Origin: an uncultured Candidatus Saccharibacteria bacterium | GTDB lineage: Bacteria; Patescibacteriota; Minisyncoccia; 2-02-FULL-40-12 | Assembly (NCBI GenBank): GCA_964368135.1 | Contig: CAYIZI010000002.1 | Location: 16,241-80,240 of the forward strand | Length of the DNA: 64,000 nucleotides | Reading direction: 5' to 3' | In this document: positions 1 to 64,000 of the stretch, piece after piece | How the letters are laid out: every line of letters starts with the position of its first letter | How positions within the stretch are numbered: the stretch's first letter is position 1 | The notes under the pieces: model-generated | Database searches by the model: none | The model's input: only the letters and a program-made list of their open reading frames with translations | Told to the model about the DNA's origin: nothing | Translations under genes and position numbers: made by a program

Positions 1-315
1 GGAAAATTCATGAAACAAAAAATCCTCCCTGATTACGTTTCCGTAGCTTGAGAGAATTCCTTTTATTCTGATAACTTCATCTTTCAGGTTAAAGCCGTCG
101 AAATTTTTCCTCAATTCTCTTAAAGATGCTTCTTCAATCTGGCGAATCCTTTCTCTGGTAATCTTATATTTTTTCCCGATAGATTCTAAAGTTTCTACGG
201 TCCCAGTTTTTAAACCAAATCTCCTGGAGATAATATCTTCGCCCCTAGAACTTAAGGATTTTAAAACATCTGAAATAGAGTTAGTGAATTTGGTTTTTTC
301 TTGCTCATTCAACAT
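1..315 (-). CDS. sigma-70 region 4 domain protein (N-terminal part; 3' end runs off the window)
   Basis: Minus-strand ORF starting at the ATG at 313-315 and running off the window start. The translation MLNEQEK...DIISRRFGL...TLESIGKKYKITRERIRQIEEASLRELRK matches sigma-70 region 4.1/4.2 HTH consensus (RFGL; TRERIRQIE). It is not in the ORF track because no stop codon lies within the window. Confidence 0.55.
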   Translation of the reverse strand, partial: MLNEQEKTKFTNSISDVLKSLSSRGEDIISRRFGLKTGTVETLESIGKKYKITRERIRQIEEASLRELRKNFDGFNLKDEVIRIKGILSSYGNVIREDFLFHEFS

Positions 316-329
316 ATCAGGGTTATAAT
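301..329 (+). promoter_or_regulatory. putative sigma-70 promoter of murD (TTGCTC-17nt-TATAAT), near-leaderless
   Basis: TTGCTC at 301-306, a 17-nt spacer, then TATAAT at 324-329. The murD ATG is at 347, so the leader is only about 11 nt and shows no Shine-Dalgarno. Confidence 0.35.
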
Positions 330-346
330 ATCATTTACTTTATACT

Positions 347-1627
347 ATGTCAACAATCAATTTGAAAAACAAGAAGATAGCTATTTTAGGGCTGGGCCGC
401 GAGGGCTCGGCCACTTTAAAGTTCCTCAAAAAAAATAAAATAAAGGCGGATGTACTGGATTTAAAACTTGATAAAAATTATGCTGATCAAATTAAAAATT
501 ATGAGGTTATTTTCAGAACTCCGGGCTTTCCCCGGCTCCATCCCGGGCTTTTGACTGCAGAAAAAAACGGAGTAATTATTTCAAGTCATATTAAATTATT
601 TTTTGACTTATGTCCGGTAAAAATTATCGGCATTACCGGCACCAAAGGAAAAACCACAACTGCCTCTCTGGTTTATCAGATTCTAAAAAGCAGGTACGGG
701 AAAAAGGTATTTCTTGCCGGGAATATCGGTGAACCGGCCTTGGATATTTTGCCAAAGCTGAAAAAAGATTCCCTGATTGTCCTTGAGCTTTCAAGTTTCC
801 AGCTTCAGGATTTATACAAAAGTCCTCACGTAGCTGTAATTACCAATGTAGCTCTGGACCATATGGATCCAGCCGGAAAATTTGCTCCGGCCACTCATCA
901 AACCGCCAAAGAATACTTTGACGCTAAGATGAATATTCTAAAACATCAAAAATATGGGGATTTTGCCATAATCCATCCATCGCTTAAAAAGAAAACTAAA
1001 AATGTAGGCCAGGGTAAAAAAATATATCCCACTCCCCTGCCCTTAAAAACCAAACTAATTGGTAGACACAATTTAGAAAATATTGCTCTGGCCGCAGCCG
1101 TCGGAAAAATCTTTAAAGTGCCGAAAAATAAAATTCTAAAAGCCGTTGAAAATTTCAAAGGCATTGAGCACCGGCTTGAATTTGTCGCTAAAATTAACGG
1201 CGTTTCTTTTTATAACGATTCGGCCGCCACCAACCCGGACGCGACTTTGACAGCGCTAAAATCATTTGAAAAACCAGTTCACTTGATTTTGGGCGGCTCG
1301 GATAAAGGATTAGATTATAAAAATTTAATAAAATATATTGCCAAAGCCAAAAATATTAAGACCGTGGTGCTTATTGGACAGATAAAGAATAAATTAAATA
1401 AATTATTAAAGAATTACGAATTACGAATTACGAATTTAAAGACCAAAAGGGTTAAAACCTTAAAAGAAGCTGTATTGACTTGTTTTAAAAGTAGTGGTAG
1501 AAATGAGGTGGTCCTTTTGTCTCCGGCGGCGGCGAGTTTTGATATGTTTGCCAACTACGCCCAGCGCGGGGATGAGTTCAATAAAATCGTAAACAGAATG
1601 GAGGAGAGAAATGCCCGGAGTAAATGA
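347..1627 (+). CDS. murD: UDP-N-acetylmuramoyl-L-alanine--D-glutamate ligase
   Basis: 426 aa. Has the Mur ligase ATP-binding motif GITGTKGKTTT, an N-terminal Rossmann segment (KKIAILGLGREG) and the Mur ligase C-terminal domain. Carries an in-frame (AATTACG)3 insertion encoding NYELRITN near the C-terminus. Confidence 0.9.
   Translation: MSTINLKNKKIAILGLGREGSATLKFLKKNKIKADVLDLKLDKNYADQIKNYEVIFRTPGFPRLHPGLLTAEKNGVIISSHIKLFFDLCPVKIIGITGTKGKTTTASLVYQILKSRYGKKVFLAGNIGEPALDILPKLKKDSLIVLELSSFQLQDLYKSPHVAVITNVALDHMDPAGKFAPATHQTAKEYFDAKMNILKHQKYGDFAIIHPSLKKKTKNVGQGKKIYPTPLPLKTKLIGRHNLENIALAAAVGKIFKVPKNKILKAVENFKGIEHRLEFVAKINGVSFYNDSAATNPDATLTALKSFEKPVHLILGGSDKGLDYKNLIKYIAKAKNIKTVVLIGQIKNKLNKLLKNYELRITNLKTKRVKTLKEAVLTCFKSSGRNEVVLLSPAAASFDMFANYAQRGDEFNKIVNRMEERNARSK
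1412..1436 (+). repeat. heptanucleotide microsatellite (AATTACG)3AATT, copy 1 (inside murD, sense orientation)
   Basis: Exact 25-nt string AATTACGAATTACGAATTACGAATT read directly on the + strand. Confidence 0.9.
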
Positions 1628-1904
1628 TCGTATTGTAATAGTCTTCCCCTCTGATTGGTCGGCTGTTGAAGTAATTAAAATCGTCTACGACTTTGAAAAC
1701 ATTATCCGGAAGGAACGAACTGTTTTCAAAGACCTGGGTGATCGGCTTAGATTTACCCTGTTCCTCAATAGACCCGATACGTCAGACGAAGGAGAGGCGT
1801 CAAGATATGTAAACTTGGCATATGAGTTTACAAACAGGCTGTTCGAAGCCGGCTGCGAATTGATTGAAACAGATATCGCCGACTTCCGCGTCTCGACCGC
1901 CTGA
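1611..1904 (+). CDS. hypothetical protein (97 aa)
   Basis: ORF overlapping the murD 3' end by 17 nt. GC is intermediate; no recognisable motif. Confidence 0.35.
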   Translation: MPGVNDRIVIVFPSDWSAVEVIKIVYDFENIIRKERTVFKDLGDRLRFTLFLNRPDTSDEGEASRYVNLAYEFTNRLFEAGCELIETDIADFRVSTA

Positions 1905-1956
1905 TCCGAAAAAACCTCTCGCCAACCAAAGAGCCTGTCTGAAGCGACCGGCTCTT

Positions 1957-2835
1957 TTACTTTTTATGCAACACCATCAAAATAGGACTGGCTACGAATA
2001 TAGATGAATAAGCCCCAGAAGCGATTCCGATAATTAAAGCTAAAGAAAAATTTTTCAAAGTCGGACCGCCGAAAATGTAAATCGCAATTACGGCAAAAAG
2101 AGTAGTTAAGGTCGTATTTATAGAACGGACTAAGGTTTGTTTAATACTCCGATGAACTGTTTCGTTAAAATTCCCTGAAGGATTTTTAAAAACATTCTCT
2201 CTGATTCTATCATAAACCACCACCGTATCATTGATTGAATAACCCAAAATGGCCAGGGCCGCGGCAATCATTGGCGCGTCAATCTGAACCCCCTTGAATA
2301 GACCGAGTAAAACAAAAACTCCGATCGGTATTAATAAGTCGTGGATTAAAGCGATAACTGCACCCAAGGCCAGAACAAAAGGACTTATCACCCCGCCGAT
2401 TTTTCTAAAAACAACGGCTAAGTAAGCTGAAATTAAGAGCAAAGCCGCTACTATCGCAATAATGCTTTTTCTTTTTAGTTCCGCGCCGATAGTTAAACCG
2501 ATTGAATCAAACCGTTTTTCCTCAAGCTCGCCCAATTGATTTAAACCATTTAAAACTTCCTGATGTTTTTCTTCCGAAATCTCCGGCATCCTGATTAACA
2601 ATCCTTTCTCACCTGCCTGTGAAATTGCCGCATTTGTTATTCCTTCTTTTTCTAAAATCTCTCTTATCCTCCCTAATTCGTAATTCGTAATTCGTAATTC
2701 ACTAAATTCTGCTTCTAACAACGCTCCACCAGTGAAATCAATCCCTAAATTCAAGCCGTAAATCAAAAACACCGCCAGAGAAGCGAGCATCAAAATAACC
2801 GAGATTGAAAAGAAGATTTTGTAGAGAGTCAGCAT
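1957..2835 (-). CDS. secF: protein translocase subunit SecF
   Basis: 292 aa. Has an N-terminal TM segment, a periplasmic domain, and the C-terminal six-TM SecD/SecF/RND-like bundle (GLNLGIDFTGG...). Size fits SecF rather than SecD. Contains copy 2 of the (AATTACG)3 repeat encoding ELRITNYEL. Confidence 0.85.
   Translation of the reverse strand: MLTLYKIFFSISVILMLASLAVFLIYGLNLGIDFTGGALLEAEFSELRITNYELGRIREILEKEGITNAAISQAGEKGLLIRMPEISEEKHQEVLNGLNQLGELEEKRFDSIGLTIGAELKRKSIIAIVAALLLISAYLAVVFRKIGGVISPFVLALGAVIALIHDLLIPIGVFVLLGLFKGVQIDAPMIAAALAILGYSINDTVVVYDRIRENVFKNPSGNFNETVHRSIKQTLVRSINTTLTTLFAVIAIYIFGGPTLKNFSLALIIGIASGAYSSIFVASPILMVLHKK
2675..2699 (-). repeat. heptanucleotide microsatellite (AATTACG)3AATT, copy 2 (inside secF, sense orientation)
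   Basis: The + strand reads AATTCGTAATTCGTAATTCGTAATT, which is AATTACGAATTACGAATTACGAATT on the secF sense strand. Confidence 0.9.
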
Positions 2836-2902
2836 AAAGTAATTCTATCATATAAAATTTTGCCGCCGACATCCATACTGAACGCCGGCGGCAACGAAAG
2901 TG

Positions 2903-3688
2903 CTAAACCTTGCTGTTTTTCGGCTGATACCAGAACAAACCTCCTTCTGTGGTCACTGTGAAATCACCGAAGAGATGAGGATACCGTTTGGTGACGATTT
3001 CTCCCACCTTACCGAAAACGAGACGAATTTCTTCTTCGGCGGTCGGGTGAGTCCGCATTTCCAGAATCCATCGAATGGTCCGCGGATTGGCTGACCAGCC
3101 GATGGTCGTAGCCAAACCGATTGGAGCGATTCGGCGCATCGCCGAGGTGATGACCTTCTTAACATGAAAAGGAACTCCCGAATCGTCAAGGCGGAAAAGT
3201 TCGGCAAGCTTGATCTGAAGTCCCTCCAAATGACGGAATGTCTCGCCGAAAACCTCAACAGCCTGCTCGTTTTCACGAATGACCGTCGGCAGCCACTGAC
3301 CAAGATCTTCGAGCCGCACAAACCGGAGGGACTCCTGGGAAATGGCTACGCCGGCACGATGCCGTACGAGTTCGTGAGTGAACACCCGCGAAACGTCGAC
3401 AAAAACAAAGTTCATCACCGGATGCTCGATGACCGAACCGTGCTTCACGTTCAAAATGTTCCCAAGGTAGTCGCTGTTGTGCTCACGAATCTTGGTGACG
3501 TTCCGGTTCATTCCAGGCTGGAAACTCCGATAACATAACCTGCCCATAACCTCCACCAGTTTTTCGGAGTCGGTCGGGGCATCGGAAACCCAATCTGGGA
3601 TGCCAAGATAATCGAGATAGGCCCAAAGTCCTTCTTCGACAATCCTGGTTTCGCCGACAAGGAAAACTTGCGGTTCGACTTTATGCAT
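2903..3688 (-). CDS. thyX: FAD-dependent thymidylate synthase ThyX
   Basis: Contains the ThyX signature ELVRHRAGVAISQESLR (RHR-X7-8-S motif); length about 260 aa. The start is chosen at the internal ATG at 3688, which follows a GGGGAGG Shine-Dalgarno at 5-nt spacing. The track ORF extends to 3745. High GC (>55%) unlike the flanks. Confidence 0.8.
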   Translation of the reverse strand: MHKVEPQVFLVGETRIVEEGLWAYLDYLGIPDWVSDAPTDSEKLVEVMGRLCYRSFQPGMNRNVTKIREHNSDYLGNILNVKHGSVIEHPVMNFVFVDVSRVFTHELVRHRAGVAISQESLRFVRLEDLGQWLPTVIRENEQAVEVFGETFRHLEGLQIKLAELFRLDDSGVPFHVKKVITSAMRRIAPIGLATTIGWSANPRTIRWILEMRTHPTAEEEIRLVFGKVGEIVTKRYPHLFGDFTVTTEGGLFWYQPKNSKV

Positions 3689-3863
3689 TGTCGCCTCCCC
3701 GATTTTTTTTGAGCGTAACGCAGTGGTACCATCCACCGTCCGCACCCTTTTTCAGTTCGACTTTTGCTGTCACTTCCTCTACGAGTTGGTTGCCATCGTA
3801 AATGATAACCCTGGCAGGATGATGAGAAGTGCCTACTTCTTGTTCAAGTTCAACCTTTACCAT
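3681..3863 (-). CDS. small hypothetical protein (60 aa), translationally coupled to thyX
   Basis: Starts MVKVELEQE..., preceded by a GGAGGG Shine-Dalgarno. Its stop overlaps the thyX start (ATGCATAA, 8-nt overlap). Same high-GC composition as thyX. Confidence 0.4.
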   Translation of the reverse strand: MVKVELEQEVGTSHHPARVIIYDGNQLVEEVTAKVELKKGADGGWYHCVTLKKNRGGDNA

Positions 3864-3904
3864 AAACCCTCCTGGTTTTTTTGATATCATTAATCTTATG
3901 AAAA

Positions 3905-3933
3905 AGAAAGGGCGGCGCATTGCGCCACCCGAT
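3905..3933 (-). terminator. putative GC-rich hairpin between dcd and the small ORF (attenuator/terminator candidate)
   Basis: GGGCGGCGC-ATT-GCGCCACCC inverted repeat (9-bp stem, one mismatch), followed on the minus strand by TTTCTTTTTC. Confidence 0.35.
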
Positions 3934-3944
3934 AGCTCACCTCT

Positions 3945-4496
3945 TCACAGAGTCTTCTGCCCCTGGAAGCGGACCCCCTGGAGTTTATCGTAGGTACGTT
4001 CGCACTCGCCATCGAGTTCCTCAAATGACAAATGAACCATGCCCATGTCGCCATAGATTCGTATTGGGACTGGGCTGGAGTTGGCTATATGGATGCGGAG
4101 CCGACCCTCCCAGCCAGGACTGATGCTCGAGATGTTGAGGCCGATGCCGACGCTGGAGTAAACAGTTTTCCCCACGCCGTGGGCAACGCAGTTCGGCGGA
4201 ATCCGAAAATACTCCAGAGTCATCGCCTCCGCAAAACCTCGCGGAGGGATGTCGTAGTACGGAACCGCTGACTTCTCAAAGTAAAACTCGTGGTCTAAGT
4301 TTAGGGGATCAAGCGTCTTGCCAGCGGCAACGGCCCAATCAAAGACCAAGATGCGCGGATCAAGCCGGGCGTCGTAGCCGGCTGGCTGAAGACCATAGGA
4401 AATGATTCCGTCTCCGGCCACACGCTCTGAAAACGGCGCAATCATCCAGTGTTCCAAAGCCATTTTCCTAATCCACCAATCGGGTTTTGATGCCAT
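3945..4496 (-). CDS. dcd: dCTP deaminase (dUTPase-fold)
   Basis: 183 aa. Has SYGLQPAGYDARL and GWEGRLRIHIANSSPVPIRIYGDMGMVHLSF, characteristic of the dCTP deaminase/dUTPase beta-barrel family. A GGGAGGTGA Shine-Dalgarno lies 4 nt before the ATG. High GC. Confidence 0.7.
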   Translation of the reverse strand: MASKPDWWIRKMALEHWMIAPFSERVAGDGIISYGLQPAGYDARLDPRILVFDWAVAAGKTLDPLNLDHEFYFEKSAVPYYDIPPRGFAEAMTLEYFRIPPNCVAHGVGKTVYSSVGIGLNISSISPGWEGRLRIHIANSSPVPIRIYGDMGMVHLSFEELDGECERTYDKLQGVRFQGQKTL

Positions 4497-4566
4497 AACT
4501 CACCTCCCGGGTAAGCAAAGCTAATCCACCAAGAAACGAACCAAAGTTGCTGGACTTAGTGTAGGG

Positions 4567-4968
4567 TCATTTCTTCTCAAAGTCCAGACAGACCGAATTG
4601 ATGCAGTATCTCTTTCCGCCTCGCTCACGCGGCCCGTCGTCAAAGACATGGCCCAGGTGAGCCCCGCATTTTTTGCAGAGAACTTCGGTTCGATTCATGC
4701 CACCACTATAATCCGGTTTCAACTCAATATTTCCCAGATTCTTTGGCTGGGTAAAACTTGGCCAGCCAGTTTCAGAATCAAACTTGGTATCCGAAGAAAA
4801 AAGCTCGGTCCCGCAAATCGCGCATTTATACATCCCCTTTTCGTGGTGCTTCCAATACTTACCCGAAAACGGCGCCTCGGTCCCTTTCTTCCTGGCTACT
4901 TCATATAGCTCCGGTGATAGTTCTTTATCTTTTTTCACTTTATTATTTTTATTCATATTATTTCTCAT
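4567..4968 (-). CDS. msrB: peptide-methionine (R)-S-oxide reductase MsrB
   Basis: SelR domain with two CxxC pairs (CAICGTEL...CKKCGAHLGH) and the GWPSF active-site motif. Has an N-terminal low-complexity N/K-rich extension. Confidence 0.85.
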   Translation of the reverse strand: MRNNMNKNNKVKKDKELSPELYEVARKKGTEAPFSGKYWKHHEKGMYKCAICGTELFSSDTKFDSETGWPSFTQPKNLGNIELKPDYSGGMNRTEVLCKKCGAHLGHVFDDGPRERGGKRYCINSVCLDFEKK

Positions 4969-4990
4969 AGCATCTTTGAATTTATTTTTG

Positions 4991-5230
4991 TTAAAGCTTA
5001 TATGTTTTTTCGCTGCGTTTCTGAATAGTAATAATAAATATAGAATTATTACTCTTACTGAAAATGATTCTTAATCTTTCCTTGCGTAATCGGAAAATAT
5101 CCTGATAGCCTTTTAATTTTTTAATATTAAGACTATTCCAATCCAAAGAAACTATTTTTTCAATTAAAAACTCGAGAAGTCTCCTGTCATCTTTGTTAAA
5201 TTTAGAAAGTAGTTTTTTAAGAGGCGGCAT
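4991..5230 (-). CDS. type II toxin, RelE/ParE family
   Basis: 79 aa. The C-terminal KGYQDIFRLRKERLRIIFSKSNNSIFIITIQKRSEKTY fits the RelE/ParE consensus (fRlRvGdyRiiy...i.il.i.hRkd.Y). Overlaps the upstream antitoxin by 14 nt. Confidence 0.65.
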   Translation of the reverse strand: MPPLKKLLSKFNKDDRRLLEFLIEKIVSLDWNSLNIKKLKGYQDIFRLRKERLRIIFSKSNNSIFIITIQKRSEKTYKL

Positions 5231-5459
5231 TTAGCTTATGAAGCTCTCTCAAAATTTTTTTGGCATCCACACCCTTTTTATTTAGTTTAGTAAAATCAAC
5301 GACGGTTTCCCAAAATCCCTCTTCTTCGTCAACAGAAGAAATCTTAAAAAGTGGTTTTGATTTTTTTACTACAATAAAAGACTCGCCTTTTTCTATACGA
5401 GAGATATATTTTTGCATATTTTCTCTCAACTCTTTTAATCCCAAAATATTGGTTCTCAT
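5217..5459 (-). CDS. type II antitoxin, Phd/YefM family
   Basis: 80 aa. The N-terminus TNILGLKELRENMQKYISRIEKGESFIVVKKSKPLFKI is typical Phd/YefM. It lies upstream of the toxin and overlaps it. Confidence 0.7.
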   Translation of the reverse strand: MRTNILGLKELRENMQKYISRIEKGESFIVVKKSKPLFKISSVDEEEGFWETVVDFTKLNKKGVDAKKILRELHKLNAAS

Positions 5460-5467
5460 AATGCTTA

Positions 5468-5489
5468 AAGTTTATCTTAAGATAAACTT
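5468..5489. promoter_or_regulatory. perfect 22-bp palindrome (AAGTTTATCTT|AAGATAAACTT) 9 bp upstream of the antitoxin start: putative TA operator
   Basis: Read directly from the sequence. It lies in the secA-antitoxin intergenic gap (5460-5507). Confidence 0.5.
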
Positions 5490-5507
5490 GGTGTCAAGGT
5501 TCATATT

Positions 5508-8096
5508 TTATTTCCCATGACAATGTTTATACTTTTTCGGACGGCCATCCGGATGTTTCGCCCCGCACCAGCAGGGGTCGTTGCGGCCGATTTCCTTGCC
5601 TTGGGGTGATTTGTTTACGTTAACCGCGACTGACTGCGGCTGAACCGGCCGCATTTCAACACCGACTTTAAAAATCAGATTCACCACCTGATACTTTATT
5701 GACTTTAACAACCGCTCAAATATCTTTTGTCCTTCAATCCGGTATTCAACCAGGGGGTCGCGCTGGCCATAAGCCCGCAGATTAACCGAGTCGCGTAAAT
5801 ATTCCATCTGTTCAAGATGGTCAATCCAAAGCTCGTCAATTACCCGAAGTAAAACAAATTTCTCAATATTCCTTATCCCCTCTTCGCCGATTTTCTCTCT
5901 CCGCTCATTATACTTTTGTTTAACAAATTCTAAAATCCTCTGTTTTAAATTTTCTTTATTTTGAATTTCATTTAAAATTTGAAATTTAAAATTTGTAATT
6001 GTGTTTATTGTTTCCTCTATCTCTTTAAGATTCCATTCCGGCCCTTGAGTATGAACCCCAACCATTTCACTGACAAACTCGTTAAAATAATCAAAAATCA
6101 TCTCCCGGCGTTCCGGCGATTGAGAGTCCAAAATATTTTTCCGTAAACCATAAATGGTCTCCCGGTGCTTATTCATCACATTATCAAACTCAAGAACGTA
6201 TTTTCTAGCGTCAAAATGGTGGCCTTCAATTTTACTCTGGGCCTGCTCAATTGACCGGCTGACCAAATTATGCTCAATCGGCTGGTCTTCTGGAAAGCCA
6301 AGCCGCTCCATTAAGCTCTTAATTCTTTCACCGCCAAAAATCCTGATAACATCATCATCCAGAGAAACGAAAAACTGGCTTGAGCCCTGATCGCCCTGCC
6401 GACCGGAGCGGCCCCGAAGCTGATTATCAATTCTACGGGCCTCATGCCGTTCTGTCCCGATAACATGAAGTCCGCCGACTTGTTTAACTTTCTCTGCATT
6501 ATCAGCACTTGGCGGATTGCCGCCTAAAATTATATCCACTCCCCGGCCAGCCATATTGGTCGCCACCGTTACTTGGCCAAATTTACCAGCTTGGGCAATT
6601 ATCTGGCCTTCTGATTCGTGGTTTTTGGCGTTTAAGACGTTGTGAGGAATGCCCTCACGCCTAAGCATTTCTGAAATTAGTTCATTTTTCTCAATTGAAA
6701 CCGTGCCGACTAAAACCGGCTGACCCCTCAGATGTCTTTCTTTAATCTCTTCAACTAATGCCTTCCATTTGGCATCGGCGGTCTTGTAAATCCGGTCAGG
6801 CAAATTTTCTCTTATCATCGGCTTATTGGTCGGCACCACAACGACATCAAGATTATAAACCTTATGAAACTCTTCGCTTGAAGTAGCCGCGGTTCCGGTC
6901 ATTCCGGCCAATTTTTTATACATCCGGAAATAGTTCTGGAAAGTAATGGTGGCCATAGTCCGCGACTCTCTTTGAATGGCCACGCCTTCCTTGGCCTCCA
7001 CGGCCTGATGGAGTCCCTCTGACCAGCGCCGGCCGGGCATAAGGCGGCCAGTAAACTCATCAACAATAATGACTTCGCCATTTTTAATCACATAATCTTT
7101 ATCGCGCTTAAACAAAACATTGGCCCGCAAAGCTTGCTCAAGATGATGAACATAACGCATCCCGCCGTGCTCATAAATATTTCCAATCCTAAGCATTTTC
7201 TCCACCTTGTCTATCCCGGAATCGGTTATGGTTGCGGCTCTTAATTTTTCATCAACATTATAATCTTGATTTTCTTTCAAATGAGGAACAACTCTGGCAA
7301 AAGTTTTGTAAAGCTCGCCTGATTCGGTATCCGGCGCGGAAATAATCAAAGGAGTTCTGGCTTCGTCAATCAGAATTGAGTCAACCTCGTCAACTATGGC
7401 AAAGTTATGGCCTTTGGCCTGGGACATCTGACTCAAATCGTAAACCATATTGTCCCGAAGGTAGTCAAAGCCGAATTCATTATTAGTGCCGTAAGTGATG
7501 TCAGTTTCGTAGGCCTGGCGCCTTGTTACCGGCCGCAGAAACTCATGGAAAACCCTGAATGCTCCTTGGGCATCACGCATCTCATCTTTCTCGGTGTGGC
7601 CGGGGTCATAAACATAACTAGCATCATGATTAATACAACCAACAGTCAAGCCTAAGGCATTATAAATCTGTCCCATCCAAACCGTGTCGCGCCGGGATAA
7701 AAAATCATTGACGGTTACGATATGCACTCCCTGACCTGATAAAGCATTCAGATAAACTGCTAAAGTTGAGGCTAAAGTTTTGCCCTCACCGGTTTTCATC
7801 TCTGCTATTTTACCTTGATGCAAGACAATGCCGCCGATAAGCTGAACGTCAAAATGCCGCTGGCCCAAGGTGCGCTTAGCCGCCTCGCGGACCGTCGCAA
7901 AGGCCTCAGGCAACAAGTCATCAAGAGTTTCGCCTTTCCCCAGCCTCTTTTTAAATTCCTCGGTCTTTTCCTTTAGTTGAGTATCCGAAAACTCCCCAAA
8001 TTCGCCTTCAAGCTTATTTATCTTCTCAACCAATGTCTGGGCTTTTTTTAGATACTTTTGATTCGCATCACCAAAGAGATTAGATAGAAAACTCAT
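5508..8096 (-). CDS. secA: preprotein translocase ATPase SecA
   Basis: 862 aa. Has DEAD-like motor motifs (GKIAEMKTGEGKTL Walker A; DEVDSILIDEARTPLIIS) and a C-terminal zinc finger (CWCGAKHPDGRPKKYKHCHGK). Confidence 0.95.
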   Translation of the reverse strand: MSFLSNLFGDANQKYLKKAQTLVEKINKLEGEFGEFSDTQLKEKTEEFKKRLGKGETLDDLLPEAFATVREAAKRTLGQRHFDVQLIGGIVLHQGKIAEMKTGEGKTLASTLAVYLNALSGQGVHIVTVNDFLSRRDTVWMGQIYNALGLTVGCINHDASYVYDPGHTEKDEMRDAQGAFRVFHEFLRPVTRRQAYETDITYGTNNEFGFDYLRDNMVYDLSQMSQAKGHNFAIVDEVDSILIDEARTPLIISAPDTESGELYKTFARVVPHLKENQDYNVDEKLRAATITDSGIDKVEKMLRIGNIYEHGGMRYVHHLEQALRANVLFKRDKDYVIKNGEVIIVDEFTGRLMPGRRWSEGLHQAVEAKEGVAIQRESRTMATITFQNYFRMYKKLAGMTGTAATSSEEFHKVYNLDVVVVPTNKPMIRENLPDRIYKTADAKWKALVEEIKERHLRGQPVLVGTVSIEKNELISEMLRREGIPHNVLNAKNHESEGQIIAQAGKFGQVTVATNMAGRGVDIILGGNPPSADNAEKVKQVGGLHVIGTERHEARRIDNQLRGRSGRQGDQGSSQFFVSLDDDVIRIFGGERIKSLMERLGFPEDQPIEHNLVSRSIEQAQSKIEGHHFDARKYVLEFDNVMNKHRETIYGLRKNILDSQSPERREMIFDYFNEFVSEMVGVHTQGPEWNLKEIEETINTITNFKFQILNEIQNKENLKQRILEFVKQKYNERREKIGEEGIRNIEKFVLLRVIDELWIDHLEQMEYLRDSVNLRAYGQRDPLVEYRIEGQKIFERLLKSIKYQVVNLIFKVGVEMRPVQPQSVAVNVNKSPQGKEIGRNDPCWCGAKHPDGRPKKYKHCHGK

Positions 8097-8335
8097 GGTT
8101 TAAATATAGTACTGAAAAAACTTGATTTTTTCAAATTTTCTGGAGGTGAAAAGCCCGCAGGGTATAGTTATTGAGGAACCTCTTGAGCCGAGCCGTTAAG
8201 AGAAGATATTTAATGTAGCGAGGCGAAAGAGGAGTGAGGGTTTTTTCTGAAAAACAGAGAATTAAGATAATTATATAAGTTGTACGAGGCCGAACGTTTC
8301 CGAAACAACTGTACCCGAGAGGCTTTTCACCAATG

Positions 8336-8644
8336 TTATTTTCCAAGGTACTTCTTGATCTGACGCTGGAGTTCGTCTTTGACGCGGTTGATGGCAGTGC
8401 GCAGGTCTTTATTGGTATCAGTCGCCCGCAAGAGTTTTCCCGGCAATTTCAAATTCGCTTCGGCATACCAGACTATGCCTTTATGATGATGCCGCGATGG
8501 TTTGCCTATTTCCACCCTCGCCTCGACTGCTGTCGGGTCAACTTTTTTCAAAAACTTTTCTAAACTGCCAATTTTTTTCTCAACCCAAATAACCAATGCA
8601 TCATCTAACTTTATATTTGTCGGATTGATTTTTATGTGAAACAT
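8336..8644 (-). CDS. hpf: ribosome hibernation promoting factor (HPF/RaiA family, short form)
   Basis: 102 aa, starting MFHIKINPTNIKLDDALVIWVEKKIGSLEKF... with a conserved HHHKG. Matches the sigma-54 modulation/ribosomal subunit interface protein family. Confidence 0.75.
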   Translation of the reverse strand: MFHIKINPTNIKLDDALVIWVEKKIGSLEKFLKKVDPTAVEARVEIGKPSRHHHKGIVWYAEANLKLPGKLLRATDTNKDLRTAINRVKDELQRQIKKYLGK

Positions 8645-8645
8645 A

Positions 8646-10370
8646 TTACTGAATTAATTCCTGAATCTTTGCTCTGGTTTTCGCACCCACATACCCGATT
8701 TGCGGAAAAATTCCATACTTTTGCTGAAATCTTATGACCGCGCTTCTGGTAAAAGGGCCAAAATAACCAGTCACCCGGGCTTCCGGATAAACACCCTGGC
8801 TGATTAAAAACTCCTGAAGCCAGCTTACATCATTCCCCCTTAAACCGACAAATAAGTCTCGGGGCAGGGAAGGCTGCATTGGCGGCTGGCTTATTTGCTG
8901 GCCCTGCAAACGAAGCAGCTCCTCCTGCAAACTTCTTATTTGATCTAAAATCACCTGAATTGATTGACCGGCTAAATTAAGCAGGGTCGGTGTTGGCACC
9001 GGAGTGACTATATTTTCCGGAACTTCAGAAACAATTTGAGCTTGAATAGTAAAAGCCGCAACCGGATCATTGTCAGTAAAATCAGATGTTTTTGATTGAT
9101 TAGCTGGAATTACAACCACTTTATAAACATCTGAACCAAAACCTTTAATAAAATTAACCCCGCTACCCCCGCTTAAACTCATAAAACCAATCTCTTTCTG
9201 ACCGTTAACATAAAAAACAATATAAGGAATTAAAAACTTTGAACCAGTCGGACCGCTGAAATATAGTTTTAAATTCCCTTCAAGGCCGATTGGGGTGGTA
9301 AACTCATACCACACCGGCTGCCAGTCTTTAACCGAATTTGAAAGAGATAAGTTACTGCCCAGCCCGGAAGTTGAACTGCTTTGAGTTGACGAAATCTTAA
9401 AGTCTTTAAGATGAGCAGTTTTATAGGCAAATTTCCCTGAAGCTACTGAACTGTCATTTAAAATATTAGCCATGGTCCAATTGGTAAATACGTCTGAAAA
9501 GATTTCACTAAAACCGTTTAATCTTAAAGTTTCATTTATAGATTCAATGCCGATTTTTGAACTTCTCAAAGAGTCAATTAGGATCTTATCGCCATAATGA
9601 TCGGCTAAATAGTAAGCGAAAAGAGTGATTACCCCGTAATCGGGTGATAAATTTTTCCATTCGGCCAAGGGCTCGGAAGGGCTTTGACTAAAAGCAAAAA
9701 CTCGCCGCCTTAAGTTTGAATTATTATAATCGTCGTCGTAACCAACGATCTTGATAGAATATTCGGAACGCAACTCATTTAACCAGGTGTCTTCAGTCGC
9801 CTTTCTTAAAAACTCCTTCTGGTTAAAACCTATTAGGTGCTGGAATTCGTGAGCCAAAAATATCTTAGCTTTTCCACCGACAACCGAATCAGCGCTTACA
9901 AAAAACATTTCTCTTTCATTGGAGTTCTGAACTTCTGTTTTTTTGTAAAGATGGCTGGTATCAAAATATCCGCCGGCTGGATCTTTAAGTTTGGTAAATA
10001 AAATTATAATTTTAGGGTCGTTGTCAATTCCAGGATTTGGCTCCAGGCCCCAGAATGCCCTTTCAATCGGATAAATTCGGTTATCAAATTCCTGGGCTAA
10101 TTCATCTAATTTTGTTAAAAATAAATTTCTTTCCGGCTCTGAAATTCCGGCCCAGTAGTCATCGGATACATATAAGTAAGCGGTGACTGAAATTTTCCTT
10201 AAAGTGGCGGAAACTTTATCTCGGCCAAGATACTCAAACTTAGGGTCGATATTAAACTGAACTGTTTGGCCAATGACATCAGCGGAAACGACATTAAAAA
10301 TCAAAAAATAAAAACTGGATAAAAAAACGAGCAGAAATAAAAAAAGTTTTACTTTATTAAAACTTCTCAT
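8646..10370 (-). CDS. secreted putative zinc metallopeptidase (HExxH) with C-terminal peptidoglycan-binding domain
   Basis: Has an N-terminal signal/TM segment (KLFLFLLVFLSSFYFLIF), an HEFQH motif, and a C-terminal PG_binding_1-like repeat (LQEFLISQGVYPEARVTGYFGPFTRSAVIRFQQKYGI). Confidence 0.5.
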   Translation of the reverse strand: MRSFNKVKLFLFLLVFLSSFYFLIFNVVSADVIGQTVQFNIDPKFEYLGRDKVSATLRKISVTAYLYVSDDYWAGISEPERNLFLTKLDELAQEFDNRIYPIERAFWGLEPNPGIDNDPKIIILFTKLKDPAGGYFDTSHLYKKTEVQNSNEREMFFVSADSVVGGKAKIFLAHEFQHLIGFNQKEFLRKATEDTWLNELRSEYSIKIVGYDDDYNNSNLRRRVFAFSQSPSEPLAEWKNLSPDYGVITLFAYYLADHYGDKILIDSLRSSKIGIESINETLRLNGFSEIFSDVFTNWTMANILNDSSVASGKFAYKTAHLKDFKISSTQSSSTSGLGSNLSLSNSVKDWQPVWYEFTTPIGLEGNLKLYFSGPTGSKFLIPYIVFYVNGQKEIGFMSLSGGSGVNFIKGFGSDVYKVVVIPANQSKTSDFTDNDPVAAFTIQAQIVSEVPENIVTPVPTPTLLNLAGQSIQVILDQIRSLQEELLRLQGQQISQPPMQPSLPRDLFVGLRGNDVSWLQEFLISQGVYPEARVTGYFGPFTRSAVIRFQQKYGIFPQIGYVGAKTRAKIQELIQ

Positions 10371-10396
10371 AAATAAATCATAGCAGATTTTTCAAA

Positions 10397-12643
10397 TCAG
10401 CGAAGTGAGTTTATGAAATCCTGGGCTTCTTTGGTGTAGTTCGGGTCAATTTTTGCCGCCATTTGAGCGGCTTGAATGGCCTTACTTATCTCCCCTGTTT
10501 CTTTATAGGCCACTGCTAAAGAAGCAAAGTATTGAGGATTTTTTGGATTAAGTTTGACTAAAGCCTCATAAATTTCGGCGACTTTTTGGAAATTTCGCAT
10601 TCTCAAATAAATTTCGGCCACTCTCAAAGCATCTACTTCATTACTTTTATACTCGTAGCCGGACTTCTCAATGATCTCAGCGCCTTTCTGAAGATCGCCA
10701 GCCTGGGCGGTGGTAATGCCAAGATACCAGTGAGAAAGCTTGACCTCTGGATTTAACTCAACCACTTTTTCAAACCATTCAATCGCTGTTTTGTAGTCTT
10801 TTTTATTAAGGTAAACCTGAGCAACTTCATAATAAGTTCGGACAAAGGTTGGTGAAATTTCAAGAGCTTTAAGGCTGTTTTCTAAAGCCAGGTCATTAAA
10901 AGAAGAATTGGGGTCATTTTTGCCAAGGACAATGTAAGCCCGGCTGATATAAAGGTAAGGCAGATAATCCTGTGGTGATTCTTCAACATTTTTTTGGACA
11001 TTTTGGACGGCCACTAATAATCTTTCTGCTGTTTTTTGATCCACGCCAGTTTTTGAGGTAAGTTCCAGAATGTATTGGGCATAGCGGTGGCGGATTTCAT
11101 ACTTTCCAAAAGTGTCGTAGCTCATTGCTTTTTTGAATTTTTCAAAAGCCAAATCATGGTTGCCGCTCCAGGAAGCGATAATTGCTCTGGTGGTAGCATA
11201 GTTGGCTTTGGCTGGCACGACTTCAAAGAAATAAATTGAGAAAACTGCGATAATGACCAAGACCATGCCTGCGAAATTAGCCATTAAGTCTCTTTTTGGC
11301 TGAAGATTTTGAAGCTGCTGGTTTAAACTTTCTACCCTTAGCTGATTAATTAATCCAAGGATGATGAAAAACATTATAAAGTTGGCCGAGGTATCAAAAA
11401 TAAAGGAATTGTGAATCATATAGGCGACCAAGGTGGCAATCAAGCCGGCCTTTAATATTTTTTCTTCAGGATTTGAGTTCAGCCGTCTTAAATCTTGAAA
11501 GGCCCGATAGTAAATCAAAAGATAAGATAAAAAGCCGACCAAGCCCATAGTGAAAAGAACTTCAAGAAATTGATTGTGAGCCCGGTCAAATAAAGTTTCA
11601 GAACCTATTCCCCTAAAGAACTTGGGATTAAAGTGTTTTGAAAAAGGAATATTAAACATTTCCGGGCCCCAGCCCAAAAATATGGTTTTTAATGAATCGT
11701 TCCAGCCATTAAAACCAGCCTGCCAAGCCCAGGCTCGGGTCTGAACCGTATAGGCCGTAGGTGAAATGTCTGAATAGCGGGCCAAGTATTGATTCTCTCT
11801 CACAAAATCAGCCTTGCGCAGAGAGTACAAAGTTCCGGCAACAATAATAACCAGGATTGAAAAATAGATGGTATATCTTTTAACTTTAGGCGACCCAAAA
11901 CCAGCCGAGTATAAAAAACCAAATAAGATTACGCCGACAACCACGCCAAGCACCGAACCCCTGACTCCGGTCAGTAAAATCGCCAAAGCATCTATCAGAA
12001 AAACTGAACCGTAGAAAAATTTTTGGTTGTAAGAATTGCCGGGCTTAAAAAAGAGCATCAAAGCCAAAAAGGCATTAATTATAATGTAACCGGCAAAAAG
12101 AGCCGGGTTGCCAATGGTCCCGAAAATTTTTGCCCGGCCGCCAGAACCAATCACCCAGCTTAAATCAGTTTTTTGCAAAAACCCGTAAAAGGCCGAAAGC
12201 AAACTGACAAATAAAGATAGTTTAATAAAAGTAAGCCATTCTTCTTTTTTCCTTAAAACTCCAGTGGCAATAGCGAAGAAACCCCAGAAGTGCAGAAAAC
12301 TCAACCAGCCGCCCATTCGCTCTAAACTGCCAAAAAAGCTCTGATAAGTATTGGTGCTGGTAAAAGTGACCAAACCAAAAGCGGCTGTGAAAATCGTTAT
12401 CGCCCAAAAAAGAGGCGTTCGGGGAGGCGTAAATCTATAACCGTATCTGATTAACAAAATTATGTAAAAAACCGCCAGAATCTCAACCAAGGAACGAAAA
12501 ACAATAATCTTGCCAAAGTGAAAGGGCGAGATATACTGACTGAAAATAATTAGAGGGATAAAAGCAACAAAATAAATTCCATATTTCAGGAATTTTAGCA
12601 GGGCCGGCACCGCTGTTCTGGTATTGCTTTTTTGGTTTGACAT
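10397..12643 (-). CDS. O-antigen ligase (Wzy_C) family membrane protein fused to C-terminal TPR repeats
   Basis: About 12 TM helices with a Wzy_C-like loop (LTGVRGSVLGVVVG). The C-terminal ~300 aa form TPR-like repeats (AIEWFEKVVELNPEVKLSHWYLG...). Confidence 0.7.
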   Translation of the reverse strand: MSNQKSNTRTAVPALLKFLKYGIYFVAFIPLIIFSQYISPFHFGKIIVFRSLVEILAVFYIILLIRYGYRFTPPRTPLFWAITIFTAAFGLVTFTSTNTYQSFFGSLERMGGWLSFLHFWGFFAIATGVLRKKEEWLTFIKLSLFVSLLSAFYGFLQKTDLSWVIGSGGRAKIFGTIGNPALFAGYIIINAFLALMLFFKPGNSYNQKFFYGSVFLIDALAILLTGVRGSVLGVVVGVILFGFLYSAGFGSPKVKRYTIYFSILVIIVAGTLYSLRKADFVRENQYLARYSDISPTAYTVQTRAWAWQAGFNGWNDSLKTIFLGWGPEMFNIPFSKHFNPKFFRGIGSETLFDRAHNQFLEVLFTMGLVGFLSYLLIYYRAFQDLRRLNSNPEEKILKAGLIATLVAYMIHNSFIFDTSANFIMFFIILGLINQLRVESLNQQLQNLQPKRDLMANFAGMVLVIIAVFSIYFFEVVPAKANYATTRAIIASWSGNHDLAFEKFKKAMSYDTFGKYEIRHRYAQYILELTSKTGVDQKTAERLLVAVQNVQKNVEESPQDYLPYLYISRAYIVLGKNDPNSSFNDLALENSLKALEISPTFVRTYYEVAQVYLNKKDYKTAIEWFEKVVELNPEVKLSHWYLGITTAQAGDLQKGAEIIEKSGYEYKSNEVDALRVAEIYLRMRNFQKVAEIYEALVKLNPKNPQYFASLAVAYKETGEISKAIQAAQMAAKIDPNYTKEAQDFINSLR

Positions 12644-12676
12644 CAGTTATTTTCTATGCTAATTACAGGTTAATTT

Positions 12677-14044
12677 ATGAAACGACTGTCCTTATTTCTG
12701 GGCGATATTGCGGTACTTTACGCCTCTTTATACTTAACTTTACTGGTCCGTTACGGACTTGATTTTAGCTCTCAACTTCCCCTCCACTTACTCCCTTTTT
12801 CTTTAGTTTTTATTTTATGGATTCTGGTTTTCTATATCGCCAATCTTTATGAACTGAATTTCGCCAAAAATTCGCCCGAATTTTACTCTTCCTTATTTAA
12901 GTCAATTACTGTCTCGGCAATTATCTCGGTTCTATTCTTTTATTTGATGCCTTTTGTAATTGAAACGGTTCAAATCGAGCCGAGAAGAAATCTTTTAATT
13001 TACATCGCCGTCTTTACCGGTTTGGTCTCGTTGTGGCGCTATCTTTATAACCGACTATTAGGCAAAACCTTTAAAAATAATACTATAGTTGTCGGCTTCA
13101 ATCAAATTGCTTTTGATTTAGCCAAGTTTTTAAATAAAAATCCGCAATATGGCTACAATTTAAAATACGCCCTTGACGTTTCCGAACAGGCCGCTTTCTC
13201 TTTTGAAAATGTTGATTTCAGGCAAGTCCGCGGCGCTAAAGATATTGAAAAGATTTTGGAGACCAATCATATCAACACGATTATTTTAAGCCCCGAGGCC
13301 TATCGCCTGCCCGATATTATTGACGTTTTTTATAAAGCCAGCAAAAGAAACGTCCAGTTTACAAACCTGGCCAGTGCCTATGAAAGAATCCTGAAAAAAA
13401 TCCCGCTTGAATCGGTGAATCAGCTTTGGTTTTTAGAAAATATCTCCCGCGGAGAAAAAAGACTTTATGAATTTTTGAAACGAGCCCTTGATATGTTACT
13501 GGCTATAATCGGCCTTGCTGTTTTAATCGTCTTATTTCCATTTGTCGCCCTGGCCATAAAATGGGGAACCGAAGGACCTATATTCTATAAACAAATCAGA
13601 ATCGGCAAGGGAGGAAAAACTTTTGAGGTCATAAAGTTCAGAACAATGATTAAAGATTCAGAAAAGTACGGCCCGGTCTGGGCAACCAAAAAAGATCTCC
13701 GAGTCACAACGATTGGGGGCCTTTTAAGAAAGACCCGCTTAGACGAACTGCCGCAAGTAATCAATATCCTAAAAGGAGAAATGTCAGTGGTTGGTCCAAG
13801 AGCTGAAAGACCAGAATTTGTTCAGAAATTAAAAAAAGAAATTCCTTTTTATGAAGAAAGGCTTTTAACAAGGCCTGGGCTTACCGGCTGGGCCCAGATA
13901 AATTTCGGAAAAGATCTGGATTCATCAGATACCAAAGAAAAACTTCAATATGATTTGTATTACATCAAGAACCGCTCACTCACGATTGACTTGGCCGTAA
14001 TTTTAAAAACGATCAAGACGGTTCTCTCGGCCACAGGCTGGTAA
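12677..14044 (+). CDS. polyprenyl-phosphate hexose-1-phosphate transferase (WbaP/CpsE-type initiating sugar transferase)
   Basis: Has an N-terminal TM region, then the bacterial sugar transferase domain with the hallmark KGEMSVVGPRAERPEF. Confidence 0.8.
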   Translation: MKRLSLFLGDIAVLYASLYLTLLVRYGLDFSSQLPLHLLPFSLVFILWILVFYIANLYELNFAKNSPEFYSSLFKSITVSAIISVLFFYLMPFVIETVQIEPRRNLLIYIAVFTGLVSLWRYLYNRLLGKTFKNNTIVVGFNQIAFDLAKFLNKNPQYGYNLKYALDVSEQAAFSFENVDFRQVRGAKDIEKILETNHINTIILSPEAYRLPDIIDVFYKASKRNVQFTNLASAYERILKKIPLESVNQLWFLENISRGEKRLYEFLKRALDMLLAIIGLAVLIVLFPFVALAIKWGTEGPIFYKQIRIGKGGKTFEVIKFRTMIKDSEKYGPVWATKKDLRVTTIGGLLRKTRLDELPQVINILKGEMSVVGPRAERPEFVQKLKKEIPFYEERLLTRPGLTGWAQINFGKDLDSSDTKEKLQYDLYYIKNRSLTIDLAVILKTIKTVLSATGW

Positions 14045-14353
14045 AAAATTTTTTATAATAGCAAAAAAGTTATCAACATATTGCTTGAAAAGAAAAAATT
14101 CTTTATTTTTAAAATAGCACGAGCCTTCGCGCTCATTTTAGAAAGGAGTATCTAAAAAACAGTGGACAAAAATTCTAAAATTTCCGCGAAGCCAACAACT
14201 CAAGAAGAAATCATTCCACCACTCAAACAAACGAGGCCGAAAAGACCTCACCAGGATGACGAAGAAGAACCTGAAGCTTCTTCCCCTGCCCGCGGCAACA
14301 TCAGTCGCGATCCAATGGTTGAGTGAAAACGATTTCCGAATGAGATACGGGGC

Positions 14354-15382
14354 TTAAGCCAAGTCCCGTTTCTTTTTCCTAAGTTTTTCTCTTATCGGGA
14401 TTTCGGAATCAAGAACTGTTTTCACGGCATTGCCAAAAGCTAATTCCATCTCTCTAACTTCTCTGATAAGCTCGGCGAGCTCGTGCGGCTCAAGACTGGC
14501 GGCCTGGTCAGTGCCAAACATATTTTTATCCAAAGTAATATGCCGTTCGATTAAATGAGCGCCGATGGTAGCTGCAGCCAACGATGGCGCAATTCCTTTT
14601 TCATGGCCGCTATATCCTACCGGCATTCCGGGAAATTCCCGCCTTAACTTATCAATCATTTTCAGATTAAGCTCTTCTTCTTTGGCCGGGTAAGTTGAAA
14701 CAGTATGTAAAAGAATCAAATTATCAGTGCCTAAAATTCTGACTGCATGTTTAATTTCATCCATTGTGCTCATGCCGGTAGATAAAACAACTGGCCGACC
14801 CTTTTCTTTTATTTTTTCTAATAACTCATTATGGGTAAGAGAGGCGGAAGCAACTTTATAGCAAGGGAGGTTAAACCCTTCCAGAAAATCAACGCTCTCT
14901 AAATCCCAAGGCGAAGCAAACCAAAAGATTCCTTTAGTATTGCAGTAGCGGTCAATCTCTTTGTACTCGTCTTTTGTAAATTCCAAAGCCCACTTCAAAT
15001 CGCCGTTGGTTGAATCTTTAAAATCAGATTTTTTAAGACGCTCAACCGACTCTTTCGGTAGTACTCCCCTTTTGACGGCGTTTTCCAAAACCGCTCTGTC
15101 AACCTGCCGCGGCTTAGCCAATTCCTCGGCTGAATAAACCGCCGGTACCGTTCGTTTTTGAAACTTTACGGCCTGGGCTCCGGCTTCAACCGCCGCATCA
15201 ATCAGTTTCTTGGCAATCTCCAAACTGCCGTTATGATTTATCCCGATTTCAGCCACAAAAAAACAAGGCTGTTTTTTACCTACAGCAATATTGCCAATAT
15301 GGATATCGTGAGTATCTAAAGATGAATTACCAACTATAGTCCTGGCAAATCTTGCTATTGGAGAAAAAAATGCTTTAAACAT
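14354..15382 (-). CDS. N-acylneuraminate-9-phosphate/nonulosonic acid synthase family (NeuB/PseI/LegI-like)
   Basis: NeuB TIM-barrel motif FFVAEIGINHNGSLEIAKKLIDAAVEAGAQAVKFQ; length 342 aa, consistent with a C-terminal SAF domain. Confidence 0.75.
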   Translation of the reverse strand: MFKAFFSPIARFARTIVGNSSLDTHDIHIGNIAVGKKQPCFFVAEIGINHNGSLEIAKKLIDAAVEAGAQAVKFQKRTVPAVYSAEELAKPRQVDRAVLENAVKRGVLPKESVERLKKSDFKDSTNGDLKWALEFTKDEYKEIDRYCNTKGIFWFASPWDLESVDFLEGFNLPCYKVASASLTHNELLEKIKEKGRPVVLSTGMSTMDEIKHAVRILGTDNLILLHTVSTYPAKEEELNLKMIDKLRREFPGMPVGYSGHEKGIAPSLAAATIGAHLIERHITLDKNMFGTDQAASLEPHELAELIREVREMELAFGNAVKTVLDSEIPIREKLRKKKRDLA

Positions 15383-15457
15383 TGTAATGTAATTTTATCA
15401 TAGAATATTAATAATAACTGGTCAATTTTAGAAATTTGAGGTAGTATATTTAAGCTT

Positions 15458-16345
15458 ATGAAAGAAAATTTTAGAATTGGCTTCATCTGCATCGGTCCAG
15501 AAAGAAGTGGGACAACCTGGCTTTATCAATGTTTAAAGGAGCATCCTGAAATCTGCGTTTCCGAGCCAAAAGAAGTCAACTTTTTTAATTCCACTCAAAG
15601 TTTCTGGCGGAAAGATCTTATCGGCAAAAGCAATTACGAGAAAGGTTTGGATTGGTACAAAAAACATTTCAATCATTGTGGACCTGGCAAAAAAATTATC
15701 GGAGAATTTACCCCGATTTACCTACATTCTCCAGAGGTCCCGGAAAGAATCCACAAACATTTTCCGGATACGAGATTAATTTTAATTTTAAGAAATCCTA
15801 TTGAACGTCTTTACTCACACTATATGTACACCAAACTAAAAGGATTTTATGAATTGCCGTCTTTTGAAGAAGTTATTGAAAAAGAAAGAGGTTTTGTTGA
15901 AGAAAGCTTATACAATAAACATCTCCAAAATTATCTAAAGTACTTCCCGCGAGAACGTCTTTTGATAATGATTTATGAAGATATAGAAAAAAATCCCGGG
16001 GCTTTTGTTAAAGAAGTGTTTAGATTTTTAGAGATAGACGAAAACTTTGTACCGCCATCAGTAAATAAAACCATCAACCCAGCCGGAACAGTAATGGTAA
16101 GAAATAAAATCTTATCTATAAAAGATTTCGTTAAAAAAATCCCAGGCGGGAAACTTATAATTCAGCTTTTCAAAAAAACTTCTTTTTATAAAAAATTAGT
16201 TGATTCGTTAGCCACCAAAACCGGCACGGTCAAAGCCGACTACGGCAAAATCAACCCAGAAACAAAAAAACGGCTCGCCGAATTTTACAAAAAAGATATT
16301 GAAAACTTAGAAAAATTCCTTGGCCGAGATTTAAGTTGGAAATGA
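15458..16345 (+). CDS. sulfotransferase family protein
   Basis: Has the PAPS 5'-phosphosulfate-binding motif at the N-terminus (IGPERSGTTWLYQCL) and a 3'-phosphate-binding region (LILRNPIERLYSHY). Confidence 0.7.
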   Translation: MKENFRIGFICIGPERSGTTWLYQCLKEHPEICVSEPKEVNFFNSTQSFWRKDLIGKSNYEKGLDWYKKHFNHCGPGKKIIGEFTPIYLHSPEVPERIHKHFPDTRLILILRNPIERLYSHYMYTKLKGFYELPSFEEVIEKERGFVEESLYNKHLQNYLKYFPRERLLIMIYEDIEKNPGAFVKEVFRFLEIDENFVPPSVNKTINPAGTVMVRNKILSIKDFVKKIPGGKLIIQLFKKTSFYKKLVDSLATKTGTVKADYGKINPETKKRLAEFYKKDIENLEKFLGRDLSWK

Positions 16346-16355
16346 TATTCTAAAA

Positions 16356-16395
16356 GTTAAAAAAATAAAACGGGCTCGTCAAGCGACGAGCCCGT
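16356..16395 (-). terminator. rho-independent terminator downstream of the cupin gene (possibly bidirectional)
   Basis: Perfect 11-bp stem ACGGGCTCGTC/GACGAGCCCGT with loop AAGC (16370-16395), followed on the minus strand by TTTTATTTTTTT. Confidence 0.75.
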
Positions 16396-16407
16396 TCGCA
16401 ACCAAGA

Positions 16408-16869
16408 TCAGGTTTTGACCTCGATCCCCTCCAGATACTCCAGCCGGACTTTGCCTTCCGGCAGAGCCACCTTCACCACCATCAGATGACAAAGGTCAGG
16501 AGTAAAGTGCTGATGGGCCTGGCCGGCCGGGATGTGCAGCCAGTCACCCTCGTAAAGAACTACCTCCTTGCCGCCTTCGATGCTGTTAGCAAGGAAAGTC
16601 AGACCGTCTTTTGTCCAGGGATCCACGAGTCGGCCGCCCAGAACAAAACGAACGCTCCCCTCCATACAGAAGAACACGTCGTCCTCGTGGAGATGGACTT
16701 CGGCCGGACGATGCTCCACGTGGAGATTCCGGAGGAATCGAACCGGAAATCCTTCCTCGTACAGCTTGGCCGACCCTTCCAGTACATGACTCCCCTTTTT
16801 CTCGGGTTCCCCGTAGAATTCCCTTACCACACGTCCAAACACATGTCTGACTGGCCTCAACTCGCTCAT
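16408..16869 (-). CDS. cupin domain protein
   Basis: 153 aa. Cupin beta-barrel motifs (HxH...E, LHIPAGQAHQ). GC-rich. Confidence 0.6.
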   Translation of the reverse strand: MSELRPVRHVFGRVVREFYGEPEKKGSHVLEGSAKLYEEGFPVRFLRNLHVEHRPAEVHLHEDDVFFCMEGSVRFVLGGRLVDPWTKDGLTFLANSIEGGKEVVLYEGDWLHIPAGQAHQHFTPDLCHLMVVKVALPEGKVRLEYLEGIEVKT

Positions 16870-16885
16870 TGCGTCCTCCTTGGAC

Positions 16886-17962
16886 CTAAACCGCCCTGAA
16901 TACGAAATAGAAAGCCTGGGCCTGTGTCAGTAGATTCTTTTCTTCTTCAATCAAAGTATCTACCAGTTCAGCTTCGGCCTCCTCAATGATCTTCATCTTC
17001 TGTACCAACGGTAAATCTACCGTCGCCAAGTTGATCGGAACGATAATCGGGTAGAAGTCAACCGACCTTACAAGGGACGGCTCTTCAACCACAACTGTCC
17101 TCTCAAGATCAAACCCGGCTTGGGTGGCTAAATCCGGCATCTCGCTGACCCTGAACATTTTCGCATCCTTTGGAGCATCTCTTTTGATTGAGTGCCTCTC
17201 CATAAGAATCCTGTTTAGAATCGAATTCAGCTTGACGAAAACAGGATTATTATTAGAGCCGGATTTATTGAAATGCTCTTCCCGAGAAGGGTCAGTTTCT
17301 AAGGCAGTCACCTGGCGCGGTTCCATCACAACCAGAACGCCGCCAGTCTGTAGAAGGCTCCTTGCCTTCGACAGCACCTTCACGATGCAGCCGTCGGTTT
17401 CGGGCTTAAGCCCATCTTCTTCAAGCTTCTTCTTGAGTTGGTTGATTGGCCAATGAAGGACATTGTTGGCCACAGCCACATCAAAAAGAGTATCTGAAGA
17501 AAAAGACATCAGGGGTGAAGTCATTATCCGCAGCTTCAACGACTCCCAGAAGCTGTTCTGGCGAAACCCCCGCCGGAAAAATTTTAGGTATTCGACGGTT
17601 CTTTCAAACCGACGGCCCAAAACTTCTTTGGCCCCTTTCTGAACCAGCCATTCCTCCACGTCACCGCCTTCCAGAAGCAAAAACCCCATCATTTCGGTCA
17701 TTGCCCTGGAATTATCAATGGCGGTTATTGAGGCCGGGCAAAACCCAGAAATGGCAAAAGTAGAGGTACCATAACCGCAGCCAATATCCAGAACATCCTT
17801 GCCTCTTAAGCCGCCACTGGCAGTTTCGGCCAGAAGGGCTGAATTCTGGGATTGACGCAGATATGAACCACGAACCCAGCCTTCGACAGAATAAATGGCT
17901 GGGAACAAACCCTCAAAAAGATCGCCCTTGGGGTCGTAAGCATGGATAGGTCCTTCACTCAT
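16886..17962 (-). CDS. class I SAM-dependent methyltransferase
   Basis: Motif I VLDIGCGYGTSTF. GC-rich, in a possible operon with the cupin gene. Confidence 0.65.
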   Translation of the reverse strand: MSEGPIHAYDPKGDLFEGLFPAIYSVEGWVRGSYLRQSQNSALLAETASGGLRGKDVLDIGCGYGTSTFAISGFCPASITAIDNSRAMTEMMGFLLLEGGDVEEWLVQKGAKEVLGRRFERTVEYLKFFRRGFRQNSFWESLKLRIMTSPLMSFSSDTLFDVAVANNVLHWPINQLKKKLEEDGLKPETDGCIVKVLSKARSLLQTGGVLVVMEPRQVTALETDPSREEHFNKSGSNNNPVFVKLNSILNRILMERHSIKRDAPKDAKMFRVSEMPDLATQAGFDLERTVVVEEPSLVRSVDFYPIIVPINLATVDLPLVQKMKIIEEAEAELVDTLIEEEKNLLTQAQAFYFVFRAV

Positions 17963-18032
17963 TTCTCACCTTCCTTGAAGTTGATTTTCAATTTTTAAAC
18001 AGGATTTAACGGACGATACCCTGGACTTCAAG

Positions 18033-18061
18033 ACTATAAAAGAATGAAGTACTTTTGTCAA
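18033..18061 (-). promoter_or_regulatory. near-consensus sigma-70 promoter (TTGACA-17nt-TATAGT) for the methyltransferase-cupin operon
   Basis: Minus strand reads TTGACAaaagtacttcattctttTATAGT. It lies about 70 nt upstream of the MTase ATG, which is preceded by GGAAGGTGAG. Confidence 0.55.
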
Positions 18062-18879
18062 GATTTTGGATTGGCAAAAACATTATCAGTAAATTTAACC
18101 AACACTTTATAAAATCCTGGCGGGTTATCAATAAATGGGAAATGATGACTTTGGGGTATGGCCTTAACTAAACATCTGCTCTTTTTTAATTTCTCTATAA
18201 CCGATAGCCAGTTTTTATTTTCTGCACCATAAATAAAGATTTTGGGCAAATTTATTTTTAAAAAATTTTTAAGAAGATGTCCGTTCTTACAAATTTTGGC
18301 GTGAGAAACGCTAAAATCAAAATATGATTTTATTGAAACACCGTCCAATTGTCTGCCATATCTTTTAAATCCTCGGTTTTTTGATTTTTTCAAATCTTCA
18401 ACCATATCCGGGAAAAGTCTATTTCTAAAAATATCGAGGCCGGCTTTTTTAATCTTTCTTGACCACCGGGCATTTTGAGAAACCAAACTTCCTTCAACAT
18501 TCACGAAGCCGGCAACTTTTTTCGGATATTTTTCGGCATATAAAAGAGTAGCTATGCCGCCGATGCTGTGGCCGACTAAAATGAATTTTTTAAATGAAAA
18601 CTTTTTAGCGGTGTGCTCAATGATTTTTACTAAATCATTTATTCCTAAACTTTTTCTGGATGGATAAAGAGAATTACCAACTCCCGGCCAATCAAAAGCA
18701 AAAATTTCGTAATCTTTAAGTCCTTTAACTTTTACAGCATCGATAAAATCTTCTTTTGAACAGCCTAAACCATGAATAAAAATTATTGTCCCTCTTTTAC
18801 CGGGTCGATAAAAATACCTGATTTTAATTTTCGAATTTTTTAATTTAATCGGAAATTTTGAAAGATTAATATTTTTCAT
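18058..18879 (-). CDS. alpha/beta hydrolase fold protein
   Basis: HGLG oxyanion motif and GHSIGG nucleophile elbow (GxSxG). AT-rich, like the host genome. Confidence 0.7.
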   Translation of the reverse strand: MKNINLSKFPIKLKNSKIKIRYFYRPGKRGTIIFIHGLGCSKEDFIDAVKVKGLKDYEIFAFDWPGVGNSLYPSRKSLGINDLVKIIEHTAKKFSFKKFILVGHSIGGIATLLYAEKYPKKVAGFVNVEGSLVSQNARWSRKIKKAGLDIFRNRLFPDMVEDLKKSKNRGFKRYGRQLDGVSIKSYFDFSVSHAKICKNGHLLKNFLKINLPKIFIYGAENKNWLSVIEKLKKSRCLVKAIPQSHHFPFIDNPPGFYKVLVKFTDNVFANPKS

Positions 18880-18906
18880 AAAAATTTATTTAAATAAGGC
18901 GACAGT

Positions 18907-18942
18907 GAGCCTCCAAAGATTTTATAAAATCTTTGGAGGCTC
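18907..18942. repeat. perfect 36-bp palindrome (hairpin stem about 16 bp): terminator/attenuator or operator
   Basis: GAGCCTCCAAAGATTTTA|TAAAATCTTTGGAGGCTC, lying between the P-loop gene end (18952) and the hydrolase start (18879). Confidence 0.6.
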
Positions 18943-18951
18943 AAGTAAAAC

Positions 18952-19686
18952 TCAAGAACTTCGGACTTGTTCGAGCATCGCCACTGCCTCGGCAACGCGT
19001 CTTTTCAGTTCTTCTTCGCTGATCGGCATCTCGCCTCTCAGAAAAGAAAAAACTTCCTCGCGCTGATGAACCAGTGATTCTTGTGATTCGTCTGAAGTGT
19101 TAAGGTACAAAGGAATGTAACCAGCCGGCGGAATCTCAATCTGTCGGGCGCCACGAAGGAAACCGTCGAAGTCGAACACGCTGGCGTTGGTGATATTGCC
19201 GACGGTTTCCAATTCCCGCTGACGATAAGCAATCCGCCGCCTGACCGCCTCCAAATCGCAGTAGAAGTAGATGCATCTGAAATGTACTGTGATCGGCAAT
19301 TCCGGAATCGGTTTCCCGTCCCTTTCTGCTTCCTCACGCTCAATGGTCTGAAGGTACCAGTTGGCGCTTTCAAGCATCTCAACGAACGGCACCTGGTGAG
19401 CTTTACGAGTCAGCATCACCATTTCCAGAAACACGGCTTGAGGCCTCTCTACTATCAGCTTAGTCTTCACCTCGAATCGAGTCGCCTCGTTCTTGAAGAC
19501 GTGCTCGATCTTAACGATGTGAACGTCACTTCTCGTCGGCCAGAAGCGCTGACGGACATCGTCCATAGACACAAAAACAGCATCCTTGTACTCGGGTAAA
19601 CTCATTACCCAATTCCGGAAGAATGACTTGCCGCTGAAAACCAGACCGGAGAAAACACTGACCAAAATCACCTGATTATTACCCAT
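18952..19686 (-). CDS. P-loop NTPase/kinase-like hypothetical protein
   Basis: Walker A motif GLVFSGKS near the N-terminus. GC is intermediate to high. No further family recognised. Confidence 0.4.
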   Translation of the reverse strand: MGNNQVILVSVFSGLVFSGKSFFRNWVMSLPEYKDAVFVSMDDVRQRFWPTRSDVHIVKIEHVFKNEATRFEVKTKLIVERPQAVFLEMVMLTRKAHQVPFVEMLESANWYLQTIEREEAERDGKPIPELPITVHFRCIYFYCDLEAVRRRIAYRQRELETVGNITNASVFDFDGFLRGARQIEIPPAGYIPLYLNTSDESQESLVHQREEVFSFLRGEMPISEEELKRRVAEAVAMLEQVRSS

Positions 19687-19713
19687 ACCATCCTCCTTTT
19701 TAATGAACCGTTG

Positions 19714-19743
19714 TTGACTTTTTCAAGCTAATACCTTATATAA
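19714..19743 (+). promoter_or_regulatory. putative sigma-70 promoter (TTGACT-17nt-TATATAAT) for the KdsC-like phosphatase gene
   Basis: TTGACT at 19714-19719 and TATATAAT at 19736-19743; the ATG is at 19757. Confidence 0.45.
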
Positions 19744-19756
19744 TTAAATCAATAAT

Positions 19757-20281
19757 ATGTCAAACAGCCGTATAAAAATTCCTAAAAAACTCTTACTAAA
19801 ACTAAAAAGACTTAAACTTGTCGGTTTTGATTTCGATGGCATTTTCACTGATGGAAAAGTTATATTGAGCGAAGATGGAATTGAACATGTGATATGTAGC
19901 CGCAAAGACGGACTTGGTATTAATGAACTGCAACGTCTCGGCTTGAAATTGACAGTTATTTCAAAAGAACCAAATAAAATAGTTGCGACGCGAAGTAAAA
20001 AACTTAAAATCGAGTATGCTCACGGGATAAACGATAAATTAACTCTCTTTAAAAAAATACTTAAAGAAAAAAAGATAAGCCCTTCAGAGGCGGCTTTTAT
20101 GGGTGATGATTGGAATGATTTGGAGTGTATGAATTATGCCGGTGTGGCTTTTACTGTAGCTGACGCAAACCCTCTATGTAAAAGGGTCGCTGATTATACA
20201 ACTAGCCGAAAGGGAGGTGATCACGCCATAAGAGAAATATGCGATTTAATTGTTTTAGCAAAAGAAAAACGGTATAAATAA
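19757..20281 (+). CDS. HAD-IIIA phosphatase, KdsC/nonulosonate-9-phosphate phosphatase family
   Basis: FDFDGIFTDG motif I and GDDWNDLECM motif IV; 174 aa, typical of KdsC-type phosphatases. Confidence 0.7.
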   Translation: MSNSRIKIPKKLLLKLKRLKLVGFDFDGIFTDGKVILSEDGIEHVICSRKDGLGINELQRLGLKLTVISKEPNKIVATRSKKLKIEYAHGINDKLTLFKKILKEKKISPSEAAFMGDDWNDLECMNYAGVAFTVADANPLCKRVADYTTSRKGGDHAIREICDLIVLAKEKRYK

Positions 20282-20282
20282 T

Positions 20283-21167
20283 TTAGCCAAACAAACTCGT
20301 AATCACTATTCCAGCAAGCATTATACTGGTGGCAAGTAATCTCTCTTTTATATTTTTTTCCTGTAAAAGCCGACCGCTTAAAATCACGGCCCAAAATGAC
20401 CAGAGCCGCTTAACACTGGCGGCATAGGCGGCCAAAGTGTAGTTAAGTGCTTGGGCAGTCAGAAAAAAACCGGCAATATTGACCACAACCATTAAAAAAA
20501 TAATGCGCCGATTTACTTTTAAATGTTTAAAAATCGAAAAATCTTTTTTCTGAACAGTATAAATAGCCAAACTGACTAACCCGACAATAATCAGATAAAT
20601 TGCAGAAAAAAACAAAGCTGATGAAGTTACTACCGCTTTTTTATCAAAAGGAAAAGAAAAAGCAAAAAATAAGGCACCTAATATCCCTAAAAGTATGCCT
20701 TTCTGTTCAAAAATATTGGCTAAACTAATTTTTTTGCCCTCCGGATTAACTAAAAACCAAAGGCCGGCTATAGTAGTTAAAACGCCAATCATGCCCCAGA
20801 AAGATGCTTTCTCGCCCAAAATAAAAAAACCGGTTATTAAAACAAGCGGCGGGGTCAACAGTCTGGTTGGAGAAATTATAGAAGCATCATCCTGACTAAA
20901 GGCTTTGTAGTAAATCCAGTGGCCGAATAAGCCCAAGACAGAAGTCATAAAAAAAGCCAACCAAAAGCCTTGTTTAATCTCCGGGAAATCGAAAAAGAAA
21001 ATAAACAAAATAGAAATAAAAATACCGGAAAGCAAAAAATTAAAAGCAAGAAGGAGTCTCTCGTTTATCTTGCCGTCTCTCAGGGCATACCTGATTACTA
21101 CATCCAAAAGCCCGGCGAAAAAAGTGCCGGGAATCATAAAGAGTAGAAATAATTTAATGTTCTCCAT
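20283..21167 (-). CDS. EamA/DMT-superfamily transporter
   Basis: About 10 TM helices in two 5-TM halves; 294 aa. Confidence 0.6.
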   Translation of the reverse strand: MENIKLFLLFMIPGTFFAGLLDVVIRYALRDGKINERLLLAFNFLLSGIFISILFIFFFDFPEIKQGFWLAFFMTSVLGLFGHWIYYKAFSQDDASIISPTRLLTPPLVLITGFFILGEKASFWGMIGVLTTIAGLWFLVNPEGKKISLANIFEQKGILLGILGALFFAFSFPFDKKAVVTSSALFFSAIYLIIVGLVSLAIYTVQKKDFSIFKHLKVNRRIIFLMVVVNIAGFFLTAQALNYTLAAYAASVKRLWSFWAVILSGRLLQEKNIKERLLATSIMLAGIVITSLFG

Positions 21168-21730
21168 TATTTCTTTTTAGAACTGCTTTTCGCCTGAATA
21201 ATCAAATCACAAACTTCTCTTACTGCTCCGTCACCGCCTTTGGCTTTAGTCACGTAATCAGCCACTTTTTTTGCTTCTTTGGCGCCATCACCCACGCAGA
21301 CCGAAAGGCCGACAAATTTCATTATTTCAATGTCGCCGGTGCTGTCGCCGACAAAACAAATATCCTTTAAGCTTGCCTTGGGATGATTTTCTTTTAAATA
21401 CTCTTTGAGACCAGCAACTTTGTCTTTATTCTGGACTAAAGGAACGCCGAGCTTCCAGGCCCGGGCCTGGACATAACCGCTTCTCTGGGTAGTTAAAATA
21501 AAAACCGAAACCCCGACATTTTCTTTCCGCACTAAATCTATCCCCTGACCGTCTTTATGAGAATATCTGGCCGATTCAAAAACATAAACAAAATCTCGAC
21601 CGGTATGCTGGCTCGCCGCTTCTTTGGTCATAATAACACCGGTATCAAGATATAAAGGCGTCAGCACCCCGTCATTATCAAGAGCCAGGACTTTTACTTT
21701 CTTGAATTTGTCTAAAAGTTTTTTAGTCAT
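21167..21730 (-). CDS. HAD-IIIA phosphatase, KdsC family (second copy)
   Basis: LDNDGVLT motif I and GDSTGDIEIM motif IV; 187 aa. Confidence 0.65.
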   Translation of the reverse strand: MTKKLLDKFKKVKVLALDNDGVLTPLYLDTGVIMTKEAASQHTGRDFVYVFESARYSHKDGQGIDLVRKENVGVSVFILTTQRSGYVQARAWKLGVPLVQNKDKVAGLKEYLKENHPKASLKDICFVGDSTGDIEIMKFVGLSVCVGDGAKEAKKVADYVTKAKGGDGAVREVCDLIIQAKSSSKKK

Positions 21731-21850
21731 ATTAGAGTCATATTAGATTTAAATAACAATAATTCTTTGAATCGTCAATTGTTGTAATTTTTCAAAAAAT
21801 GATAGATAATATAATCCTGAACTTTTCGCACCTTACCAAGGAGGTTAGAC

Positions 21851-23620
21851 ATGGCGAAGCTAAACGTAATCCAGCCCCATATCCACCCTTCAGAGGTGGT
21901 AAGGGGCATAACGGCAAGAGATCTTGAGGGTCTCAACGTTGTTTTCATCAATATGCCGCTTCGGGAAACGGCGCTACCAAACACCACACCCGAGGGTCCG
22001 CTATTAATGGCGACAAACCTGATTCGGAACTATGGGGTTAGTGCTTCAGTAATTGACCTCAACGCTTACCGGATTAAAGACGAGCTGGCTCAAAAACGCG
22101 GACTCCCGCGAGGCCGCCACCTGACCGAAGAAGAGGCCTTTGGTAAAATCCAACGCCATTTCCTCAAATTTGGCGAACCAGACCTTGTTTGCCTTTCAGG
22201 AATGATCACCACTCTGAAGTGGCAAAAAGCAGTGGCGGGAATGGTCCGCCGGCTGGTACCTAACACTATGCTCGTTTCTGGCGGGGGCCTGGCTACTGAA
22301 TTAAAAGTGGGACTGTTTAACTACACCCCTGAACTCGATGGAGTGGCCCACTCCGAAGGAGACGATGTCATCGTCAAAATCTGCTACGACGCGGCGGTTA
22401 TTCGGCGCCACGGCCGGCAACATGCTCTCAACTCGGGCAAGCTCGAACCCTATTTACTGCAGGACGGCTCCGGCCGTCTGATGTACGAAGGCGATCGGCC
22501 CGATGATTTGGACCGATTCCCATGGGTTGACCTTGAGCTTTTGCGCGAAGATGTTGACGGGGTCAAAATCCTTGAGCAATATCTTCAAGCCGAAGCTTGG
22601 GGACTTAGCGCAAACAACAGCTCGGCGGCACCGTTTGTAACCGCGCCGAAAACCACTTCGGTTTCTTCCCGCGGCTGTCCCTATGGCTGCAAATACTGCT
22701 ATCGGGGCGCCCAAGGAGAACGCAAGTGGCACGTGAGGTCGGCCCGCCATCTGGTTGAGGAAATGAAAGAACACATGGCAAAGTACGGCATAGCTTTCAA
22801 GAGCTGGCCGGACGACAACTTTGCGGTGACATTCAAAAGGATTAAGGAACTCCGGGATATCATTGTCGCAGAAGGCATCAAGATTCCCTGGGGAACCCAC
22901 ACTCGCCTCGACGAAGCCGGTGGCTTTGTTCCTAACTCACGTCAACCCCATCACGAGAGAAACTTCTTTACCGACTATATCTTTGAGGATCCGCTCCGGA
23001 TCAAGCTAATGGCTGAAGCCAACTGTAAGTACGTCGGCTTTGGACCAGAAAGCGCTCACCCAGACACCCTTGAAGAACTCGGCAAAGGAGGCTTCACTCT
23101 CAAGGCAGGTTTGATCCCAGTTGGAGTCAACGGCCATACCTACTACTTCCCCAAAGCCATGATCTATGGAACCAAGCACACCATGGAAGCGGGGATTCAC
23201 GCCAACATGACCTGGATCAAGTTTAATCCGGGAGAAACGCTGGAACGGCTCAAGCAGACAGTTGCCTTCATCAAATGGCAGATTGATTACTACGCAACCT
23301 TCGGAATACCGGAAGAAGCGGTGAATAAAAACATGTTCACTCTTACCTGGTATCCTGGGACGGAACTAATCAATCACCCTAAGGTGAGGTTAGAACTTTC
23401 GCGCGTCTTCGGTCTGAATTTCCAAAGGATCAACGGCAAGTGGGACCCTGTCTGCGATGAGGCGTTCTACCGGTATTGCCTGGAACTAGACGACGCCACC
23501 AAGCTCCTTCACGGCCCGGACGGCGAACCGCTGAACTTCAGCGAAATGCCAAACGACTTGGCCCTACAAATCAACGAGTATGTCAGCTCCGGCCAAACTC
23601 TTCGTATCCTGGACATATAA
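21851..23620 (+). CDS. B12-binding domain radical SAM protein (class B radical SAM-like)
   Basis: N-terminal cobalamin-binding-like Rossmann segment, then the radical SAM CxxxCxxC motif (CPYGCKYC). 589 aa. About 52-55% GC in about 33% GC surroundings. Strong AAGGAGG Shine-Dalgarno. Confidence 0.7.
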   Translation: MAKLNVIQPHIHPSEVVRGITARDLEGLNVVFINMPLRETALPNTTPEGPLLMATNLIRNYGVSASVIDLNAYRIKDELAQKRGLPRGRHLTEEEAFGKIQRHFLKFGEPDLVCLSGMITTLKWQKAVAGMVRRLVPNTMLVSGGGLATELKVGLFNYTPELDGVAHSEGDDVIVKICYDAAVIRRHGRQHALNSGKLEPYLLQDGSGRLMYEGDRPDDLDRFPWVDLELLREDVDGVKILEQYLQAEAWGLSANNSSAAPFVTAPKTTSVSSRGCPYGCKYCYRGAQGERKWHVRSARHLVEEMKEHMAKYGIAFKSWPDDNFAVTFKRIKELRDIIVAEGIKIPWGTHTRLDEAGGFVPNSRQPHHERNFFTDYIFEDPLRIKLMAEANCKYVGFGPESAHPDTLEELGKGGFTLKAGLIPVGVNGHTYYFPKAMIYGTKHTMEAGIHANMTWIKFNPGETLERLKQTVAFIKWQIDYYATFGIPEEAVNKNMFTLTWYPGTELINHPKVRLELSRVFGLNFQRINGKWDPVCDEAFYRYCLELDDATKLLHGPDGEPLNFSEMPNDLALQINEYVSSGQTLRILDI

Positions 23621-23644
23621 GTAGTGCGGACTCTCGTACGCCAG

Positions 23645-23692
23645 GAAAAAAGCCCGACAGGTTCATCTTGTCGGGCTTCGCTCTTTATTTTT
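23645..23692. terminator. bidirectional rho-independent terminator between the convergent radical SAM and cytidylyltransferase genes
   Basis: AAAAAA-GCCCGACAGG-ttcatc-TTGTCGGGC-TTcgcTCTTTATTTTT: a hairpin with an A-tract upstream and a T-tract downstream. Confidence 0.75.
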
Positions 23693-24398
23693 CGCCCCCT
23701 CTCCTCTTCAAAATCTTGCCAATCAGCCAAAACTGGTATTCGCTGTCAACTTGGAGAGAGTCTTCCTCGGTCATCTGGACAATCGCCATTTTCCCGCCCC
23801 AGCGATGGCCGATTTTATGAAATAAATCTGTCTTAGTTATATAAAAAGCTCCGTTCTCATGATAAACTTTTGGTAAATCCTGCCTGACCACTCTTTTCAT
23901 CACCGGAACTTCCGGTTCAAAAGCAACCTCTCTGCCTGACTCATCAACCTTCGGCCGCCATTTCCACTCATAGGTTTCAGGCAAAAAAGCAGTGATGCAA
24001 GAATCAAAACCTTGATTCTTTACCCTATTCACGCACTCCTTTATAATTTCTGATTTTAAAAGCGGCGAAGTCGGCTGAATGCAGGAAACGAAATCAGGCA
24101 CGTAATTTTCTTTTTCTCTTAAATAATCCAAAGCATGTTTAATTACCGGCTCAAGAGTAATCTTATCGCCAGCCAGTTCTTTTGGCCGGTCAACCACCTC
24201 GGCCCCGAATTTCTTAGCCACTCCCGCAATCTCGGCATCGTCAGTTGAAACAATCACCCTATCCACTACACCAGAATTCAAAACCGCTTCAATAGTATGA
24301 GCAACTAAGGGCTTCTCGTTTAACAATCTTATATTTTTTCGGGGCACTCCTTTGGAACCGCCCCGCGCCGGAATTATAGTAATAATTTTTGGCTTCAT
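23685..24398 (-). CDS. acylneuraminate/nonulosonate cytidylyltransferase family (CMP-NeuAc/CMP-Kdo synthetase-like)
   Basis: N-terminal IIPARGGSKGVPRKN motif; 237 aa. Confidence 0.75.
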   Translation of the reverse strand: MKPKIITIIPARGGSKGVPRKNIRLLNEKPLVAHTIEAVLNSGVVDRVIVSTDDAEIAGVAKKFGAEVVDRPKELAGDKITLEPVIKHALDYLREKENYVPDFVSCIQPTSPLLKSEIIKECVNRVKNQGFDSCITAFLPETYEWKWRPKVDESGREVAFEPEVPVMKRVVRQDLPKVYHENGAFYITKTDLFHKIGHRWGGKMAIVQMTEEDSLQVDSEYQFWLIGKILKRRGGEK

Positions 24399-24403
24399 AA
24401 TTT

Positions 24404-25021
24404 TTATACTTTGTGGCTAAGGCGGAAAAATAAGTAGTTAGAGATTATATGGACCAATAAAAGATGCAGCGACTCTACCGGCCCATAGTGGCCCTTTGGC
24501 GAAGTTGCGGTAATTACATGAGCGCAGCAGTTTTTTGCCTCACCGCCGTCAAATCCAAGAACCCCGACAGTGTTTCCGCCTTTAGAATTAACATATTCTA
24601 TAGCTCTAATCAAGTTTGGCGAATCTCCGCTTCCTGAAAAAACAATAAGAACATCGCCGGGTTTATAAAGATTCCTCAACTGCCCGACAAAAACTTTCTC
24701 ATATCCCTCGTCATTGCCTAAAGCGCTTAGGTAAGGAACGCTGTCGCTTAAACTTAGGGTTCTAAACGGCTTGTCTTCCCCGGCCCCGGCGCAAAGAGCC
24801 AAGTCTTCGACAAAATGAGAAGCATTAGCCGCGCTTCCGCCGTTTCCCACTACAAAAATCATTGAACCGCGCTCCCTTGCTTCTAAAAGAGTGTCAACTA
24901 ACTTTTCAACTGAGCCAATGTCAATCGATTTTGTTAAATCAAAAAAATGTTCGGTATATTTTTTGAAAAACTGATTGAACGATCCGTTTGATTCTTTAAA
25001 AAATTGTTCTATCTGTTTCAT
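24404..25021 (-). CDS. SIS-domain sugar-phosphate isomerase (GmhA-like sedoheptulose-7-phosphate isomerase)
   Basis: VVGNGGSAANASHFVEDL and SGSGDSPN motifs; 205 aa, single SIS domain. Confidence 0.65.
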   Translation of the reverse strand: MKQIEQFFKESNGSFNQFFKKYTEHFFDLTKSIDIGSVEKLVDTLLEARERGSMIFVVGNGGSAANASHFVEDLALCAGAGEDKPFRTLSLSDSVPYLSALGNDEGYEKVFVGQLRNLYKPGDVLIVFSGSGDSPNLIRAIEYVNSKGGNTVGVLGFDGGEAKNCCAHVITATSPKGHYGPVESLHLLLVHIISNYLFFRLSHKV

Positions 25022-25024
25022 TAT

Positions 25025-26023
25025 TTATTGCTTCATCAAAACCACTCCTTTAATTAATTTGCCTGATTCTAAATCATTTAATCCTTCGTTTATTTGGTTG
25101 AAAGTATATTCTTTGGTAATAAGTTTAGCTAAAGGCAAAACACCGCCAAGATGCTCTTCAACAAATCCCGGCATATCTTTATCCAAAAAAGTCCCGCCGC
25201 CCCAGCTCCCTAAAATCTTTTTTCCTTTTATTAAATCAAAAGGGTCAATAGAGATTTTGGCAGCCGGAGGAAGATTGCCGGCCAAAACCACGATTCCATT
25301 GTCTTTGGCTGATTCAAAAGCTTTTTCCATTGCCTCTTTTGAACCAGAACATTCTATCACAAAATCAAATTTTCTTAAATTAATTTCAGCCGGATTAATC
25401 GCTTCTACACCCAATGCTTCCTTGGCCCATTTAAGTTTCCAGTCAACTATATCAATAGCTGTAGTTCTTGCGCCTAAGCTTTGGGTTTTAATCAAGGCAC
25501 TTGCGCCAACGCCGCCTATACCAAAAACTGCCGCCGTATCATCTTTTTTGATATTCAAATTTTTCGCAATCCCGCCGCCGGTCAAAACGGCACAACCAAG
25601 CAAAGCGGCGACAGAGGGGTTTACTTTTTTATCAATTGACACCACCCTATTTTCGGAAATAACCGCATATTCAAGAAAAGTCGCGGCTGGCCCGGCGTTA
25701 ACCAGACCTTTTTCGCTTTTATATTTTGGCGGTTCTGCCTCAATCCCCTCTCCTTTTATCCAACTAACAACCACATAATCATCATTTTTTACTTTCTTAA
25801 CACCCTCACCAATATCCAAAACTATTCCCGAAGCTTCATGGCCCATAAGATGGGGAATGTATTCTTTTCCTTTTCTGCCTTTTATTTCGTTTAACTGGCT
25901 GTGGCAAAGCCCGCTGGCTAAAATTTTAACCAAAACCTGGCCAGACTTAAGGGCTGGCACTTCCAGTTCTTCAATATAAAGAGGCCCGCCTATATTTCTT
26001 AAAACTGCAGCTTTGGTTAACAT
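25025..26023 (-). CDS. zinc-binding MDR-family alcohol/sugar dehydrogenase
   Basis: GLCHSQ...GHEASG catalytic zinc motif and a GxGxxG Rossmann segment (GIGGVGASA). Confidence 0.65.
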   Translation of the reverse strand: MLTKAAVLRNIGGPLYIEELEVPALKSGQVLVKILASGLCHSQLNEIKGRKGKEYIPHLMGHEASGIVLDIGEGVKKVKNDDYVVVSWIKGEGIEAEPPKYKSEKGLVNAGPAATFLEYAVISENRVVSIDKKVNPSVAALLGCAVLTGGGIAKNLNIKKDDTAAVFGIGGVGASALIKTQSLGARTTAIDIVDWKLKWAKEALGVEAINPAEINLRKFDFVIECSGSKEAMEKAFESAKDNGIVVLAGNLPPAAKISIDPFDLIKGKKILGSWGGGTFLDKDMPGFVEEHLGGVLPLAKLITKEYTFNQINEGLNDLESGKLIKGVVLMKQ

Positions 26024-26027
26024 TTAT

Positions 26028-26684
26028 TTAAGGAATAAACCAATAGTAATCACCGGTATAGCCGACTTCTTTAAAAAGTTTCTTCCAGCCGTCGACGCTT
26101 AAAATAGTTTGAGCCGTCAAATTCCACATCATCATTCTTTTATTTTCTTCTTTATTTCGGTAGGCATCTACGGTAATATAGGCGTGTTTTTTCTTGACTC
26201 GCTCTATTTCTTTAATCGCTTTTTTGCAGTCTTTCAAAGGCAAGTTGTGAACCGTATTGATAGAAATAACCAAGTCAAAAGAATTATCGTCAAACTGGCT
26301 TAAATCCTTGGCATTGCCGACAGAAAGAATAGGTTTAATTTTGGGCATAGAATTTTCAACGGCGTATTTAGAAATGTCTATGCCCCTTATGGTAATAAAA
26401 GGAAGCCAGTATAAAAAGTCGTTAAGCATAAAACCTTTGGCCGAACCAACATCCAAAACACTGCTTTCATTTGTTAAGCCGTAGTAATTTATGAAATCCC
26501 TGACTACTGACGCCCAGCGGCCGTCATATCTATAACCTCCGTAGCCGCGCGCACGAGATCCATCAAAAAACTCTTTTCCGAACTGTCTGGCAATTTTAAT
26601 ATCTTCTTTGGTCTTTTCGGTACCTCTTGCCTCAACGTTTCTTTTCGGTTTCGGATATTTAGTTAAAAGATCTAATTCAGGCAT
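26028..26684 (-). CDS. class I SAM-dependent methyltransferase
   Basis: VLDVGSAKGFMLND motif I. Confidence 0.55.
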   Translation of the reverse strand: MPELDLLTKYPKPKRNVEARGTEKTKEDIKIARQFGKEFFDGSRARGYGGYRYDGRWASVVRDFINYYGLTNESSVLDVGSAKGFMLNDFLYWLPFITIRGIDISKYAVENSMPKIKPILSVGNAKDLSQFDDNSFDLVISINTVHNLPLKDCKKAIKEIERVKKKHAYITVDAYRNKEENKRMMMWNLTAQTILSVDGWKKLFKEVGYTGDYYWFIP

Positions 26685-26686
26685 AA

Positions 26687-27190
26687 TTAAACTGTATAAA
26701 CTTTTCCTTCCTTTATTGATTTTATAATATCCCTGCTGGCAAATTTTTTATCCTTGGTATACCTAATTAAACAACCGGCTTTAATTGCATCTCTTTTCTC
26801 ATTTAAAAAACTTCCTGATTTTGAATTTATATAGTCAGGCCCTCTGATGTAATATTTTGGTTTTATTAAATTGATAATCTTTGATACATTACTCTGTTTA
26901 TTATGTCTATTAAATATGGCAAAATCAACGGAACTTAACTGACTGACCATATACGCTCTTAAATCTTCATTAAAAATTGGCCGACCCGGGCCTTTTTGTT
27001 TTCTTACTGATTTATCATCAGCCACAGCTACGACTAAAACATCGCAAAGCTTTTTGGCTGATTCAAAATGCATAACATGGCCTGGGTGCAAAAGATCGTA
27101 GTTACCATTGCAAAACCCGATTCTTTTACCTTGTTTTCTGTAATTTTCTATTATCTTGGCTAATTTACTGATTGAAACTACTTTTCCCAT
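26687..27190 (-). CDS. cytidylyltransferase-like nucleotidyltransferase (HldE domain II / heptose-1-phosphate adenylyltransferase-like)
   Basis: GFCNGNYDLLHPGH: the (H/T)xGH nucleotidyltransferase motif. The start is chosen at the internal ATG (MGKVV...) to avoid a 56-nt overlap with the next gene; the track ORF runs to 27259. Confidence 0.6.
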   Translation of the reverse strand: MGKVVSISKLAKIIENYRKQGKRIGFCNGNYDLLHPGHVMHFESAKKLCDVLVVAVADDKSVRKQKGPGRPIFNEDLRAYMVSQLSSVDFAIFNRHNKQSNVSKIINLIKPKYYIRGPDYINSKSGSFLNEKRDAIKAGCLIRYTKDKKFASRDIIKSIKEGKVYTV

Positions 27191-27203
27191 ATTAAAATTT
27201 AAA

Positions 27204-28208
27204 TCATTTTTTATGGATATATTTAATGGGATGTTTCTGAATTTCGCTCCAAGAATCATTTATCCATTTTATTACTTCATCAACGCCTTTTTCTAATTTT
27301 ACTTTTGGCTTCCAATTGAGCCGCTTGGCAGTATTAACAAAATTTAACTTATAAGTGGCATCTTGGGCTGGTCGGCCAGCGCTTATTTCAACTGAATCAT
27401 TAAAATTTACTCCCATCTTCCGACAAACGAGCGATACTAAATCTTTTATCATTATATTTTTCTCGCTGGAAAAGTGATAAACTTCTCCGGGCTGGCCTTT
27501 TGAAATAATTTTATGGATGCCTCTAATAACGTCCTCAATATGAATAAAGCTCCGGCTAATCAATCCTCCTTGATGTAAAGGAATTTTCTGGCCCTTTTTT
27601 ATTAAAACAATTGATTTCGGGATTATTTTAAAAAGCTGCTGGTGCGGTCCATAAACATTAGCCGACCGGACAAAAGAAACCGGAAAATTAAATTTCTTAA
27701 AAAGGGTAATTAAAAACAAATCGCCAGCCCCTTTTGAAGCGGCGTAAGGAGTCGAGGGATTAAAGTAGTTAGGATTTTCGTCTCCTTTGTACGAACCATA
27801 TACTTCAGGAGTTGAAATTTGAATGTATTTTTTCAAATAACTTCTGTCTTTCAAACGATTGGTTAAATTCACGATGGCCAGAGTGTTTGTTCGGAACCAA
27901 TCTTCAGACCTTTGCCAGCTTACTTCCACAATGCTTTGGGCAGCAAAGTTTATTATAACCTCTGGTTTCTCTTTATCAAAAATTTTTATGATCTTATCTA
28001 AGTCTTTATTCAAATCAAGCTGATAAAAACTGAATCTTGAAGCTTGTGGCCTTTGCTTTTTGTAAAGATACGGTAAAAAAACCGCTGACTTCTCTGGCGA
28101 ACGGCTTAAACCAAGAACTTTAAAATCTGTGTTCTTTAGAAAATAGTCAACGCAGTGGCTCCCAGAAAATGAATTACTCCCAATAATAGCAATTTTCTTT
28201 ACTCTCAT
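27204..28208 (-). CDS. NAD-dependent epimerase/dehydratase (extended SDR) family
   Basis: GxxGxxG-like N-terminus (IIGSNSFSGSH) and the YxxxK catalytic motif. Confidence 0.6.
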   Translation of the reverse strand: MRVKKIAIIGSNSFSGSHCVDYFLKNTDFKVLGLSRSPEKSAVFLPYLYKKQRPQASRFSFYQLDLNKDLDKIIKIFDKEKPEVIINFAAQSIVEVSWQRSEDWFRTNTLAIVNLTNRLKDRSYLKKYIQISTPEVYGSYKGDENPNYFNPSTPYAASKGAGDLFLITLFKKFNFPVSFVRSANVYGPHQQLFKIIPKSIVLIKKGQKIPLHQGGLISRSFIHIEDVIRGIHKIISKGQPGEVYHFSSEKNIMIKDLVSLVCRKMGVNFNDSVEISAGRPAQDATYKLNFVNTAKRLNWKPKVKLEKGVDEVIKWINDSWSEIQKHPIKYIHKK

Positions 28209-28220
28209 AAATTTTATAAG

Positions 28221-29306
28221 TTAAAAAGGGCCTTTAAAATCTTTATCTGGCACATCAAGCGGTGTGATTCTATTTTTTTCTTCCTCTTTAATCAAAACTT
28301 CTAACTTTTTCCTGTTTCCGCCGACCATCTTAACAACTTTTCTGGCAATATCTATATACCTTGGATAATAATACTTTGCTAAGGCCGGCGTTGAGGGAGT
28401 CGGCAAATCAGGAGAAGTGATTCTTTGAGGATTGGTTAAAAGTTTAACCTTTTGATTTTCAGAAACAGCCGCAATAATCTCTGCGGCGGCGCCAAAACTT
28501 TTATAGCCAAGGTCAGCAACCAGTAACCTTTTTGTTTTAGATACAGAATCAAAAATAGTTTGTTCGTCTAATGGTTTTAGAGTTCTTACATCTATAATTT
28601 CCGGATTTATTCCCATTTTCTTTAATAAATTTGCGGCTTTAATGGATTCAATCGTCATATGGGAAGTTGAAACGATAGTGATCGCCTCCCCTTTTTTAAC
28701 GATGCTGGCTTTGCCAATAGGAACTTTATAATAACCGCTTGGAACTTGCCCAAAAGTATCATGAAGCCAGCGATGGTCAATATAAATAACTGGGTTATTG
28801 TCTTCAATCGCCGAAACCATTAAACCTTTGGCATCAGCCGGGGTTGACGGCATCACTACTTTCAAACCCGGAATATGGGCATAAACTGCCTGGAGGTTTT
28901 GAGAATGTTGAGCCCCCTGTCCCCAACCCATACCAATAGTCACCTTAATGACCAAAGGAACTGACTGCCTGCCGCCAAACATATAATGCCACTTAGCCGC
29001 ATTATTAATTACTTGTTCTAACGCAAGTAAGCTAAAATCAACTCTTTGATGAGTCAAAACGGGCCGCATCCCGCTAATCGCCGCTCCAATACAGACGCCG
29101 GTTATGCCATTTTCAGAAACCGGCATATCCATTACTCTATTTCCCCCATATTTTTTTTGAAGCCCCACTGTAGCACCAAAAATCCCTTTCGGATCAGGAA
29201 CACCTAAACCTATCACAAAAACCGATCTATCTTTTTTTAAAGATAGATCTAATGCCTCATTAATGGCTTGAACATAGGTTATATTATGCGCCGTAGAGCC
29301 CTTCAT
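28221..29306 (-). CDS. TPP-dependent 2-oxoacid dehydrogenase E1 beta subunit / transketolase C-terminal-like
   Basis: Transketolase pyrimidine-binding and C-terminal domains (MDMPVSENGITGVCIGAAISGMRP). The start is moved to the internal ATG (MKGST...). Confidence 0.6.
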   Translation of the reverse strand: MKGSTAHNITYVQAINEALDLSLKKDRSVFVIGLGVPDPKGIFGATVGLQKKYGGNRVMDMPVSENGITGVCIGAAISGMRPVLTHQRVDFSLLALEQVINNAAKWHYMFGGRQSVPLVIKVTIGMGWGQGAQHSQNLQAVYAHIPGLKVVMPSTPADAKGLMVSAIEDNNPVIYIDHRWLHDTFGQVPSGYYKVPIGKASIVKKGEAITIVSTSHMTIESIKAANLLKKMGINPEIIDVRTLKPLDEQTIFDSVSKTKRLLVADLGYKSFGAAAEIIAAVSENQKVKLLTNPQRITSPDLPTPSTPALAKYYYPRYIDIARKVVKMVGGNRKKLEVLIKEEEKNRITPLDVPDKDFKGPF

Positions 29307-30249
29307 ATAAATATTCCTTTGGTGGGAATTTGCTTTTTTTAGCAAAATCAAACGCCTCTTTTATCTTTTCTTCTACATCTTTTTTGATTTTATCCAACTC
29401 CTTTTGAGAAACTATCTTATTTTTAAGAAGGTGACCCTCAAAATGCCTAACCGGATCTTTTTTCTTCCATGCCTCCACTTCTTTCTTATCCCTATATCCT
29501 AAATGATCATCATAAAACGGACCGCAATGTTCACGCCACCGATAAGTTAAAAACTCCAAAAATACCGGGCCTTCCCCTTTTCTTATTTTCTTAACCGCCT
29601 CGGAAACAGTTTTATAAATATCTAAAACATTATTGCCGTCGTGCTGGGAAGCGGTTATGCCATGCCCTTCAACTAATTTATAAATGGGGCGATTTGGCTG
29701 TCTTTCTGATAAAGGGGTGTAAACCGAGAAAAAATTATTTTCGCAGACAAATAAAATCGGCAATTTTTTAAAAGCGGCGAAGTTTAAACTTTCATGAAAA
29801 ACTCCTTCTTCAGCCGTTCCATCGCCTATAAAAGCAACTGTAATTTTATTTTTACCTTTTAATTTATTAGCAAAAGCGGCGCCAACGGCGATGGGCATAC
29901 TATTTCCGACAATTGGAGTAGCTCCGCCAAAACCAGCCTCAAGATCAATTAAATGCTGGGAACCGCCTTTCCCTTTGGAACAACCTGTCTCTTTTCCGTA
30001 AATTTCGGCAATCATTTTATCTAAGTCTCCTCCTTTAGCCAGATAATGAGCATGGCAACGGTGAGTGCTGTAAACAATGTCATCTTTTTTTAAATTTTCG
30101 CAAACCCCGACTGCCACAGCTTCCTGACCAATAGATAAATGAACCGGACACCGCATTTCCTGATCCGGATATCTTTTAGCAATCTCTTCGTCAGTCAACC
30201 TGATTAAGAGAAGTTTTTGGTATAAAGATAAAAGTAGTTTTAAAGACAT
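29284..30249 (-). CDS. TPP-dependent dehydrogenase E1 alpha subunit-like
   Basis: E1-alpha signatures: CPVHLSIGQEAVAVG and the TPP-binding GDGTAEEG...N motif. Confidence 0.6.
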   Translation of the reverse strand: MSLKLLLSLYQKLLLIRLTDEEIAKRYPDQEMRCPVHLSIGQEAVAVGVCENLKKDDIVYSTHRCHAHYLAKGGDLDKMIAEIYGKETGCSKGKGGSQHLIDLEAGFGGATPIVGNSMPIAVGAAFANKLKGKNKITVAFIGDGTAEEGVFHESLNFAAFKKLPILFVCENNFFSVYTPLSERQPNRPIYKLVEGHGITASQHDGNNVLDIYKTVSEAVKKIRKGEGPVFLEFLTYRWREHCGPFYDDHLGYRDKKEVEAWKKKDPVRHFEGHLLKNKIVSQKELDKIKKDVEEKIKEAFDFAKKSKFPPKEYLYEGLYGA

Positions 30250-30253
30250 AAAA

Positions 30254-32056
30254 TTAATTTGAAGAAATATCTAACGGCTTTACTATCATATTTTCTAAAA
30301 ATTCTTTTCTTTCCAAGAATGGCTCCGGGTCTTCATTTGGCCGTCCAAACTTAACTTGAGGGACGACCCGATGTTCCGGCTTGATTTCAACATTGCAAAA
30401 AACCGGACCCCTACTCTTGAAAACATCCCTTATTTTATCACTCAATTCACTATTTTTGGCAATATTTACGGTTTTAAAACCATAGGCCTTAGCCACCCTT
30501 AAAAAGTCGGGAAAGGCGAGCCCTCCTTTAATTGAAGAGGCAAAGTACTTTGAGCCCAACCACTGGTCTTGAGTTTGCTGAATCATGCTGTGGCCATGGT
30601 TATTAATCAAAAATATCTTAATCGGCAACTTATGCCTTATTACCGTGGCCAACTCCTGAATATTCATCTGTAAAGCTCCGTCGCCAGTTACGCAAATAAT
30701 CGGTCTTTTATTTAAGGCAAAACTTGCTCCAATCGCCGCCGGCAAGGCCCAACCCATAGCTGTATTGTTCCAGTCATGATAAAGCCGCTGATTCTTTTTA
30801 AATTCAAACCCTTGCATCATCCAAGCCACGGTGCAGCCAGTATCAATAACAATAGCCTCGCCTTCCCGGCACTCGTTTGAAAGTTCTTTAACAAATACAT
30901 ATGGATTCACCTCTTTTTGTTTTTGGTATTCGGACAAGCACACAGGATATTTATTTTTCCAAAAAATAATCTGCTTAAACCACTCAGAAATATTTTGTTT
31001 TTCAATGTGAAAAATTTTACTATTCATCATTTTCAAAAAATCTTTAGCATCTGCTTTAATAATTAAATCAACATTCAGCCCAAATTTCTTAAACTTACCA
31101 AGCTCGTAAGGGTCAATATCGATAAATACTTTTTTGGCCTCTCTGGCAAAAGTATTAGGAGGACTGCCGGTGGCTTTGGTATCCAACCTCGTACCAATAG
31201 TTAAAACCAAATCAGAATTTTGAACGGCAAAATTAGCATAGCGAGTACCGTGAGTGCCAAATGTGCCGACTAACAAGGGGTGATTGGCTGACAATAAATC
31301 AGCTATACCCCAAGTGGGCACTACCGGGAAACCTAATTTATTTATAAATTCTTCCGCTTCCTTGTCTGCTTTTGCCAAACGAATCCCCCACCCCAAAACC
31401 ACAACTGGCCTTTTGGCTGTTTTGATAAATTCAAGACATTGTTGGATCTGGCTACCTAATTTATTCGAAGTTTTAGTTTCAGATTTTGACGGGCTAAAAG
31501 ATTTCAACTTAACAGGATTGATTTCTTCTCTTTGAATATTGTCAGGTATATCAATTAATACTGGGCCGGGCCGGCCGGACTTGGCAATATAGCAGGCTTT
31601 TTCCAACTCATAACGTATTTTGGATGGCTCATCTATCAAAACCGCATATTTAGTTATTGGTTTATAAATATCCAAAGTATCTGTCTCTTGAAAACCAATC
31701 TGCCTCACTCCGGTATTGCCTTTCATCCTGAATGTGGCGACCTGGCCGGTAATGAAAATCACCGGCACCGAATCATAATAAGCCGAGCAGACACCGGTCA
31801 TCATATTGGTTGCCCCTGGTCCGCTGGTTGAAACTGCCGCACCCAAATTTCCGGTTGCCCTGGAATAACCATCAGCCGCCATTGCTCCGGCCTGTTCATG
31901 CTGGGGACAAACAAAGTCTATACCCGGAGTGTCGGCAATAGCGTGAATCAAATGCAAAGACGCACCTCCAGATACCGCAAAAACGTATTTGATTCCTTGC
32001 TTCTTCAAAAATTGAGCGACATAATTAGAAAGTTTCATATATTTTAAATATGCCAA
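30254..32056 (-). CDS. thiamine-pyrophosphate enzyme of the acetolactate synthase large-subunit (IlvB/YerE-like) family
   Basis: TPP N-terminal pyrimidine domain (FAVSGGASLHLIHAI...GPGATN), a central domain, and a C-terminal TPP-binding GDGALQMNIQEL...NN motif; 600 aa. Confidence 0.65.
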   Translation of the reverse strand: MAYLKYMKLSNYVAQFLKKQGIKYVFAVSGGASLHLIHAIADTPGIDFVCPQHEQAGAMAADGYSRATGNLGAAVSTSGPGATNMMTGVCSAYYDSVPVIFITGQVATFRMKGNTGVRQIGFQETDTLDIYKPITKYAVLIDEPSKIRYELEKACYIAKSGRPGPVLIDIPDNIQREEINPVKLKSFSPSKSETKTSNKLGSQIQQCLEFIKTAKRPVVVLGWGIRLAKADKEAEEFINKLGFPVVPTWGIADLLSANHPLLVGTFGTHGTRYANFAVQNSDLVLTIGTRLDTKATGSPPNTFAREAKKVFIDIDPYELGKFKKFGLNVDLIIKADAKDFLKMMNSKIFHIEKQNISEWFKQIIFWKNKYPVCLSEYQKQKEVNPYVFVKELSNECREGEAIVIDTGCTVAWMMQGFEFKKNQRLYHDWNNTAMGWALPAAIGASFALNKRPIICVTGDGALQMNIQELATVIRHKLPIKIFLINNHGHSMIQQTQDQWLGSKYFASSIKGGLAFPDFLRVAKAYGFKTVNIAKNSELSDKIRDVFKSRGPVFCNVEIKPEHRVVPQVKFGRPNEDPEPFLERKEFLENMIVKPLDISSN

Positions 32057-32244
32057 GGCATTTTATCTTTAAGAGTTATAAAAAGTGAACCGTCGCGATA
32101 GCTTGTCGGCATCTGTTCAAGTTTCTCAACTATTTGCCAATTAATTTTTTGGGCAAAAAGATTAACGCCAATTTTTTTAAAATGACTAAAAATATATTTG
32201 GCATTTGTCTCATTGCCCACCTCCGTAATAGCATCAGTAGTCAA
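32044..32244 (-). CDS. small hypothetical ORF (66 aa) filling the gap between the ALS-like and SDR genes
   Basis: ORF only. It overlaps both neighbours by a few nt. No motif; may be spurious. Confidence 0.2.
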   Translation of the reverse strand: MTTDAITEVGNETNAKYIFSHFKKIGVNLFAQKINWQIVEKLEQMPTSYRDGSLFITLKDKMPWHI

Positions 32245-33059
32245 CTATTTATACTCCCGAACTTTCTTAATTTAAATAGATGCCGATCTTCAGCTAATTT
32301 TCTTTCAAGTTCTTTATCGCCCCAGTCATCATGAATAACACTGATATTGCGTCCGCTCACAATTTTTTTAGGCGCATTAACTGCCCAATCGCAGCAATCA
32401 AGAACGCGCTCCATCGGGGTAAAGTCATCGGTTTTAAATTTTTCAAGAGTCCGCTGATAACTTTCTCCGGCTTTTAAACCGGCTTCAATTATCTGATTGT
32501 GAATTTTTGTCTTGACCCAGCCAGGGCCAACGGTAACGAAACGGGTATCCGGAATTTCGGCATCCAAAAGTTCGCACATTTTAACGGTCGCTATTTTAGA
32601 AATCGTATAAGCCGAGGAGTTCACCGGCGCGTTATTAATTCCGCCTGCTGAAAAAAATAAAACGCAGGGCTCCAAATTAGACTTAATTCTTCTTGTCGGG
32701 AGCAACTCATGGACTAACTGCATCTGGCCAGTAAAATTTGTTTTAAACGAATTGTCCCAATCATCAAAGTTAGAGTCATTAAAAGAACCAACTGGTTTTA
32801 ATAAACCAACGGATATAACTAAAATATCCCACGCTTGGCAAATTTTTTTAAACTCGCCGGCTGCTTTGTGAACCGACGAAGAATCTGAAACATCGCAGTG
32901 TATAAGACTGACATCATCTTTTTTTAATTCTTTAACCTCTGGAGATAATGTTTTATAAGTCCCGAATATCTTCCAGCCGCGCCTTAACCACCTATCAGCT
33001 ATAGCTAAACCAATATCGCTTGAAATACCAATTATAATTACCGATTTATTCTTTTCCAT
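32241..33059 (-). CDS. short-chain dehydrogenase/reductase (SDR) family oxidoreductase
   Basis: SDR glycine-rich N-terminus IIGISSDIGLAIA and catalytic YTISK. Confidence 0.6.
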   Translation of the reverse strand: MEKNKSVIIIGISSDIGLAIADRWLRRGWKIFGTYKTLSPEVKELKKDDVSLIHCDVSDSSSVHKAAGEFKKICQAWDILVISVGLLKPVGSFNDSNFDDWDNSFKTNFTGQMQLVHELLPTRRIKSNLEPCVLFFSAGGINNAPVNSSAYTISKIATVKMCELLDAEIPDTRFVTVGPGWVKTKIHNQIIEAGLKAGESYQRTLEKFKTDDFTPMERVLDCCDWAVNAPKKIVSGRNISVIHDDWGDKELERKLAEDRHLFKLRKFGSINS

Positions 33060-33060
33060 T

Positions 33061-34053
33061 TTAAATCAAATTTATTGATTTCATTAATTTGACATTATGA
33101 TAAATCGGGTTATTTATGCCGTATTTAATCAAGCCTTTTTCAAAAGCTTTGGCGATATTCAAAACCGCATCTTCAATCTTGAATTTTGGAATAAAACCTA
33201 ATTCTTCTTTAATTTTCTCCGAATTAAGATGATAAGACCTTTCATCGTGAGTATTCACTTTTTCTATATTAATATCTTTTTCTATATTATTTTCTTTTAA
33301 AATCTGGGCTATCAATTTAGCCGTATCTTCCACATTCATATTTAAAAAACCAGCGTTAAATACTTTTTCATTTACTTTTTGTTCCGGCGCTTCAAGTAAA
33401 AGTTTATAAACTCTAATCATATCTTCAATATTAATTTGGGGCCTTAACTGGGTTCCGCCAAAAACCAAAATTTTTTTATTGACTAAAGCATGAATTGTTA
33501 GGGTATTTACAAGCAAATCCAAGCGCATTCGGGAAGCATAACCGCAAACACTGCCCGGCCGCACGATTACATAGTTTTTTAAATTAGATTTTCTTAAAAC
33601 ATTCTCGCAGTATAATTTATACTTGCCATAGTCTGTAATGGGTTTGCCTCTGACATTTTCAGTTACCTCCCCGTCTTGAACTCCATATATGCTGGCCGAA
33701 CTGGCAAATACCAGCCTTTTAATTTTGTTTCTTTTAACGGTTTCAAGAACATTGAAAAAAGCGTCGTAATTTATTGATTTGCCAAGCTCCGGATTCAGCT
33801 CAAAGCTCGGGTCATTGGAAATACAGGCCAAATGAATAAGATAATCAATTCCTCGCCCGGCTTTTATCAGTTTTTCCCTATCTCTTATATCCCCTTTTAT
33901 CTCTATTAAATTTTTATTCTTTATTTCCCTAAAGACATCGCCATATAAATATAAATCATAAACTGCCACTTTATAGCCGTCCTTAAGCAAGCTTGGCACC
34001 AAAGCTGAACCAACATAACCCGCCCCGCCGGTGATTAAAATTGTTTTATTCAT
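33061..34053 (-). CDS. NAD-dependent nucleotide-sugar epimerase/dehydratase
   Basis: TGGAGYVGS Rossmann motif and YxxxK (YGKYK). Confidence 0.7.
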   Translation of the reverse strand: MNKTILITGGAGYVGSALVPSLLKDGYKVAVYDLYLYGDVFREIKNKNLIEIKGDIRDREKLIKAGRGIDYLIHLACISNDPSFELNPELGKSINYDAFFNVLETVKRNKIKRLVFASSASIYGVQDGEVTENVRGKPITDYGKYKLYCENVLRKSNLKNYVIVRPGSVCGYASRMRLDLLVNTLTIHALVNKKILVFGGTQLRPQINIEDMIRVYKLLLEAPEQKVNEKVFNAGFLNMNVEDTAKLIAQILKENNIEKDINIEKVNTHDERSYHLNSEKIKEELGFIPKFKIEDAVLNIAKAFEKGLIKYGINNPIYHNVKLMKSINLI

Positions 34054-34056
34054 AAA

Positions 34057-35133
34057 TCAGCTTAAAGTGTTTTTGATAAAATTAACCAAGCTCTTTTTAG
34101 TAATTGATTCTTTATTACCAATAATATCTACGGCTAAAGCCCCAACTGCATTTCCGATGAAACAGATCAGTTCCAGAGGAACTTTGTTATAGATTAAGGG
34201 CGAACTAATGGCAAAAAAGGCGTCGCCAGCACCAACTTTATCAATATCCTTAACTGCAATAGAGGGGACTTTACACACCTCTATCTTGCTTTTATTTTTA
34301 TAACCAATAGAGCCGTTAGGTCCATGGGTAACAATCATAAATTTAGAGCGCACTTTTTCAAATATACCCTTAGCCACTTCCTCTAATTCGCCGTCTTTTG
34401 TCCGGCGATCCAATCTAATTTCCCGCTCATCAAGACATAAATAATCTGCTTTTGGATAAAAAGAGATGGTATGATAACCAAAGTTACCGGCATTAACTTG
34501 AGTATTCACCGACAAAAACTTAGCCTTAGCGACTAAAAGATCTCTTGATTTTTGATTGAGCATAGCATGACCGAAATCTGTACAAACTACTAAATCGTAT
34601 TTGGAAAGAAGCGGCTTTAATTTTTTAACCAATTCATCAGTTTGCTCTTTGGTTAATTCACTATCATCTATTACATAAAATTCCAAAAGCTTGCGAAAGG
34701 TAACGTCTTCCAAGAATCTCCTTTTAATTATTGTCGGCGAACTTTTCTTATAAAAAAACAGCGGCTTTATATTCTTTCTTAAATTCTGCCTTATAAATCT
34801 CTCCTGCGAATCTTTTTCGCCAAGCATCGCAAAAAGACCAACTTCTTTGCAAAAATCGGCTAAATGATTAGCCACGGCTAAAGAGCCACCGGGATATAAC
34901 TCCCTTTTTATATATTTCAAGACGATTATCGGTTCTTTGGCTGACTTACCGATCACCGAACCAAATTGGTACTCATCAATAATTGCTTCGCCAACCACCA
35001 GAACTTTTAAGTCTTTAAGATTTTCAAGGCATTCCAAAATGTAATCAAGAGAATATTGCTTGGAAAACTGCTTCAAATAATTTTGAACCTCTTCAGAATA
35101 ATAATTTTGGGGCGATGATTTGATTTCAGTCAT
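34057..35133 (-). CDS. PfkB-family carbohydrate kinase (HldE domain I / heptose-7-phosphate kinase-like)
   Basis: Ribokinase-fold motifs: the N-terminal GEAIIDEY and the C-terminal VGAGDAFFA anion hole. Confidence 0.6.
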   Translation of the reverse strand: MTEIKSSPQNYYSEEVQNYLKQFSKQYSLDYILECLENLKDLKVLVVGEAIIDEYQFGSVIGKSAKEPIIVLKYIKRELYPGGSLAVANHLADFCKEVGLFAMLGEKDSQERFIRQNLRKNIKPLFFYKKSSPTIIKRRFLEDVTFRKLLEFYVIDDSELTKEQTDELVKKLKPLLSKYDLVVCTDFGHAMLNQKSRDLLVAKAKFLSVNTQVNAGNFGYHTISFYPKADYLCLDEREIRLDRRTKDGELEEVAKGIFEKVRSKFMIVTHGPNGSIGYKNKSKIEVCKVPSIAVKDIDKVGAGDAFFAISSPLIYNKVPLELICFIGNAVGALAVDIIGNKESITKKSLVNFIKNTLS

Positions 35134-35271
35134 AGTTAATACTTCCCCTTCTCTTTTAAACTAAACAATACTATAATAGATTATAGAAACTTTCTGTTTC
35201 TGTCCAGAACCTTTTTGGGTTCTGATGAACCTTCAAAAAACAGAATAAAGTGAAACATAAGGAGACCGACA

Positions 35272-37353
35272 ATGTCTGACGAACGGCTTACCGTTTATCT
35301 GGCTGACCTCACCCACACCGGCCAGCTAATCGCCACTAATTTCCATCCTTTGGCGATTGGGCTGATCGCTGCCTACGCCCAAAAAACGCTTGGCGACGCG
35401 GTGGAGGTTGAGCTTTTTAGGTATCCAGAAGATCTGAAGGCCGCCCTGGAAAGACGGCCGCCCCAAATTTTGGGGTTTTCAAACTACTCCTGGAACTGCA
35501 ATCTCGCTTACGAGTTTGCCAAGCGGGCAAAACAAAAGTATCCACGGACGGTCATTGTAGGCGGGGGTCCTAACTATGGGCTCTCAAGAGAAGAACAAGA
35601 AAGGTTCTGGCGCCGCTATCCCCTTCTTGATTTTTACGTAGTCAAAGAAGGAGAAATGAGCCTAATCGAGTTGATCGGTGCCTTGACTCGATATGAATTC
35701 AATGTGGCAGCCCTAAAGAACGACGGAACGATAATTCCCAACTGCCACTACGTTCAGGGCGGCAAATTCGTCTGCGGAGAGCTTCTTGATCGCCTCAAAA
35801 GCTTAGACGAAATTCCATCGCCTTACCTCGCCGGGTTGATGGACAAGTTCTTCGACAACATCCTCATCCCGATGACCCACACCACCCGAGGCTGCCCCTT
35901 TAGATGCACTTTCTGCACCGAGGGAGTAAGCTACTTCAACAGGGTGGCGAGGCGAGCTAACCTGGGCATTCTGGCTGAAGAGCTGGAATACATCGCCCGG
36001 AGAGTCGGAACGGTCCAGGATCTGATTATCACCGATGCGAACTTCGGGATGTTCAAAGAAGACATTGAAAAAGCGAAGATAATCGCCGTCATCCAGGCAA
36101 GACACGGCTGGCCACGGCACATTCATGTTTCTGGAGGAAAAAACCAGAAAGAGCGGCTCTTGGAAGTGGCTTCGCTGATCAATGGGGCCATGAACGTCGC
36201 GGCCTCGCTTCAGTCAACCGACAAACAGGTCCTGCTGAACATCAAACGCTCCAATATCTCGGTTGAAGAGCTCAGCCAGGTTGGACTAAAAGGAGGCGAA
36301 ATAGACGCCAACACCTATGCCGAAATCATTCTGGGGCTCCCGGGCGATTCTTTGAAAGCCCACACTCAAAGTCTTCGGGATGCGGTCAATGCCGGCTTGA
36401 GCTTCCTGCGGCTCTACCAGCTGATTATGCTCTACGACACCGAACTGAACACGCCGGAAACCCGAAGGGCTTTCGGGATGCAGACGAGGTTCCGGGTAAT
36501 GCCGCGGTGCTTTGGCCAGTATCAGCTTTTCAACGAAACTTTCCCTTGCGCCGAGACCGAAGAAATCTGCGTGGCCCAGGACTCGCTCTCTCTTGACGAC
36601 TACCTCTCCTGCCGGGAGCTGGACCTGACCGTGGAAATCGTCCACAATGTTCATCTCTTCAGAGAACTCTTCGGCCTCTGTAAAAGAATCAGTTTCCCCT
36701 GGTTTGACTTTCTGCTTCGGTTCCACGAAAGACACAAAGAGTATAGCCCGGCCCTGGCCGAGCTTTACGACAAATTCAGGGAAAACACTATTAGAGCATT
36801 GTGGGTGTCAGAAGAAGAAGCTCAAGCCTATGCCCAAGAACATCTCGAACAGTATATCTCGCACGAACTCGGGGTGAACGAGCTGTTCACGGCAAAAGCG
36901 GTAGCTTTCTTCCTCCTGCAGGACCAACTACGCGAGGCGCTCTTCAAAGAAACAAAGATACTCATGCAGGAACTTGGCCAGCTTGATCCAATGATGTCTT
37001 TGTATCTTGATGAGCTAAAGGAGTTTTCAAGACTCCGGAAAGGAGACCTTCTTAAAACCGAGGTTGGTCTTGAAGGAAAGTTCCACTTTGACTTCAGGGC
37101 CATAATGAGCCGGGATTTCTGCGTCGATCCCAGTGAGTACGTACTGGATTCGCCGCTTGTCTACCATTTCTCGCATAGCAATGAACAAAGGAAAGCGATT
37201 CAAAGCTATGTCCATCAGTATGGTCTGGGAGTGGTCGGACTCGGCCGAATCCTGATGCGAGCCCATGTAAAACGGCTCTTCCGGAACGTCACCAGGCCCG
37301 GAGAGCCAATCTCAACAGAACCTTCTCAAACAATGCACGCACTAAACCTTTAA
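35272..37353 (+). CDS. B12-binding domain radical SAM protein (second, paralogous architecture)
   Basis: N-terminal B12-binding-like domain plus CPFRCTFC (CxxxCxxC); 693 aa. High GC (about 55%). AAGGAG Shine-Dalgarno. Confidence 0.7.
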   Translation: MSDERLTVYLADLTHTGQLIATNFHPLAIGLIAAYAQKTLGDAVEVELFRYPEDLKAALERRPPQILGFSNYSWNCNLAYEFAKRAKQKYPRTVIVGGGPNYGLSREEQERFWRRYPLLDFYVVKEGEMSLIELIGALTRYEFNVAALKNDGTIIPNCHYVQGGKFVCGELLDRLKSLDEIPSPYLAGLMDKFFDNILIPMTHTTRGCPFRCTFCTEGVSYFNRVARRANLGILAEELEYIARRVGTVQDLIITDANFGMFKEDIEKAKIIAVIQARHGWPRHIHVSGGKNQKERLLEVASLINGAMNVAASLQSTDKQVLLNIKRSNISVEELSQVGLKGGEIDANTYAEIILGLPGDSLKAHTQSLRDAVNAGLSFLRLYQLIMLYDTELNTPETRRAFGMQTRFRVMPRCFGQYQLFNETFPCAETEEICVAQDSLSLDDYLSCRELDLTVEIVHNVHLFRELFGLCKRISFPWFDFLLRFHERHKEYSPALAELYDKFRENTIRALWVSEEEAQAYAQEHLEQYISHELGVNELFTAKAVAFFLLQDQLREALFKETKILMQELGQLDPMMSLYLDELKEFSRLRKGDLLKTEVGLEGKFHFDFRAIMSRDFCVDPSEYVLDSPLVYHFSHSNEQRKAIQSYVHQYGLGVVGLGRILMRAHVKRLFRNVTRPGEPISTEPSQTMHALNL

Positions 37354-37375
37354 CCACCTGAAAGGAGGTGTCATA

Positions 37376-37413
37376 AGAGGCGAAACCCACGCCTCTTCTT
37401 TTTTTATTTTTTT
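37376..37413 (+). terminator. rho-independent terminator of the second radical SAM gene
   Basis: AGAGGCG-aaaccca-CGCCTCT hairpin followed by TCTTTTTTTATTTTTTT. Confidence 0.7.
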
Positions 37414-38600
37414 ATCAAATATGGCCAATCTAAAATTGACTCATCTGCATTATCTAAATCTAATCCCTTTTTCCATTTTTCTTTATTAACTTTATCTAAC
37501 AAATCTTCAAACTCTTTAATCAATAATTCCGGCGTTTCACGCTCCCAGATTAATTTTTGAAGCTCTTTATTCTGCCAAGGTAAAAGATTATCAGACTTGA
37601 ACCACCAGTTATAATTATAGCTGATATCCGGGGCATGAAAGCTTACAATAATATAGGGAATATTTTCACTCAAAATGGCAAAAGAAGCAGGTCCGGAAGA
37701 AGTAGCCATATAAAAAAGAGAATACTTGATAAATCCAAAAGTATGTTGGATATTAGTATTGTAATCCTGGGCAAAAATTAAGTTAGGCAGTTTTTGAAAC
37801 TCTTTTGGAATCTCACTTTTTCTACTCAATATAATGAAAGCAATATTTTTATGTTTCTTTGAACAATAATCAAAAAAATCCACCCAAGCACCTATTTTGG
37901 CGTTGCGGTGTTGGGCAAAAAATGGATTCATCCGCAAATTTACCGCAACTAGATATCTATCTTTGATATATTTTTTTATAAATGCTCTAACCCATAAGTT
38001 TGCAGCTTCGGGTAATTCAATCTCTGATAAAAATCTCTCCTTATTATAAAAGCGCCGCAAGAATCGGTAATAGCCGCGAGCAAAGCTTTGATTATTCGCA
38101 TATTTAAAAATTGAGGGACAGATAAAGTATCGGCTATGATTTTTAGCTAAGAATGACTCAAGCTCATCTTTTGAGTTAAAAATAAAAACCGAGCCAAGTT
38201 TCGGATTTACATTTAAAAGAGGAAAAAGCTCGGCTAAATGATAATGAAAATTATCTTTATTTATCCAAGAAGTGTACTTCCAATGGCCGACCGGACTTTC
38301 TGGGTTATAAACCAAAGCCATATCAATTTTATCAACCTTCCTAAGATGAGCCTCGCATAAAAGCCGGATCTGGAATTCAAGCATATTCCCGACAGCCACA
38401 TCAGTTACCTTAAAATCATTAATACCTAAAATTCTTTTTTCTTTTTCTACGGTTGGTATTTTTGACCGCTTTTTTATCATGTATGAAACCAAATGGAAAA
38501 AGCCTAAAAAATTCATTTTATACCAACGCTGATAGACTACGTATCTTAACCAATTAACTATCTTCTCTAAAAATTTTTGATTTTGTATTTCGAATTGCAT
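37404..38600 (-). CDS. hypothetical protein, possible GT-B glycosyltransferase (GT9 heptosyltransferase-like C-terminal motif)
   Basis: 398 aa. The C-terminal MATSSGPASFAILSENIPYIIV loosely resembles the GT9 DSGPxHLAAA motif. Weak. Confidence 0.3.
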   Translation of the reverse strand: MQFEIQNQKFLEKIVNWLRYVVYQRWYKMNFLGFFHLVSYMIKKRSKIPTVEKEKRILGINDFKVTDVAVGNMLEFQIRLLCEAHLRKVDKIDMALVYNPESPVGHWKYTSWINKDNFHYHLAELFPLLNVNPKLGSVFIFNSKDELESFLAKNHSRYFICPSIFKYANNQSFARGYYRFLRRFYNKERFLSEIELPEAANLWVRAFIKKYIKDRYLVAVNLRMNPFFAQHRNAKIGAWVDFFDYCSKKHKNIAFIILSRKSEIPKEFQKLPNLIFAQDYNTNIQHTFGFIKYSLFYMATSSGPASFAILSENIPYIIVSFHAPDISYNYNWWFKSDNLLPWQNKELQKLIWERETPELLIKEFEDLLDKVNKEKWKKGLDLDNADESILDWPYLIKK

Positions 38601-38616
38601 TTCTTTTGCCTATTTC

Positions 38617-39879
38617 TTATATGGAGGTATATTTTTTCTTATCTTTTAAAAATAAAGTTAAAGTAATCAAACTTACGATTGTTGAGGTAGCTATTCTTGA
38701 AACGACCGCCCCCCAAAGACCGAATTTAGGAATTAAAATAATAAAAAAACCAAGAAGAGAAAAATCATTAAGCACTTTTAAAAAATACAGTCTTTTAACC
38801 TCCACTTTGGCAAGCCAGATATAATTAATAAATGAAAACATTACGAATACAATCGGAAGGGCTAAAATGATCGAGTATTTGACTGATCCCACATAAGCCG
38901 GGAAAAAAAATCTATAAGCCCACGGAAGGATGGTTATATAACCGATAACAATAAAAACCCCAGCCAAAGTAGCGAATAATAATTTTCTCCCAATTGCAGA
39001 ATATATTTCTGGATAGCTTCTTTTAGCAAACCTCGGCAGAGCTATTTCCGGAACAATCTCTACAAGCCCCTGAAGTTTTCTAATTGGAAGAAGGGCAAAT
39101 TTATAAATAGCTAACTCTACCGGACCAACTAAATGAAACATTAAAAGCTGGTCTATTCTTTTAACTATAACGCCGGCAATATTCATGAAAGTTAAATGCA
39201 TTCCAAAACGTTTAGTTTCAGCAGAAACCTTTCTATTATTTTGATATTTTTTGATGATCCAAAATAGAAAAATAAAATAAGCTAAAGATGAAGGAATAAA
39301 ATATGCCAAAAGAATATAAGGCACATAACTTGTATTAAAAAGAACAATAATCATTACTGCCACTGAAACCGATGTCACTACAGAGTTTACTAAAGGTATT
39401 TTTGAAAATAAACCCTTTGCCCTTAAAAAGTTGTAAAGAATCTTTGATATTAAACTAAAAGGTAAAAAAATAGAAACAATTAAAAAAGATAAGGCAAACA
39501 TATTATTGCCCATTTGAAGATAATACAAAGTGAAGCCGAGAGCGATTAAAGACGAAATCAGACCGTATCTTAATTTATACTGAACCCCTCTTTGGAGTTC
39601 TCCTTCAAAACCCTGGGCCACGCTTTTTGTAACCGCATACGGAAGTCCGCTGATTGCAAAAACTGCAAAAATTTCAACCCACGTTTGAATAAGACTATAT
39701 GTTCCATAAGCAGCCTGGGGAATTAATCTTGCAAATGCTATTGCTTGAATAAATGCTCCAACGTTGGAAATAACCTGGTCCAAAACCGACCAAGAGCCTC
39801 CCTTTAAAACATAATGAAAATCAATGCCAGTGATTTGAGTAAACTTATCTATATAAAATTTTATCTTGTTTTTAAGCAT
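38617..39879 (-). CDS. Wzx-type polysaccharide/O-unit flippase (MOP superfamily)
   Basis: 420 aa with about 12-14 TM helices; N-terminal pattern typical of O-antigen/teichoic acid export proteins. Confidence 0.65.
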   Translation of the reverse strand: MLKNKIKFYIDKFTQITGIDFHYVLKGGSWSVLDQVISNVGAFIQAIAFARLIPQAAYGTYSLIQTWVEIFAVFAISGLPYAVTKSVAQGFEGELQRGVQYKLRYGLISSLIALGFTLYYLQMGNNMFALSFLIVSIFLPFSLISKILYNFLRAKGLFSKIPLVNSVVTSVSVAVMIIVLFNTSYVPYILLAYFIPSSLAYFIFLFWIIKKYQNNRKVSAETKRFGMHLTFMNIAGVIVKRIDQLLMFHLVGPVELAIYKFALLPIRKLQGLVEIVPEIALPRFAKRSYPEIYSAIGRKLLFATLAGVFIVIGYITILPWAYRFFFPAYVGSVKYSIILALPIVFVMFSFINYIWLAKVEVKRLYFLKVLNDFSLLGFFIILIPKFGLWGAVVSRIATSTIVSLITLTLFLKDKKKYTSI

Positions 39880-41263
39880 TAGTTTTTACTGAACCTAACA
39901 CATAAGAAGCTATTTTTTCGGCTGCCTTGCCGTCAAATTTCCAGCAGTAGGCCTGCTTAAAAACTTTCCTTTTGTCGCTGTCAAGCGAAGGGTCATCAAG
40001 ATATTTATTAATCCATTCAGCTAATTCTTCCTTATTCTTAACCAAAGGAGTCATCCCGAAACTCATCCAGGAAATTTGATTTTCTTCAAACCGCCATCTT
40101 CTTGGAAGGCTTCGTAGAAAGGGCACATCTTTTGGTTTTTCCCAGCCGTCAAAATTAATGGTAATCAACGGTTTATCAAATATTGATACATCAATAATAA
40201 TTGAAGACATAGAATTAATAATTAAAGAAGAATAATGCAAAGAGTCAAAAATATGCTGGAAAAAAGTTTCGTTATCCAGTTCGCCTTCTTTTTTGCCTTT
40301 CTCTAACTGGCTGGGTTTAGCCGGTCCGGGCGCATCAATTATAAAATTTTCGTCCGGCACAAATTTTGACAAATCAACCGGCAAAAAAGGATGGAGACGT
40401 ATAATAAACTGAACATCTTGAGGAATCTTTTTCTCCTTATATAAATCTTTCAATATTTGGCAGGTTTGCCAATCAGTATCAATAAAAAAATGGCCGGCCG
40501 GAGCGAATAAAATCAATCTTTTATTCGGATCGGCTCCTATTTTTTTATAGAAATCATCTCGCGGACTCGGTTTCATCTCCAAGTATTTTTCAAACTGGGG
40601 TATGCCGCTCAAACAAATAATATTTTCGCTGATATTGTGATACCTTAACATATCTTTTTTCATCACTTCATTGTGAACTATTAATTTGTCTGGAATAAAT
40701 CGCAGATAACCCACGGCTGTAGTGTTATCCCAAGACCGCAGCATAGCGACAGTTTTTATACCTAAATATTTAGTATTTTTAAGCAAAATTGAGTCGGAAT
40801 CATTAAAAACATCGGTCACAAAAACAATATCCGGATTATATCTATCAAAATAAACCTGGAACGGTCTGGGATTGTTTAATTTGTAATCAAGCCAGCGGAT
40901 AAATTTTTTAAACGGTGTGATGGGGGCAAAAATTTTCGTAAAAACAAGAGAAAAATAATATTTTGGTCTGTTCCCTACTTTCTTTAGGGCTTCCATTTTA
41001 TGAAACTTCATTACATTTGTATCAAGAAGCCATTCGGCCATTCTAATAAAAAACTTATTTCTCCCGCTTCTGATTTCCTGATTCAAATCAATTCCTTCAA
41101 CGATTACGTTGTCTTTTTGATAAATATCTCTAAAGTAATTTTCTTTGTCTTTAAAAACAAAAAGAACTACCCGTGCTTTCTTAGCCAAATTGTCTAAGAC
41201 GCCAGAATTTAAAATATTCTTGGTAACAAAAGGGTGAAAATTAGACAAAAAAATGGTTTTCAT
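39872..41263 (-). CDS. hypothetical protein (candidate glycosyl-/glycerophospho-transferase of the glycan cluster)
   Basis: 463 aa soluble ORF with no diagnostic motif. Its position between the flippase and the aminotransferase suggests a transferase. Confidence 0.3.
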   Translation of the reverse strand: MKTIFLSNFHPFVTKNILNSGVLDNLAKKARVVLFVFKDKENYFRDIYQKDNVIVEGIDLNQEIRSGRNKFFIRMAEWLLDTNVMKFHKMEALKKVGNRPKYYFSLVFTKIFAPITPFKKFIRWLDYKLNNPRPFQVYFDRYNPDIVFVTDVFNDSDSILLKNTKYLGIKTVAMLRSWDNTTAVGYLRFIPDKLIVHNEVMKKDMLRYHNISENIICLSGIPQFEKYLEMKPSPRDDFYKKIGADPNKRLILFAPAGHFFIDTDWQTCQILKDLYKEKKIPQDVQFIIRLHPFLPVDLSKFVPDENFIIDAPGPAKPSQLEKGKKEGELDNETFFQHIFDSLHYSSLIINSMSSIIIDVSIFDKPLITINFDGWEKPKDVPFLRSLPRRWRFEENQISWMSFGMTPLVKNKEELAEWINKYLDDPSLDSDKRKVFKQAYCWKFDGKAAEKIASYVLGSVKTNA

Positions 41264-42357
41264 AACAAACTTTTAACTTTGTTGATAATATAATCTTGCT
41301 CCTTTTTGGTTAAACTCGGGTAAAGAGGCAAAGTTATGGTTGAAAACCCAAGTTTTTCGGCAATCGGGAAGTCGCCTGGCTTAAAGCCAAATGTCTTCCG
41401 GTAATACGGCTCAAGGTGAATCGGATTAAAATGAATTGAGGTCTGAATACCGGCTTTTTTCAGTTCTTCCCTGATTTTATCTCGTTTCTCTGGCTCTACC
41501 CAAATTATAAACATATGATAAGCGTGTTTTGAATTTGGGACTTCTTTCGGAAAAAAAAGCCCATCTATATCTTTTAGTTTTGCCGCATAATACTTCCAAA
41601 GTTTTTTTCTTACTTGATATTGTTTGTCAATTCTCTTTAACTGGCCTAAAAGTAAAGCCGCCTGAAAACTGGTCAAAGAATACTTATAACCAAGCATGGT
41701 CATAAATCTGGCTTCGCCGGTTCTGACTACTCCGCCTTCGCCATATAATTTAAGTCTCTCGGCAGTTTCTTTATTATTTGATGTAGCTAATCCGCCTTCG
41801 CCAGAAGTAATATTTTTCGCCACATGAAAACTGAAACAGGCAGAAAAACTTTTTTGACCAGGCCTGATGCCGCCTCTCCTCGCCTCAATCGCATGGCAGG
41901 CATCTTCAATAATTTTCAATTTATACTTGTCGGCAGTCCTCTTTAAATTTTTCATATCAGCCATCTGGCCATAGAGATGAACCGGAATTATAGCTTTGGT
42001 CTTTTTAGTTATCGCTTTTTTTACTTTTGAAACATCAATCAAACCTGTTTCTGGTTCAACATCAACAAAAACCGGCTTGGCCCCGACATACAAAATCGCA
42101 TTACTTGTGGCGACATAAGATAAAGGGGTGGTAATTACTTCATCGCCTGGCCCCACTCCGGCCGCCAACAAAGAAACATGCAAAGCCGCTGTGCCGCTTG
42201 AATTTAAAACCGTGTCTTTTACTCCAAGATATTTGGCAAACTTTTCCTCAAACTCTTTTGAAATATTATTATAAGTCAGCCAGCCTGATTTGATGGCTTT
42301 GACTGCTTCTTTAATATCACTCTCGGTTATATATGGATTAAGAAATTGAATTTTCAT
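41260..42357 (-). CDS. DegT/DnrJ/EryC1/StrS-family PLP-dependent sugar aminotransferase
   Basis: N-terminal E..V.....SGW.T pattern and the active-site lysine region (SFHVAKNITSGEGG). Confidence 0.8.
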   Translation of the reverse strand: MKIQFLNPYITESDIKEAVKAIKSGWLTYNNISKEFEEKFAKYLGVKDTVLNSSGTAALHVSLLAAGVGPGDEVITTPLSYVATSNAILYVGAKPVFVDVEPETGLIDVSKVKKAITKKTKAIIPVHLYGQMADMKNLKRTADKYKLKIIEDACHAIEARRGGIRPGQKSFSACFSFHVAKNITSGEGGLATSNNKETAERLKLYGEGGVVRTGEARFMTMLGYKYSLTSFQAALLLGQLKRIDKQYQVRKKLWKYYAAKLKDIDGLFFPKEVPNSKHAYHMFIIWVEPEKRDKIREELKKAGIQTSIHFNPIHLEPYYRKTFGFKPGDFPIAEKLGFSTITLPLYPSLTKKEQDYIINKVKSLL

Positions 42358-43075
42358 TGGAAAAAATTAATAATTTATACTTTGATTTTTTTGATCCGCT
42401 TAAGAAAGTAAACCACTCCCCTGCTTTGGTCAAAAAATAACTGACAAAATTAGCGCCCAGGTGATGGAAAAGAAAACTGTCTATAAAATTAACCGGCCTG
42501 ACTTCTTGAAGCTTTAAATTATGATTACCAAATCGTTCCACCAATTCTTTGGACGTCTCAACCTCTTTGTATCCTAAGCCTTTTTGAAATTCCGGTACTT
42601 CTTCTGGAAAATACTCAAGTAAAAAAATTTGAGCGCCTTTTTTCATTCTTTGGAAATAATTTAAAAGTGCCTCCCGGGATTCTTTGGGCATATGGACATA
42701 TACTGTGGTCATCACGACTGCATCTGCATTCTTAACCGCTTCTTCAGCGGCCGGACTTGGAACTGGTCCTTCTAAAAACTCAACTTTACTCTTACTGCCG
42801 TGCTTTCGCCTGGCTATTTCAATATTAAAAGGAAAATCAAAACCGTAAATTTTAGCGCCATCGTCAATTATTCTGCTTAACGCCGATGTGTAATCACCTA
42901 CTCCGCAGCCAATATCAACTATTGTTTTTAAACCCTTAAAATCGTTTCTTTTAAATGCGCTGGTCCTGATTTCAAAAGCATATTTATCTTGCCATTTGTT
43001 ATTGTAATGACAAGGACTGTCGCTTTTTTCAGCCTTTTCCTGCCAGTATTTTTTTACCCCTTCGTAATTATACAT
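42338..43075 (-). CDS. class I SAM-dependent methyltransferase
   Basis: IVDIGCGVGDYT motif I. Confidence 0.6.
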   Translation of the reverse strand: MYNYEGVKKYWQEKAEKSDSPCHYNNKWQDKYAFEIRTSAFKRNDFKGLKTIVDIGCGVGDYTSALSRIIDDGAKIYGFDFPFNIEIARRKHGSKSKVEFLEGPVPSPAAEEAVKNADAVVMTTVYVHMPKESREALLNYFQRMKKGAQIFLLEYFPEEVPEFQKGLGYKEVETSKELVERFGNHNLKLQEVRPVNFIDSFLFHHLGANFVSYFLTKAGEWFTFLSGSKKSKYKLLIFSNENSIS

Positions 43076-43079
43076 TGTC

Positions 43080-44219
43080 TTATTTATTGATTACTTGATT
43101 ATAAACATCAAGATAAAATTTCGCGGTATGATCCCAGGTATTTTTGGCGGCTTCGGAAACAGAATTTTTTATCATTTCTTGGTGTAATTTATGGTTGCCC
43201 AAAATTTTTCTTATTGCTTCGGCAATTCCTTGAATATTATCTTCATCAACTAAAAATCCATTGTAGCCGTCTTTAACCACATACTCAGAGCCAAAGCCAC
43301 GAGTGGTGATTACCGGTGCTCCAGAAGCCTGCGCTTCGTAGTAAACCATCGGAAACCCCTCAAAGGCGCCATCTCTTGTTTGAGCCGCCAAAACCATAAT
43401 CGCGCATCGATTATATAGCTCTCGAAGCTGGTCATCGGTCACCCGGCCAACAAAATGAACTTTATTTTCAAGGTTGTGTTTTTTTATCAGCTCTATTAAG
43501 TAGTTAACAAATCCTTCGGCTGATTTCGTTTCACCGACGACTTTATAGTGTAAATTCGGAAATTCATTTTTTAACAAAGCCAGCGCCTGAATAGTCACAT
43601 CAGCGCCCTTTCTGGGTTTGACTCCGCCAACTGTAAATATGAAAGGCGGGTCTTCTTTTTTAACATTTTCCATCTGATAAAAAGTTTTCGGATCAACTCC
43701 GAATGGGATAAACTTCCAAAATTTCAGCTTAACTACTTGTTCTATTAATTCAATATTTTTCAACGAACCGGTAGCCACCAACGAGGCGCGCTTATACATT
43801 AATTTCATCAGTTGTCTTTTTACAAAATCTTTAGGACTGTATCCGCGGGGTGGCACTGAATAGGTTCCGGCAATGGTCAAAAAAAATGGAATTCCTAAAA
43901 AAACACTGGCTAAAGCCGCCCCTGGCGCAAACGGTTCCATCATACTATGAATACCGTCACAGCCGCGAAAATACTTTAGAGAGTTTAAAAAAACATTTAA
44001 TTGGGTTTTCAAATTAAAACTATTGTCTTTAGTCGGCAAGACTTTATGGATTTTTAAAGTATCATTCTCATTGCTGGCATCTTTTCTGGTTAAGACAACG
44101 GTATCTACTTGTTTTGCCGCCGATTCTATTATCCCTTTTGAATATCTGTCCCAGCCGCCATGTGAAGATAAAGATGAAGTCACGTATCCAATTTTAAGTT
44201 TTTGTTGCATACCATTCAT
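43080..44219 (-). CDS. glycosyltransferase family 4 (GT-B)
   Basis: C-terminal E..ASG.PVI donor-binding motif (YYEAQASGAPVITT). Confidence 0.7.
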   Translation of the reverse strand: MNGMQQKLKIGYVTSSLSSHGGWDRYSKGIIESAAKQVDTVVLTRKDASNENDTLKIHKVLPTKDNSFNLKTQLNVFLNSLKYFRGCDGIHSMMEPFAPGAALASVFLGIPFFLTIAGTYSVPPRGYSPKDFVKRQLMKLMYKRASLVATGSLKNIELIEQVVKLKFWKFIPFGVDPKTFYQMENVKKEDPPFIFTVGGVKPRKGADVTIQALALLKNEFPNLHYKVVGETKSAEGFVNYLIELIKKHNLENKVHFVGRVTDDQLRELYNRCAIMVLAAQTRDGAFEGFPMVYYEAQASGAPVITTRGFGSEYVVKDGYNGFLVDEDNIQGIAEAIRKILGNHKLHQEMIKNSVSEAAKNTWDHTAKFYLDVYNQVINK

Positions 44220-45189
44220 AAGTTTTTTTCAATCCTTCTGCTAATTTAGTTTTAGGCTCCCAACCGACATCTTTCTTAATTTGTTTAATTTCAGGGCATC
44301 TTCTTTGAACACTGCCAAAAGGCGCTGAATCTGATTTTACCCTTCTTGGTTTCCAGCCAGCTACTTTAAAAAGATTTTTAGCCAAATCTCTAATTTTTAA
44401 TTCCTCTGATGTGCCGATATGATAAGTTCTCCCATCTGTCTTCTTTGATTCCATAACCATAATCATTGCTTTCACTGCATCATCTATGTAGCAAAACGAG
44501 CGCGTATGGCTGACTCCATAAATTGGAAAAGGATCAACTTTTTTATTAATTCTTTTGATAAGTTCGGGAATTACATGGTCACTTCCCGCTCTTGGTCCGT
44601 AAAAATTATGAGGTCTGACGATAGACATCCTGAACTTATAATGATTAGCATAGTGAATTAAAAACTGCTCTCCTATCAGTTTTGTGCCAGCATAAGTCCA
44701 GCGGGGGTTATAAACATCGGAAACCAAAAGAGGAACACTTTCCGGAGTTGGCACCGGCAGCTTACCGAACAAATCTAAAGCTCCGGCATAAGCCTCATTT
44801 GAAGAAGTAAACAGAATTTTGGCATTCTTCTTTTTATTCTTTCTTATAAACCAATCAAGAATATTTATTAAAGTTAAGATGTTAATCCGCAAAACCTCGT
44901 GAGGTATTTTGTAAAAATACTTCGTCCCATTGATTGCCGCAAGATGATAAACATAGTCATAACTGGAACCCAATTTTTTTATTGATTTAGGATCAGTTAA
45001 ATCAGCTTTAATAAACTTAACCCCCGGTCTTTTCAGTAGATTTAGAAAGTATTTATCTGGTTTCCCGCGGAAAAAATTATCAACTAAAACCACTTCCTCG
45101 CCCAAATCCAAAAGGCGCTTTGCTAAATGATAACCGACAAATCCGGCTCCGCCGGTAATTAAATTTTTCTTTTTATTGTTATTATCCAT
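44194..45189 (-). CDS. NAD-dependent epimerase/dehydratase (UDP-glucuronate decarboxylase / dehydratase-like)
   Basis: ITGGAGFVGYHL Rossmann motif and YAGTK catalytic YxxxK. Confidence 0.7.
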   Translation of the reverse strand: MDNNNKKKNLITGGAGFVGYHLAKRLLDLGEEVVLVDNFFRGKPDKYFLNLLKRPGVKFIKADLTDPKSIKKLGSSYDYVYHLAAINGTKYFYKIPHEVLRINILTLINILDWFIRKNKKKNAKILFTSSNEAYAGALDLFGKLPVPTPESVPLLVSDVYNPRWTYAGTKLIGEQFLIHYANHYKFRMSIVRPHNFYGPRAGSDHVIPELIKRINKKVDPFPIYGVSHTRSFCYIDDAVKAMIMVMESKKTDGRTYHIGTSEELKIRDLAKNLFKVAGWKPRRVKSDSAPFGSVQRRCPEIKQIKKDVGWEPKTKLAEGLKKTYEWYATKT

Positions 45190-45191
45190 AA

Positions 45192-46088
45192 TTAACCGAA
45201 AATCTTTTTAAATTTTGATGAAATTTTTTGCCCCAGCAGTTTAAATAATCTGCTAAAACTTATATCTGACTGATAATGCCAGCCTGAAAACCATTCAGGC
45301 AACCCTTCTTCTTTTGCTTTATGAGTTGTATTAACGGCCAGAACCGCTTTGAATAATGCGTTATTGTGGCTGGCTGAGAAAGCCGATATATCCTTAGGTA
45401 AACAGTGCCCTCTAAATGATCTGCCATACCGGAGATAATTCCTGTTCTCAAACAGAAAATTTAAAATGTTATCGGGATTGACGCTGCTTTGTTGAACGGC
45501 ATTGCCAAACTCATTCACAAAAGCAATCCTGGTCGCATTCCATATATTTGACAGATATTTTATATAGGAAGCCTCTTCCGGTGTCCCTTCAAAAACTTTA
45601 TTGGCTTGGCCCTGCCATTTTTTCAGAAAACTCGGCTTCAATATGTTATTCCGCGCACCAATTGCAAGATAATATGGGTGGAAACATTCTTCCACGCCAT
45701 GTTTCTCATGTAAAAATTCCGGAACATAAAAATCAAAGTCAAGTTTTTGTAAATGCTTGGGTAAAACTGTGGAGCGTAAAATTATTCTGCCCTTAGCGCT
45801 TTTAACCGAGCCAAGAGCTTCTTTAATTAAAGAAATATCCTGATTACCTTTTTCATCAACCCGATCACCAACACAGACAAGATACCAAGTATTTTCACTA
45901 TCCTGCTCTAAAGCATTATTTAACGGCCTAATCTTTTCATAAGCCTTTTCGTAATTTGGATATCTCTTTTCTGGATTCACTATATCATAGTAAAAAACCG
46001 GATGACCCATCATCGTTAAAGCCAAAGCATTGGCCTGCCCGACCCAGCCATAACCAATAACCACAATTTTTTCTTTTGAGCCGGTCAT
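45192..46088 (-). CDS. nucleotide-sugar dehydrogenase family protein, short form lacking the C-terminal nucleotide-sugar-binding domain
   Basis: VIGYGWVGQANA (GxGxxG) and a catalytic Cys context GHCLPKD resembling UDP-glucose dehydrogenase GGSCFPKD. Only 298 aa. Confidence 0.45.
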   Translation of the reverse strand: MTGSKEKIVVIGYGWVGQANALALTMMGHPVFYYDIVNPEKRYPNYEKAYEKIRPLNNALEQDSENTWYLVCVGDRVDEKGNQDISLIKEALGSVKSAKGRIILRSTVLPKHLQKLDFDFYVPEFLHEKHGVEECFHPYYLAIGARNNILKPSFLKKWQGQANKVFEGTPEEASYIKYLSNIWNATRIAFVNEFGNAVQQSSVNPDNILNFLFENRNYLRYGRSFRGHCLPKDISAFSASHNNALFKAVLAVNTTHKAKEEGLPEWFSGWHYQSDISFSRLFKLLGQKISSKFKKIFG

Positions 46089-47779
46089 ATTAATTTGTTT
46101 CTCTCTAAATAATTAATGGTTTTTTTAACGCATTGATTAACATTTTCCTTATGAGTATCCAACCTTATTTGAGGACTTAACGGCCGCTCATAAGGGTCGG
46201 AAATCCCGGTAAAATGCTGGATTAATCCTTGGCGGGCTTTCTGATAAAGGCCTTTAGTATCTCGTTTCTCACAAATCTCAAGCGGACAATCACAGAAAAC
46301 CTCTATAAAATTCTTGGCTTCTTTTTTTGCCATTTCTCTGTGTTTTAGATAAGGAGAAATAAAAGAAGCGACAACGCCGATTGAATTTTTACTCAATAAA
46401 CCCGCCAAGTATCCGGCCCGTCTGATATTTTCATCTCTGTCCTCTTTTGAAAAGCCCAAGTCTTTCCCTAAGTACTGCCGGAAAATATCTCCGTCTAACC
46501 GTTCTGCTTTAATGCCGCGTCTTTGCAAGATCTCGTAAACTTTATTGGAAATCGTGGTTTTGCCAGCCTGGGAAAGCCCAGTAAACCAGAGAACAAAACC
46601 TGATTTAGAGTTTGAATTATCTTTATATATCCCGTCAACCAAGGCATTATTACTCATTGAAAGAAAATTGTAAATTTCAGGATAAATAAACCATTCTGGC
46701 GGCTCCTGCTTTTCTTTCAAATAATTTCTGAACATTGTCCCGCTGAAAGAAGTTTTCTGGGCTTTGGGATATGAATTTGTAAAACCGTGTTGAGTAAATT
46801 GAGGATAATAAACCACTTCTGGAAATTTCAGAATTTCTATACCGATTTCATCTTTTTTAAAATTACTGAATATTTCTTGGGCGGCAAAAGGCGGATAATA
46901 GCTGCCCACCCCGGCATGATCGCGGCCAACAATAAAATGGGTTGCCCCGTAGTTTTTCCTAACTAAGGCGTGCAAAGCCGCTTCTCTTGGCCCGGCGTAT
47001 TTCATTTTCAAAGGTAAAATGCCCAAAAATACCTTATTTGAGGGAAAATATTTATCGATTAATATCTGATAGGAGGCCAGGATATACTCGTCTTTGAAAT
47101 CGCCTACTTTCTTCTCGCCCATAACCGGCTGAATAAAAAGACCGTCGGTTAATTTAAGGGCTTCTTTTTGAACAAACTCATGACCGCGATGAGGAACGTT
47201 GCGAGTCTGAAATCCGGCCACTGTTTTCCAACCTCTTTTTTGAAATATCTTTCTTGTCTCGCTTGGAAAAAAATTATATTCCGGAAAAAGAGTTTTTGAA
47301 TTATCCAACAACAAAACCTCACCGCCGATTAAATATTTTTTCATTTTGTAGACATAAGCCACGCCCGGATGCTCTTTGTCTAATGTCTGAAAAACATTTT
47401 GGTTAAATTCTTCTTTGCTGAAAGGATAAATTTCAATATCCTTAAGAACGGCAATTAGTTTTTTATCAGAATCAATTAGTAAAACCAGTTTTTCTTTTCT
47501 TAATCTTTTTGAATCTTCTTCTGAAATATCCAAAACAATTGGAATCGGCCAAACCACTCCATTAATTAGTCTCATCTTTAAAAGAACACTCTTAAAATCT
47601 TTTTCTCTTAAAAATCCAATAAGCGGCGAATAAACGCCGTTGGCTATATTTTTTACTTCCTGAATCTGGTCTTTAGTTAAATTAAGAGATTTTAACTTTT
47701 TGGCTTTAGATAAAAATTCTTCTTTTTTTAAAGAAGATAAAACTTTATTTATCAATTTCCCGCCGTGCGGTTGAATCAT
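46085..47779 (-). CDS. bifunctional sulfate adenylyltransferase / adenylylsulfate kinase (PAPS synthase; Sat-CysC fusion)
   Basis: ATP sulfurylase QTRNVPHRGHEF motif in the N-terminal two thirds; the APS kinase P-loop GLSQAGKTT and downstream kinase motifs in the C-terminal ~180 aa. Confidence 0.8.
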   Translation of the reverse strand: MIQPHGGKLINKVLSSLKKEEFLSKAKKLKSLNLTKDQIQEVKNIANGVYSPLIGFLREKDFKSVLLKMRLINGVVWPIPIVLDISEEDSKRLRKEKLVLLIDSDKKLIAVLKDIEIYPFSKEEFNQNVFQTLDKEHPGVAYVYKMKKYLIGGEVLLLDNSKTLFPEYNFFPSETRKIFQKRGWKTVAGFQTRNVPHRGHEFVQKEALKLTDGLFIQPVMGEKKVGDFKDEYILASYQILIDKYFPSNKVFLGILPLKMKYAGPREAALHALVRKNYGATHFIVGRDHAGVGSYYPPFAAQEIFSNFKKDEIGIEILKFPEVVYYPQFTQHGFTNSYPKAQKTSFSGTMFRNYLKEKQEPPEWFIYPEIYNFLSMSNNALVDGIYKDNSNSKSGFVLWFTGLSQAGKTTISNKVYEILQRRGIKAERLDGDIFRQYLGKDLGFSKEDRDENIRRAGYLAGLLSKNSIGVVASFISPYLKHREMAKKEAKNFIEVFCDCPLEICEKRDTKGLYQKARQGLIQHFTGISDPYERPLSPQIRLDTHKENVNQCVKKTINYLERNKLI

Positions 47780-49449
47780 AGTTTATAAACAATAAAACCG
47801 CTTTGTTCAAAAATCTTGTCAAAATTCTGCTTATCTAAATGCCAACCCTGGTCTTTATTAGTATCCCAAATAATATAATCAACCCGGTATTTTTTCAATC
47901 TTTTTCCAAAATTATCTTTTCGGATCTCTTGAGCCACGGCGATGACTTTATTTATTTCTTCTTCCGGCAGCCGAGTCTCGTCTTTTAATTTAAGACCTAA
48001 CAATCTCCGCCATTTGTTGGCCTGGACCGCGTCGCCATATTTATCCGCATATCGAACTCCCCAAATCGCCCTCTCGTTTTCAAATACAAAGTCTCGATCA
48101 AGCTCTTCAAAAAAATTATTTAAAATAAAGCGCTCCTGGATTTCAGTATCAGACATTATAAACAAATTAGCATTACGGGAATAATAAACATTATTGGCCG
48201 TATATACCGGAAGAAAACTTGAAATTTCTTCATTGGCGTAAACAACCGAATCAAAAGTAGTATTTTCATTAAACCAATCAAAAACCGTTTTATATTTCTG
48301 GCTATAAATAGCTTGGTCTGAAATCCTTAAAGTTTTATTTACATAATCATTGACTCCCTGGAAAACAAAAAAGCCAATAATCAATAAAAATACTCCTCGC
48401 CAAATATTGTTCAAATGAAATTTACTTGTCGAAGCAAAAAGATAGTAAAGAGTAAAAACCATAAAAAATATTGCCAACATTCGGTAGTGGCCGAATTCGA
48501 ACTTTTGGCCGGTAATAATATTCTGGTTGGTAACTATTAAAATGGAAACAATACCAGCAATAAAAAATAAAATCTCTTTGTTTATTCTGATGGTTTTCAA
48601 CCGATGCAAAACTCCTATCAAAAGCAAAACTATCAATGATAGAGCAACTGTTTTGATTTCAGACGGCGAACGAGAAAAAACCAATTGAAGACGGGTTAAG
48701 GTCTCTTGATACTCTGGGAGTTCGGCTGCTAAAAAAGTAAAGTAAAAATAAACAGAACCAATAATTAGACCGCCGATTAAAATTTTCAAAAATTGCTTTG
48801 ATAGTAATCTATCTCTGAAAAAAGAGATAAAAACTAAAATGACTAAAAATACTAGGTAAAAAGTCCAATAAAAGGGATAGATATAAAATAAGAGTCCAAA
48901 ATTTATAATATTTAATGGTAAAATCCATTTTTTAGGACGATCCTTAATAAGGAGCCAAAGCAAAGTAAATTGGGTTAGCCAAAATAAAAATACGAACTGA
49001 GGAATAATCGGCCGGGTAAATTTAAAAATAAAAATTCCGAAAAACAAAAAAACGGCAAAAATATTAGCCCAAAATTTTGAAGGACGTATTAAATAAAAAG
49101 CTATGTAAGTTAGAATAAAAACAGTAGCCGGAAGAATAAAACTGTAAAGTATCCTTCCTTGAACAACCGAAAGATTTAAAAATTTCAACGGCTGGGCTAA
49201 AAGAAATTCGGGCAAAAATAATTGTTGGGGCAGTTGATTTTTATGTTCGGATAAATAGGCATTGCCTAAAGTTGGATGGCCATCTATGACGTCTTTAATT
49301 CTAGCCAGATAAAAGAGCTCATCATCTATGATTTGAGGCAAAATTCCTTTATACTCACCACCCAGTGAAATCTGAAAATAAAAAAACGGCAGAATCATTA
49401 AAAAACCTAAAACTAAAGCTATAATTAAAATTGGCCAATGATTTTTCAC
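47776..49449 (-). CDS. polytopic membrane protein, GT-C-like glycosyltransferase candidate (partner of the DPM-synthase-like GT2)
   Basis: 557 aa with about 12 TM helices and a C-terminal soluble region. 4-nt overlap with the GT2 gene. Confidence 0.4.
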   Translation of the reverse strand: MKNHWPILIIALVLGFLMILPFFYFQISLGGEYKGILPQIIDDELFYLARIKDVIDGHPTLGNAYLSEHKNQLPQQLFLPEFLLAQPLKFLNLSVVQGRILYSFILPATVFILTYIAFYLIRPSKFWANIFAVFLFFGIFIFKFTRPIIPQFVFLFWLTQFTLLWLLIKDRPKKWILPLNIINFGLLFYIYPFYWTFYLVFLVILVFISFFRDRLLSKQFLKILIGGLIIGSVYFYFTFLAAELPEYQETLTRLQLVFSRSPSEIKTVALSLIVLLLIGVLHRLKTIRINKEILFFIAGIVSILIVTNQNIITGQKFEFGHYRMLAIFFMVFTLYYLFASTSKFHLNNIWRGVFLLIIGFFVFQGVNDYVNKTLRISDQAIYSQKYKTVFDWFNENTTFDSVVYANEEISSFLPVYTANNVYYSRNANLFIMSDTEIQERFILNNFFEELDRDFVFENERAIWGVRYADKYGDAVQANKWRRLLGLKLKDETRLPEEEINKVIAVAQEIRKDNFGKRLKKYRVDYIIWDTNKDQGWHLDKQNFDKIFEQSGFIVYKL

Positions 49450-50147
49450 TTTTTAAACTTTAATTTAAATGGCAGCCAAATTGCCTCCCAAATGTTTTTG
49501 AAAGACATCTTTGACTGGCCCTCTCTTCTTTCGTTAAAAATAATCGGATGTTCGGAAATTTCGTAGCCGGCTTTAAAGATTTTGTATTTAAATTCAACCA
49601 AAAAAGCATAGCCCTCTGATTTTATTGAATCTAAATCAACATTTTTTAATATATCTTTGCGAAAACACATAAAGCCGGTGGTCAAATCATGAATTGGCAC
49701 GCCAAGGATTGTTCTGGCATAAAAGTTGGCGAAGCGGCTTAAAAGTTTCCGTCGCAAATCCCAGTTCTCAATCTTACCATCTTGAACATAGCGAGAACCA
49801 ATAACTATGTTATGCCCTGATAACTTTTTCACCATTTCCGGCACTTCTTTATGGTCATGAGAAAAATCGGCATCCATCATTACCACCGTTTCAAAGTTTT
49901 CTTCGTTTATTATTTTTTTGAAGCCATCGAGGTAGGACTTGCCAAAACCCTTATTGTTAAATCTCTGGTGAAGGGCCAGTCGCGGAAATTTATCCTGCAA
50001 CCCTCTTACGACCTCGGCCGTGCCGTCAGGCGAATTATCATCTATTACCAAAATCGAAACTTCGGGATGATGTTCAAAAATACTCTGCGTCAAAGAAGAG
50101 ATATTCTCTTTTTCATTGTAAGTCGGAATAATAATTAAGATTTTCAT
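49446..50147 (-). CDS. GT2 polyprenyl-phosphate sugar synthase (dolichol-phosphate mannosyltransferase/ArnC-like)
   Basis: IIIPTYNE...DDNSPDGT...DAD motifs typical of DPM1/ArnC-type GT2. Confidence 0.75.
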   Translation of the reverse strand: MKILIIIPTYNEKENISSLTQSIFEHHPEVSILVIDDNSPDGTAEVVRGLQDKFPRLALHQRFNNKGFGKSYLDGFKKIINEENFETVVMMDADFSHDHKEVPEMVKKLSGHNIVIGSRYVQDGKIENWDLRRKLLSRFANFYARTILGVPIHDLTTGFMCFRKDILKNVDLDSIKSEGYAFLVEFKYKIFKAGYEISEHPIIFNERREGQSKMSFKNIWEAIWLPFKLKFKK

Positions 50148-50190
50148 CCCTATTCTTGAATTACATTACATATGTAATATAATTCAAGAG

Positions 50191-51375
50191 TCAAATTTTA
50201 TTGATTATAAACTCTAAAATTTTTTCTGCTCTTTTCTGCCAGGTATAATTTTGTACGTCCTTAAAAGCATTTCTGCTTATTTTTTCGGCCAAATCTGAAT
50301 TCTCTAAAATCTTTTTTATGCCGGCAACAAAACCACTTAGATTTTCTGATTTTACCAAAACGGAATTCTCTTCATTAAGTACTTCTCTGACGGTTGGCAA
50401 ATCAGTGGCCACAATCGGTCTTTTTGAGGCCATATACTCAAAAAGCTTTAAAGGCGACATATAAAATGCATAGTGCTGTATATTCGGAAAGGGCATTATT
50501 AAAATATCAAAAGCTTTTAAATAAACCGGAATTAAATTATGCTTAATCCGGCCAACAAATAAAATCCGCTCATTTAAATTCTCTTTTTCACTTAATTTTT
50601 TGTAATAATCTATATCTTTTTTAATTCCGCCGACTAAAACAAGGGTGCAATCTTTTGGTAAAAACTTGATAGATTCAATCGCAAAATCAACCCCCTTTTT
50701 CATGCCCATTGTTCGGAGTTGGCCGACATAGCCAATAAGGATTTTATCCGGCGGCAAATTCAATTTTTTTCTTACCTCTTCTTTGGAAACATCTATGTCA
50801 AATTCTTCTAAATCAACCGCGTCTGGAGCAACTAAAATATTTTCCGGACCGAAACCAAACTTAACAAACTCATTTTTTAAGTTATTAGTAATAACGATAA
50901 TTTTTAGATTAAGTTCCTTAAATCTTCTATAAAAACGAATTACCGCTCTGCTTTTTGAAAAACGATGAGCTTCAAAAAAAATGTTTTTTTTGAAAAAACT
51001 TAAAAAATATAAGGGCAGCTCGTCTCGGGAATAAATAAAATCAGCTCGGTAAAAAATTGCATAAAAGGTAACGAAAACTGCCGAAATAAAGCTTTTTATA
51101 AAAAAGGATAATTTATCTGATTTCCCAGGTAAGTAAAAATCAATGGCTGGAATTTTTTTAATCCTGAAATTCTTCTTAACTCCGTAATAAGAAAAAAGGT
51201 CCTCTTTAACAGGATTAATTCTAAAAGGATATACGAGTTTCACTTCAATGCCTTTTTGGGCAAGAGCTTCGCAGGTTTTTGAGATTTGAAGCCCATATGC
51301 TTTTTCAGTCGGCAGCCTTTGATTAACTAAATAGAAGAGCTGTTTTCCCATTTTTTTAAATTTTTTGCTATCCAA
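50191..51375 (-). CDS. glycosyltransferase family 4
   Basis: GT-B C-terminal domain (PIVATDLPTVREV). Confidence 0.65.
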   Translation of the reverse strand: MDSKKFKKMGKQLFYLVNQRLPTEKAYGLQISKTCEALAQKGIEVKLVYPFRINPVKEDLFSYYGVKKNFRIKKIPAIDFYLPGKSDKLSFFIKSFISAVFVTFYAIFYRADFIYSRDELPLYFLSFFKKNIFFEAHRFSKSRAVIRFYRRFKELNLKIIVITNNLKNEFVKFGFGPENILVAPDAVDLEEFDIDVSKEEVRKKLNLPPDKILIGYVGQLRTMGMKKGVDFAIESIKFLPKDCTLVLVGGIKKDIDYYKKLSEKENLNERILFVGRIKHNLIPVYLKAFDILIMPFPNIQHYAFYMSPLKLFEYMASKRPIVATDLPTVREVLNEENSVLVKSENLSGFVAGIKKILENSDLAEKISRNAFKDVQNYTWQKRAEKILEFIINKI

Positions 51376-52067
51376 TTGCTTGCCTTTAGCAACGAATCAA
51401 AAGATGAACCAGTATCCACCCATTGGCCATTTATAGTTTCGTAAAAGAGCCGGTTTTCTTTTAGATATAAATTATTCAAATCGGTAATCTCTAGTTCTTG
51501 GCGCTTTGAAGGTTTTAATTTTTTTATTTTCTGAAACACGTCATTGCTGTACAGATAAAAACCAGTAACCGCGTATTTTGATTTTGGCTTTTTCGGCTTT
51601 TCTTCTATCCTGATTATTTTTTCATGACTGTTAAATACCGGAACGCCGAAATTGTGCGGGTCTTTTACTTTTTTCAGAAAAACCATGGCCCCGCCTTTAA
51701 AACTCTTAATCTCTTTTTGAAAGCTTTTTGTATAAAAATTATCGCCTAAGATTACGGCGACATTATCCCCTTCGGCAAAATATTCGGCGTAACTCAAAGC
51801 GTCGGCAATACCGCCGTCATTTTTATCCTGCAAAGCAAAAGATAATTTAACTCCGTACTCTTTTCCGGAACCCAAAAAATTCATAAAGTGCCCGGCATGC
51901 TCTCTTCCGCAGACAACCATTATATCAGTCACGCCGGAGTTTCTAAGGGTCTGTAAGGAATACAAAATCATCGGTTTGTCATAAACCGGCAGTAAATGCT
52001 TATTAGTTATCAGGGTCAGCGGTTGTAACCGGGTGCCTAAGCCGCCGGCCAGAATCACGCCATGCAT
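51327..52067 (-). CDS. rmlA: glucose-1-phosphate thymidylyltransferase
   Basis: MHGVILAGGLGTRLQPLT signature. The start is taken at the internal ATG that overlaps the rmlB stop (ATGCAT...TAA); the track ORF is extended to 52124. Confidence 0.8.
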   Translation of the reverse strand: MHGVILAGGLGTRLQPLTLITNKHLLPVYDKPMILYSLQTLRNSGVTDIMVVCGREHAGHFMNFLGSGKEYGVKLSFALQDKNDGGIADALSYAEYFAEGDNVAVILGDNFYTKSFQKEIKSFKGGAMVFLKKVKDPHNFGVPVFNSHEKIIRIEEKPKKPKSKYAVTGFYLYSNDVFQKIKKLKPSKRQELEITDLNNLYLKENRLFYETINGQWVDTGSSFDSLLKASNWIAKNLKKWENSSSI

Positions 52068-52069
52068 AT

Positions 52070-53104
52070 TTATTTCTTGATATGCGGATTTAAGGCCTCT
52101 TTCTTTTTTATGGCCTTCATCCAATCCTGGTTTTTAACATACCAATCAATTGTCTTGTAAAAAGCATCTTTAAATCTGTATTGCGGCCGCCAGCCAAGTT
52201 CTCTTTTAATTTTTGCCCAGTCCAGCGAATAGCGGCGGTCATGCCCGGGCCGGTCAGCGACAAATTCTATCCAGGCTTCATCTTTGCCAAAATAATTTAG
52301 GATCATTTTGGCTATTTCCAGATTACTTCTTTCATTATCGGCTCCGATATTATAAGTTTCTCCCGGTTTCCCTTTGAGCAAACAGGCTTCAATTCCCCGG
52401 CAATTATCTAAAACGTAAATCCAGTCGCGCATATTTTTACCATCTCCATAAAGCGGTAATTTCTTATTTTCCAGCATTCTTAAAATGAAAAAGGGAATCA
52501 ATTTTTCCGGATACTGATAAGGGCCAAAATTATTGGCGCTGTGAGTGACTATTACTGGCACGCCCCAAGTTTTCCAGTAAGAGCGGCACAAAAGATCGCC
52601 TCCGGCTTTGGTGGCGGAATAAGGATTATTTGGAGCAAAAGAAGTAGTTTCTTTAAATTTATTTTTTGACCCTAAATCAATGGCTCCGTAAACCTCATCA
52701 GTAGAAATCTGGACATACTTTTTAACCCAAGGAGAATTTTTAACTGCTTCAAGCAGATTGTGGACGCCGACAATATTGGCCTGAATAAATCCAAGCGAAC
52801 CATTGTGAATGCTTTTATCAACGTGGGTGGCCGCGGCGAAATTTACGATATAATCCGGCTTATGTTTATTGATAACTTCACGAAGATTTTGGAAATCGGA
52901 AATATCTCCTTCAACAAATTTATACTTTTTGTTTTTCTCAATATCCCTTAGATTTAACTTGCTGCCTGAATAATTTAAACTGTCTAAATTTATGATTTTA
53001 ATCCGCGGATATTTAGAGAGAATATAACGGATAAAGTGAGAACCGATGAAACCGGAGCCGCCGCTAACAAGAATAGTTTGATTATTAAAATTTGTATTCT
53101 TCAT
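52070..53104 (-). CDS. rmlB: dTDP-glucose 4,6-dehydratase
   Basis: SGGSGFIGSHF Rossmann motif and catalytic YSATK; 344 aa. Confidence 0.8.
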   Translation of the reverse strand: MKNTNFNNQTILVSGGSGFIGSHFIRYILSKYPRIKIINLDSLNYSGSKLNLRDIEKNKKYKFVEGDISDFQNLREVINKHKPDYIVNFAAATHVDKSIHNGSLGFIQANIVGVHNLLEAVKNSPWVKKYVQISTDEVYGAIDLGSKNKFKETTSFAPNNPYSATKAGGDLLCRSYWKTWGVPVIVTHSANNFGPYQYPEKLIPFFILRMLENKKLPLYGDGKNMRDWIYVLDNCRGIEACLLKGKPGETYNIGADNERSNLEIAKMILNYFGKDEAWIEFVADRPGHDRRYSLDWAKIKRELGWRPQYRFKDAFYKTIDWYVKNQDWMKAIKKKEALNPHIKK

Positions 53105-53113
53105 ATCTAAAAA

Positions 53114-54283
53114 TCACAAGCTTCTCAAAAATTTTTCCAATTTCCTGGCCACGACCCGATGACTATATTTAACCAGCATATATTCCCGGCCCTCCTCGCC
53201 CATTTTCTTTCTAACTTCTGAATTTGAAGCTAAACGAATCATCGCTTGGGCCAGGGCTTGAGGATTTTTCGGTTCTATTAAAACTCCGGTCTTGCCATCA
53301 AGGACAGCTTCGCTTATCGCTCCGATTTTTGTAGAAATTACCGGCAAACCACTGGCAGATGCTTGAAGAATTGACCAACCATACTGCTCCTCCCAGCCCT
53401 GTCTTGGTTCGGATGGATGAACAAAAATGTCACTGGAAGCCAAAATCGGCGGGAGCTGGTCATTGGGCAGCCATTCAATAAACAAAATTTTATCTCCCAG
53501 AGAAAGCTTTCTTGCCAACTCCCTGGCCTCCTGCCAAAGCGGACCCATTCCTATCATTACCAAGTGAGATGAGGGAACCTGTTTAACTACTTTACTAAAA
53601 GCCTTGATAGTTGTAAATACGCCTTTTCTTTCATCAAACACAGCTCCGAAAAGAAAAACTACTTTATTTTCTAAATTATACTTTTTTCTAAAATCATTGG
53701 GGATATCAGGTTTAAATAAATCTGAGTCAACTCCTGATTGAGGAATAACTTCGGTTCTAATTATTGAATTCAGATAAGGCTTTAAAACATCGTAAGCCTG
53801 TTTTGACCCGCATAAAGCTCCGGCGCTTAAATTAATATTTTGTCTTATCAAGCATTCTTTAATTTTTAATTTTGGCCCGCTGGCTATTTCAGGATAAGGA
53901 AGATTCTGCCAGGTTAAAAAAACATGTTTTAGGCCGAGTTTCTTGCAAAGCCGGCTATATAAATATGTAGTCAGTAAATACGGCTCGGCCGAACTTAAAA
54001 GCACGTCGCCAGGTTTTGAAAGCTTTCTCAAAATTGTGCCTAAATTCGGCATCCAAGCCTTTAACAGGCCTCCGATAATGGGATAGCGTGAGTGATAAAA
54101 AGGCGCCCAGGCAGGAATTATAGAAAAATCAGAACTTTGCGGAGGCTTAACTATTAACTTGCCGCCTTTGGCCTTCCAAATTTTTGGTAAAATAAAAACC
54201 AGATCTTCTTTGTTTGTAAAATAATCAAAAACACGAAGGTGCCGTTCATAAATGTATGTGTATGATGGAATGAATATGGCCAT
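53114..54283 (-). CDS. glycosyltransferase family 4
   Basis: GT-B C-terminal motif (QASASGLPVISTKIG). Confidence 0.7.
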   Translation of the reverse strand: MAIFIPSYTYIYERHLRVFDYFTNKEDLVFILPKIWKAKGGKLIVKPPQSSDFSIIPAWAPFYHSRYPIIGGLLKAWMPNLGTILRKLSKPGDVLLSSAEPYLLTTYLYSRLCKKLGLKHVFLTWQNLPYPEIASGPKLKIKECLIRQNINLSAGALCGSKQAYDVLKPYLNSIIRTEVIPQSGVDSDLFKPDIPNDFRKKYNLENKVVFLFGAVFDERKGVFTTIKAFSKVVKQVPSSHLVMIGMGPLWQEARELARKLSLGDKILFIEWLPNDQLPPILASSDIFVHPSEPRQGWEEQYGWSILQASASGLPVISTKIGAISEAVLDGKTGVLIEPKNPQALAQAMIRLASNSEVRKKMGEEGREYMLVKYSHRVVARKLEKFLRSL

Positions 54284-54284
54284 T

Positions 54285-54899
54285 TTATTTATTTAATCTC
54301 TCCAAAACAAAAAAATGGTGGAAAGGCGATTCAGGATTGATATAATCTTTTAAAATTTTAAAGCCGACTTGCCTGATTTCTTTTTTAACTTTTCTTAAAG
54401 AATAATTATGCTTGCCTATTTCCCAGTAGTGCTCGCCGTCAAACTTATGTTTAACTAACCCAGAAATTTTGAAAAAAATTTTAATCCTCTTTATTAGCGG
54501 TGCCTTAAAAATCGCGTAAAAAGTCCAACCCCAATGAGGCAAAGAAATCACGGCGTATTTTTGGGAAATCCTTTTTATCTCGCTTAAAGCTTTTCTAAAA
54601 TTTTCATAGGGTAAATGTTCAAGAACCTGAAAACAAACTACCAACTCAAAAGAACTGCCTTTAAAAGGAATGTCCAAAACACTGCCGACCACATCGGGTT
54701 TTCTTTCGGGATTAATGTCCAACGAAACAATATCTATACCTGATTTCTTTAAATAGTCATATAAAAACCCATTGCCCTTCCCGATTTCGAGAACGCTTGA
54801 TGGATTTAAATTAAAAACCTCTCTGGCTTGATACCAATAGCTCATCCAGCGATGCTCGTGGTCATAATTTTTGGGATTAAAATGGTCCTTATCGGTCAT
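54285..54899 (-). CDS. class I SAM-dependent methyltransferase
   Basis: VLEIGKGNGFLYDYL motif I. Confidence 0.55.
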   Translation of the reverse strand: MTDKDHFNPKNYDHEHRWMSYWYQAREVFNLNPSSVLEIGKGNGFLYDYLKKSGIDIVSLDINPERKPDVVGSVLDIPFKGSSFELVVCFQVLEHLPYENFRKALSEIKRISQKYAVISLPHWGWTFYAIFKAPLIKRIKIFFKISGLVKHKFDGEHYWEIGKHNYSLRKVKKEIRQVGFKILKDYINPESPFHHFFVLERLNK

Positions 54900-56953
54900 C
54901 TTAGTGATTTAATGAAAATTTCAGAATCATCGGCATAGGCCGGGTCAAGCTCGGCCGCTTTTTGAGCATACTCAATCGCTTTTTCTTTCTCTCCTATCTT
55001 GGCATAGGTTGCCGCCAAAGAAGCATGAAGCTGGGCGTTTTTCGGCCTAAAGCGTCTAATGGCATAATGTTCGTATAAATAAGCAACTCTCTTATAATTT
55101 TCTCTCCTAATTTCAATGTCAATCATTTTCATTGTGTCGGTAAAAGATAAAATCCAAGGATAGTCTTTTTCAGCTTCCATAATCAGTTTATAACCGGTGT
55201 TAAAATTTCCAAAATCAATATAAAGCATGGCTTTCTGCCAGTACGATTCATCTGACTTTGGATTTAAAGATATCGCCAAATCGCTTATCTTTACGGCTTC
55301 TTCAAAATTTCCCTGCCCGGCTTTGGCAATAGCCAGCTGATAGTAAATCTGCTGGTGCCCAGGAAACTGGCTTTGGGCTTTTTTAATCACTTCTTCTGAT
55401 TTAGTATAAAATTCTTTATCAATCAATTTACCGGCCTGATTATTTAATGCTGAGGAAAAAATGTACCATATCAGATTATCGGGATCTTTGGCTAATATTT
55501 TACTAACTTTATCCAAGGAAGATAAAATTTCCATTTTCAATTCTTCATCTAATTCCTCGGCAATAACCGTCTTGTCCAATGTCGCCGAAGCAAACCGTTT
55601 AACTTTAAGCTGTTCCAAGGCTGGGTTGCCAAAACCAAACTGCAAAATAAAAATTAAAAGTAAAAAAATAATAAATACTGGGAATAAAAAACTTTTCCTT
55701 GTTAACCAACTGAAATTTAAATCCTCATTCCGGCTAATAAAAGCAGTCACCAGAAAAAACAACAAAAGACTTGAAAGTGAGTCAAAAATGAAAAGATTAT
55801 GAATAAATAAACCGGCAAATAAAGGGGTAAAAAAAAATAGATCTTTTTTCATAGTTGCGTAAAAAATAGAAAACCATACTAATAAATAAGCGGTCAGACC
55901 AAAAATTCCGGTGGTAGCAAGAATTTCCAAAAAAACATTATGAGCCCGGTCAAATACGTTTTCTTTAAAAGAATTTATAAAAAGAGAGGGATTGAAATTT
56001 TTGTAATAAACAAGAACAAAATTTTCAGGTCCCCAGCCAAGCAAAGGCATATCTTTGAAACCATTTATCGCCATTTTCCAAACCTCCAGCCGATTTGAGA
56101 TAGTACTGCCTTGGCTAAAACTTATATCTGACAACCTGCCTAAAATAAAATTGGACCTTAAAAACTCAATATTCCGGACAGTAAAAAAGCCGACAAAAAT
56201 TAAAAGTAAAACAAGAAAAACAGCGGCTAAATATTTTGGCTGATAATACTTTTTGATGTATAAAAACAGAAAAATTATAAAACCGACAGCCAATCCGAGC
56301 ACCGCTCCTCTGACTGCCGTTAGAATAACCGATAAAGATAAAAACAAAAACAAAAGAGCATAAAATATTTTCTTTTTTTTATTGAATGCTTCTTCAAAAA
56401 ACCATAAGGACAGAAAAGAATGAATTAATAGATAGCCGGCAAGTAGCGCCGGATTGCCCAAAGTGCCAAAAATCCTTTTGCTGTCGGAAAACTGCCTGAA
56501 ATAGCCGTAAAATACTTCGGCCACAAGAGCGGTAAAAACCCCAACCAATAACGAAAATTTTAAAAGCAGGTCCCAGTCGGATTTTGATTTAAACACGCCG
56601 GAAGCAACCAGAAATAAAACAAAAAAGTAAAGCAAATTCAGAAGGCCGATAGAGCCGCGGCTATAGTTGCCCCAGATGCTTCGTTGAATTTCAGTGCTGA
56701 ATAAAACTGATAAAGCATAAACTGATACAAAAATGGTTAGGGATAGGGTTATGAAATTTAATTTGGGCAGAAAACTTTTGTCTCTTCTTACTAAAAATAG
56801 ATAGAAAATAAGAATCAAAAGAGAAAGGGTCCTAAAATAAAAAACTTTTCCGGAATAAAAAGCTGAAGTTGATTGGGGTAAAACAATTAAAGGCAGAAAT
56901 AGAATTAATACGAAAAGAAAAGATATTACTGATTTATACAGATTGGTTTTCAT
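54896..56953 (-). CDS. O-antigen ligase (Wzy_C) family membrane protein fused to C-terminal TPR repeats (second copy)
   Basis: Multi-TM N-terminal domain with LTAVRGAVLGLAVG, then TPR-like C-terminus. Same architecture as 10397..12643. Confidence 0.7.
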   Translation of the reverse strand: MKTNLYKSVISFLFVLILFLPLIVLPQSTSAFYSGKVFYFRTLSLLILIFYLFLVRRDKSFLPKLNFITLSLTIFVSVYALSVLFSTEIQRSIWGNYSRGSIGLLNLLYFFVLFLVASGVFKSKSDWDLLLKFSLLVGVFTALVAEVFYGYFRQFSDSKRIFGTLGNPALLAGYLLIHSFLSLWFFEEAFNKKKKIFYALLFLFLSLSVILTAVRGAVLGLAVGFIIFLFLYIKKYYQPKYLAAVFLVLLLIFVGFFTVRNIEFLRSNFILGRLSDISFSQGSTISNRLEVWKMAINGFKDMPLLGWGPENFVLVYYKNFNPSLFINSFKENVFDRAHNVFLEILATTGIFGLTAYLLVWFSIFYATMKKDLFFFTPLFAGLFIHNLFIFDSLSSLLLFFLVTAFISRNEDLNFSWLTRKSFLFPVFIIFLLLIFILQFGFGNPALEQLKVKRFASATLDKTVIAEELDEELKMEILSSLDKVSKILAKDPDNLIWYIFSSALNNQAGKLIDKEFYTKSEEVIKKAQSQFPGHQQIYYQLAIAKAGQGNFEEAVKISDLAISLNPKSDESYWQKAMLYIDFGNFNTGYKLIMEAEKDYPWILSFTDTMKMIDIEIRRENYKRVAYLYEHYAIRRFRPKNAQLHASLAATYAKIGEKEKAIEYAQKAAELDPAYADDSEIFIKSLR

Positions 56954-58211
56954 AATTTTTGATTATCGCTAATGATATGCCGGCAAAAATCCATAAATAT
57001 TTGGTGAAAAGAAAATCATGAAACAAACCGTCAACCAAAATAGCCGTCATTATCCCGACCAAACTAAGAGCCAAATAATTCTCGTCCTTAATTCTCATCA
57101 AGCCTCTGAAAATCAGATAAATAAAAATTAAAAGGGGCAGTAAACCAAAAATACCTCCTGAGGTAAGAGCGGCAAGATAGGTACTATGCGAATTAACCTC
57201 GTCCCGCCATTCAATATTTTCAATATCGGGCCGGAACTCTCTCCAGTTTTTTTCAAAACCTTTATGACCCAAACCGATGAGGAAGGTCTGCGGCGACTGA
57301 AAAACCATATCTTTGGCCGCCACCAAAAAAGCATAACGGCTTCTGACTGAAAAATGACCTGGATTAAATACTACTTCTTTTGCGATTTGGGTAGAACTTT
57401 TCCCTGCTCCGTACTCATAGTTTCCAGCTCCTTTTTTAAAAGGAAGGTAAAAAACTAAAATAACTAAAAATAAGGCGACAACTGAGTAAGTAGTGAGTTT
57501 TCTTCGATAGCTTGAGGGGGTGATTATAAATAGAAAAATAAAAGAAACAAATAAAGCCAGCCAAGCCCCTCTGGAAAAGGTCAGTAAAAGAGCAATGGCA
57601 CTTAAAAAGAAAGTCAATAACCAAGTCTTTCTTTCATTTTTAGAACTGTAAATAAAAAAAACTAAAAATAAAGGCAAGGCAATAGCTAAATGCAAACCGA
57701 ATAAAGAAGGATAATTGGTAAAGCCGGTGGCAAAATAAGTCGTTTCTTCGTAGCCGAAATACTTTGCAATATAAGTAAAATCTCCTATGTAAAACTGAAG
57801 AATCCCTAAAATTGCGGCGGTTATCGTAAACCAAGCGAAGACTTTAAAAAATTTTCCTAAATACTCCTGTTGGAGAAAGGAAAAAAGATAGGTAACGGCC
57901 AGTAAGGAAAACAAAGAAAAAGAAGCTTTAAAAAACGGGCCGTTATTTATCAGGGTGCTTAAAAATAAAATCCCGCTGAAGATTATTAAATAATTAAAAA
58001 GGGACGGCCAATATATTTTCCTTTCAATCAGCTGTTTTAAACCAAATAATAAAACGGCGGTTATAAGCAAAATCTGGGTTATAAAAAACGGTTTCCCAAA
58101 AAATTCAAAACTGATATTTGGAAAGTAGGGAAACAGAAAATAACTTAAAGCGATTAAAATCACGAGCCACTGAATGAAACTTTCTTTGATAAAAATTTTT
58201 AATATCTTCAT
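56934..58211 (-). CDS. O-antigen ligase/polymerase-like (Wzy_C) membrane protein
   Basis: 425 aa with about 10-12 TM helices and the Wzy_C loop TFSRGAWLALFVS. Confidence 0.65.
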   Translation of the reverse strand: MKILKIFIKESFIQWLVILIALSYFLFPYFPNISFEFFGKPFFITQILLITAVLLFGLKQLIERKIYWPSLFNYLIIFSGILFLSTLINNGPFFKASFSLFSLLAVTYLFSFLQQEYLGKFFKVFAWFTITAAILGILQFYIGDFTYIAKYFGYEETTYFATGFTNYPSLFGLHLAIALPLFLVFFIYSSKNERKTWLLTFFLSAIALLLTFSRGAWLALFVSFIFLFIITPSSYRRKLTTYSVVALFLVILVFYLPFKKGAGNYEYGAGKSSTQIAKEVVFNPGHFSVRSRYAFLVAAKDMVFQSPQTFLIGLGHKGFEKNWREFRPDIENIEWRDEVNSHSTYLAALTSGGIFGLLPLLIFIYLIFRGLMRIKDENYLALSLVGIMTAILVDGLFHDFLFTKYLWIFAGISLAIIKNYENQSV

Positions 58212-59257
58212 CCCATTATTGCTGCTAAGTTATTCAAAATATTCTGAATATTATGCCGTTTAATTACTTGACTTCTTAAAAAGGGGCCTATTGAAATCGG
58301 GTTTTTCAGATATAATTCAATTTTATTGCTTAAATCAGCCGGGTCGTTCCACTGAAAAATAAATTTATCCTGATAACTCCCGAGATCCTGGGCAAATCCT
58401 TTATTGGCAACAAAAATTACAACCCCAGAAGCCATTGCCTCAAGAACCACTTTGTCCAGGCCTCCGGTTGGTGAGCCATTAATTAAAATGTCGGTTTCCT
58501 GATAAACGGGCGGCAACTGATTATAAGGTATGTAATCTAAAATATCTACATTTTTCTGGAGTTTTAAACTATTAATTAAATCTTTTAATTGCTGAAGGTA
58601 CTGGCCGTCTTTTGGATAAATCGGCCGGCCAATTATTTTTAATTTAACATTATAGCCCTTCTTTTTTAAGATACTCATTGTTTTGATTATGGTAATGTAA
58701 TCTTTTATCGGCGAAATTCGGCCTATTGAGGTAATCCGCCAAATTTTACTTTTATCAAAAACATCCTCTTGAGGTTTTAATTTAAAATAATCTGTATCTA
58801 TGCCGTGGCCAGTTACTATCTTTTTAGAAGTCCTTAAAGTAAGACTTGACTCCGAAGAAGTTAATATTTTATCGGATAAAAAAGCAGCCGCCCTTAATTT
58901 AAATGAAGTTTTACGGTGGCTGTACCATAAAATTATTTTTTTTCTGAAAATTTTAGCGGCAGGCCAAGACAAAATTACGAAAATCGGCGACATATGAGCG
59001 AAAATTGCTTGGCTTTTAGGCGTTAATCTAAACAAATATTTATAAAATCTCCGAAACTTTTTTATTTTCGAGGCACCAATCTCATAGCCAAGAGAGTAAA
59101 TAAAAACATTGGAAGGCAAATTATAATTCCCTTTCCCGATTGTTATTACGAAAACTTTATTGAAATGGCGGGAAAATTCTCTTAACCAACCAACAAAAAA
59201 TCCCCGCAAGTCATCTGTTTCGTCAACTCGTTGAGCAATAACTAAAAGATTTTTCAT
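58208..59257 (-). CDS. glycosyltransferase family 4
   Basis: LEAMASGVVIFVANKG donor-binding motif. Confidence 0.7.
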   Translation of the reverse strand: MKNLLVIAQRVDETDDLRGFFVGWLREFSRHFNKVFVITIGKGNYNLPSNVFIYSLGYEIGASKIKKFRRFYKYLFRLTPKSQAIFAHMSPIFVILSWPAAKIFRKKIILWYSHRKTSFKLRAAAFLSDKILTSSESSLTLRTSKKIVTGHGIDTDYFKLKPQEDVFDKSKIWRITSIGRISPIKDYITIIKTMSILKKKGYNVKLKIIGRPIYPKDGQYLQQLKDLINSLKLQKNVDILDYIPYNQLPPVYQETDILINGSPTGGLDKVVLEAMASGVVIFVANKGFAQDLGSYQDKFIFQWNDPADLSNKIELYLKNPISIGPFLRSQVIKRHNIQNILNNLAAIMG

Positions 59258-60375
59258 TTTATCAAGGATAGTAGCCCCTCGGCATAATTTTTAATGGCGG
59301 CCTTTTTCTCAAAATTCTTAACAATTTCCAGGCCAGCGACACTGTACTTTTTATAATCTTCGAGATTATTAAGTAACTCAAAAGCTTTCTCGGCAATGTC
59401 ATTTCCATCCCAATTAATTATTCGGCCGGATTTTTTATCTTCAATAATGTCTGGAATAATCCCAACCGGAGTGGCAATTACCGGTATCCCGCAAGCCATC
59501 GCTTCAAGAAGGGTTCTTGGACCACCTTCATTATAGGAAGGGACAATTAATATTTTAGATTGATTCATTAATTTTGCTATTTCTTCTGGATCTTTGGCCC
59601 AACCGTAAAACATAACATTGTCTTTCAATTCTAACCTCTCGCTTCTAACTTCTAACTTCTTTTTTTCTGGGCCATCGCCGACAATCAATAATTTGGTATC
59701 CCGCATATTATATTTAATATTTAATATTTTTAGAGAATCAATTAATAGATTTAATCCTTTGTTTTTTACTAAACGACCAACAAAGATTAAGTCGTATTTT
59801 TTGCCCAAGTTTAGAGGTTTAAAAGTATCTAAATCAATATAAAAAGAAGGGATATAGGCAATTTTTCCTTCAGACACTCCTGATTCTAATAAAAATTCTC
59901 TGACTTGTTTTTTATTCACTACCCTCACTGCTTTTACTTTTAAAGAATCATATTTAATAAAAAGACGGGTCAGCCAGCGATAAAGTTTTTCTTTAAAATC
60001 TGCAGCTTTGGGATAGCCGGGAATATGATGAATTTCAAGTACATAGGGAACTTTTATTTTCTGCCAAAGCAATCTTGCGCCTATTCCATTATAAAAAGGG
60101 GGGTATTCATGAACCGTCATCAAATCAAATTTCTGGTCTCTGTAAATTTCCTGACCTCTTTTTAAAATCCAAAAGGGCTGCCAAATCTTTGGCCAGGGCG
60201 AAGGATGAATAAAAACATTACCAAAATAATTTGCCGATAAATGGGGAGAAGAAACCTTGGGAATAATAATATCAATTCTGTCCCAGTATTTATGAAATTC
60301 TTCCAAAGTATTATAAAAAGCGCCGCGTTTAACCTCGGCTAAAGATTTATCTCCTGAAATCATTAATAATTTCAT
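59254..60375 (-). CDS. glycosyltransferase family 4
   Basis: LLEAMACGIPVIATPVG motif. Contains an in-frame (GAAGTTA)2.5 microrepeat. Confidence 0.7.
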   Translation of the reverse strand: MKLLMISGDKSLAEVKRGAFYNTLEEFHKYWDRIDIIIPKVSSPHLSANYFGNVFIHPSPWPKIWQPFWILKRGQEIYRDQKFDLMTVHEYPPFYNGIGARLLWQKIKVPYVLEIHHIPGYPKAADFKEKLYRWLTRLFIKYDSLKVKAVRVVNKKQVREFLLESGVSEGKIAYIPSFYIDLDTFKPLNLGKKYDLIFVGRLVKNKGLNLLIDSLKILNIKYNMRDTKLLIVGDGPEKKKLEVRSERLELKDNVMFYGWAKDPEEIAKLMNQSKILIVPSYNEGGPRTLLEAMACGIPVIATPVGIIPDIIEDKKSGRIINWDGNDIAEKAFELLNNLEDYKKYSVAGLEIVKNFEKKAAIKNYAEGLLSLIK

Positions 60376-61553
60376 CGAGTTAAGGCGGCTGCAGTTTCTT
60401 TTGTCATTTTATCAACGTTGAATTTTTTGGCTGTTTTCTTACCCTCTTCTATAAATTTATCTCTTATGTCTTCGTGCTCAAAAATTGCCTTAATCGCCTC
60501 AACTAAGTTTAATTCGTCATTATACTTGACCATAAAACCGTTTCCGCCTTGTTTTATAACTTCTGGATTTCCACCGGCATTGGTGGTAATCACCGGCACT
60601 CCGACAGCCATGGCTTCCAGAATCTGATGGGAGAAACCCTCATAGGCCGTATTCAAAACGAACATATCCGCCGCCGCCAAGTAAGTTTTAAGCTCCTCTT
60701 GCGACTTTCTACCGACTATATAGACTTTATTGTTTAAGCCTAAATTATTTTTCATCAATTCCAAATTTTCTTTTTCTGGACCATCACCAACTATAACTAA
60801 TCTCAAAAATTGATTCTCTTTTAAAAGTTCAGGCATTATTTTTATGAGCATCTTAAAGCCCTTCCAGGGAACTAATCTTCCGGCTGACAAAATAATACTG
60901 CCGGAAATTCCGATCTTTTCTCTGGCTTTTTCTTTTTCCAGGTTTAACGGCTTAAAATCCGTACCGTTATAAATAACCTTGATTTTCTCAGGCTTTACTC
61001 CCCAGTACCGAACAACTTTTGCCAAAAAACGAGATGGAACAACAACCATATCGGCTGCTTGGCAAACTCTTTCCTGGATTTTTCTCAAAGTATTAAATTT
61101 ACCTGATAATTTTTTATTTTGAAAATCAATTACTTCAGTAATCTCGTTTTTTGAATTTTGAACATGGTATTGTTCCCAGGAGTAATCGCCGGTTATCTTA
61201 ACAATTAACCTCTTCTTTAAAAATTTATTGGCTAAGTAACTCGGATAGCCTGAACTCACCGGCCCTTGGGCGTAAATAAGACTGCTATCTTTTGCTACTT
61301 TTAACAATTTCATCATATATCGAAAGTAAGTAAAGATTTTGGGCGGAAAGTTTTTTATACGGTGAACTTTAAAATTAAGCTCTTTATCTTCGGGAAACTT
61401 TCTTTTTATAGAACGGACAACCACATCTACTCCAAAACCAGCCCCAATGAGTTTTGGTGTTATTTGTCTGATATAACTTGATGGCCCGCCGATATCAGGC
61501 CAAAAATTTCCTGCTGCAATAGTGATTTTCTTTTTAACTGATACTTGCTTCAT
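60372..61553 (-). CDS. glycosyltransferase family 4
   Basis: ILEAMAVGVPVITTNAGG motif. Confidence 0.7.
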   Translation of the reverse strand: MKQVSVKKKITIAAGNFWPDIGGPSSYIRQITPKLIGAGFGVDVVVRSIKRKFPEDKELNFKVHRIKNFPPKIFTYFRYMMKLLKVAKDSSLIYAQGPVSSGYPSYLANKFLKKRLIVKITGDYSWEQYHVQNSKNEITEVIDFQNKKLSGKFNTLRKIQERVCQAADMVVVPSRFLAKVVRYWGVKPEKIKVIYNGTDFKPLNLEKEKAREKIGISGSIILSAGRLVPWKGFKMLIKIMPELLKENQFLRLVIVGDGPEKENLELMKNNLGLNNKVYIVGRKSQEELKTYLAAADMFVLNTAYEGFSHQILEAMAVGVPVITTNAGGNPEVIKQGGNGFMVKYNDELNLVEAIKAIFEHEDIRDKFIEEGKKTAKKFNVDKMTKETAAALTR

Positions 61554-62685
61554 AAACTTTTCTCATTTCTTCGGCTATTTTGTCCCAGTTATATTTTTCT
61601 TTAACTAAACTTTGCCCATTTTTAATTAAATTTTCTCTTAAACTATCATCAGTTAAAATATGAGAAACTTTCTCAGCCAAGCTTTTATGGTTATTTGACT
61701 CACAAAAAAGACCAGTCTCTCTATCTTTAAGAAAGTCGTTAATGCCGCCGACTGGCGTGGCAACTACCGGTAAACCGGCGGCCATGGCTTCTAAAAAAGC
61801 AGTGCCTAAGCCCTCTGACCGAGAAGGCCGGACAAAGACATCAGCCTGAGCTAAATACCCGGGAACCTCTTCATTTGGAATATTGCCAAGAAAGTTTACT
61901 CTATCTGCGACGCCCAACTCTCGGCTTAATTTTTCTAAACTTTTGCGTTCAGGTCCGTCTCCGATAATTCGTAATTCGTAATTCGTAATTGATAAATTTT
62001 TTAATGATTTAATAAGAATATCAATTCCGTTTTTTCTAACCAACCTCGAAACCGTGATTATCACTTTTTCTTTATTGTTTTTCTTATTACTTATTACTTT
62101 TAAATTATTACTTATTGTTGCTCCATTCGGCACAATGTAAAGCGGCGCTTTTTTATTAAATTTTTTGGCAAATTCGGATAGATAACTGCTAATGGCTGTA
62201 ATTGTGTCGGCTTTTCTTATAATTCTTCTCTGCCAAAATCTATCAAAAGGCGAATTGCGGCCTAAATCACCTTCTTGTAAAGTCAAAACAAATGGAACCT
62301 TGGGATAAAAAAATTTAAAAAGGTAGGCCGCGGCCGAACCTTGCGAAGCCATCATCCCGTGAATTAAATCATATTTCTTAACTTTATGTAGATTTATGGC
62401 TTTCAGAAAACCCAAATTCGGCAAAAGCGGTTTGTCTAAAAATCTGTTGCCGGCGCCGATGCGGTAGACATTAACATTGCCGATTTTTTCAAAATCAGGC
62501 AGGCCTCTCTTTAGCTTGGCGGTTATTAAATCAAACTCTATATTGATCAGTCGGCCGGTTATTTCTTTTACGGCTAACTCCGCTCCGCCGACAAATGGCA
62601 GATAAGCCGTTGAAAAAAGTAAAATTTTCATCATTGATTTATTTTTTTGTTTTACTATAATGTCATAAATGATTGATAAAATCAA
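61534..62685 (-). CDS. glycosyltransferase family 4
   Basis: FLEAMAAGLPVVATPVGG motif. Contains copy 3 of (AATTACG)3 encoding SITNYELRI, and a (GTAATAA) microrepeat. Confidence 0.7.
   Translation of the reverse strand: MILSIIYDIIVKQKNKSMMKILLFSTAYLPFVGGAELAVKEITGRLINIEFDLITAKLKRGLPDFEKIGNVNVYRIGAGNRFLDKPLLPNLGFLKAINLHKVKKYDLIHGMMASQGSAAAYLFKFFYPKVPFVLTLQEGDLGRNSPFDRFWQRRIIRKADTITAISSYLSEFAKKFNKKAPLYIVPNGATISNNLKVISNKKNNKEKVIITVSRLVRKNGIDILIKSLKNLSITNYELRIIGDGPERKSLEKLSRELGVADRVNFLGNIPNEEVPGYLAQADVFVRPSRSEGLGTAFLEAMAAGLPVVATPVGGINDFLKDRETGLFCESNNHKSLAEKVSHILTDDSLRENLIKNGQSLVKEKYNWDKIAEEMRKVYEASIS
61966..61990 (-). repeat. heptanucleotide microsatellite (AATTACG)3AATT, copy 3 (inside GT4 gene, sense orientation)
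   Basis: The + strand reads AATTCGTAATTCGTAATTCGTAATT, identical to copy 2. Confidence 0.9.
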
Positions 62686-63880
62686 TCAGGTTGCGAATAT
62701 AAATAACCCCAAGAAAAGGGTTTTATTTATCATCACTAAATCCGAATTAGGCGGCTCTCAAAGATTTCTATACGAATTTACTACCCGGCTTAACCCTCAA
62801 AAATATGATATAGGTGTGGCCGCCGGACCAGAAGGAAACTGGGATTTGCTTAATCGGCTTAATAAAAAAGGAATCAAAACATTTAAACTTGAGTATCTGC
62901 GCCGGGAAGTCAGTCCACTTTACGATATTCCGGCAGTTTTTGAACTGATAAATTTAATAAATAAATTTAAACCCGAATATCTTCATTTAAACAGTTCTAA
63001 AACCGGGGTGCTGGGCAGCATCGCAAATCAGATACTAAAAATAATCAAGCTAAAACAATATAAAAAAATGAAACTAATCTACCGAATCGGCGGCTGGGCA
63101 TTTAATGACCCTTCTTTTGGCTGGAAAAGGAAAGTGTGGCTCGCGGCCGAAAAGGTAACTGCCGGATTTAAAGACATAATCATTACCGAAAGCGGACCAG
63201 ACGAAATTCAGGCAAAAAAATTAGGAATAAAACCAAAAATTGAAGTTAAAACAATCCACAACGGAATTGATGCTTTGAGAATGGAATTTTTGGAAAAAGA
63301 AACGGCAAAATTATACTTATTTAAAAATATCGGAAAGAGACACGGAAAAATTTTCCAAAAAAGATACAGTATCGGAACCATTGCTAATTTTTATCCCACC
63401 AAAGGGCTGGAATATTTAATTGAAGCAATGCGAATTTTAAAAAACACAGACTTCAACCTGATAATCATCGGCGACGGCCTGGAAAGAAAAAAACTTGAAT
63501 CTAAAATCGCGGAGTATGAACTGAAAAATGACATAATTTTAGCGGGTCAAATTCAAGATGCTTACAAATACCTAAAGGCCTTTGACATTTTTATTTTGTC
63601 TTCAATTAAAGAGGGATTTCCTTGGGTGATCCTGGAAGCCATGGCCGCAAAACTGCCGATTATTGCTACTCGCGTTGGAGCCCTGGAAGAAATGCTTGAA
63701 AACGGCAAGAGCGGGATTTTGGTTGAATCGAAAAATCCTCGGCAGATGGCTGAAGCAATAAAATATCTTCTGGAGAACGAAACAGTTAGACAAGAAATAG
63801 CCATTCAAACTCATCAGACAGTTTTATTTAAATTCACTATGGAAAAGATGGTGAGAGAGACAGAAGAACTCTTTAATTAG
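62669..63880 (+). CDS. glycosyltransferase family 4
   Basis: ILEAMAAKLPIIATRVGA motif. The only + strand GT4; convergent with the next gene. Confidence 0.7.
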   Translation: MIDKINQVANINNPKKRVLFIITKSELGGSQRFLYEFTTRLNPQKYDIGVAAGPEGNWDLLNRLNKKGIKTFKLEYLRREVSPLYDIPAVFELINLINKFKPEYLHLNSSKTGVLGSIANQILKIIKLKQYKKMKLIYRIGGWAFNDPSFGWKRKVWLAAEKVTAGFKDIIITESGPDEIQAKKLGIKPKIEVKTIHNGIDALRMEFLEKETAKLYLFKNIGKRHGKIFQKRYSIGTIANFYPTKGLEYLIEAMRILKNTDFNLIIIGDGLERKKLESKIAEYELKNDIILAGQIQDAYKYLKAFDIFILSSIKEGFPWVILEAMAAKLPIIATRVGALEEMLENGKSGILVESKNPRQMAEAIKYLLENETVRQEIAIQTHQTVLFKFTMEKMVRETEELFN

Positions 63881-64000
63881 TTCTCATCTTAGATAAAATT
63901 TCTTTTATCGCCGCTTCAACTTCACTGTCGCGGCCAGAAGCAAAATCTAATCCTGACTCAAGATTTTGAACGGCCAAATCAAAATTATTTGTGGCAAGAT
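63876..64000 (-). CDS. C-terminal fragment of an unidentified protein (gene continues beyond the window)
   Basis: Open minus-strand frame ...LATNNFDLAVQNLESGLDFASGRDSEVEAAIKEILSKMRTN* ending at 63876 and overlapping the GT4 stop by 5 nt. Confidence 0.3.

Follow-up and report, generated by a model that had tools for sequence, protein, structure and literature searches.

GC-rich, Shine-Dalgarno-led gene units in an AT-rich Patescibacteria genome are shared with related species and are neither assembly errors nor recent arrivals

The 64,000-nucleotide stretch of DNA analysed here (the window) lies in a 98-kb groundwater contig from Hainich that belongs to an organism of the Patescibacteria (candidate phyla radiation, CPR), and it carries GC-rich segments led by Shine-Dalgarno (SD) motifs inside an AT-rich, SD-poor genome, as had been proposed from the sequence; we count five such blocks and two small ORFs (Table 1). 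These units are neither an assembly error nor recent arrivals, because related species share them at equal positions. We lean, by a small degree, towards the view that they are self-contained gene units which were transferred long ago from CPR lineages of higher GC content and have since been inherited with their neighbours. The host is placed in Patescibacteria by a scan of SecA against GTDB genomes, and the contig header gives a mean coverage of 13.9. Most of the window is a giant, hypervariable cell-surface glycan locus of about 50 kb, with genes for NeuB, CMP-sugar synthetases, GT4s, Wzy-like proteins, glycerophosphotransferases and sulfation, whose gene content is reshuffled among relatives. 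It houses four of the five GC-rich units, the dcd-thyX unit lying outside.

Table 1. Positions in the window of the GC-rich genes, the two small ORFs and their predicted flanking signals.
Feature	Position	Strand	Details
Unknown-function ORF, 97 aa	1611..1904	+	GC 0.456; GGAGGAG ~1600-1606
Intrinsic terminator, thyX 3'	2860..2894	-	16-pair stem, 9 G-C pairs, T-run
thyX, FAD-dependent thymidylate synthase, 261 aa	2903..3688	-	Pfam Thy1 E = 6e-35; GC 0.519, GC3 0.588; SD GGAGG at 3694-3698
Unknown-function ORF, 60 aa, overlaps thyX start	3681..3863	-	GC 0.464; SD AGGAGG ~3868-3873
Intrinsic terminator, dcd 3'	3910..3930	-	9 pairs, 8 G-C
dcd, dCTP deaminase, 183 aa	3945..4496	-	Pfam DCD; TIGR02274 96 bits (cut-off 92.8); GC 0.549, GC3 0.636; SD GGAGG at 4503-4507
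Intrinsic terminator, cupin 3'	16368..16397	-	13 pairs, 8 G-C
Cupin-domain protein, 153 aa	16408..16869	-	GC 0.561, GC3 0.643; SD AAGGAGG ~16875-16881
Class I SAM-dependent methyltransferase (MTase), 358 aa	16886..17962	-	GC 0.487, GC3 0.538; SD-like GGAAGGTGA at ~17966-17974
Promoter candidate upstream of MTase-cupin unit	18033..18061	-	TTGACA-17-TATAGT, consensus match only
Perfect palindrome, P-loop gene 3'	18906..18943		24-nt arms overlapping at centre
P-loop (AAA_33-like) kinase-type protein, 244 aa	18952..19686	-	GC 0.503, GC3 0.592; SD AAGGAGG ~19692-19698
Promoter-like site and short leader, rSAM1	21782..21850	+	TTGTAA-17-GATAAT, GCACCTT, SD GGAGG (21840-21844)
rSAM1, radical SAM enzyme with B12-binding domain, 589 aa	21851..23620	+	GC 0.526, GC3 0.598
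Intrinsic terminator, rSAM1 3'	23650..23678	+	12 pairs, 7 G-C
rSAM2 with SD AAGGAGACC, 693 aa	35260..37353	+	GC 0.515, GC3 0.610
Intrinsic terminator, rSAM2 3'	37375..37397	+	AAGAGGCG...CGCCTCTT and T-run

The window as a whole has 39.1% GC, and values above 50% (500-nt windows) are limited to about 3.0-4.5, 16.5-17, 19-19.5, 22-23.5 and 35.5-37 kb. Measured from SD to terminator, the five units add up to 8.4 kb at 51.4% GC, against 37.2% in the remainder. The island genes (GC 0.49-0.56, host 0.374 +/- 0.034) remain 13-19 GC points above their neighbours, and at the island boundaries GC rises or falls at a distance of no more than 100 nt from where the genes end. Two figures of the original prediction have to be corrected: the MTase, at 48.7% GC, falls short of the 50% claimed for all segments, and the neighbouring genes range from 32 to 45% rather than about 30-36%. 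Gene by gene, GC, GC3, codon usage and signature confirm that the composition is non-uniform and that the islands are distinct from the host. In the GC-normalised dinucleotide signature, islands differ from the pooled host by a delta* of 135-258 (host genes against the same pool, 62 +/- 19), the distances being 61-136 among islands, which thus resemble one another, and 88 +/- 25 among host genes. The codon shift spans all codon families, with AAG, CTG, CTC, CGG, GTC and GTG up, and the proteins contain less lysine (4.9 vs 9.8%) and isoleucine (5.5 vs 8.5%) and more arginine (6.7 vs 4.2%). Such deviations in composition, codon usage and signature are those by which genomic islands are recognised, and a foreign, higher-GC origin is the most economical account of base composition, codon usage, amino-acid shift and dinucleotide signature taken together. 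Translational selection typically appears as a preference for C-ending codons. The possibility that the islands are highly expressed, codon-adapted native genes is not borne out by codon usage, the shift being instead a general one in GC accompanied by the amino-acid shift; L11 and NusG of related genomes have GC3 below that of thyX and no SD.

The compositional class is also a class of translation starts. With motifs of the SD type counted when they lie 3-9 nt ahead of the start codon, 10 of the 58 genes scored have one, nine of which have GC of at least 45.6%, and the 48 SD-less genes average 37.4% GC, with a single one reaching 0.45 (Fisher p = 9.2e-9; Mann-Whitney p = 9e-7). The proposal that GC-rich genes use GGAGG-type sites and intrinsic terminators is thus borne out, with an SD in nine GC-rich genes and, at the end of each GC-rich unit, a terminator among the strongest of the region. 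Its counterpart, that host genes overlap and lack an SD, holds in that 18 of 45 same-strand neighbours overlap (12 further pairs being at most 10 nt apart) and that host starts are AU-rich (74% A+T from -25 to +30) without a purine peak, but one gene escapes it: a TPP enzyme gene of 41% GC with a TTG start at 31957 is preceded by GGAGG. Inside host ORFs GGAGG is depleted (26 observed vs 42 expected, z = -2.9), which hints that the host ribosome still reads the SD; a 16S 3' end, sought for its anti-SD, was not found among the 267 sequences searched. Over 36 non-redundant CPR loci with rSAM1 excluded, the association of SD with GC3 is weak (median z 0.07 vs -0.23, p = 0.044), so that the link mainly concerns particular gene families.

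Between 1 and 40 kb, thyX, cupin, dcd and rSAM1 are each directly followed by one of the four terminator-like hairpins richest in G-C pairs (7-9), and the rSAM2 hairpin, with 5 G-C pairs, ranks third within its half of the scan. Relatives conserve these signals: the cupin stem is kept in L093 with compensatory changes, the rSAM2 terminator is kept in L177, L179 and L268, and the rSAM1 leader is about 95% identical to that of L093 across some 90 nt. The palindrome 3' of the P-loop gene likely forms a terminator hairpin too; L093 has a different hairpin with a T-run at this position. The promoter candidate of the MTase-cupin unit matches 11 of 12 consensus positions and is the joint-best sigma-70-like match in 1-20 kb, with one equal site. 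The units were also considered as integron-type gene cassettes and rejected as such, since they are dispersed rather than arrayed, have no integrase, and their hairpins consist of a G+C stem and a T-run; no common sequence was found among the units' 3' hairpins. Within the window there is no tRNA, no Rfam match and no repeat flanking any unit, and the neighbours of the units contain no integrase, transposase or other mobility domain.

The families differ in how far their context is conserved. The homologues of thyX, whose product scores 86.9 bits against TIGR02170 (1 bit under the cut-off), form a Patescibacteria-wide clade of 75-92% identity. Both thyX and dcd shift genomic context between close relatives: those with the closest thyX have rplK followed by dcd-thyX, at the usual place of rplA, and in L180 and L265 a thyX 88-92% identical to ours, likewise GC-rich and with the leader GGAGGCGACR-ATG retained, stands in the order L11 / dcd / [tmk] / thyX / pilin. 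The dcd that adjoins thyX in L265 is AT-rich and SD-less, and it is only 30% identical to the window dcd, which is therefore a xenologue. A viral origin of thyX and dcd as phage-derived auxiliary genes was rejected for want of close viral homologues: single-protein scans of IMG/VR gave no matches, and a profile scan gave a best match of 72% and others of at most 60%, against 75-92% in CPR genomes. In the glycan locus, L093 has orthologues of the cupin protein (79% identity, GC 0.517, SD present), of the MTase (76%, GC 0.471, with the same SD) and of the P-loop protein (79%; 73% in L135-137). The rSAM1 gene adjoins a KdsC-like Hydrolase_3 gene in relatives, and the logo of its SD shows a peak at -11..-7 conserved over 31 diverged homologues. 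Even the L100 orthologue, which has lost its GC excess (GC3 down to 0.375) while four sister lineages retain theirs, keeps AAAGGAGG. The B12-binding radical SAM enzyme rSAM2 has partial similarity to KedN5-type C-methyltransferases and shares its position (PfkB / rSAM2 / a gene of about 400 aa) with L177 and L179; its family has members in further phyla too, Nitrospirota and Binatia among them. In the Patescibacteria contig L268 (55.7% GC), a homologue 68% identical is compositionally native. Both the AAGGAGACC SD and the AAGAGGCG..CGCCTCTT terminator recur there, a sign that the whole rSAM2 unit probably moved. The neighbours of rSAM2 in that contig also lack an SD, so GGAGG is not a habit brought from SD-using donor genomes, as had been supposed; the SD is a property of each gene family, within which it is conserved.

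The suggestion of a chimera, in which assembly wrongly linked GC-rich fragments of foreign organisms to an AT-rich contig, has composition alone on its side, and we give it next to no credence. Logan contigs of ERR3858114, ERR3858113 and SRR32696702, independent of our assembly, are 100% identical to positions 35192-48618 and span the rSAM2 3' junction, where they refute a chimera; at the block from cupin to rSAM1 the relatives do so, because the mosaic is reproduced gene for gene in them although they come from different samples and sites (Hainich R1/R2/R3, ERZ27245926, ERZ27284378, JGI 3300021357), four long contigs share the SecA and rSAM1 neighbourhoods, and the intergenic promoter, SD and terminator sequences of the relatives are alignable over the junctions. 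The same comparison bears on the view, part of the original prediction, that this genome repeatedly and recently acquired genes from unrelated, SD-using donors of higher GC. The strong contrast and sharp boundaries would fit such events, as would the rSAM2 homologues 60-63% identical in Nitrospirales and Binatia. However, the close relatives found all carry either cupin-MTase, P-loop and rSAM1 together or rSAM2, at unchanged positions, except that L095 alone is without cupin-MTase and P-loop beside rSAM1, and the dS of island genes (0.87-1.31) is about 1 as in the AT-rich neighbours (0.6-2.5), a value that also contradicts a very recent transfer of whole 9-kb mixed-GC blocks to the relatives. 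The nearest homologues of thyX and the named homologues of rSAM1 are all from Patescibacteria, any donors therefore being mostly inside the same radiation; the closest ones of rSAM2 come from other Patescibacteria, and in the high-GC CPR contig the neighbours are SD-less. Recent acquisition is thus largely refuted, and we consider it highly improbable; what probably stands of the predicted acquisition is the higher-GC source, with any donors mostly in the CPR. No empty site was found in the relatives, and the scan of GTDB genomes with SecA for such a site was uninformative (best matches of 60-63% identity, no conserved synteny). As every close relative found has the units, we infer transfer from composition rather than observing it.

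Transfer would be unneeded if thyX, rSAM1, rSAM2, P-loop and cupin-MTase were long-standing Patescibacteria families that hold their GC3 and SD above background, be it by selection on synonymous sites or mRNA or, in genes that recombine often, by GC-biased gene conversion. This seems to us possible but rather unlikely. Its best evidence is that GC3 enrichment of rSAM1 recurs across numerous unrelated CPR loci (median z against neighbours 1.3 in 40-50 loci, 34% above 2 and 12% negative; highest GC3 in 15 of 40 loci among ORFs of 150 aa or more up to 8 kb away on each side), with control families in the same loci centred on 0 (medians -1.06 to +0.36) and the P-loop family never negative (median 1.4, six loci). 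That rSAM1 is almost never GC3-poorer than its neighbours is not what random exchange among lineages differing in GC predicts, and it counts against transfer, as does the result that among the rSAM1-bearing contigs we found none where a gene with GC3 of at least 0.7 matches its flanks. Homologues of rSAM1 with a GC3 of 0.71-0.79 in other CPR contigs speak for transfer. In four lineages GC3 stays at 0.60-0.63 though 55% of synonymous sites differ pairwise. A two-state star-tree maximum-likelihood fit to site patterns puts the equilibrium GC3 (f*) at 0.49 for both rSAM1 and rSAM2 and at 0.15-0.24 for genes next to them, but the model is visibly biased, since these controls come out with an implausible ancestor of 0.53. 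For rSAM1 this biased fit disfavours 0.33 (2dLL = 6.4) and accepts 0.40 and 0.60 as well as a decay of GC3 towards 0.40-0.50 from an ancestral value of about 0.67-0.71, so that its result on a host-like equilibrium is weak. Singleton/majority parsimony gave 98 GC-to-AT against 48 opposite changes in the GC-rich genes, an excess that was discarded as evidence of amelioration because its mirror image in AT-rich controls (e.g. 8:22 and 5:24) is the pattern expected from saturation. That homologues of thyX and rSAM1 are all from the CPR and that the SD is conserved per family would also suit long-term maintenance; the general GC and amino-acid shift in place of a C-ending preference, the less GC3-rich, SD-less L11 and NusG, some family members at host GC3 (such as L100, L104, L116 and L139) and the changing context of thyX and dcd do not. 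A bolder version, which we think unlikely, is that Parcubacteria-type CPR genomes contain two stable gene classes, of which the majority may be AT-rich, SD-less and often translationally coupled, and the other may be a small SD-led, GC3-rich set (thyX, B12-radical-SAM enzymes, P-loop kinase, cupin-MTase) upheld across speciation and hosts by a gene-specific force or dedicated initiation. It would be all the more remarkable were the host one of the Parcubacteria whose 16S has lost the anti-SD, because the conserved GGAGG would then need a reader other than the SD:anti-SD helix.

Each unit has an SD in front of its ORFs, of which there are one to three, and an intrinsic terminator behind them, in some cases with a promoter-like site as well. 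Under the slightly favoured reading of old transfers, the units would have entered the lineage from CPR organisms of higher GC before the split of at least four or five species-level lineages. Since then the units would have been inherited jointly with their AT-rich neighbours, cupin-MTase, P-loop, rSAM1 and rSAM2 having been integrated into the cell-surface glycan locus and dcd-thyX into dTMP synthesis. Their GC content may have decayed only slowly, with selection keeping the SD as a feature of each gene family. The SD probably matters because GC-rich, structured starts cannot use the AU-rich, SD-independent initiation of the host.

The model of Lawrence and Ochman reportedly describes how genes gained by horizontal transfer, with a composition unlike that of the host, ameliorate over time. 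The islands resemble such genes in that GC, GC3, codon usage and dinucleotide signature jump sharply at the level of the gene and in their accessory functions, but they differ in the absence of mobility genes, tRNA sites and flanking repeats, in being present in relatives with position conserved between species at dS of about 1, and in that the GC excess of one family recurs in many hosts. Classical O-antigen, capsule and teichoic-acid loci are mosaics built by lateral transfer, as a rule with a higher AT content throughout than the rest of the genome. Here, too, four of five units sit in a reshuffled glycan locus, but single genes with their own SD and terminator exceed the locus as well as the genome in GC content, and the dcd-thyX unit lies outside. 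SD-poor bacteria with initiation of the Bacteroidota type retain the SD for few genes, and our host is alike in having mostly AU-rich, SD-less starts and a small class with a well-spaced canonical GGAGG, although it belongs to another phylum and its SD-led class coincides with a compositional class. Parcubacteria without the anti-SD motif in 16S have been reported (Tsurumaki et al. 2022, RNA 28:1041; PMC9297842), and our host, a CPR organism of the Parcubacteria type, shares their SD-less genes; that paper contains no description of SD-led genes in such genomes.

The 98-kb CPR contig can thus be trusted where binning and chimera filters based on GC would flag it wrongly, and composition-based calls of recent horizontal transfer in CPR genomes can err by a long evolutionary interval, as genes of foreign appearance are in this case common to the relatives, conserved in position and no younger than the genes around them. 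The small, reproducible set of SD-led, GC-rich families in bacteria with unusual ribosomes, partly anti-SD-less, offers a concrete handle on translation start in the CPR and on the maintenance of GC gene by gene. One of the two small ORFs (1611..1904) has its GGAGGAG within the 3' end of a Mur-ligase-like gene and no match in Pfam or NCBIfam; the other, at the start of thyX, has no family match. Long antisense ORFs occur inside the GC-rich genes and were treated as by-products, because GC-rich sequence has few stop codons.

Within the window (39.1% GC), 500-nt stretches exceed 50% GC solely at the spots picked out in the original prediction, and the mosaic of base composition and Shine-Dalgarno (SD) motifs described there is borne out: nine genes combine raised GC with a GGAGG-type motif (Fisher p = 9e-9). 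With gene starts taken from ORF logic and public gene calls, these nine have a GC of 0.456-0.561, a third-position GC (GC3) of 0.43-0.64, and the motif 3-7 nt upstream of ATG. The 48 motif-free genes of the window have a mean GC of 0.374 +/- 0.034. Host starts, i.e., those of the AT-rich remainder, are 74% A+T, low in G and without a purine peak, and 30/45 same-strand neighbours overlap or lie at most 10 nt apart. The sole exception to the association of SD and GC is a TPP-enzyme gene of 41% GC with a TTG start behind GGAGG. This start is arranged in the same way, as CCGGAGGCGCATCT-TTG, in the homologous locus of contig L179 (14-1714), and the gene of contig L177 uses an upstream ATG instead. 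Past the window end, the same contig (L007, 16024-19572) encodes a 1182-aa PG_binding_1 protein with 49.5% GC and a GC3 of 0.515 but without SD, an outlier possibly caused by repetitive or low-complexity composition.

Features of the window: genes with SD-type starts and sulfation genes
Feature	Position	Remark
97-aa ORF	1611-1904	SD-led, raised GC
60-aa ORF	3681-3863	SD-led, raised GC
thyX, dcd		SD-led, raised GC
cupin gene, methyltransferase (MTase) gene, P-loop gene		SD-led, raised GC
rSAM1, rSAM2 (B12-binding radical SAM genes)		SD-led, raised GC
TPP-enzyme gene	30254-32056, start at 31957	host composition, SD-type start (GGAGG-TTG)
Sulfotransferase and fused ATP sulfurylase/APS kinase	15458-16345 and 46085-47779	glycan locus

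The GC-rich genes form SD-to-terminator units (8.4 kb in total, 51.4% GC, vs 37.2% in the remainder), at whose edges GC steps within 100 nt. Between 1 and 40 kb, the terminator-like hairpins richest in G-C pairs lie directly 3' of thyX, dcd, the cupin gene, and rSAM1; the hairpin 3' of rSAM2 ranks third by G-C pairs in its half of the scan, the P-loop gene is followed by a perfect palindrome, and a promoter-like match of 11/12, joint best in 1-20 kb, stands just 5' of the MTase-cupin pair. The GC-normalised dinucleotide signature (delta*) separates islands from host by 135-258, vs 62 +/- 19 for host genes; between islands it is 61-136, not exceeding the host-to-host value of 88 +/- 25. Host codons for Gly, Ala, Pro, and Thr preferentially end in C or G (GGC 0.39, GCC 0.39, CCG 0.36, ACC 0.35), and those for Phe, Asn, Ile, Lys, Tyr, and Leu strongly prefer T or A endings, which looks like a dinucleotide-level bias rather than uniform AT pressure.

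The alternative first raised for this mosaic, a chimeric assembly, is rejected on the strength of independent contigs at the 3' junction of rSAM2 and of equal interleaving in related organisms. Independently assembled Logan contigs (ERR3858114, ERR3858113, SRR32696702) are 100% identical to window positions 35192-48618; all three cross the 3' junction of rSAM2 and one of them covers the entire gene. More tellingly, the interleaving recurs in contigs of different but related organisms. In L093 (Hainich R2, 147.8 kb), whose rSAM1 is 86% identical to that of the window in protein and 81% in DNA, the order is cupin, MTase, abhydrolase, P-loop, HAD, EamA, Hydrolase_3, and rSAM1, with respective GC of 0.517, 0.471, 0.318, 0.499, 0.330, 0.389, 0.383, and 0.529, and GGAGG occurs only upstream of the four GC-rich genes (cupin, MTase, P-loop, rSAM1). 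Contigs L095/L096, from other sites, have an rSAM1 of 0.532 GC with AAGGAGG among neighbours of 0.40-0.43, and in L177 and L179 (ERZ27284378) rSAM2 has 0.483-0.532 GC between PfkB and ~400-aa genes of 0.33-0.38.

The islands are not recent, contrary to what had been proposed, because their synonymous divergence between lineages is similar to that of their AT-rich neighbours. Between the window and L093, cupin, MTase, P-loop, and rSAM1 have a Nei-Gojobori dS of 1.0-1.26, and the interleaved AT-rich genes have one of 0.6-1.19; for rSAM2 it is 0.87 vs L179 and 1.31 vs L177, with neighbours at 1.05-2.5, all values being near saturation and the kinship of the genomes being judged from the genes of the locus, without a species tree. 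Hence, GC-rich and AT-rich genes have diverged together since before the lineages split. Window and L093 also agree at ~95% of positions in a 90-nt stretch that holds the promoter, leader, and SD of rSAM1. The stem of the cupin terminator has been maintained through compensatory changes.

In rSAM1, both traits recur across the gene family. With flanks of 8-10 kb, largely made up of glycan genes, standing in for host GC3, rSAM1 homologues in metagenome loci exceed their flanks by 5.8 GC points on average (range -2 to +15.5). In 15 of 40 loci, they surpass in GC3 every other ORF of 150 aa or more within +/-8 kb, and their median z relative to neighbours is 1.3, vs 0.36 for NeuB, 0.06 for CTP_transf_3, and -0.44 for Glyphos_transf, the control families in these loci; the P-loop family has a z of 1.4 (6 loci). 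SD-like motifs stand upstream of 51-67% of rSAM1 homologues vs 14-21% of other ORFs, and a position-specific logo of 31 homologues has a GGAGG peak at -11..-7 in an otherwise unconserved background. Outside the island families, the link between SD and GC3 is weak across CPR loci (p = 0.044). In contig L100, rSAM1 (77% identity) has descended to a host-like GC3 (0.375 vs 0.345) and retains AAAGGAGG, which makes the SD a trait under selection in the gene family and no relic of a donor genome's habit. Many rSAM1 homologues also have a GCACCTT (or AACYTT) motif 5-25 nt 5' of the SD (window 21820-21850; upstream of rSAM1 in L097, L098, L102, L119, L122, and L127). This motif looks like the 16S anti-SD sequence, is able to base-pair with the AAGG of the SD, and may serve either in a leader hairpin that sequesters the SD or as a binding site for a protein.

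As to where the units came from, the higher-GC donors originally proposed remain probable in the form of an old transfer within the CPR, and the recency proposed with them is rejected. All named homologues of rSAM1 (55-86% identity) are Patescibacteria; one of them (P0107, 913 aa) has a LAGLIDADG-type (PF14528) insertion and is thus probably a radical SAM gene with an intein. The close relatives of rSAM2 that we examined are CPR, and its named homologues are Nitrospirales and Binatia at 60-63%, then Chlamydiota, Omnitrophota, Leptospira, and Nitrospina at 50-55%. A Patescibacteria-like contig of 55.7% GC, L268, encodes an rSAM2 homologue of 68% identity whose GC3 of 0.77 is in line with its neighbours (0.51-0.85). 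This homologue and the window copy share both the AAGGAGACC SD and the AAGAGGCG...CGCCTCTT terminator, and most genes next to the L268 copy have no SD. ThyX forms a strikingly uniform CPR-wide clade, the listed matches being 72-92% identical, nearly all of 261 aa, and spanning Saccharibacteria, WWE3, Jorgensen-, Lipton-, and Paceibacteria, vs just ~50-60% identity for SecA; such uniformity speaks for either very strong constraint or extensive exchange within the CPR. In the two closest relatives on long contigs (88-92%), the context (L11, dcd, [tmk], thyX, pilin) differs from that of the window. Their thyX is still GC-rich (0.49-0.53 vs ~0.42) and keeps the leader GGAGGCGACR-ATG, and the adjoining dcd is AT-rich, without SD, and 30% identical to that of the window. 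A search of IMG/VR for close viral homologues of thyX and dcd found none.

An old lateral transfer within the CPR is the best explanation of the islands, and we hold it to be somewhat more probable than not, on account of the whole-unit likeness to the L268 copy of rSAM2, the general GC shift seen in both codons and amino acids, and the changed context of thyX and dcd. The ancestor of the AT-rich clade would have received complete small expression units from Patescibacteria of higher GC, and these units would since have been co-inherited vertically while slowly losing GC. This account is incomplete. A serious rival, though we judge it rather unlikely, is that the GC excess is maintained within the gene families. 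Members of the rSAM1 family hardly ever fall below host GC, no contig was found with a very GC-rich copy matching its flanks, and GC3 is held at 0.60-0.63 in four lineages despite a synonymous-site difference of 55%. A singleton parsimony contrasting amelioration with gene-specific equilibrium was set aside for mirror-image artefacts in control genes, and a two-state star-tree likelihood for rSAM1 gave f* = 0.49, disfavouring a host-like 0.33, a weak result that is biased on controls. Maintenance stays a serious rival because neither method separated amelioration from equilibrium.

The islands are of moderate interest because the split between SD-led GC-rich genes and an SD-poor genome is conserved. 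About half of the Parcubacteria lack a detectable anti-SD motif, in lineages overlapping the group that lacks uL1 (Tsurumaki et al. 2022, PMC9297842). In two further Patescibacteria genomes, L180 (6270-8786) and L265 (3846-5689), the secE-nusG-rplK cluster is directly followed by dcd-(tmk)-thyX at the usual place of rplA, consistent with the uL1-lacking subgroup of Parcubacteria; L180 also has a GyrB with an intein and a dcd split into two ORFs. In synonymous-codon shuffles, GGAGG is depleted inside host ORFs (26 observed vs 42.4 expected, z = -2.85; control pentamers -0.9 to -1.75), with no depletion in island ORFs, which weakly suggests that the host ribosome still reads the SD. If it does, the genome has a Bacteroidota-like dual regime; if not, the conserved GGAGG calls for a new explanation.

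The window lies within a 97,952-bp contig from Hainich groundwater (Hain_H51_01um_R3_53, ENA ERZ1292643; 0.1-um fraction, coverage 13.9), window position x being record position 81520 - x. Its SecA is at most 60-63% identical to that of any GTDB species representative, the top matches being Patescibacteria and Nealsonbacteria-type MAGs. Housekeeping genes are few (Mur-ligase-like, SecF, MsrB, SecA, hibernation factor), and neither tRNA nor Rfam families were found in the window. From ~12.6 kb to its end extends a single very large cell-surface glycan locus, with NeuB, CMP-sugar synthetases, sulfotransferase, ATP sulfurylase/APS kinase, TPP enzymes, many GT4s, Wzy-like proteins, and glycerophosphotransferases. 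That sulfation genes share the locus with NeuB, CMP-sugar synthetases, and CDP-glycerol glycerophosphotransferases suggests that this CPR bacterium may have a sulfated surface polymer, nonulosonic-acid-containing or teichoic-acid-like. A tandem heptamer tract of 31 nt (GAATTAC x ~3.5) occurs at 1406-1436, inside the Mur-ligase-like gene (+), and at 2675-2705, inside SecF (-), as an inverted pair with 94% complementarity. As the two genes are on opposite strands, both carry the tract in sense and in frame, encoding ~ELRITNYE, an oddity common to two unrelated genes 1.2 kb apart that flank the SD-led 97-aa ORF.

Follow-up and report, generated by a model that had tools for sequence, protein, structure and literature searches.

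Heptanucleotide AATTACG arrays within murD, secF and a glycosyltransferase gene of a candidate phyla radiation bacterium: probable old coding microsatellites

The 25-nt sequence AATTACGAATTACGAATTACGAATT, i.e. AATT(ACGAATT)3, appears three times as an exact copy in a stretch of 64,000 nucleotides from an uncultured groundwater bacterium (hereafter the window), at positions 1412-1436 of the forward strand and 2675-2699 and 61966-61990 of the reverse strand, each time within a different protein-coding gene. In our view these copies are probably old coding heptanucleotide microsatellites (unit AATTACG, 3.7-3.9 copies) and not foreign insertions. In this Parcubacteria clade (candidate phyla radiation, CPR), murD, secF and a GT4-family glycosyltransferase gene (GT4) have repeat loci at corresponding positions. 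In the relatives the array at the orthologous sites is shorter, longer or degenerate, and protein length changes little or not at all. The AATTACG arrays join the known families of heptamer repeats (STRR, TAACTGA, GGGAATC) as a new unit, and the repeat itself requires no function.

Three identical arrays in three reading frames

Each copy is the core of a slightly longer perfect period-7 run (Table 1), and at all three sites TRF reported period 7, 3.7-3.9 copies and 100% matches, in agreement with the exact-run analysis. The original prediction was right about the presence of the repeat, which greatly exceeds what chance would give: in 100 dinucleotide-preserving shuffles, with up to 3 mismatches allowed, the mean number of matches was 0.00 and the maximum 0. 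The flanks were correctly described as unrelated as well. Their comparison revealed no homology among the three sites beyond the array itself, i.e. one unit occupies three dispersed loci within 64 kb. No further run of AATTACG units of at least 11 nt was found elsewhere in the window, nor any AATTACG array in the 12.5 kb of the same contig beyond it. The absence from the window of intermediates of this unit (11-24 nt) is a point against the microsatellite reading, since simple birth and growth of arrays predicts some of them. Rfam gave no RNA-family match anywhere in the window, and neither the 14-mer nor its reverse complement nor the encoded peptide turned up in a literature search.

Table 1. 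Heptamer runs and their host genes in the window
Feature	Position	Strand	Description
Array 1	1411..1436	+	(GAATTAC)3.7, 26-nt perfect period-7 run; encodes MurD N356-T362 (NYELRIT)
Array 2	2674..2700	-	(GAATTAC)3.9 on coding strand, 27-nt perfect period-7 run; encodes SecF ELRITNYEL
Array 3	61965..61990	-	(AATTACG)3.7 on coding strand, 26-nt perfect period-7 run; encodes GT4 ITNYELRI
Heptamer run (TTAGAAG)2.7	59642..59660	-	Unit as read on coding strand; encodes KLEVRS in neighboring glycosyltransferase; part of the heptamer-specific excess
Period-7 run ATATTTA x 2.9	59710..59729	-	Same glycosyltransferase gene as the run at 59642..59660
Period-7 run, CTTATTA on + strand	62083..62099	-	GT4 gene, about 100 nt upstream of array 3
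murD	347..1627	+	UDP-N-acetylmuramoylalanine--D-glutamate ligase, 426 aa; Pfam Mur_ligase_M/C (PF08245, PF02875)
secF	1957..2835	-	292-aa ORF (269 aa in public gene calls, which begin 23 codons downstream); PF07549, PF02355
GT4-family glycosyltransferase	61534..62685	-	383-aa ORF (public gene calls: 365 aa); within glycosyltransferase gene cluster

All three arrays lie in the sense orientation of the host gene and each is read in a different frame, the products being cyclic permutations of NYELRIT (...KNYELRITNL... in MurD, ...SELRITNYELG... in SecF and ...SITNYELRII... in GT4), so that both statements of the original prediction agree with the translations. Its frame arithmetic is sound apart from one small correction: 7 and 3 have no common factor, and stops are absent from the sense strand and present in the antisense strand, but TAA appears in every antisense frame and not in a single one, because in (CGTAATT)n of at least three units the 21 nt run through all seven codons.

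The codons themselves are informative about the level at which this identity arose. Of the seven codons in the arrays, three are minority choices, namely CGA (8.9% of the Arg codons), ACG (10% for Thr) and TAC (32% for Tyr), and the probability of all seven given the peptide is 2.7e-4 per site. Since non-preferred codons are used, the identity of the arrays was made at the DNA level and not via selection on the peptide. Convergent selection for NYELRIT and its permutations could draw on the motifs E-L-x-I and N-Y-x-L, both ancestral at the MurD and GT4 sites, but it conflicts with this codon use, on which grounds peptide convergence combined with codon bias was discarded, and with three frames that lead to different peptides in different structural contexts. 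An artefact of assembly or library preparation, also raised by the original prediction, fares no better. Repeats can in principle produce chimeric joins, but the ENA contig (97,952 bp) and the Logan assembly of run ERR3858115 agree base for base and are identical to the window over 1..3521, both arrays there included, and the GT4 protein encoded by Logan contigs is identical. Independent assemblies reproduce all three arrays, other genomes and samples carry related ones, the ORFs are intact and homology to the orthologues resumes on both sides of each array. An assembly artefact was therefore rejected, and convergence or artefact, taken as one alternative, can in our opinion be given next to no weight.

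The original prediction had also proposed to map the encoded segment onto the MurD and SecF structures with a surface loop in mind. In the AlphaFold model of MurD, the array residues form the C-terminal end of helix 347-358 and the next loop 359-364, in the C-terminal domain, and the alignment with PDB 3lk7 has a gap totalling 5 residues at the array. The SecF array directly follows the DFTGG (Sec_GG) motif, in a periplasmic stretch for which the alignment with the SecDF structure 5xan shows 4 residues inserted on the 5xan side. In the AlphaFold model of GT4, the array corresponds to residues 215-222 of the 365-aa product, i.e. the loop 213-217 and the start of beta-strand 218-224, before the GDGPE loop. 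The array-encoded YELRII is part of this core beta-strand (pLDDT block means 94-98) and the alignment with PDB 2jjm is gap-free across the array. Because YELRII belongs to a confidently modeled core strand, the GT4 segment is not an extra loop.

Orthologues carry the array at the same codons

In the MurD orthologue of L123 (70% identical) the peptide is NYGLQIT, and the DNA that encodes it is a degenerate heptamer array which matches that of the window in position, frame and length (AATTACG GATTACA GATTACG GATT, i.e. AAT TAC GGA TTA CAG ATT ACG GAT). Three of its four differences are A>G changes at the first position of successive units, a concerted change of the unit. The murD array site of L124 reads GAATTAAGAATTAA. 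The window MurD exceeds some homologues by 4-5 residues (+12 nt compared to some orthologues). Among the GT4 orthologues, those of L328 and L329 (69% identical) have a perfect array of 32 nt without any indel (peptide ELRITNYELRI in L328), those of L330, L331 and L332 have degenerate arrays of unchanged length, with the rare CGA codon retained in L330, and about a dozen others preserve same-length relics of the type I-x-[ND]-[YW]-E-L-[RQKLW]-I, for example INDWELRI. The GT4 neighbor-joining tree does not place P0133 as sister to the window protein. At the secF site, the relative L333 (69% identical) has a two-unit array, ACGAATTATGAATTA, and the window protein is longer by 3 aa (+9 nt), not by 7 aa. 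L123 and L334 carry doublets of the unit TTAGAAG there, and the TTAGAAG/TTAGAAC arrays of the relatives at this site end after two units, precisely where TAG would form. Neither of these length differences, +9 nt for SecF and +12 nt against some MurD orthologues, is divisible by 7, which is a point against the microsatellite reading.

Between lineages, the perfect run measures 26 versus 32 nt in GT4, 27 versus 15 nt in SecF and 26 versus a degenerate 25 nt in MurD. As 69-70% identical orthologues of all three genes have arrays at the same site, the arrays must be older than these splits. The original prediction described the array as inserted, with a 7-aa insert in each protein, and this cannot be maintained: the orthologues hold same-site arrays or same-length relics, which is largely what it had itself named as speaking against an insertion, and no comparison with an orthologue yields +7 aa (0 in GT4, +3 in SecF, 0 in MurD against L123). 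No empty site with a clean gap of 21 or 25 nt was found in orthologues of the three genes, nor any target-site duplication, terminal inverted repeats, common flanks or mobile-element features at the three sites.

These data weigh directly on the event originally suggested, in which a mobile or targeting mechanism would recently have placed a frame-proof cassette of 21 nt (three units) in-frame into AATT(A) sites. The arithmetic is attractive, 5 nt of pre-existing AATTA plus 21 nt being the observed 26 nt, and the absence of intermediate lengths in the window, the additional residues of MurD (4-5 over some homologues) and SecF (3) and the presence of TTAAAG on both sides of the MurD array would all suit it. 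The cassette is contradicted for GT4, whose length equals that of the dozen or so orthologues and of the solved structure, and the same-site arrays in the orthologues of all three genes, with +7 aa nowhere, stand against it in general. TTAAAG and TTAAAA are common in the window (46 and 162 copies), L123 has the same flanks, and at the other two sites no exact duplication flanks the array such that an in-frame insert would result. The TTAAAG direct repeat was consequently dismissed as a target-site duplication of murD, being a common hexamer, conserved in L123 and without in-frame equivalent at the other sites. We regard such a cassette as very unlikely.

An excess of period-7 runs and how the arrays may have formed

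Runs with at least 10 consecutive period-7 matches number 6 in the window, versus 0.15 expected from Markov-1 simulations. Periods 4, 5, 8, 9, 10 and 12 gave no such run, period 6 gave two and period 11 one. The 12.5 kb of the contig beyond the window added two more period-7 runs and none for periods 5, 6, 8 and 9. The run in the GT4 gene close to array 3 (Table 1) is extended by TRF to 62116, with 77% matches. On the coding strand of the window there are 85 period-7 proto-repeats belonging to 68 unit classes, of which half contain no stop, and GAATTA ranks only 210th among the hexamers by frequency. Among the units GAATTAN, three (GAATTAA, GAATTAG and GAATTAT) give stops and only GAATTAC is stop-free. 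The reading frame as a filter was found insufficient as a full account of the common unit, with 1,608 of the 2,340 heptamer classes stop-free and 68 seed classes in the window. That the frame filter leaves the common unit of the three longest arrays unaccounted for is a point against the microsatellite reading.

A glycosyltransferase ORF within a polysaccharide gene cluster is the classic context of a contingency locus (reviewed in PMC11868660). Array 3 might accordingly be a phase-variation switch, in which one 7-nt unit more or less frameshifts the gene off, something meaningful for a GT4 involved in surface polysaccharide. The unit is not a multiple of 3, it lies inside a glycosyltransferase ORF of such a cluster, and further short heptamer runs are found in GT4 and in the neighboring glycosyltransferase gene. 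Nevertheless, murD and secF have the same array and their off state would be lethal, leaving GT4 as the only host that fits as dispensable, and there the array has just 3.7 copies, in the middle of the gene and in a core strand. The assemblies (consensus assemblies, not reads) are identical, and the protein clusters at 90% identity contain no length variants: there is a single sequence for MurD and for SecF and two for GT4, which differ only in the start codon. No copy-number variants of the three proteins appeared in protein records or consensus assemblies, which also counts against the microsatellite reading. A switch of this kind seems to us a quite implausible explanation.

If the arrays are old microsatellites, as we favor, they would grow and shrink via slipped-strand mispairing, and their purity might be kept by correction against a transiently misaligned template, which would turn adjacent quasi-repeats into perfect units at unchanged length. 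Selection on the reading frame would act as a filter, letting through only the sense orientation and only net length changes divisible by 3. The sense orientation alone would survive because the antisense carries TAA in all frames. Three or more copies would be reachable by stop-free units only, which GAATTAC alone is among the four GAATTAN units. The peptide may be tolerated because the sites in MurD and SecF are variable surface segments; in GT4 it would mimic the native alternating pattern of loop and beta-strand. Two further considerations count against this reading. Slippage intermediates would be lethal, because a change of one unit frameshifts essential genes. In addition, the window arrays are perfect with a common 25-nt core and those of the relatives are degenerate, and therefore some homogenizing force would be needed.

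AATTACG arrays in other phyla

Species-representative genomes contain at least 120 stretches of (AATTACG)n of at least three units, spread over 12 or more phyla; among the matches listed, 57 are cyanobacterial and the others represent at least 11 further phyla, with another CPR lineage among them. In IMG/VR, AATTACG gave 64 stretches, and two control heptamers of matched composition gave 22 and 5. Many contigs have several dispersed arrays, and the 5' phase is constant in 81 of the 95 arrays of at least 28 nt. None of the 120 loci listed has an array in antisense inside an ORF, and in the other phyla no rule of orientation or distance to neighboring genes was found beyond a depletion from ORFs and from divergent intergenic regions.

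Such a distribution invites the idea of a unit-specific process, i.e. that (AATTACG)n is a dispersed element actively propagated or maintained, be it as the binding site of a conserved protein that binds DNA or RNA, by ectopic conversion between arrays or by templated addition of repeats. The counts above, the recurrence of one unit at three loci, the dispersed arrays and the fixed phase all speak for it, as do the uniformly perfect arrays of the window set against the degenerate ones of the relatives at the same sites, and TAACTGA is similarly scattered without a known mechanism (PMC4679880). On the other side, the control heptamers are not at zero, and within 0.89 Mb the loci chosen for AATTACG also contain 69 arrays built from some 50 other heptamer units, so that many of these genomes just have an abundance of heptamer repeats. 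The constant 5' phase is due to flanking units that have lost CG (upstream consensus AATTAT[T/G]), and it was accordingly set aside as a sign of a polar mechanism; nor is there a gene-orientation rule. Arrays of 26-27 nt have no flank homology for recombination, and no candidate protein or template was identified. The AATTACG array folds with -2.9 kcal/mol, no better than control heptamers, and TAACTGA, which is more abundant, has no fold at all, for which reason slippage driven by hairpins (AATT·AATT mini-hairpins) was rejected. We consider active propagation or maintenance possible but improbable. The broader statement, that (AATTACG)n is a pan-bacterial unit-specific element like TAACTGA, spread or maintained by conversion, templated synthesis or selection for protein binding, appears to us more doubtful still. 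If it were true, a unit-specific mechanism would keep arrays perfect at orthologous positions of essential genes even between deeply diverged lineages, and it would account for the arrays turning up in 12 or more phyla and in contigs of phages.

Comparison with known heptamer repeats

Old coding microsatellites, the reading we prefer, would imply that a heptamer microsatellite can enter core structural parts of essential proteins and that an array can last, and regain its purity, at the same codons in lineages with only about 70% protein identity. They would also illustrate frame arithmetic as a filter on repeats (7 x 3 = 21 nt, a single stop-free orientation and one of the four GAATTAN units open). 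For annotators and assemblers, the message is that identical 25-mers in unrelated genes need not mean chimeras or mobile DNA.

Heptamers are the class of long simple sequence repeats (SSRs) that is over-represented in bacteria, with slippage as the proposed cause, and units that are not multiples of 3 are normally excluded from coding regions (Mrazek 2007, as relayed in PMC4679880 and PMC4692102). As far as that work is relayed in these two papers, the arrays described here resemble its SSRs in having perfect head-to-tail 7-nt units, beyond chance and with period 7 favored. They differ in that those SSRs are mostly intergenic and from large genomes (Nostoc, Xanthomonas, Burkholderia), whereas here the genome is a small one of the CPR and all three arrays are coding, with essential genes as hosts in two cases. 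With contingency loci they share an SSR unit that is not a multiple of 3 inside an ORF, including that of a glycosyltransferase; they differ from such loci in their low copy number, in the lack of length variants seen and in the presence of the same array in essential genes.

The G-rich heptamers GGGAATC (Xanthomonas) and GGGGA(C/T)T (Nostoc) form G-quadruplexes (Rehm et al. 2015, PMC4692102), to which their preference for four units is attributed. Like these and the STRR heptamers (Calothrix, Nostocales), AATTACG forms dispersed arrays of one heptamer with about four units preferred, and in other genomes it tends to the same under-representation in coding regions and between divergent genes. 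Unlike the G-rich heptamers, it has no structure of the G-quadruplex type.

Another parallel is TAACTGA, known from Beggiatoaceae, Cyanobacteria and Bacteroidetes, with no known mechanism of transfer between distant phyla (MacGregor 2015, PMC4679880). Here too a single heptamer is found as many short dispersed arrays (2-6 copies for TAACTGA) in distant phyla, one orientation has stops in all frames, and copies within ORFs are found in the other orientation only (peptide LSVISYQ for TAACTGA). The hosts include a Mur-pathway gene, MurG for TAACTGA (PMC4679880) and murD in our case. TAACTGA is located mainly just upstream of start codons, with a proposed regulatory role, and its copies inside ORFs are at the protein termini (PMC4679880). 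In contrast, the AATTACG arrays described here are in the middle of genes at positions conserved among orthologues, and across phyla they follow no positional rule relative to gene starts. Both the candidate phyla radiation and the unit AATTACG can now be added to the short list of heptamers common to distant phyla.

Three identical arrays in three genes

The 25-mer AATTACGAATTACGAATTACGAATT is present in exactly three copies in the window, one in each of murD, secF and a GT4 glycosyltransferase gene (see the table), and in 100 dinucleotide-preserving shuffles the mean number of matches was 0.00 with up to three mismatches allowed. Tandem Repeats Finder described the arrays as period 7, 3.7-3.9 copies and 100% matches, and the perfect period-7 runs extend over 26 nt (murD), 27 nt (secF) and 26 nt (GT4). 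No further run of AATTACG of at least 11 nt is found anywhere in the window, nor are there intermediates of 11-24 nt. The original prediction was right about the three exact copies, about their sense orientation with a different frame in each host gene and about their unrelated flanks. Its frame arithmetic was also right overall, except that the antisense repeat carries TAA in all frames instead of one once at least three units are present. A stretch of 21 nt passes through each of the seven codons, so that arrays with at least three units are open only when no stop occurs among the seven cyclic codons, and GAATTAC is the sole stop-free unit of the four GAATTAN.

Coordinates of the arrays, their host genes and other features (window positions unless a locus is named)
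Feature	Position	Strand	Remarks
MurD ORF	347..1627	+	array-encoded peptide KNYELRITNL
25-mer in murD	1412-1436	+
SecF ORF	1957..2835	-	array-encoded peptide SELRITNYELG
25-mer in secF	2675-2699	-
GT4 glycosyltransferase ORF	61534..62685	-	array-encoded peptide SITNYELRII
25-mer in GT4 gene	61966-61990	-
Period-7 run CTTCTAA	59642-59660		in glycosyltransferase gene; coding strand TTAGAAG, KLEVRS
Period-7 run ATATTTA	59710-59729		in glycosyltransferase gene
Period-7 run CTTATTA	62083-62099 (TRF: to 62116)		in the same GT4 gene as the array
SecF orthologue with heptamer doublet	L123:1790-2656	-	TTAGAAG TTAGAAG / TTAGAAC TTAGAAC, codons right after DFTGG
SecF orthologue with heptamer doublet	L334:3001-3864	+	TTAGAAG TTAGAAG / TTAGAAC TTAGAAC, codons right after DFTGG
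thyX	2903-3745		52% G+C
dcd	3945-4496		55% G+C
589-aa ORF	21851-23620		~53% G+C; adjoins opposite-strand gene 23685..24398

The contig that contains the window has 97,952 bp and derives from a 0.1-µm fraction of Hainich groundwater, and the nearest protein relatives of its genes carry the labels Parcubacteria or Patescibacteria. An assembly or library artefact, an option that the prediction had left, is excluded: over 1..3521, a stretch spanning the murD and secF arrays, a Logan assembly of run ERR3858115 agrees with the window at every base, and an identical copy of the GT4 protein is encoded on Logan contigs, so that all three array genes are reproduced.

The array sites in relatives

The gene order sigma factor, murD, small ORF, secF is kept in relatives, so the orthologous DNA can be read directly. 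In a relative whose MurD is 70% identical (L123), exactly the same codons read AAT TAC GGA TTA CAG ATT ACG GAT, that is, AATTACG GATTACA GATTACG GATT, a degenerate array that matches the window's in length and frame. Three of its four differences from the window array are the same A>G change, at the first position of the unit in consecutive units, which is a concerted change of the unit rather than independent hits. Two other relatives have GAATTAAGAATTAA (ELRI; L124) and PELEI (L127) at this site, and the window MurD exceeds the three by 0 to 4 residues, never by 7. In the AlphaFold model the array residues lie where a helix of the C-terminal domain ends and in the loop after it, where PDB 3lk7 and the window MurD differ by a gap totalling 5 residues.

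The gene of the GT4 protein P0133 (69% identical), found in two samples (L328 and L329), carries a perfect array of 32 nt (ELRITNYELRI) that lies at the codons of the window array and involves no indel. In a neighbour-joining tree P0133 is not the sister of the window protein. About 12 other GT4 orthologues preserve the length of the site and have relic peptides instead (INDWELRI, IENWELQI, IENYNLQI, VADYELKI, LDYELWI), one of them retaining the rare CGA codon. The alignment of PDB 2jjm to the window GT4 is gapless across the array, and in the AlphaFold model (mean pLDDT 91.9) residues 213-217 are placed in a loop and 218-224 (ELRIIGD) in one strand of the C-terminal Rossmann domain, so that the array encodes native structure and no extra loop.

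At the SecF site, a 69% identical relative (P0254, L333) reads ACG AAT TAT GAA TTA (TNYEL), the window protein being 3 residues longer. Other SecF orthologues have doublets of TTAGAAG or TTAGAAC there, nested in a 21-nt higher-order tandem repeat (LEVRSEN LEVRSIR; LELRTEN LELRTIR), and their third unit departs exactly where an in-frame TAG would form. A TTAGAAG unit with a like deviation is also seen in another window gene, as the CTTCTAA run of the table.

The arrays had been described as inserted. Since the orthologues have arrays or relic peptides at the same three sites, with differences of 0-4 residues, this part of the prediction does not stand: orthologues with the peptide, which the prediction itself had named as grounds against insertion, are essentially what the comparison shows, and the arrays are old repeat loci rather than recent insertions. 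The interpretation thus finds partial support, the repeats being frame-proof and coding but neither insertions nor artefacts.

Codon use and heptamer excess

In the window genes CGA makes up 8.9% of Arg, ACG 10% of Thr and TAC 32% of Tyr codons, and the probability of exactly the array codons for the seven residues is 2.7e-4 per site. A DNA-level process, not peptide selection, is behind the array sequence. With a threshold of at least 10 consecutive periodic matches, the window contains six period-7 runs (the three AATTACG arrays and the three further runs of the table) against 0.15 expected, and 0-2 for each other period within 4-12. The 12.5 kb of the contig that were examined outside the window have two more period-7 runs, none of periods 5, 6, 8 or 9, and no further AATTACG array.

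Origin and maintenance of the arrays

The mechanism we propose is based on the heptamer excess, on orthologous same-site arrays that differ in purity and extent with little or no length change, and on concerted unit change, rare-codon identity and stop-codon filtering. Slipped-strand mispairing and correction against a transiently misaligned template would give rise to the arrays and maintain their purity, a process that could turn adjacent quasi-repeats into perfect units of unchanged length, and selection would discard antisense arrays, stop-bearing arrays and out-of-frame products. The ancestral site peptides, E-L-x-I and N-Y-x-L, in A+T-rich codons (GAA TTA; AAT TAC) hold an AATTA...AATTA proto-repeat.

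The reading-frame filter is insufficient to account for a single unit in the three longest arrays: the coding strand of the window has 68 seed classes, half of them stop-free, and GAATTA is 210th among hexamers. All three window arrays are perfect whereas those of relatives are degenerate, a slippage intermediate that differs by one unit would be lethal in murD or secF, and AATTACG is not set apart by hairpin propensity. For these reasons, together with the lack of 11-24 nt intermediates in the window, we keep as an unlikely alternative to slippage that a unit-specific process or function maintains (AATTACG)n.

Other features of the window

The adjacent murD and secF have ~38% G+C vs the higher values of thyX and dcd. 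At the thyX position one relative (L125) has a ThyA-type gene and another (L123) lacks a thymidylate synthase in the secF-dcd interval, and the L127 neighbourhood differs from this region, which suggests gene replacement or horizontal acquisition. The region of the 589-aa ORF, in a window of 39% G+C, may be another horizontally acquired island. No Rfam family reached gathering score anywhere in the 64-kb window.

AATTACG elsewhere and known heptamer repeats

Among the matches listed, over 120 stretches from species-representative genomes contain (AATTACG)3, 57 of them cyanobacterial (mostly Nostocales), the others from Bacteroidota, Acidobacteriota, Chloroflexota, Planctomycetota, Ignavibacteria, Verrucomicrobiota, Firmicutes, Spirochaetes, Proteobacteria and the CPR lineage Shapirobacteria. 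In Candidatus Shapirobacteria UBA2283 (L082) a 32-nt array lies in a short open stretch, apparently intergenic. IMG/VR has 64 stretches with three units of AATTACG, 22 and 5 with the composition-matched controls AATTAGC and ATTAACG, and 107 with the known shared heptamer TAACTGA. In 120 loci from other phyla there was no antisense array within ORFs, and only 9 of 114 classifiable arrays lay within ORFs, though ~76% of the sequence is coding.

The typical form is AATT(ACGAATT)n(A), shared by the three window arrays, with length peaks at 19, 26 and 33 nt. The first A of AATTACG is the start in 81/95 arrays of at least 28 nt, some with G directly before. The upstream heptad resembles AATTAT[T/G], so the array boundary coincides with the absence of CG from the unit. 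The loci selected for AATTACG (0.89 Mb) also contain 69 arrays of ~50 other heptamer units; heptamer repeats are simply abundant in many of these genomes. Some genomes and phage contigs have the arrays inside larger repeated units ~80-200 nt apart, or 5-6 of them within 10-18 kb (L015:6990-7450, L036:70-330, L159, L146/L154), or as inverted pairs ~70-90 nt apart (L019, L030); such loci may represent composite repeat elements and not simple microsatellites.

The heptamer excess of the window agrees with the literature, in which heptamers are the over-represented class among long bacterial simple sequence repeats, with polymerase slippage as proposed cause (PMC4679880, PMC4692102). Dispersed families of a single heptamer are STRR (Calothrix), GGGAATC (Xanthomonas), GGGGA(C/T)T (Nostoc) and TAACTGA of Beggiatoaceae, Cyanobacteria and Bacteroidetes (PMC4679880, PMC4692102). 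A unit-specific process or function, as considered here for AATTACG, has been suspected for TAACTGA. The arrays belong to this known kind of dispersed heptanucleotide simple sequence repeats, of which AATTACG is a new member, notable for its presence in essential genes of a CPR bacterium at positions conserved among orthologues.

Follow-up and report, generated by a model that had tools for sequence, protein, structure and literature searches.

A Patescibacteria-type thyX cassette of probable old insertion, with a putatively rewired Dcd-like enzyme, at the msrB/secF junction of a Candidatus Saccharibacteria genome

Introduction

The ThyX enzymes of M. tuberculosis (2af6) and C. glutamicum (3fnn) combine a Thy1 domain with the motifs RHR...SQxSxR[FY] and HGSxxEH. 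Among Dcd proteins, those closest to the one described here are the short-type Dcd of B. thailandensis (4dhk) and A. phagocytophilum (3km3), the DCD-DUT enzymes of M. jannaschii and M. tuberculosis, and the archaeal Dcd-annotated dUTPases (P. furiosus P45, 9ln0; Thermococcus pacificus, 8y1w), which belong to the Dcd branch and are active although they lack the catalytic Glu (PMC5122711). In Patescibacteria, dcd-(tmk)-thyX is a common module, as the loci compared here agree, and dTMP synthesis belongs to the minimal repertoire of the group (PMC12455944). This runs counter to a preliminary description of the present region, in which a CPR genome was thought to have newly gained thymidylate synthesis; nothing here alters the general view of CPR bacteria as producers of their own dTMP via ThyX.

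The region lies in a window of 64,000 nucleotides (GCA_964368135.1, contig CAYIZI010000002.1, positions 16,241 to 80,240), the whole stretch of DNA that was analyzed, from the groundwater Patescibacteria (CPR) genome of an uncultured Candidatus Saccharibacteria bacterium. The islet itself is about 1.65 kb long. We propose that it is probably a Patescibacteria-endemic cassette of two units, inserted long ago and inherited vertically, which encodes a rewired Dcd-like enzyme and whose GC3 and Shine-Dalgarno (SD) features are under selection.

Results and discussion

Gene organization

Open reading frame calls agree with the coordinates and the minus-strand placement first given for dcd, the small ORF and thyX (Table 1). 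The gene msrB, overlooked at that time, sits between the toxin-antitoxin (TA) pair and the Dcd-like gene. A minus-strand operon had been described; the shared strand stands, but a single three-gene operon is doubtful because the hairpin between the Dcd-like gene and ORF60 (3930-3910 plus a T-run) is rated a strong terminator. In the arrangement that we favor, a first unit would consist of the SD-led Dcd-like gene and its own terminator, and a second of the SD-led orphan ORF60, thyX and a second terminator. The terminator 3' of thyX is kept at the thyX/secF junction in three relatives (L029, L033 and L039; comparison loci are given as L numbers). A search for a promoter of the ORF60-thyX unit found none. 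Regulatory RNA in the spacers was rejected after an Rfam scan of 2500-5600, which gave no match at E<=1, and by an ordinary fold (z=-1.6). An assembly chimera was also rejected, since at least six independent assemblies, and diverged relatives too, show the same arrangement.

Table 1. Features of the cassette and its surroundings (positions in the window).
Feature	Coordinates	Strand	Remarks
secF	1957..2835	minus	backbone gene; downstream islet boundary
Intrinsic terminator after thyX	2860..2894	minus	16-bp stem, -29 kcal/mol, z=-4.3
thyX	2903..3688	minus	261 aa; flavin-dependent thymidylate synthase; PF02511 match
thyX SD, GGAGG	3694..3698	minus	block GGAGGCGAC(A/G)ATGCATAAAGT also in L008 and L020
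ORF60	3681..3863	minus	60 aa; stop codon overlaps thyX start by 8 nt; real gene or not
ORF60 SD, AGGAGG	3868..3873	minus	sequence inspection
Intrinsic-terminator-like hairpin	3900..3930	minus	GGGTGGCGC-AAT-GCGCCGCCC, then TTTCTTTTTC; directly after Dcd-like stop codon
Dcd-like gene	3945..4496	minus	183 aa; PF22769 and TIGR02274 matches
Dcd-like SD, GGAGG	4503..4507	minus	inside GGGAGGTGA; 6 nt before start codon
msrB	4567..4968	minus	SelR and TIGR00357 matches; backbone gene; upstream islet boundary, outside islet
RelE-like/Phd-like pair	4991..5459	minus	weak HMM matches; between secA and msrB, outside islet

The 8-nt overlap ATGCATAA between ORF60 and thyX is present as described, but it amounts to the conserved thyX start Met-His-Lys (ATG CAT AAA); the same letters occur in L008 and L020, both without a small ORF upstream. 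The view of ORF60 as a conserved coupled gene is not supported either: it is an orphan, for which a search of 5.8 billion proteins gave nothing but ORF60 itself, and domain searches gave no Pfam, NCBIfam, PHROG or PADLOC match. A degraded tmk was considered and rejected, as three-frame local alignments to Tmk from L022 and L008 were no better than shuffles; comparison with the tmk genes of these two loci gave no nucleotide match either. An anti-phage defense role of the cassette was rejected, as PADLOC gave no match for any of its three ORFs.

ThyX

The ThyX protein matches PF02511 (Thy1) with 121.1 bits (cutoff 24.8) over profile positions 6-191 of 191, and its motif VRHRAGVAISQESLRFV aligns with RHRH-FSFSQLSQRFV of the C. 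glutamicum structure (3ge9/3fnn), which bears out the RHR...S assignment made earlier. Like the M. tuberculosis and C. glutamicum enzymes, it has the Thy1 domain and both signature motifs. It differs from them in a subfamily length fixed at 261 aa, in its RHR-X8-S spacing, one residue over X7, and in falling 1 bit under the cutoff of the TIGR02170 equivalog (86.9 against 87.9 bits), a profile that it matches less well than phrog_22708. Homologues number 6182, with 73-92% identity over exactly 261 aa, and NCBI annotates the close ones as FAD-dependent thymidylate synthase. By these sequence matches we assign ThyX as a bona fide flavin-dependent thymidylate synthase of a highly conserved Patescibacteria-type subfamily, and its family predicts conversion of dUMP to dTMP. 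Searches of the window by tblastn for other dTMP routes, with approximate E. coli Dut, ThyA and Tdk queries, gave no match, and queries with Tmk and canonical Dcd from relatives likewise found nothing there.

Insertion history

The conserved backbone reads hpf-secA-(msrB)-secF-murD. At the syntenic site the islet is absent from five relatives: msrB and secF lie 4-28 nt apart in L032 and L035, and the order is secA-secF in L030, L034 and L036. The module occupies the msrB/secF junction in four loci (the window, L029, L033 and L039). Thus the earlier proposal of an insertion between secF and secA stands as to the insertion itself, although the site is the msrB/secF junction and the event is old rather than recent. 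Identity at four-fold sites is 0.54 for thyX (L029) and 0.43 for the Dcd-like gene (L039), within the range of the secF, murD and msrB flanks (0.37-0.56), and in L039 the last ~45 nt of thyX and the same terminator follow directly after the Dcd-like stop codon. This equality of synonymous divergence, together with the deletion stump in L039, indicates that the insertion is not recent. We regard the insertion, from these comparisons, as real, old and apparently vertically kept, and as an ordinary event. An ancestor of the sub-lineage would have received the cassette at the msrB/secF junction of its hpf-secA-msrB-secF backbone and transmitted it vertically since then, one relative losing thyX secondarily.

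With small genomic islets the cassette shares presence or absence at a precise junction and a deviant composition. In contrast to them it has no mobility genes or att repeats and appears old and vertical, and in contrast to accessory-DNA islets its cargo is a lineage-endemic housekeeping module. No integrase was found among the neighboring genes, and entry by way of att sites was rejected because the flanking repeats, none of them convincing, were only short and at chance level. A caution of method follows from this locus: GC and SD deviation reads as recent transfer, whereas synteny and synonymous sites point to an old vertical insertion.

Composition and Shine-Dalgarno sites

The measured GC content of 2850-4560 is 0.518 (51.8%), lower than the >55% initially reported, and the flanks said to be near 33% GC span a wide range (secF 0.387, msrB 0.448, TA pair 0.290, secA 0.445) in a window of 0.391 overall. 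The claim that the genes are compositional outliers is nevertheless upheld: relative to 48 background ORFs of the window (GC 0.374 +/- 0.034, the basis of the z scores), thyX (GC 0.519, GC3 0.588) lies at z=4.2-4.3 and the Dcd-like gene (GC 0.549, GC3 0.636) at z=5.1-5.2; ORF60 has a GC3 of 0.43, near background. Strong SD sites were also correctly described, with GGGAGGTGA, AGGAGG and GGGGAGG 5-6 nt upstream of the three starts, and the contrast to host genes is sharp, as 0 of about 48 low-GC window ORFs carry one. The islet is not unique in this respect. Five further GC-rich, SD-led genes lie at 16.4-18.0, 19.0-19.7, 21.9-23.6 and 35.3-37.4 kb and encode typical transferred cargo (radical SAM enzymes, a methyltransferase, a cupin). 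An SD is present in 7/7 GC-rich genes of the window, and across 55 ORFs GC-richness and SD coincide almost perfectly.

Such a pattern lends some weight to an alternative that we consider unlikely, in which the cassette is foreign, was donated by Patescibacteria that are richer in GC and use SD sites, and is still ameliorating, or in which thyX has been replaced repeatedly among CPR, GC and SD being historical rather than selected. Because all seven GC-rich genes are SD-led and five of them are typical transferred cargo, parsimony would make GC and SD a mark of foreign origin here too. Donors of this kind are also suggested by the 87% identity of ThyX to genes of 57%-GC genomes labelled Saccharibacteria (L009, L010) and its 75% identity across named CPR classes, by the many different genomic contexts in which thyX is found, and by a Dcd-like gene that is fully ameliorated in L022 and L040 and not in the window. 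In addition, the window ThyX nests within the group found in the rplK context (92.4% identity to L020; L020-L008, 89.7%). This nesting may fit transfer or relocation from that group or shared ancestry alike, since a search for marker genes common to the window contig and the rplK-context contigs found none; an organism-level kinship with the group was dropped for the same reason.

Against such donors, the deviation is directional: thyX exceeds the host-gene mean GC3 in 15/17 loci, the usual rplK-linked site included (sign test p=0.002, over loci that share phylogeny and are not independent), and does so in most GC-rich hosts too. The islet has co-diverged with its flanks, and a rough back-calculation from ~0.5 four-fold-site identity would place the ancestral GC3 at ~0.8-0.9, at or above the highest value among the sampled thyX homologues (0.80, L012). 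The SD block, moreover, stays with thyX across hosts otherwise without SD sites. Since almost all low-GC hosts have a GC3-rich, SD-led thyX, composition is no clock for transfer, and the use of GC as transfer evidence in the preliminary description does not hold for this gene. Amino-acid composition was rejected as the cause of the high GC: the protein sequences and host codon usage predict 0.43-0.46, the observed values are 0.52-0.55, and viral homologues of the ThyX subfamily are encoded at the GC of their own genomes (0.36-0.40), so that, with viral genes at GC down to 0.36, high GC is not dictated by the amino acids encoded. Under the vertically inherited cassette that we prefer, high GC3 and a strong SD would be a family-wide trait of thyX, actively maintained in low-GC, SD-poor Patescibacteria, and the likely cause would be that selection favors strong expression because the enzyme is slow.

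The Dcd-like protein

The Dcd-like protein matches PF22769 (62 bits) and TIGR02274 (96 bits, cutoff 92.8). Its AlphaFold2 model (pLDDT 91.4) has 4dhk and 3km3 as top Foldseek matches (TM 0.83-0.90), and from this model a Dcd fold of the dUTPase superfamily is predicted with confidence. The short-type Dcd proteins represented by these two structures have the same fold and length at 35-38% identity, and share with the window protein the phosphate-binding and C-terminal lid residues; K110, Y113, Y169, R176 and Q178/Q180 are retained (compared with a triphosphate/lid set of K/R110, Y171, K178 and Q182).

The active site is a different matter. Window residues T111, S115, S126, R134 and H136 stand in place of E. 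coli S111, R115, D128, V136 and E138. Ser111 and Arg115 of the GRSSxxR motif are thus replaced by Thr111 and Ser115, and the Glu corresponding to E. coli E138 and M. jannaschii E145 by His136. This Glu is reportedly catalytic in Dcd (Johansson et al. 2005), and the titles of PDB entries mention the variants E138A/E138D and E145A/E145Q. The acidic dUTPase-type residue is also missing, Ser126 being found there; by alignment, E. coli Dcd D128 (DPGW) would be the equivalent of the catalytic Asp D90 of Dut. Within the clade (n=39), T111 is present in 37 members and H136 in 38, R115 is kept in 3, and the position 128 equivalent is N in 23, H in 14, S in 1 and A in 1. The relocated Arg, R134, is nearly invariant like H136 and T111, and residues 115 and 134 covary (Fisher p=0.023). 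Given S111T, R115S, D/E128N/H/S and E138H together with the relocated Arg, the protein is no canonical dCTP deaminase. The standard or possibly bifunctional "dcd" of the preliminary description is not supported, each catalytic residue having been replaced.

Relative to the short-type Dcd, the clade shows S111T, A114S, R115S, E128N/H/S, T134R, E138H and a 2-residue DW insertion, and the window protein is without any known deamination residue. With the DCD-DUT enzymes and canonical CPR Dcd (L008, L020, L015) the variant has in common the rplK-dcd-tmk-thyX slot, which presumably implies the same pathway role, dUMP supply to ThyX, but those enzymes keep S, R, D128 and E138, none of which the window protein has. 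The archaeal dUTPases retain Ser, Arg and the catalytic Asp (DPGW), where the clade has N/H/S, and have a hydrophobic residue at position 138 in place of the clade's His. A tblastn comparison of the window protein with L020-type Dcd detected no similarity at 1e-4.

The operon gyrB-secE-nusG-rplK-dcd-(tmk)-thyX-...-gatB is found in L008, L020 and L022, with related layouts in L023, L026 and L040. In its dcd slot L008 and L020 carry the canonical S/R/D/E type and L022 the variant, even though the NusG proteins of L008 and L022 are 93-94% identical to that of L020. We tentatively suggest that the clade (T111/S115/N-H-S126/R134/H136) is neofunctionalized, that its His/Arg site serves dCTP deamination or another pyrimidine-dNTP step feeding ThyX, and that within the rplK-dcd-tmk-thyX operon it has supplanted the canonical enzyme, which is bifunctional. 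The variant would have neither the Glu and Arg of the deaminase nor the acid of dUTPases any longer, while it keeps the triphosphate-binding residues and carries a conserved H136 and a relocated R134. It would most likely still supply dUTP or dUMP from dCTP by way of the rewired active site, because among close relatives it takes the place of a canonical gene of DCD(-DUT) type in this operon slot.

As far as sequence goes, the protein could instead be inactive, regulatory, or turn over another nucleotide. A dead pseudoenzyme (e.g. a dTTP/dNTP sensor) or an unrelated activity, either of which would leave no self-contained dCTP-to-dTMP route, seems to us quite unlikely. In its favor, the protein lacks R115 and the two carboxylates that correspond to E138 and D/E128, the Dcd-like gene has no adjacent thyX or tmk in L023, L040, L044 and L046, and in the window a terminator stands between this gene and thyX; the more distant clade members P0152 and P0157 also stand alone, away from thyX/tmk. 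A pseudoenzyme is nevertheless hard to reconcile with the substitution of the variant for canonical Dcd at one operon slot, with clade identities of 50-78%, which we read as strong purifying selection, with the near-invariance of H136, T111 and R134, or with the kept triphosphate-binding positions and the covariation of Arg between 115 and 134.

The altered Dcd-like enzyme is the sole part of the region that merits follow-up. Automated pipelines label the clade plain "dCTP deaminase" (TIGR02274 score over its cutoff; NCBI MEK7125175.1) despite the replacement of each catalytic residue, and reconstructions of dTTP synthesis in these CPR lineages therefore rest on a putative enzyme. If active, the Dcd-like protein would show how an active site of the dUTPase superfamily can be rewired in nature.

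Origin of the cassette and the neighboring TA pair

A phage or distant-phylum origin had been suggested initially, yet the best matches are all from Patescibacteria (ThyX 73-92%, Dcd-like 50-78%). By tblastn against 50,697 phage records, cultured phages reach <=48% for ThyX and <=39% for the Dcd-like protein. An IMG/VR scan with the single ThyX protein gave no match; a profile scan found the subfamily at 50 viral loci with <=72% identity, the best of them an uncultivated viral contig (L049) whose thyX belongs to a bona fide phage replication module. For the variant Dcd-like clade, viral proteins reach no more than 29%. A phage origin was rejected on these values.

Recent transfer from a phage or distant phylum, bringing CPR a new dTMP route stabilized by the TA pair, is largely refuted and very improbable: the outlying composition and SD sites, the five relatives without the module and the 50 viral contigs speak for it, and it is opposed by best matches of 92%/78% within Patescibacteria, a Dcd-like clade without a close viral relative, synonymous divergence equal to that of the flanks, the L039 stump, the lack of an integrase or att-like repeats, dTMP synthesis in the minimal Patescibacteria repertoire (PMC12455944), and the location of the TA pair beyond msrB.

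The TA pair was said to adjoin and perhaps stabilize the islet, but msrB lies between them and their compositions are opposite (GC 0.29 against 0.52). The pair, whose HMM support is weak (Phd, E=5.5e-4; RelE-like PHROG, E=5.6e-6), does not occur in L032 or L039, in which secA and msrB are direct neighbors, and L039 has the Dcd-like gene all the same. It is a separate low-GC insertion and no part of the islet.

Position and age of the islet

Comparison with related loci, found by a metagenome scan with SecF (SecF 65–77% and SecA 70–81% identical), indicates how the islet came to lie beside secF. Two relatives (L032, L035) carry secA-msrB-secF with an msrB-secF gap of 4–28 nt, three (L030, L034, L036) carry secA-secF, two (L029, L033) carry thyX-secF, joined across the terminator that is also present in the window, and one (L039) carries secA-msrB-Dcd-like-secF. 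These arrangements define a backbone hpf-secA-(msrB)-secF-murD, in which the 1.65-kb module is placed exactly at msrB|secF. The preliminary description was largely right: the insertion is real, L030, L032 and L034–L036 all lacking the module at this site, and the coordinates of the Dcd-like gene, the 60-aa ORF and thyX were correct. It had overlooked msrB, a backbone gene that stands beside secF in relatives and sets the islet's upstream edge, and so had placed the toxin-antitoxin (TA) pair immediately upstream. This pair, whose GC is the lowest of the region and which L032 and L039 lack, was inserted between secA and msrB in a separate, second event and is unrelated to the islet that it was suggested to stabilise. 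An assembly chimera is ruled out because at least five other runs independently yielded the arrangement seen here on a 97,952-bp contig from Hainich groundwater (ERZ1292643).

Features of the window discussed here
Feature	Coordinates	Strand	Remark
97-aa ORF	1611-1904	plus	overlaps murD end
secF	1957-2835	minus	
Terminator 3' of thyX	2894-2860		-29 kcal/mol, z=-4.3
thyX	2903-3688	minus	
60-aa ORF	3681-3863	minus	
Terminator 3' of Dcd-like gene	3930-3910		strong; followed by T-run
Dcd-like gene	3945-4496	minus	
Imperfect repeat GAGGTGAG(T/C)TAT	4495-4506 / 3932-3943		Dcd-like SD/start; just past stop codon
Exact 12-mer repeat TTGGTGGATTAG	4521-4532 / 4468-4479		25 nt upstream of Dcd-like start; codons 6-10
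msrB	4567-4968	minus	TIGR00357, 173 bits
RelE-like/Phd-like pair	4991-5230 and 5217-5459	minus	
secA	5508-8096	minus	
hpf	8336-8644	minus	
Five further GC-rich genes	16408-17962, 18952-19686, 21851-23620, 35272-37353		

The module has also been lost in part. In L039 (1157-1269) only the final ~45 nt of thyX (…GLPWYQPKNSKV*) survive, directly behind the stop codon of the Dcd-like gene and ahead of the same terminator, so this lineage once had the full module and then lost thyX by a clean deletion; it either has thyX elsewhere or relies on thymidine salvage. Identity at four-fold sites between the window and its relatives (thyX 0.54, Dcd-like gene 0.43) equals that of the flanking secF, murD and msrB (0.37–0.56), which shows that the islet is older than the split of the compared lineages and has passed down vertically from then on. 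Both observations speak against recent acquisition of foreign DNA.

The distribution of homologues is also informative. ThyX has 6182 matches, which show 73–92% identity across exactly 261 aa and come from genomes with the names Jorgensen-, Lipton-, Terry-, Paceibacterota, WWE3 and Saccharibacteria, and the Dcd-like protein has ~40 clusters at 50–78%, followed by ~42% matches in Armatimonadota and Chloroflexota. The description as phage cargo does hold for the family: a profile scan of IMG/VR found the window-type ThyX subfamily on 50 viral contigs, the best (72% identical) lying among genuine phage replication genes (PolA, gp32, RecA-like and Mre11/Rad50-like). The nearest homologues of both proteins are all from Patescibacteria, cultured phages reach only 48% (ThyX) and 39% (Dcd-like), and phages are not the proximate source. 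The islet is thus an old, lineage-endemic housekeeping cassette rather than a recent phage or foreign islet.

Two minor features adjoin these boundaries. The short direct repeats around the Dcd-like gene may be traces of its joining the module, or chance. On the plus strand, murD and a 97-aa ORF converge on the minus-strand genes; this ORF matched no family, has relatively high GC (0.46–0.47 in sliding windows) and is weakly conserved (31–34% identity) at the equivalent position in L030 and L031.

The module after rplK

For groundwater Patescibacteria, dTMP synthesis is described as belonging to the minimal repertoire (PMC12455944). In other Patescibacteria the module genes lie after rplK: gyrB-secE-nusG-rplK-dcd-tmk-thyX-…-gatB in L008, rplK-dcd-thyX in L020 and rplK-Dcd-like-tmk-thyX in L022. 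L023 and L040 have the Dcd-like gene alone ahead of gatB. The window ThyX nests in this group (92.4% identical to that of L020; L020-L008 89.7%, L008-L022 87.4%), a pattern that would fit relocation within a lineage and transfer between related lineages alike, since the window and the rplK-context contigs have no marker genes in common besides the module.

In L026 (11391-13106; also L027, L028), Dcd-like-tmk is followed by a 571-aa Thy1-domain protein, which tblastn left unmatched, being too unlike the 261-aa type; its size hints at a possible tandem ThyX, and an HD-domain protein adjoins it. The gyrB match of L008 (4221-7472) is split in two ~1.2 kb apart (query residues 3-460 and 444-675), which suggests an intein or other insertion. 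A WWE3 genome (L014, 6102-6647) has a thymidine kinase (tdk) homologue directly upstream of thyX, a different pairing of dTMP routes.

An altered active site in the Dcd-like protein

The one element of the islet that is not ordinary is its Dcd-like protein, one of a rewired clade that current pipelines label dCTP deaminase. We aligned it by phmmer against solved Dcd structures, and by MAFFT and HMM with the E. coli Dcd sequence, in which the S111/R115/E138 numbering reproduces correctly. Contrary to its reading as a standard deaminase, S111, R115, D128 and E138 are replaced by T, S, S and H. Across the variant clade, T occupies the first position in 37/39, R115 is lost in 36/39, D128 is N/H/S/A, and E138 is H in 38/39; S-R-E occurs in 196 other relatives among the matches listed. 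At the D128 position, the likely equivalent of the dUTPase catalytic Asp, the closest canonical relatives have E. The positions that bind the triphosphate (K110, Y113, Y169, R176 and Q) are kept, and a new Arg134 lies on the same strand two residues before H136; in clade members that retain R115, position 134 is mostly non-basic (Fisher p=0.023). The AlphaFold2 model is confident (pLDDT 91.4), and the structures nearest to it are the Dcd of Burkholderia and Anaplasma (TM 0.83–0.90). With only ~4 clusters at 50% identity among 1.84 billion cluster representatives, the clade is small, and its members known to date are all from Patescibacteria.

In archaea, proteins annotated as Dcd can be active dUTPases even when the Glu is missing (PMC5122711; PDB 8y1w, 9ln0); unlike the window clade, they keep Ser, Arg and Asp. 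L022 has the variant in the slot ahead of tmk-thyX, a slot that in the closely related L008 and L020 holds the canonical S/R/D/E enzyme (NusG of L022 and L008 is 93–94% identical to that of L020), and because of this replacement we infer that the variant fills the same pathway role. No dut, tmk, thyA or tdk was found within the window, and the self-contained dCTP-to-dTMP route proposed earlier stays hypothetical. Among relatives of the short Dcd type that fall outside the Patescibacteria clade, P0204, P0206, P0216, P0220, P0223, P0225 and P0268 (S-R-S), P0173, P0281 and P0311 (S-R-A) and P0256 (S-R-H) also have no catalytic Glu; in this part of the superfamily, deaminase chemistry seems to have been lost repeatedly.

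Composition and expression signals

The GC content of 2850-4560 is 0.518, not above 55% as first stated, and ranks within the highest 1.2% of windows of that length; the flanks, described as about 33%, are heterogeneous (TA 0.290, secF 0.387, secA 0.445, msrB 0.448). Against 48 background ORFs (GC 0.374 ± 0.034, GC3 0.360 ± 0.053), thyX (0.519, 0.588) and the Dcd-like gene (0.549, 0.636) have z-scores of 4–5. The anomaly lies in codon choice, as the islet's amino-acid sequences with host codon usage predict a GC of only 0.43–0.46. Strong Shine-Dalgarno (SD) sites (GGGAGGTGA, AGGAGG, GGGGAGG) precede all three islet genes, as had been noted, versus 0/~48 low-GC host ORFs (window ORFs of at least 100 aa; SD within 18 nt of the start); 6/7 GC-rich ORFs of the window, plus the 60-aa ORF, have one. 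Relatives L008, L020, L022, L030 and L032 are likewise SD-poor except at thyX and tmk.

A single three-gene operon had been assumed; of the two strong hairpins of intrinsic-terminator type, the one behind the Dcd-like gene speaks for a division into two transcription units. The ATGCATAA overlap of the 60-aa ORF with thyX is present as described, but is the conserved thyX start (Met-His-Lys), and the block GGAGGCGAC(A/G)ATGCATAAAGT also occurs in L008 and L020, both without the small ORF. Given its good SD and ATG this ORF may be translated; it matched only itself among 5.8 billion proteins and no family, its GC3 is near background, and evolutionary support for a gene appears absent. Its origin as a tmk remnant was rejected.

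High GC3 is a recurrent property of thyX, which exceeds the mean of its neighbours in 15/17 loci (sign test p=0.002, the loci not being independent), and where the host is low in GC and poor in SD sites, the SD carrier is thyX, in some cases together with tmk. The protein sequence does not force this, since viral members of the subfamily follow their genome's own GC, down to 0.36. Islet synonymous sites are near saturation, yet GC3 is still 0.59–0.68, and neutral amelioration would, by our rough estimate, require an ancestral GC3 of roughly 0.8–0.9; we therefore favour active maintenance. A candidate cause is selection for strong expression of an enzyme that works slowly; Escartin et al. (2008, in the reference list of PMC10733785) are reported to claim that ThyX limits replication. 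It is rather unlikely that GC and SD here simply mark foreign DNA, a meaning they probably do have for five other GC-rich genes. These (a cupin, a SAM methyltransferase, an AAA_33 protein and two B12-binding radical SAM enzymes; GC 0.49–0.56, GC3 0.54–0.64) lie within a low-GC glycan-biosynthesis region and look like transferred cargo; 4/5 have an AGGAGG-type SD, the exception being the methyltransferase.
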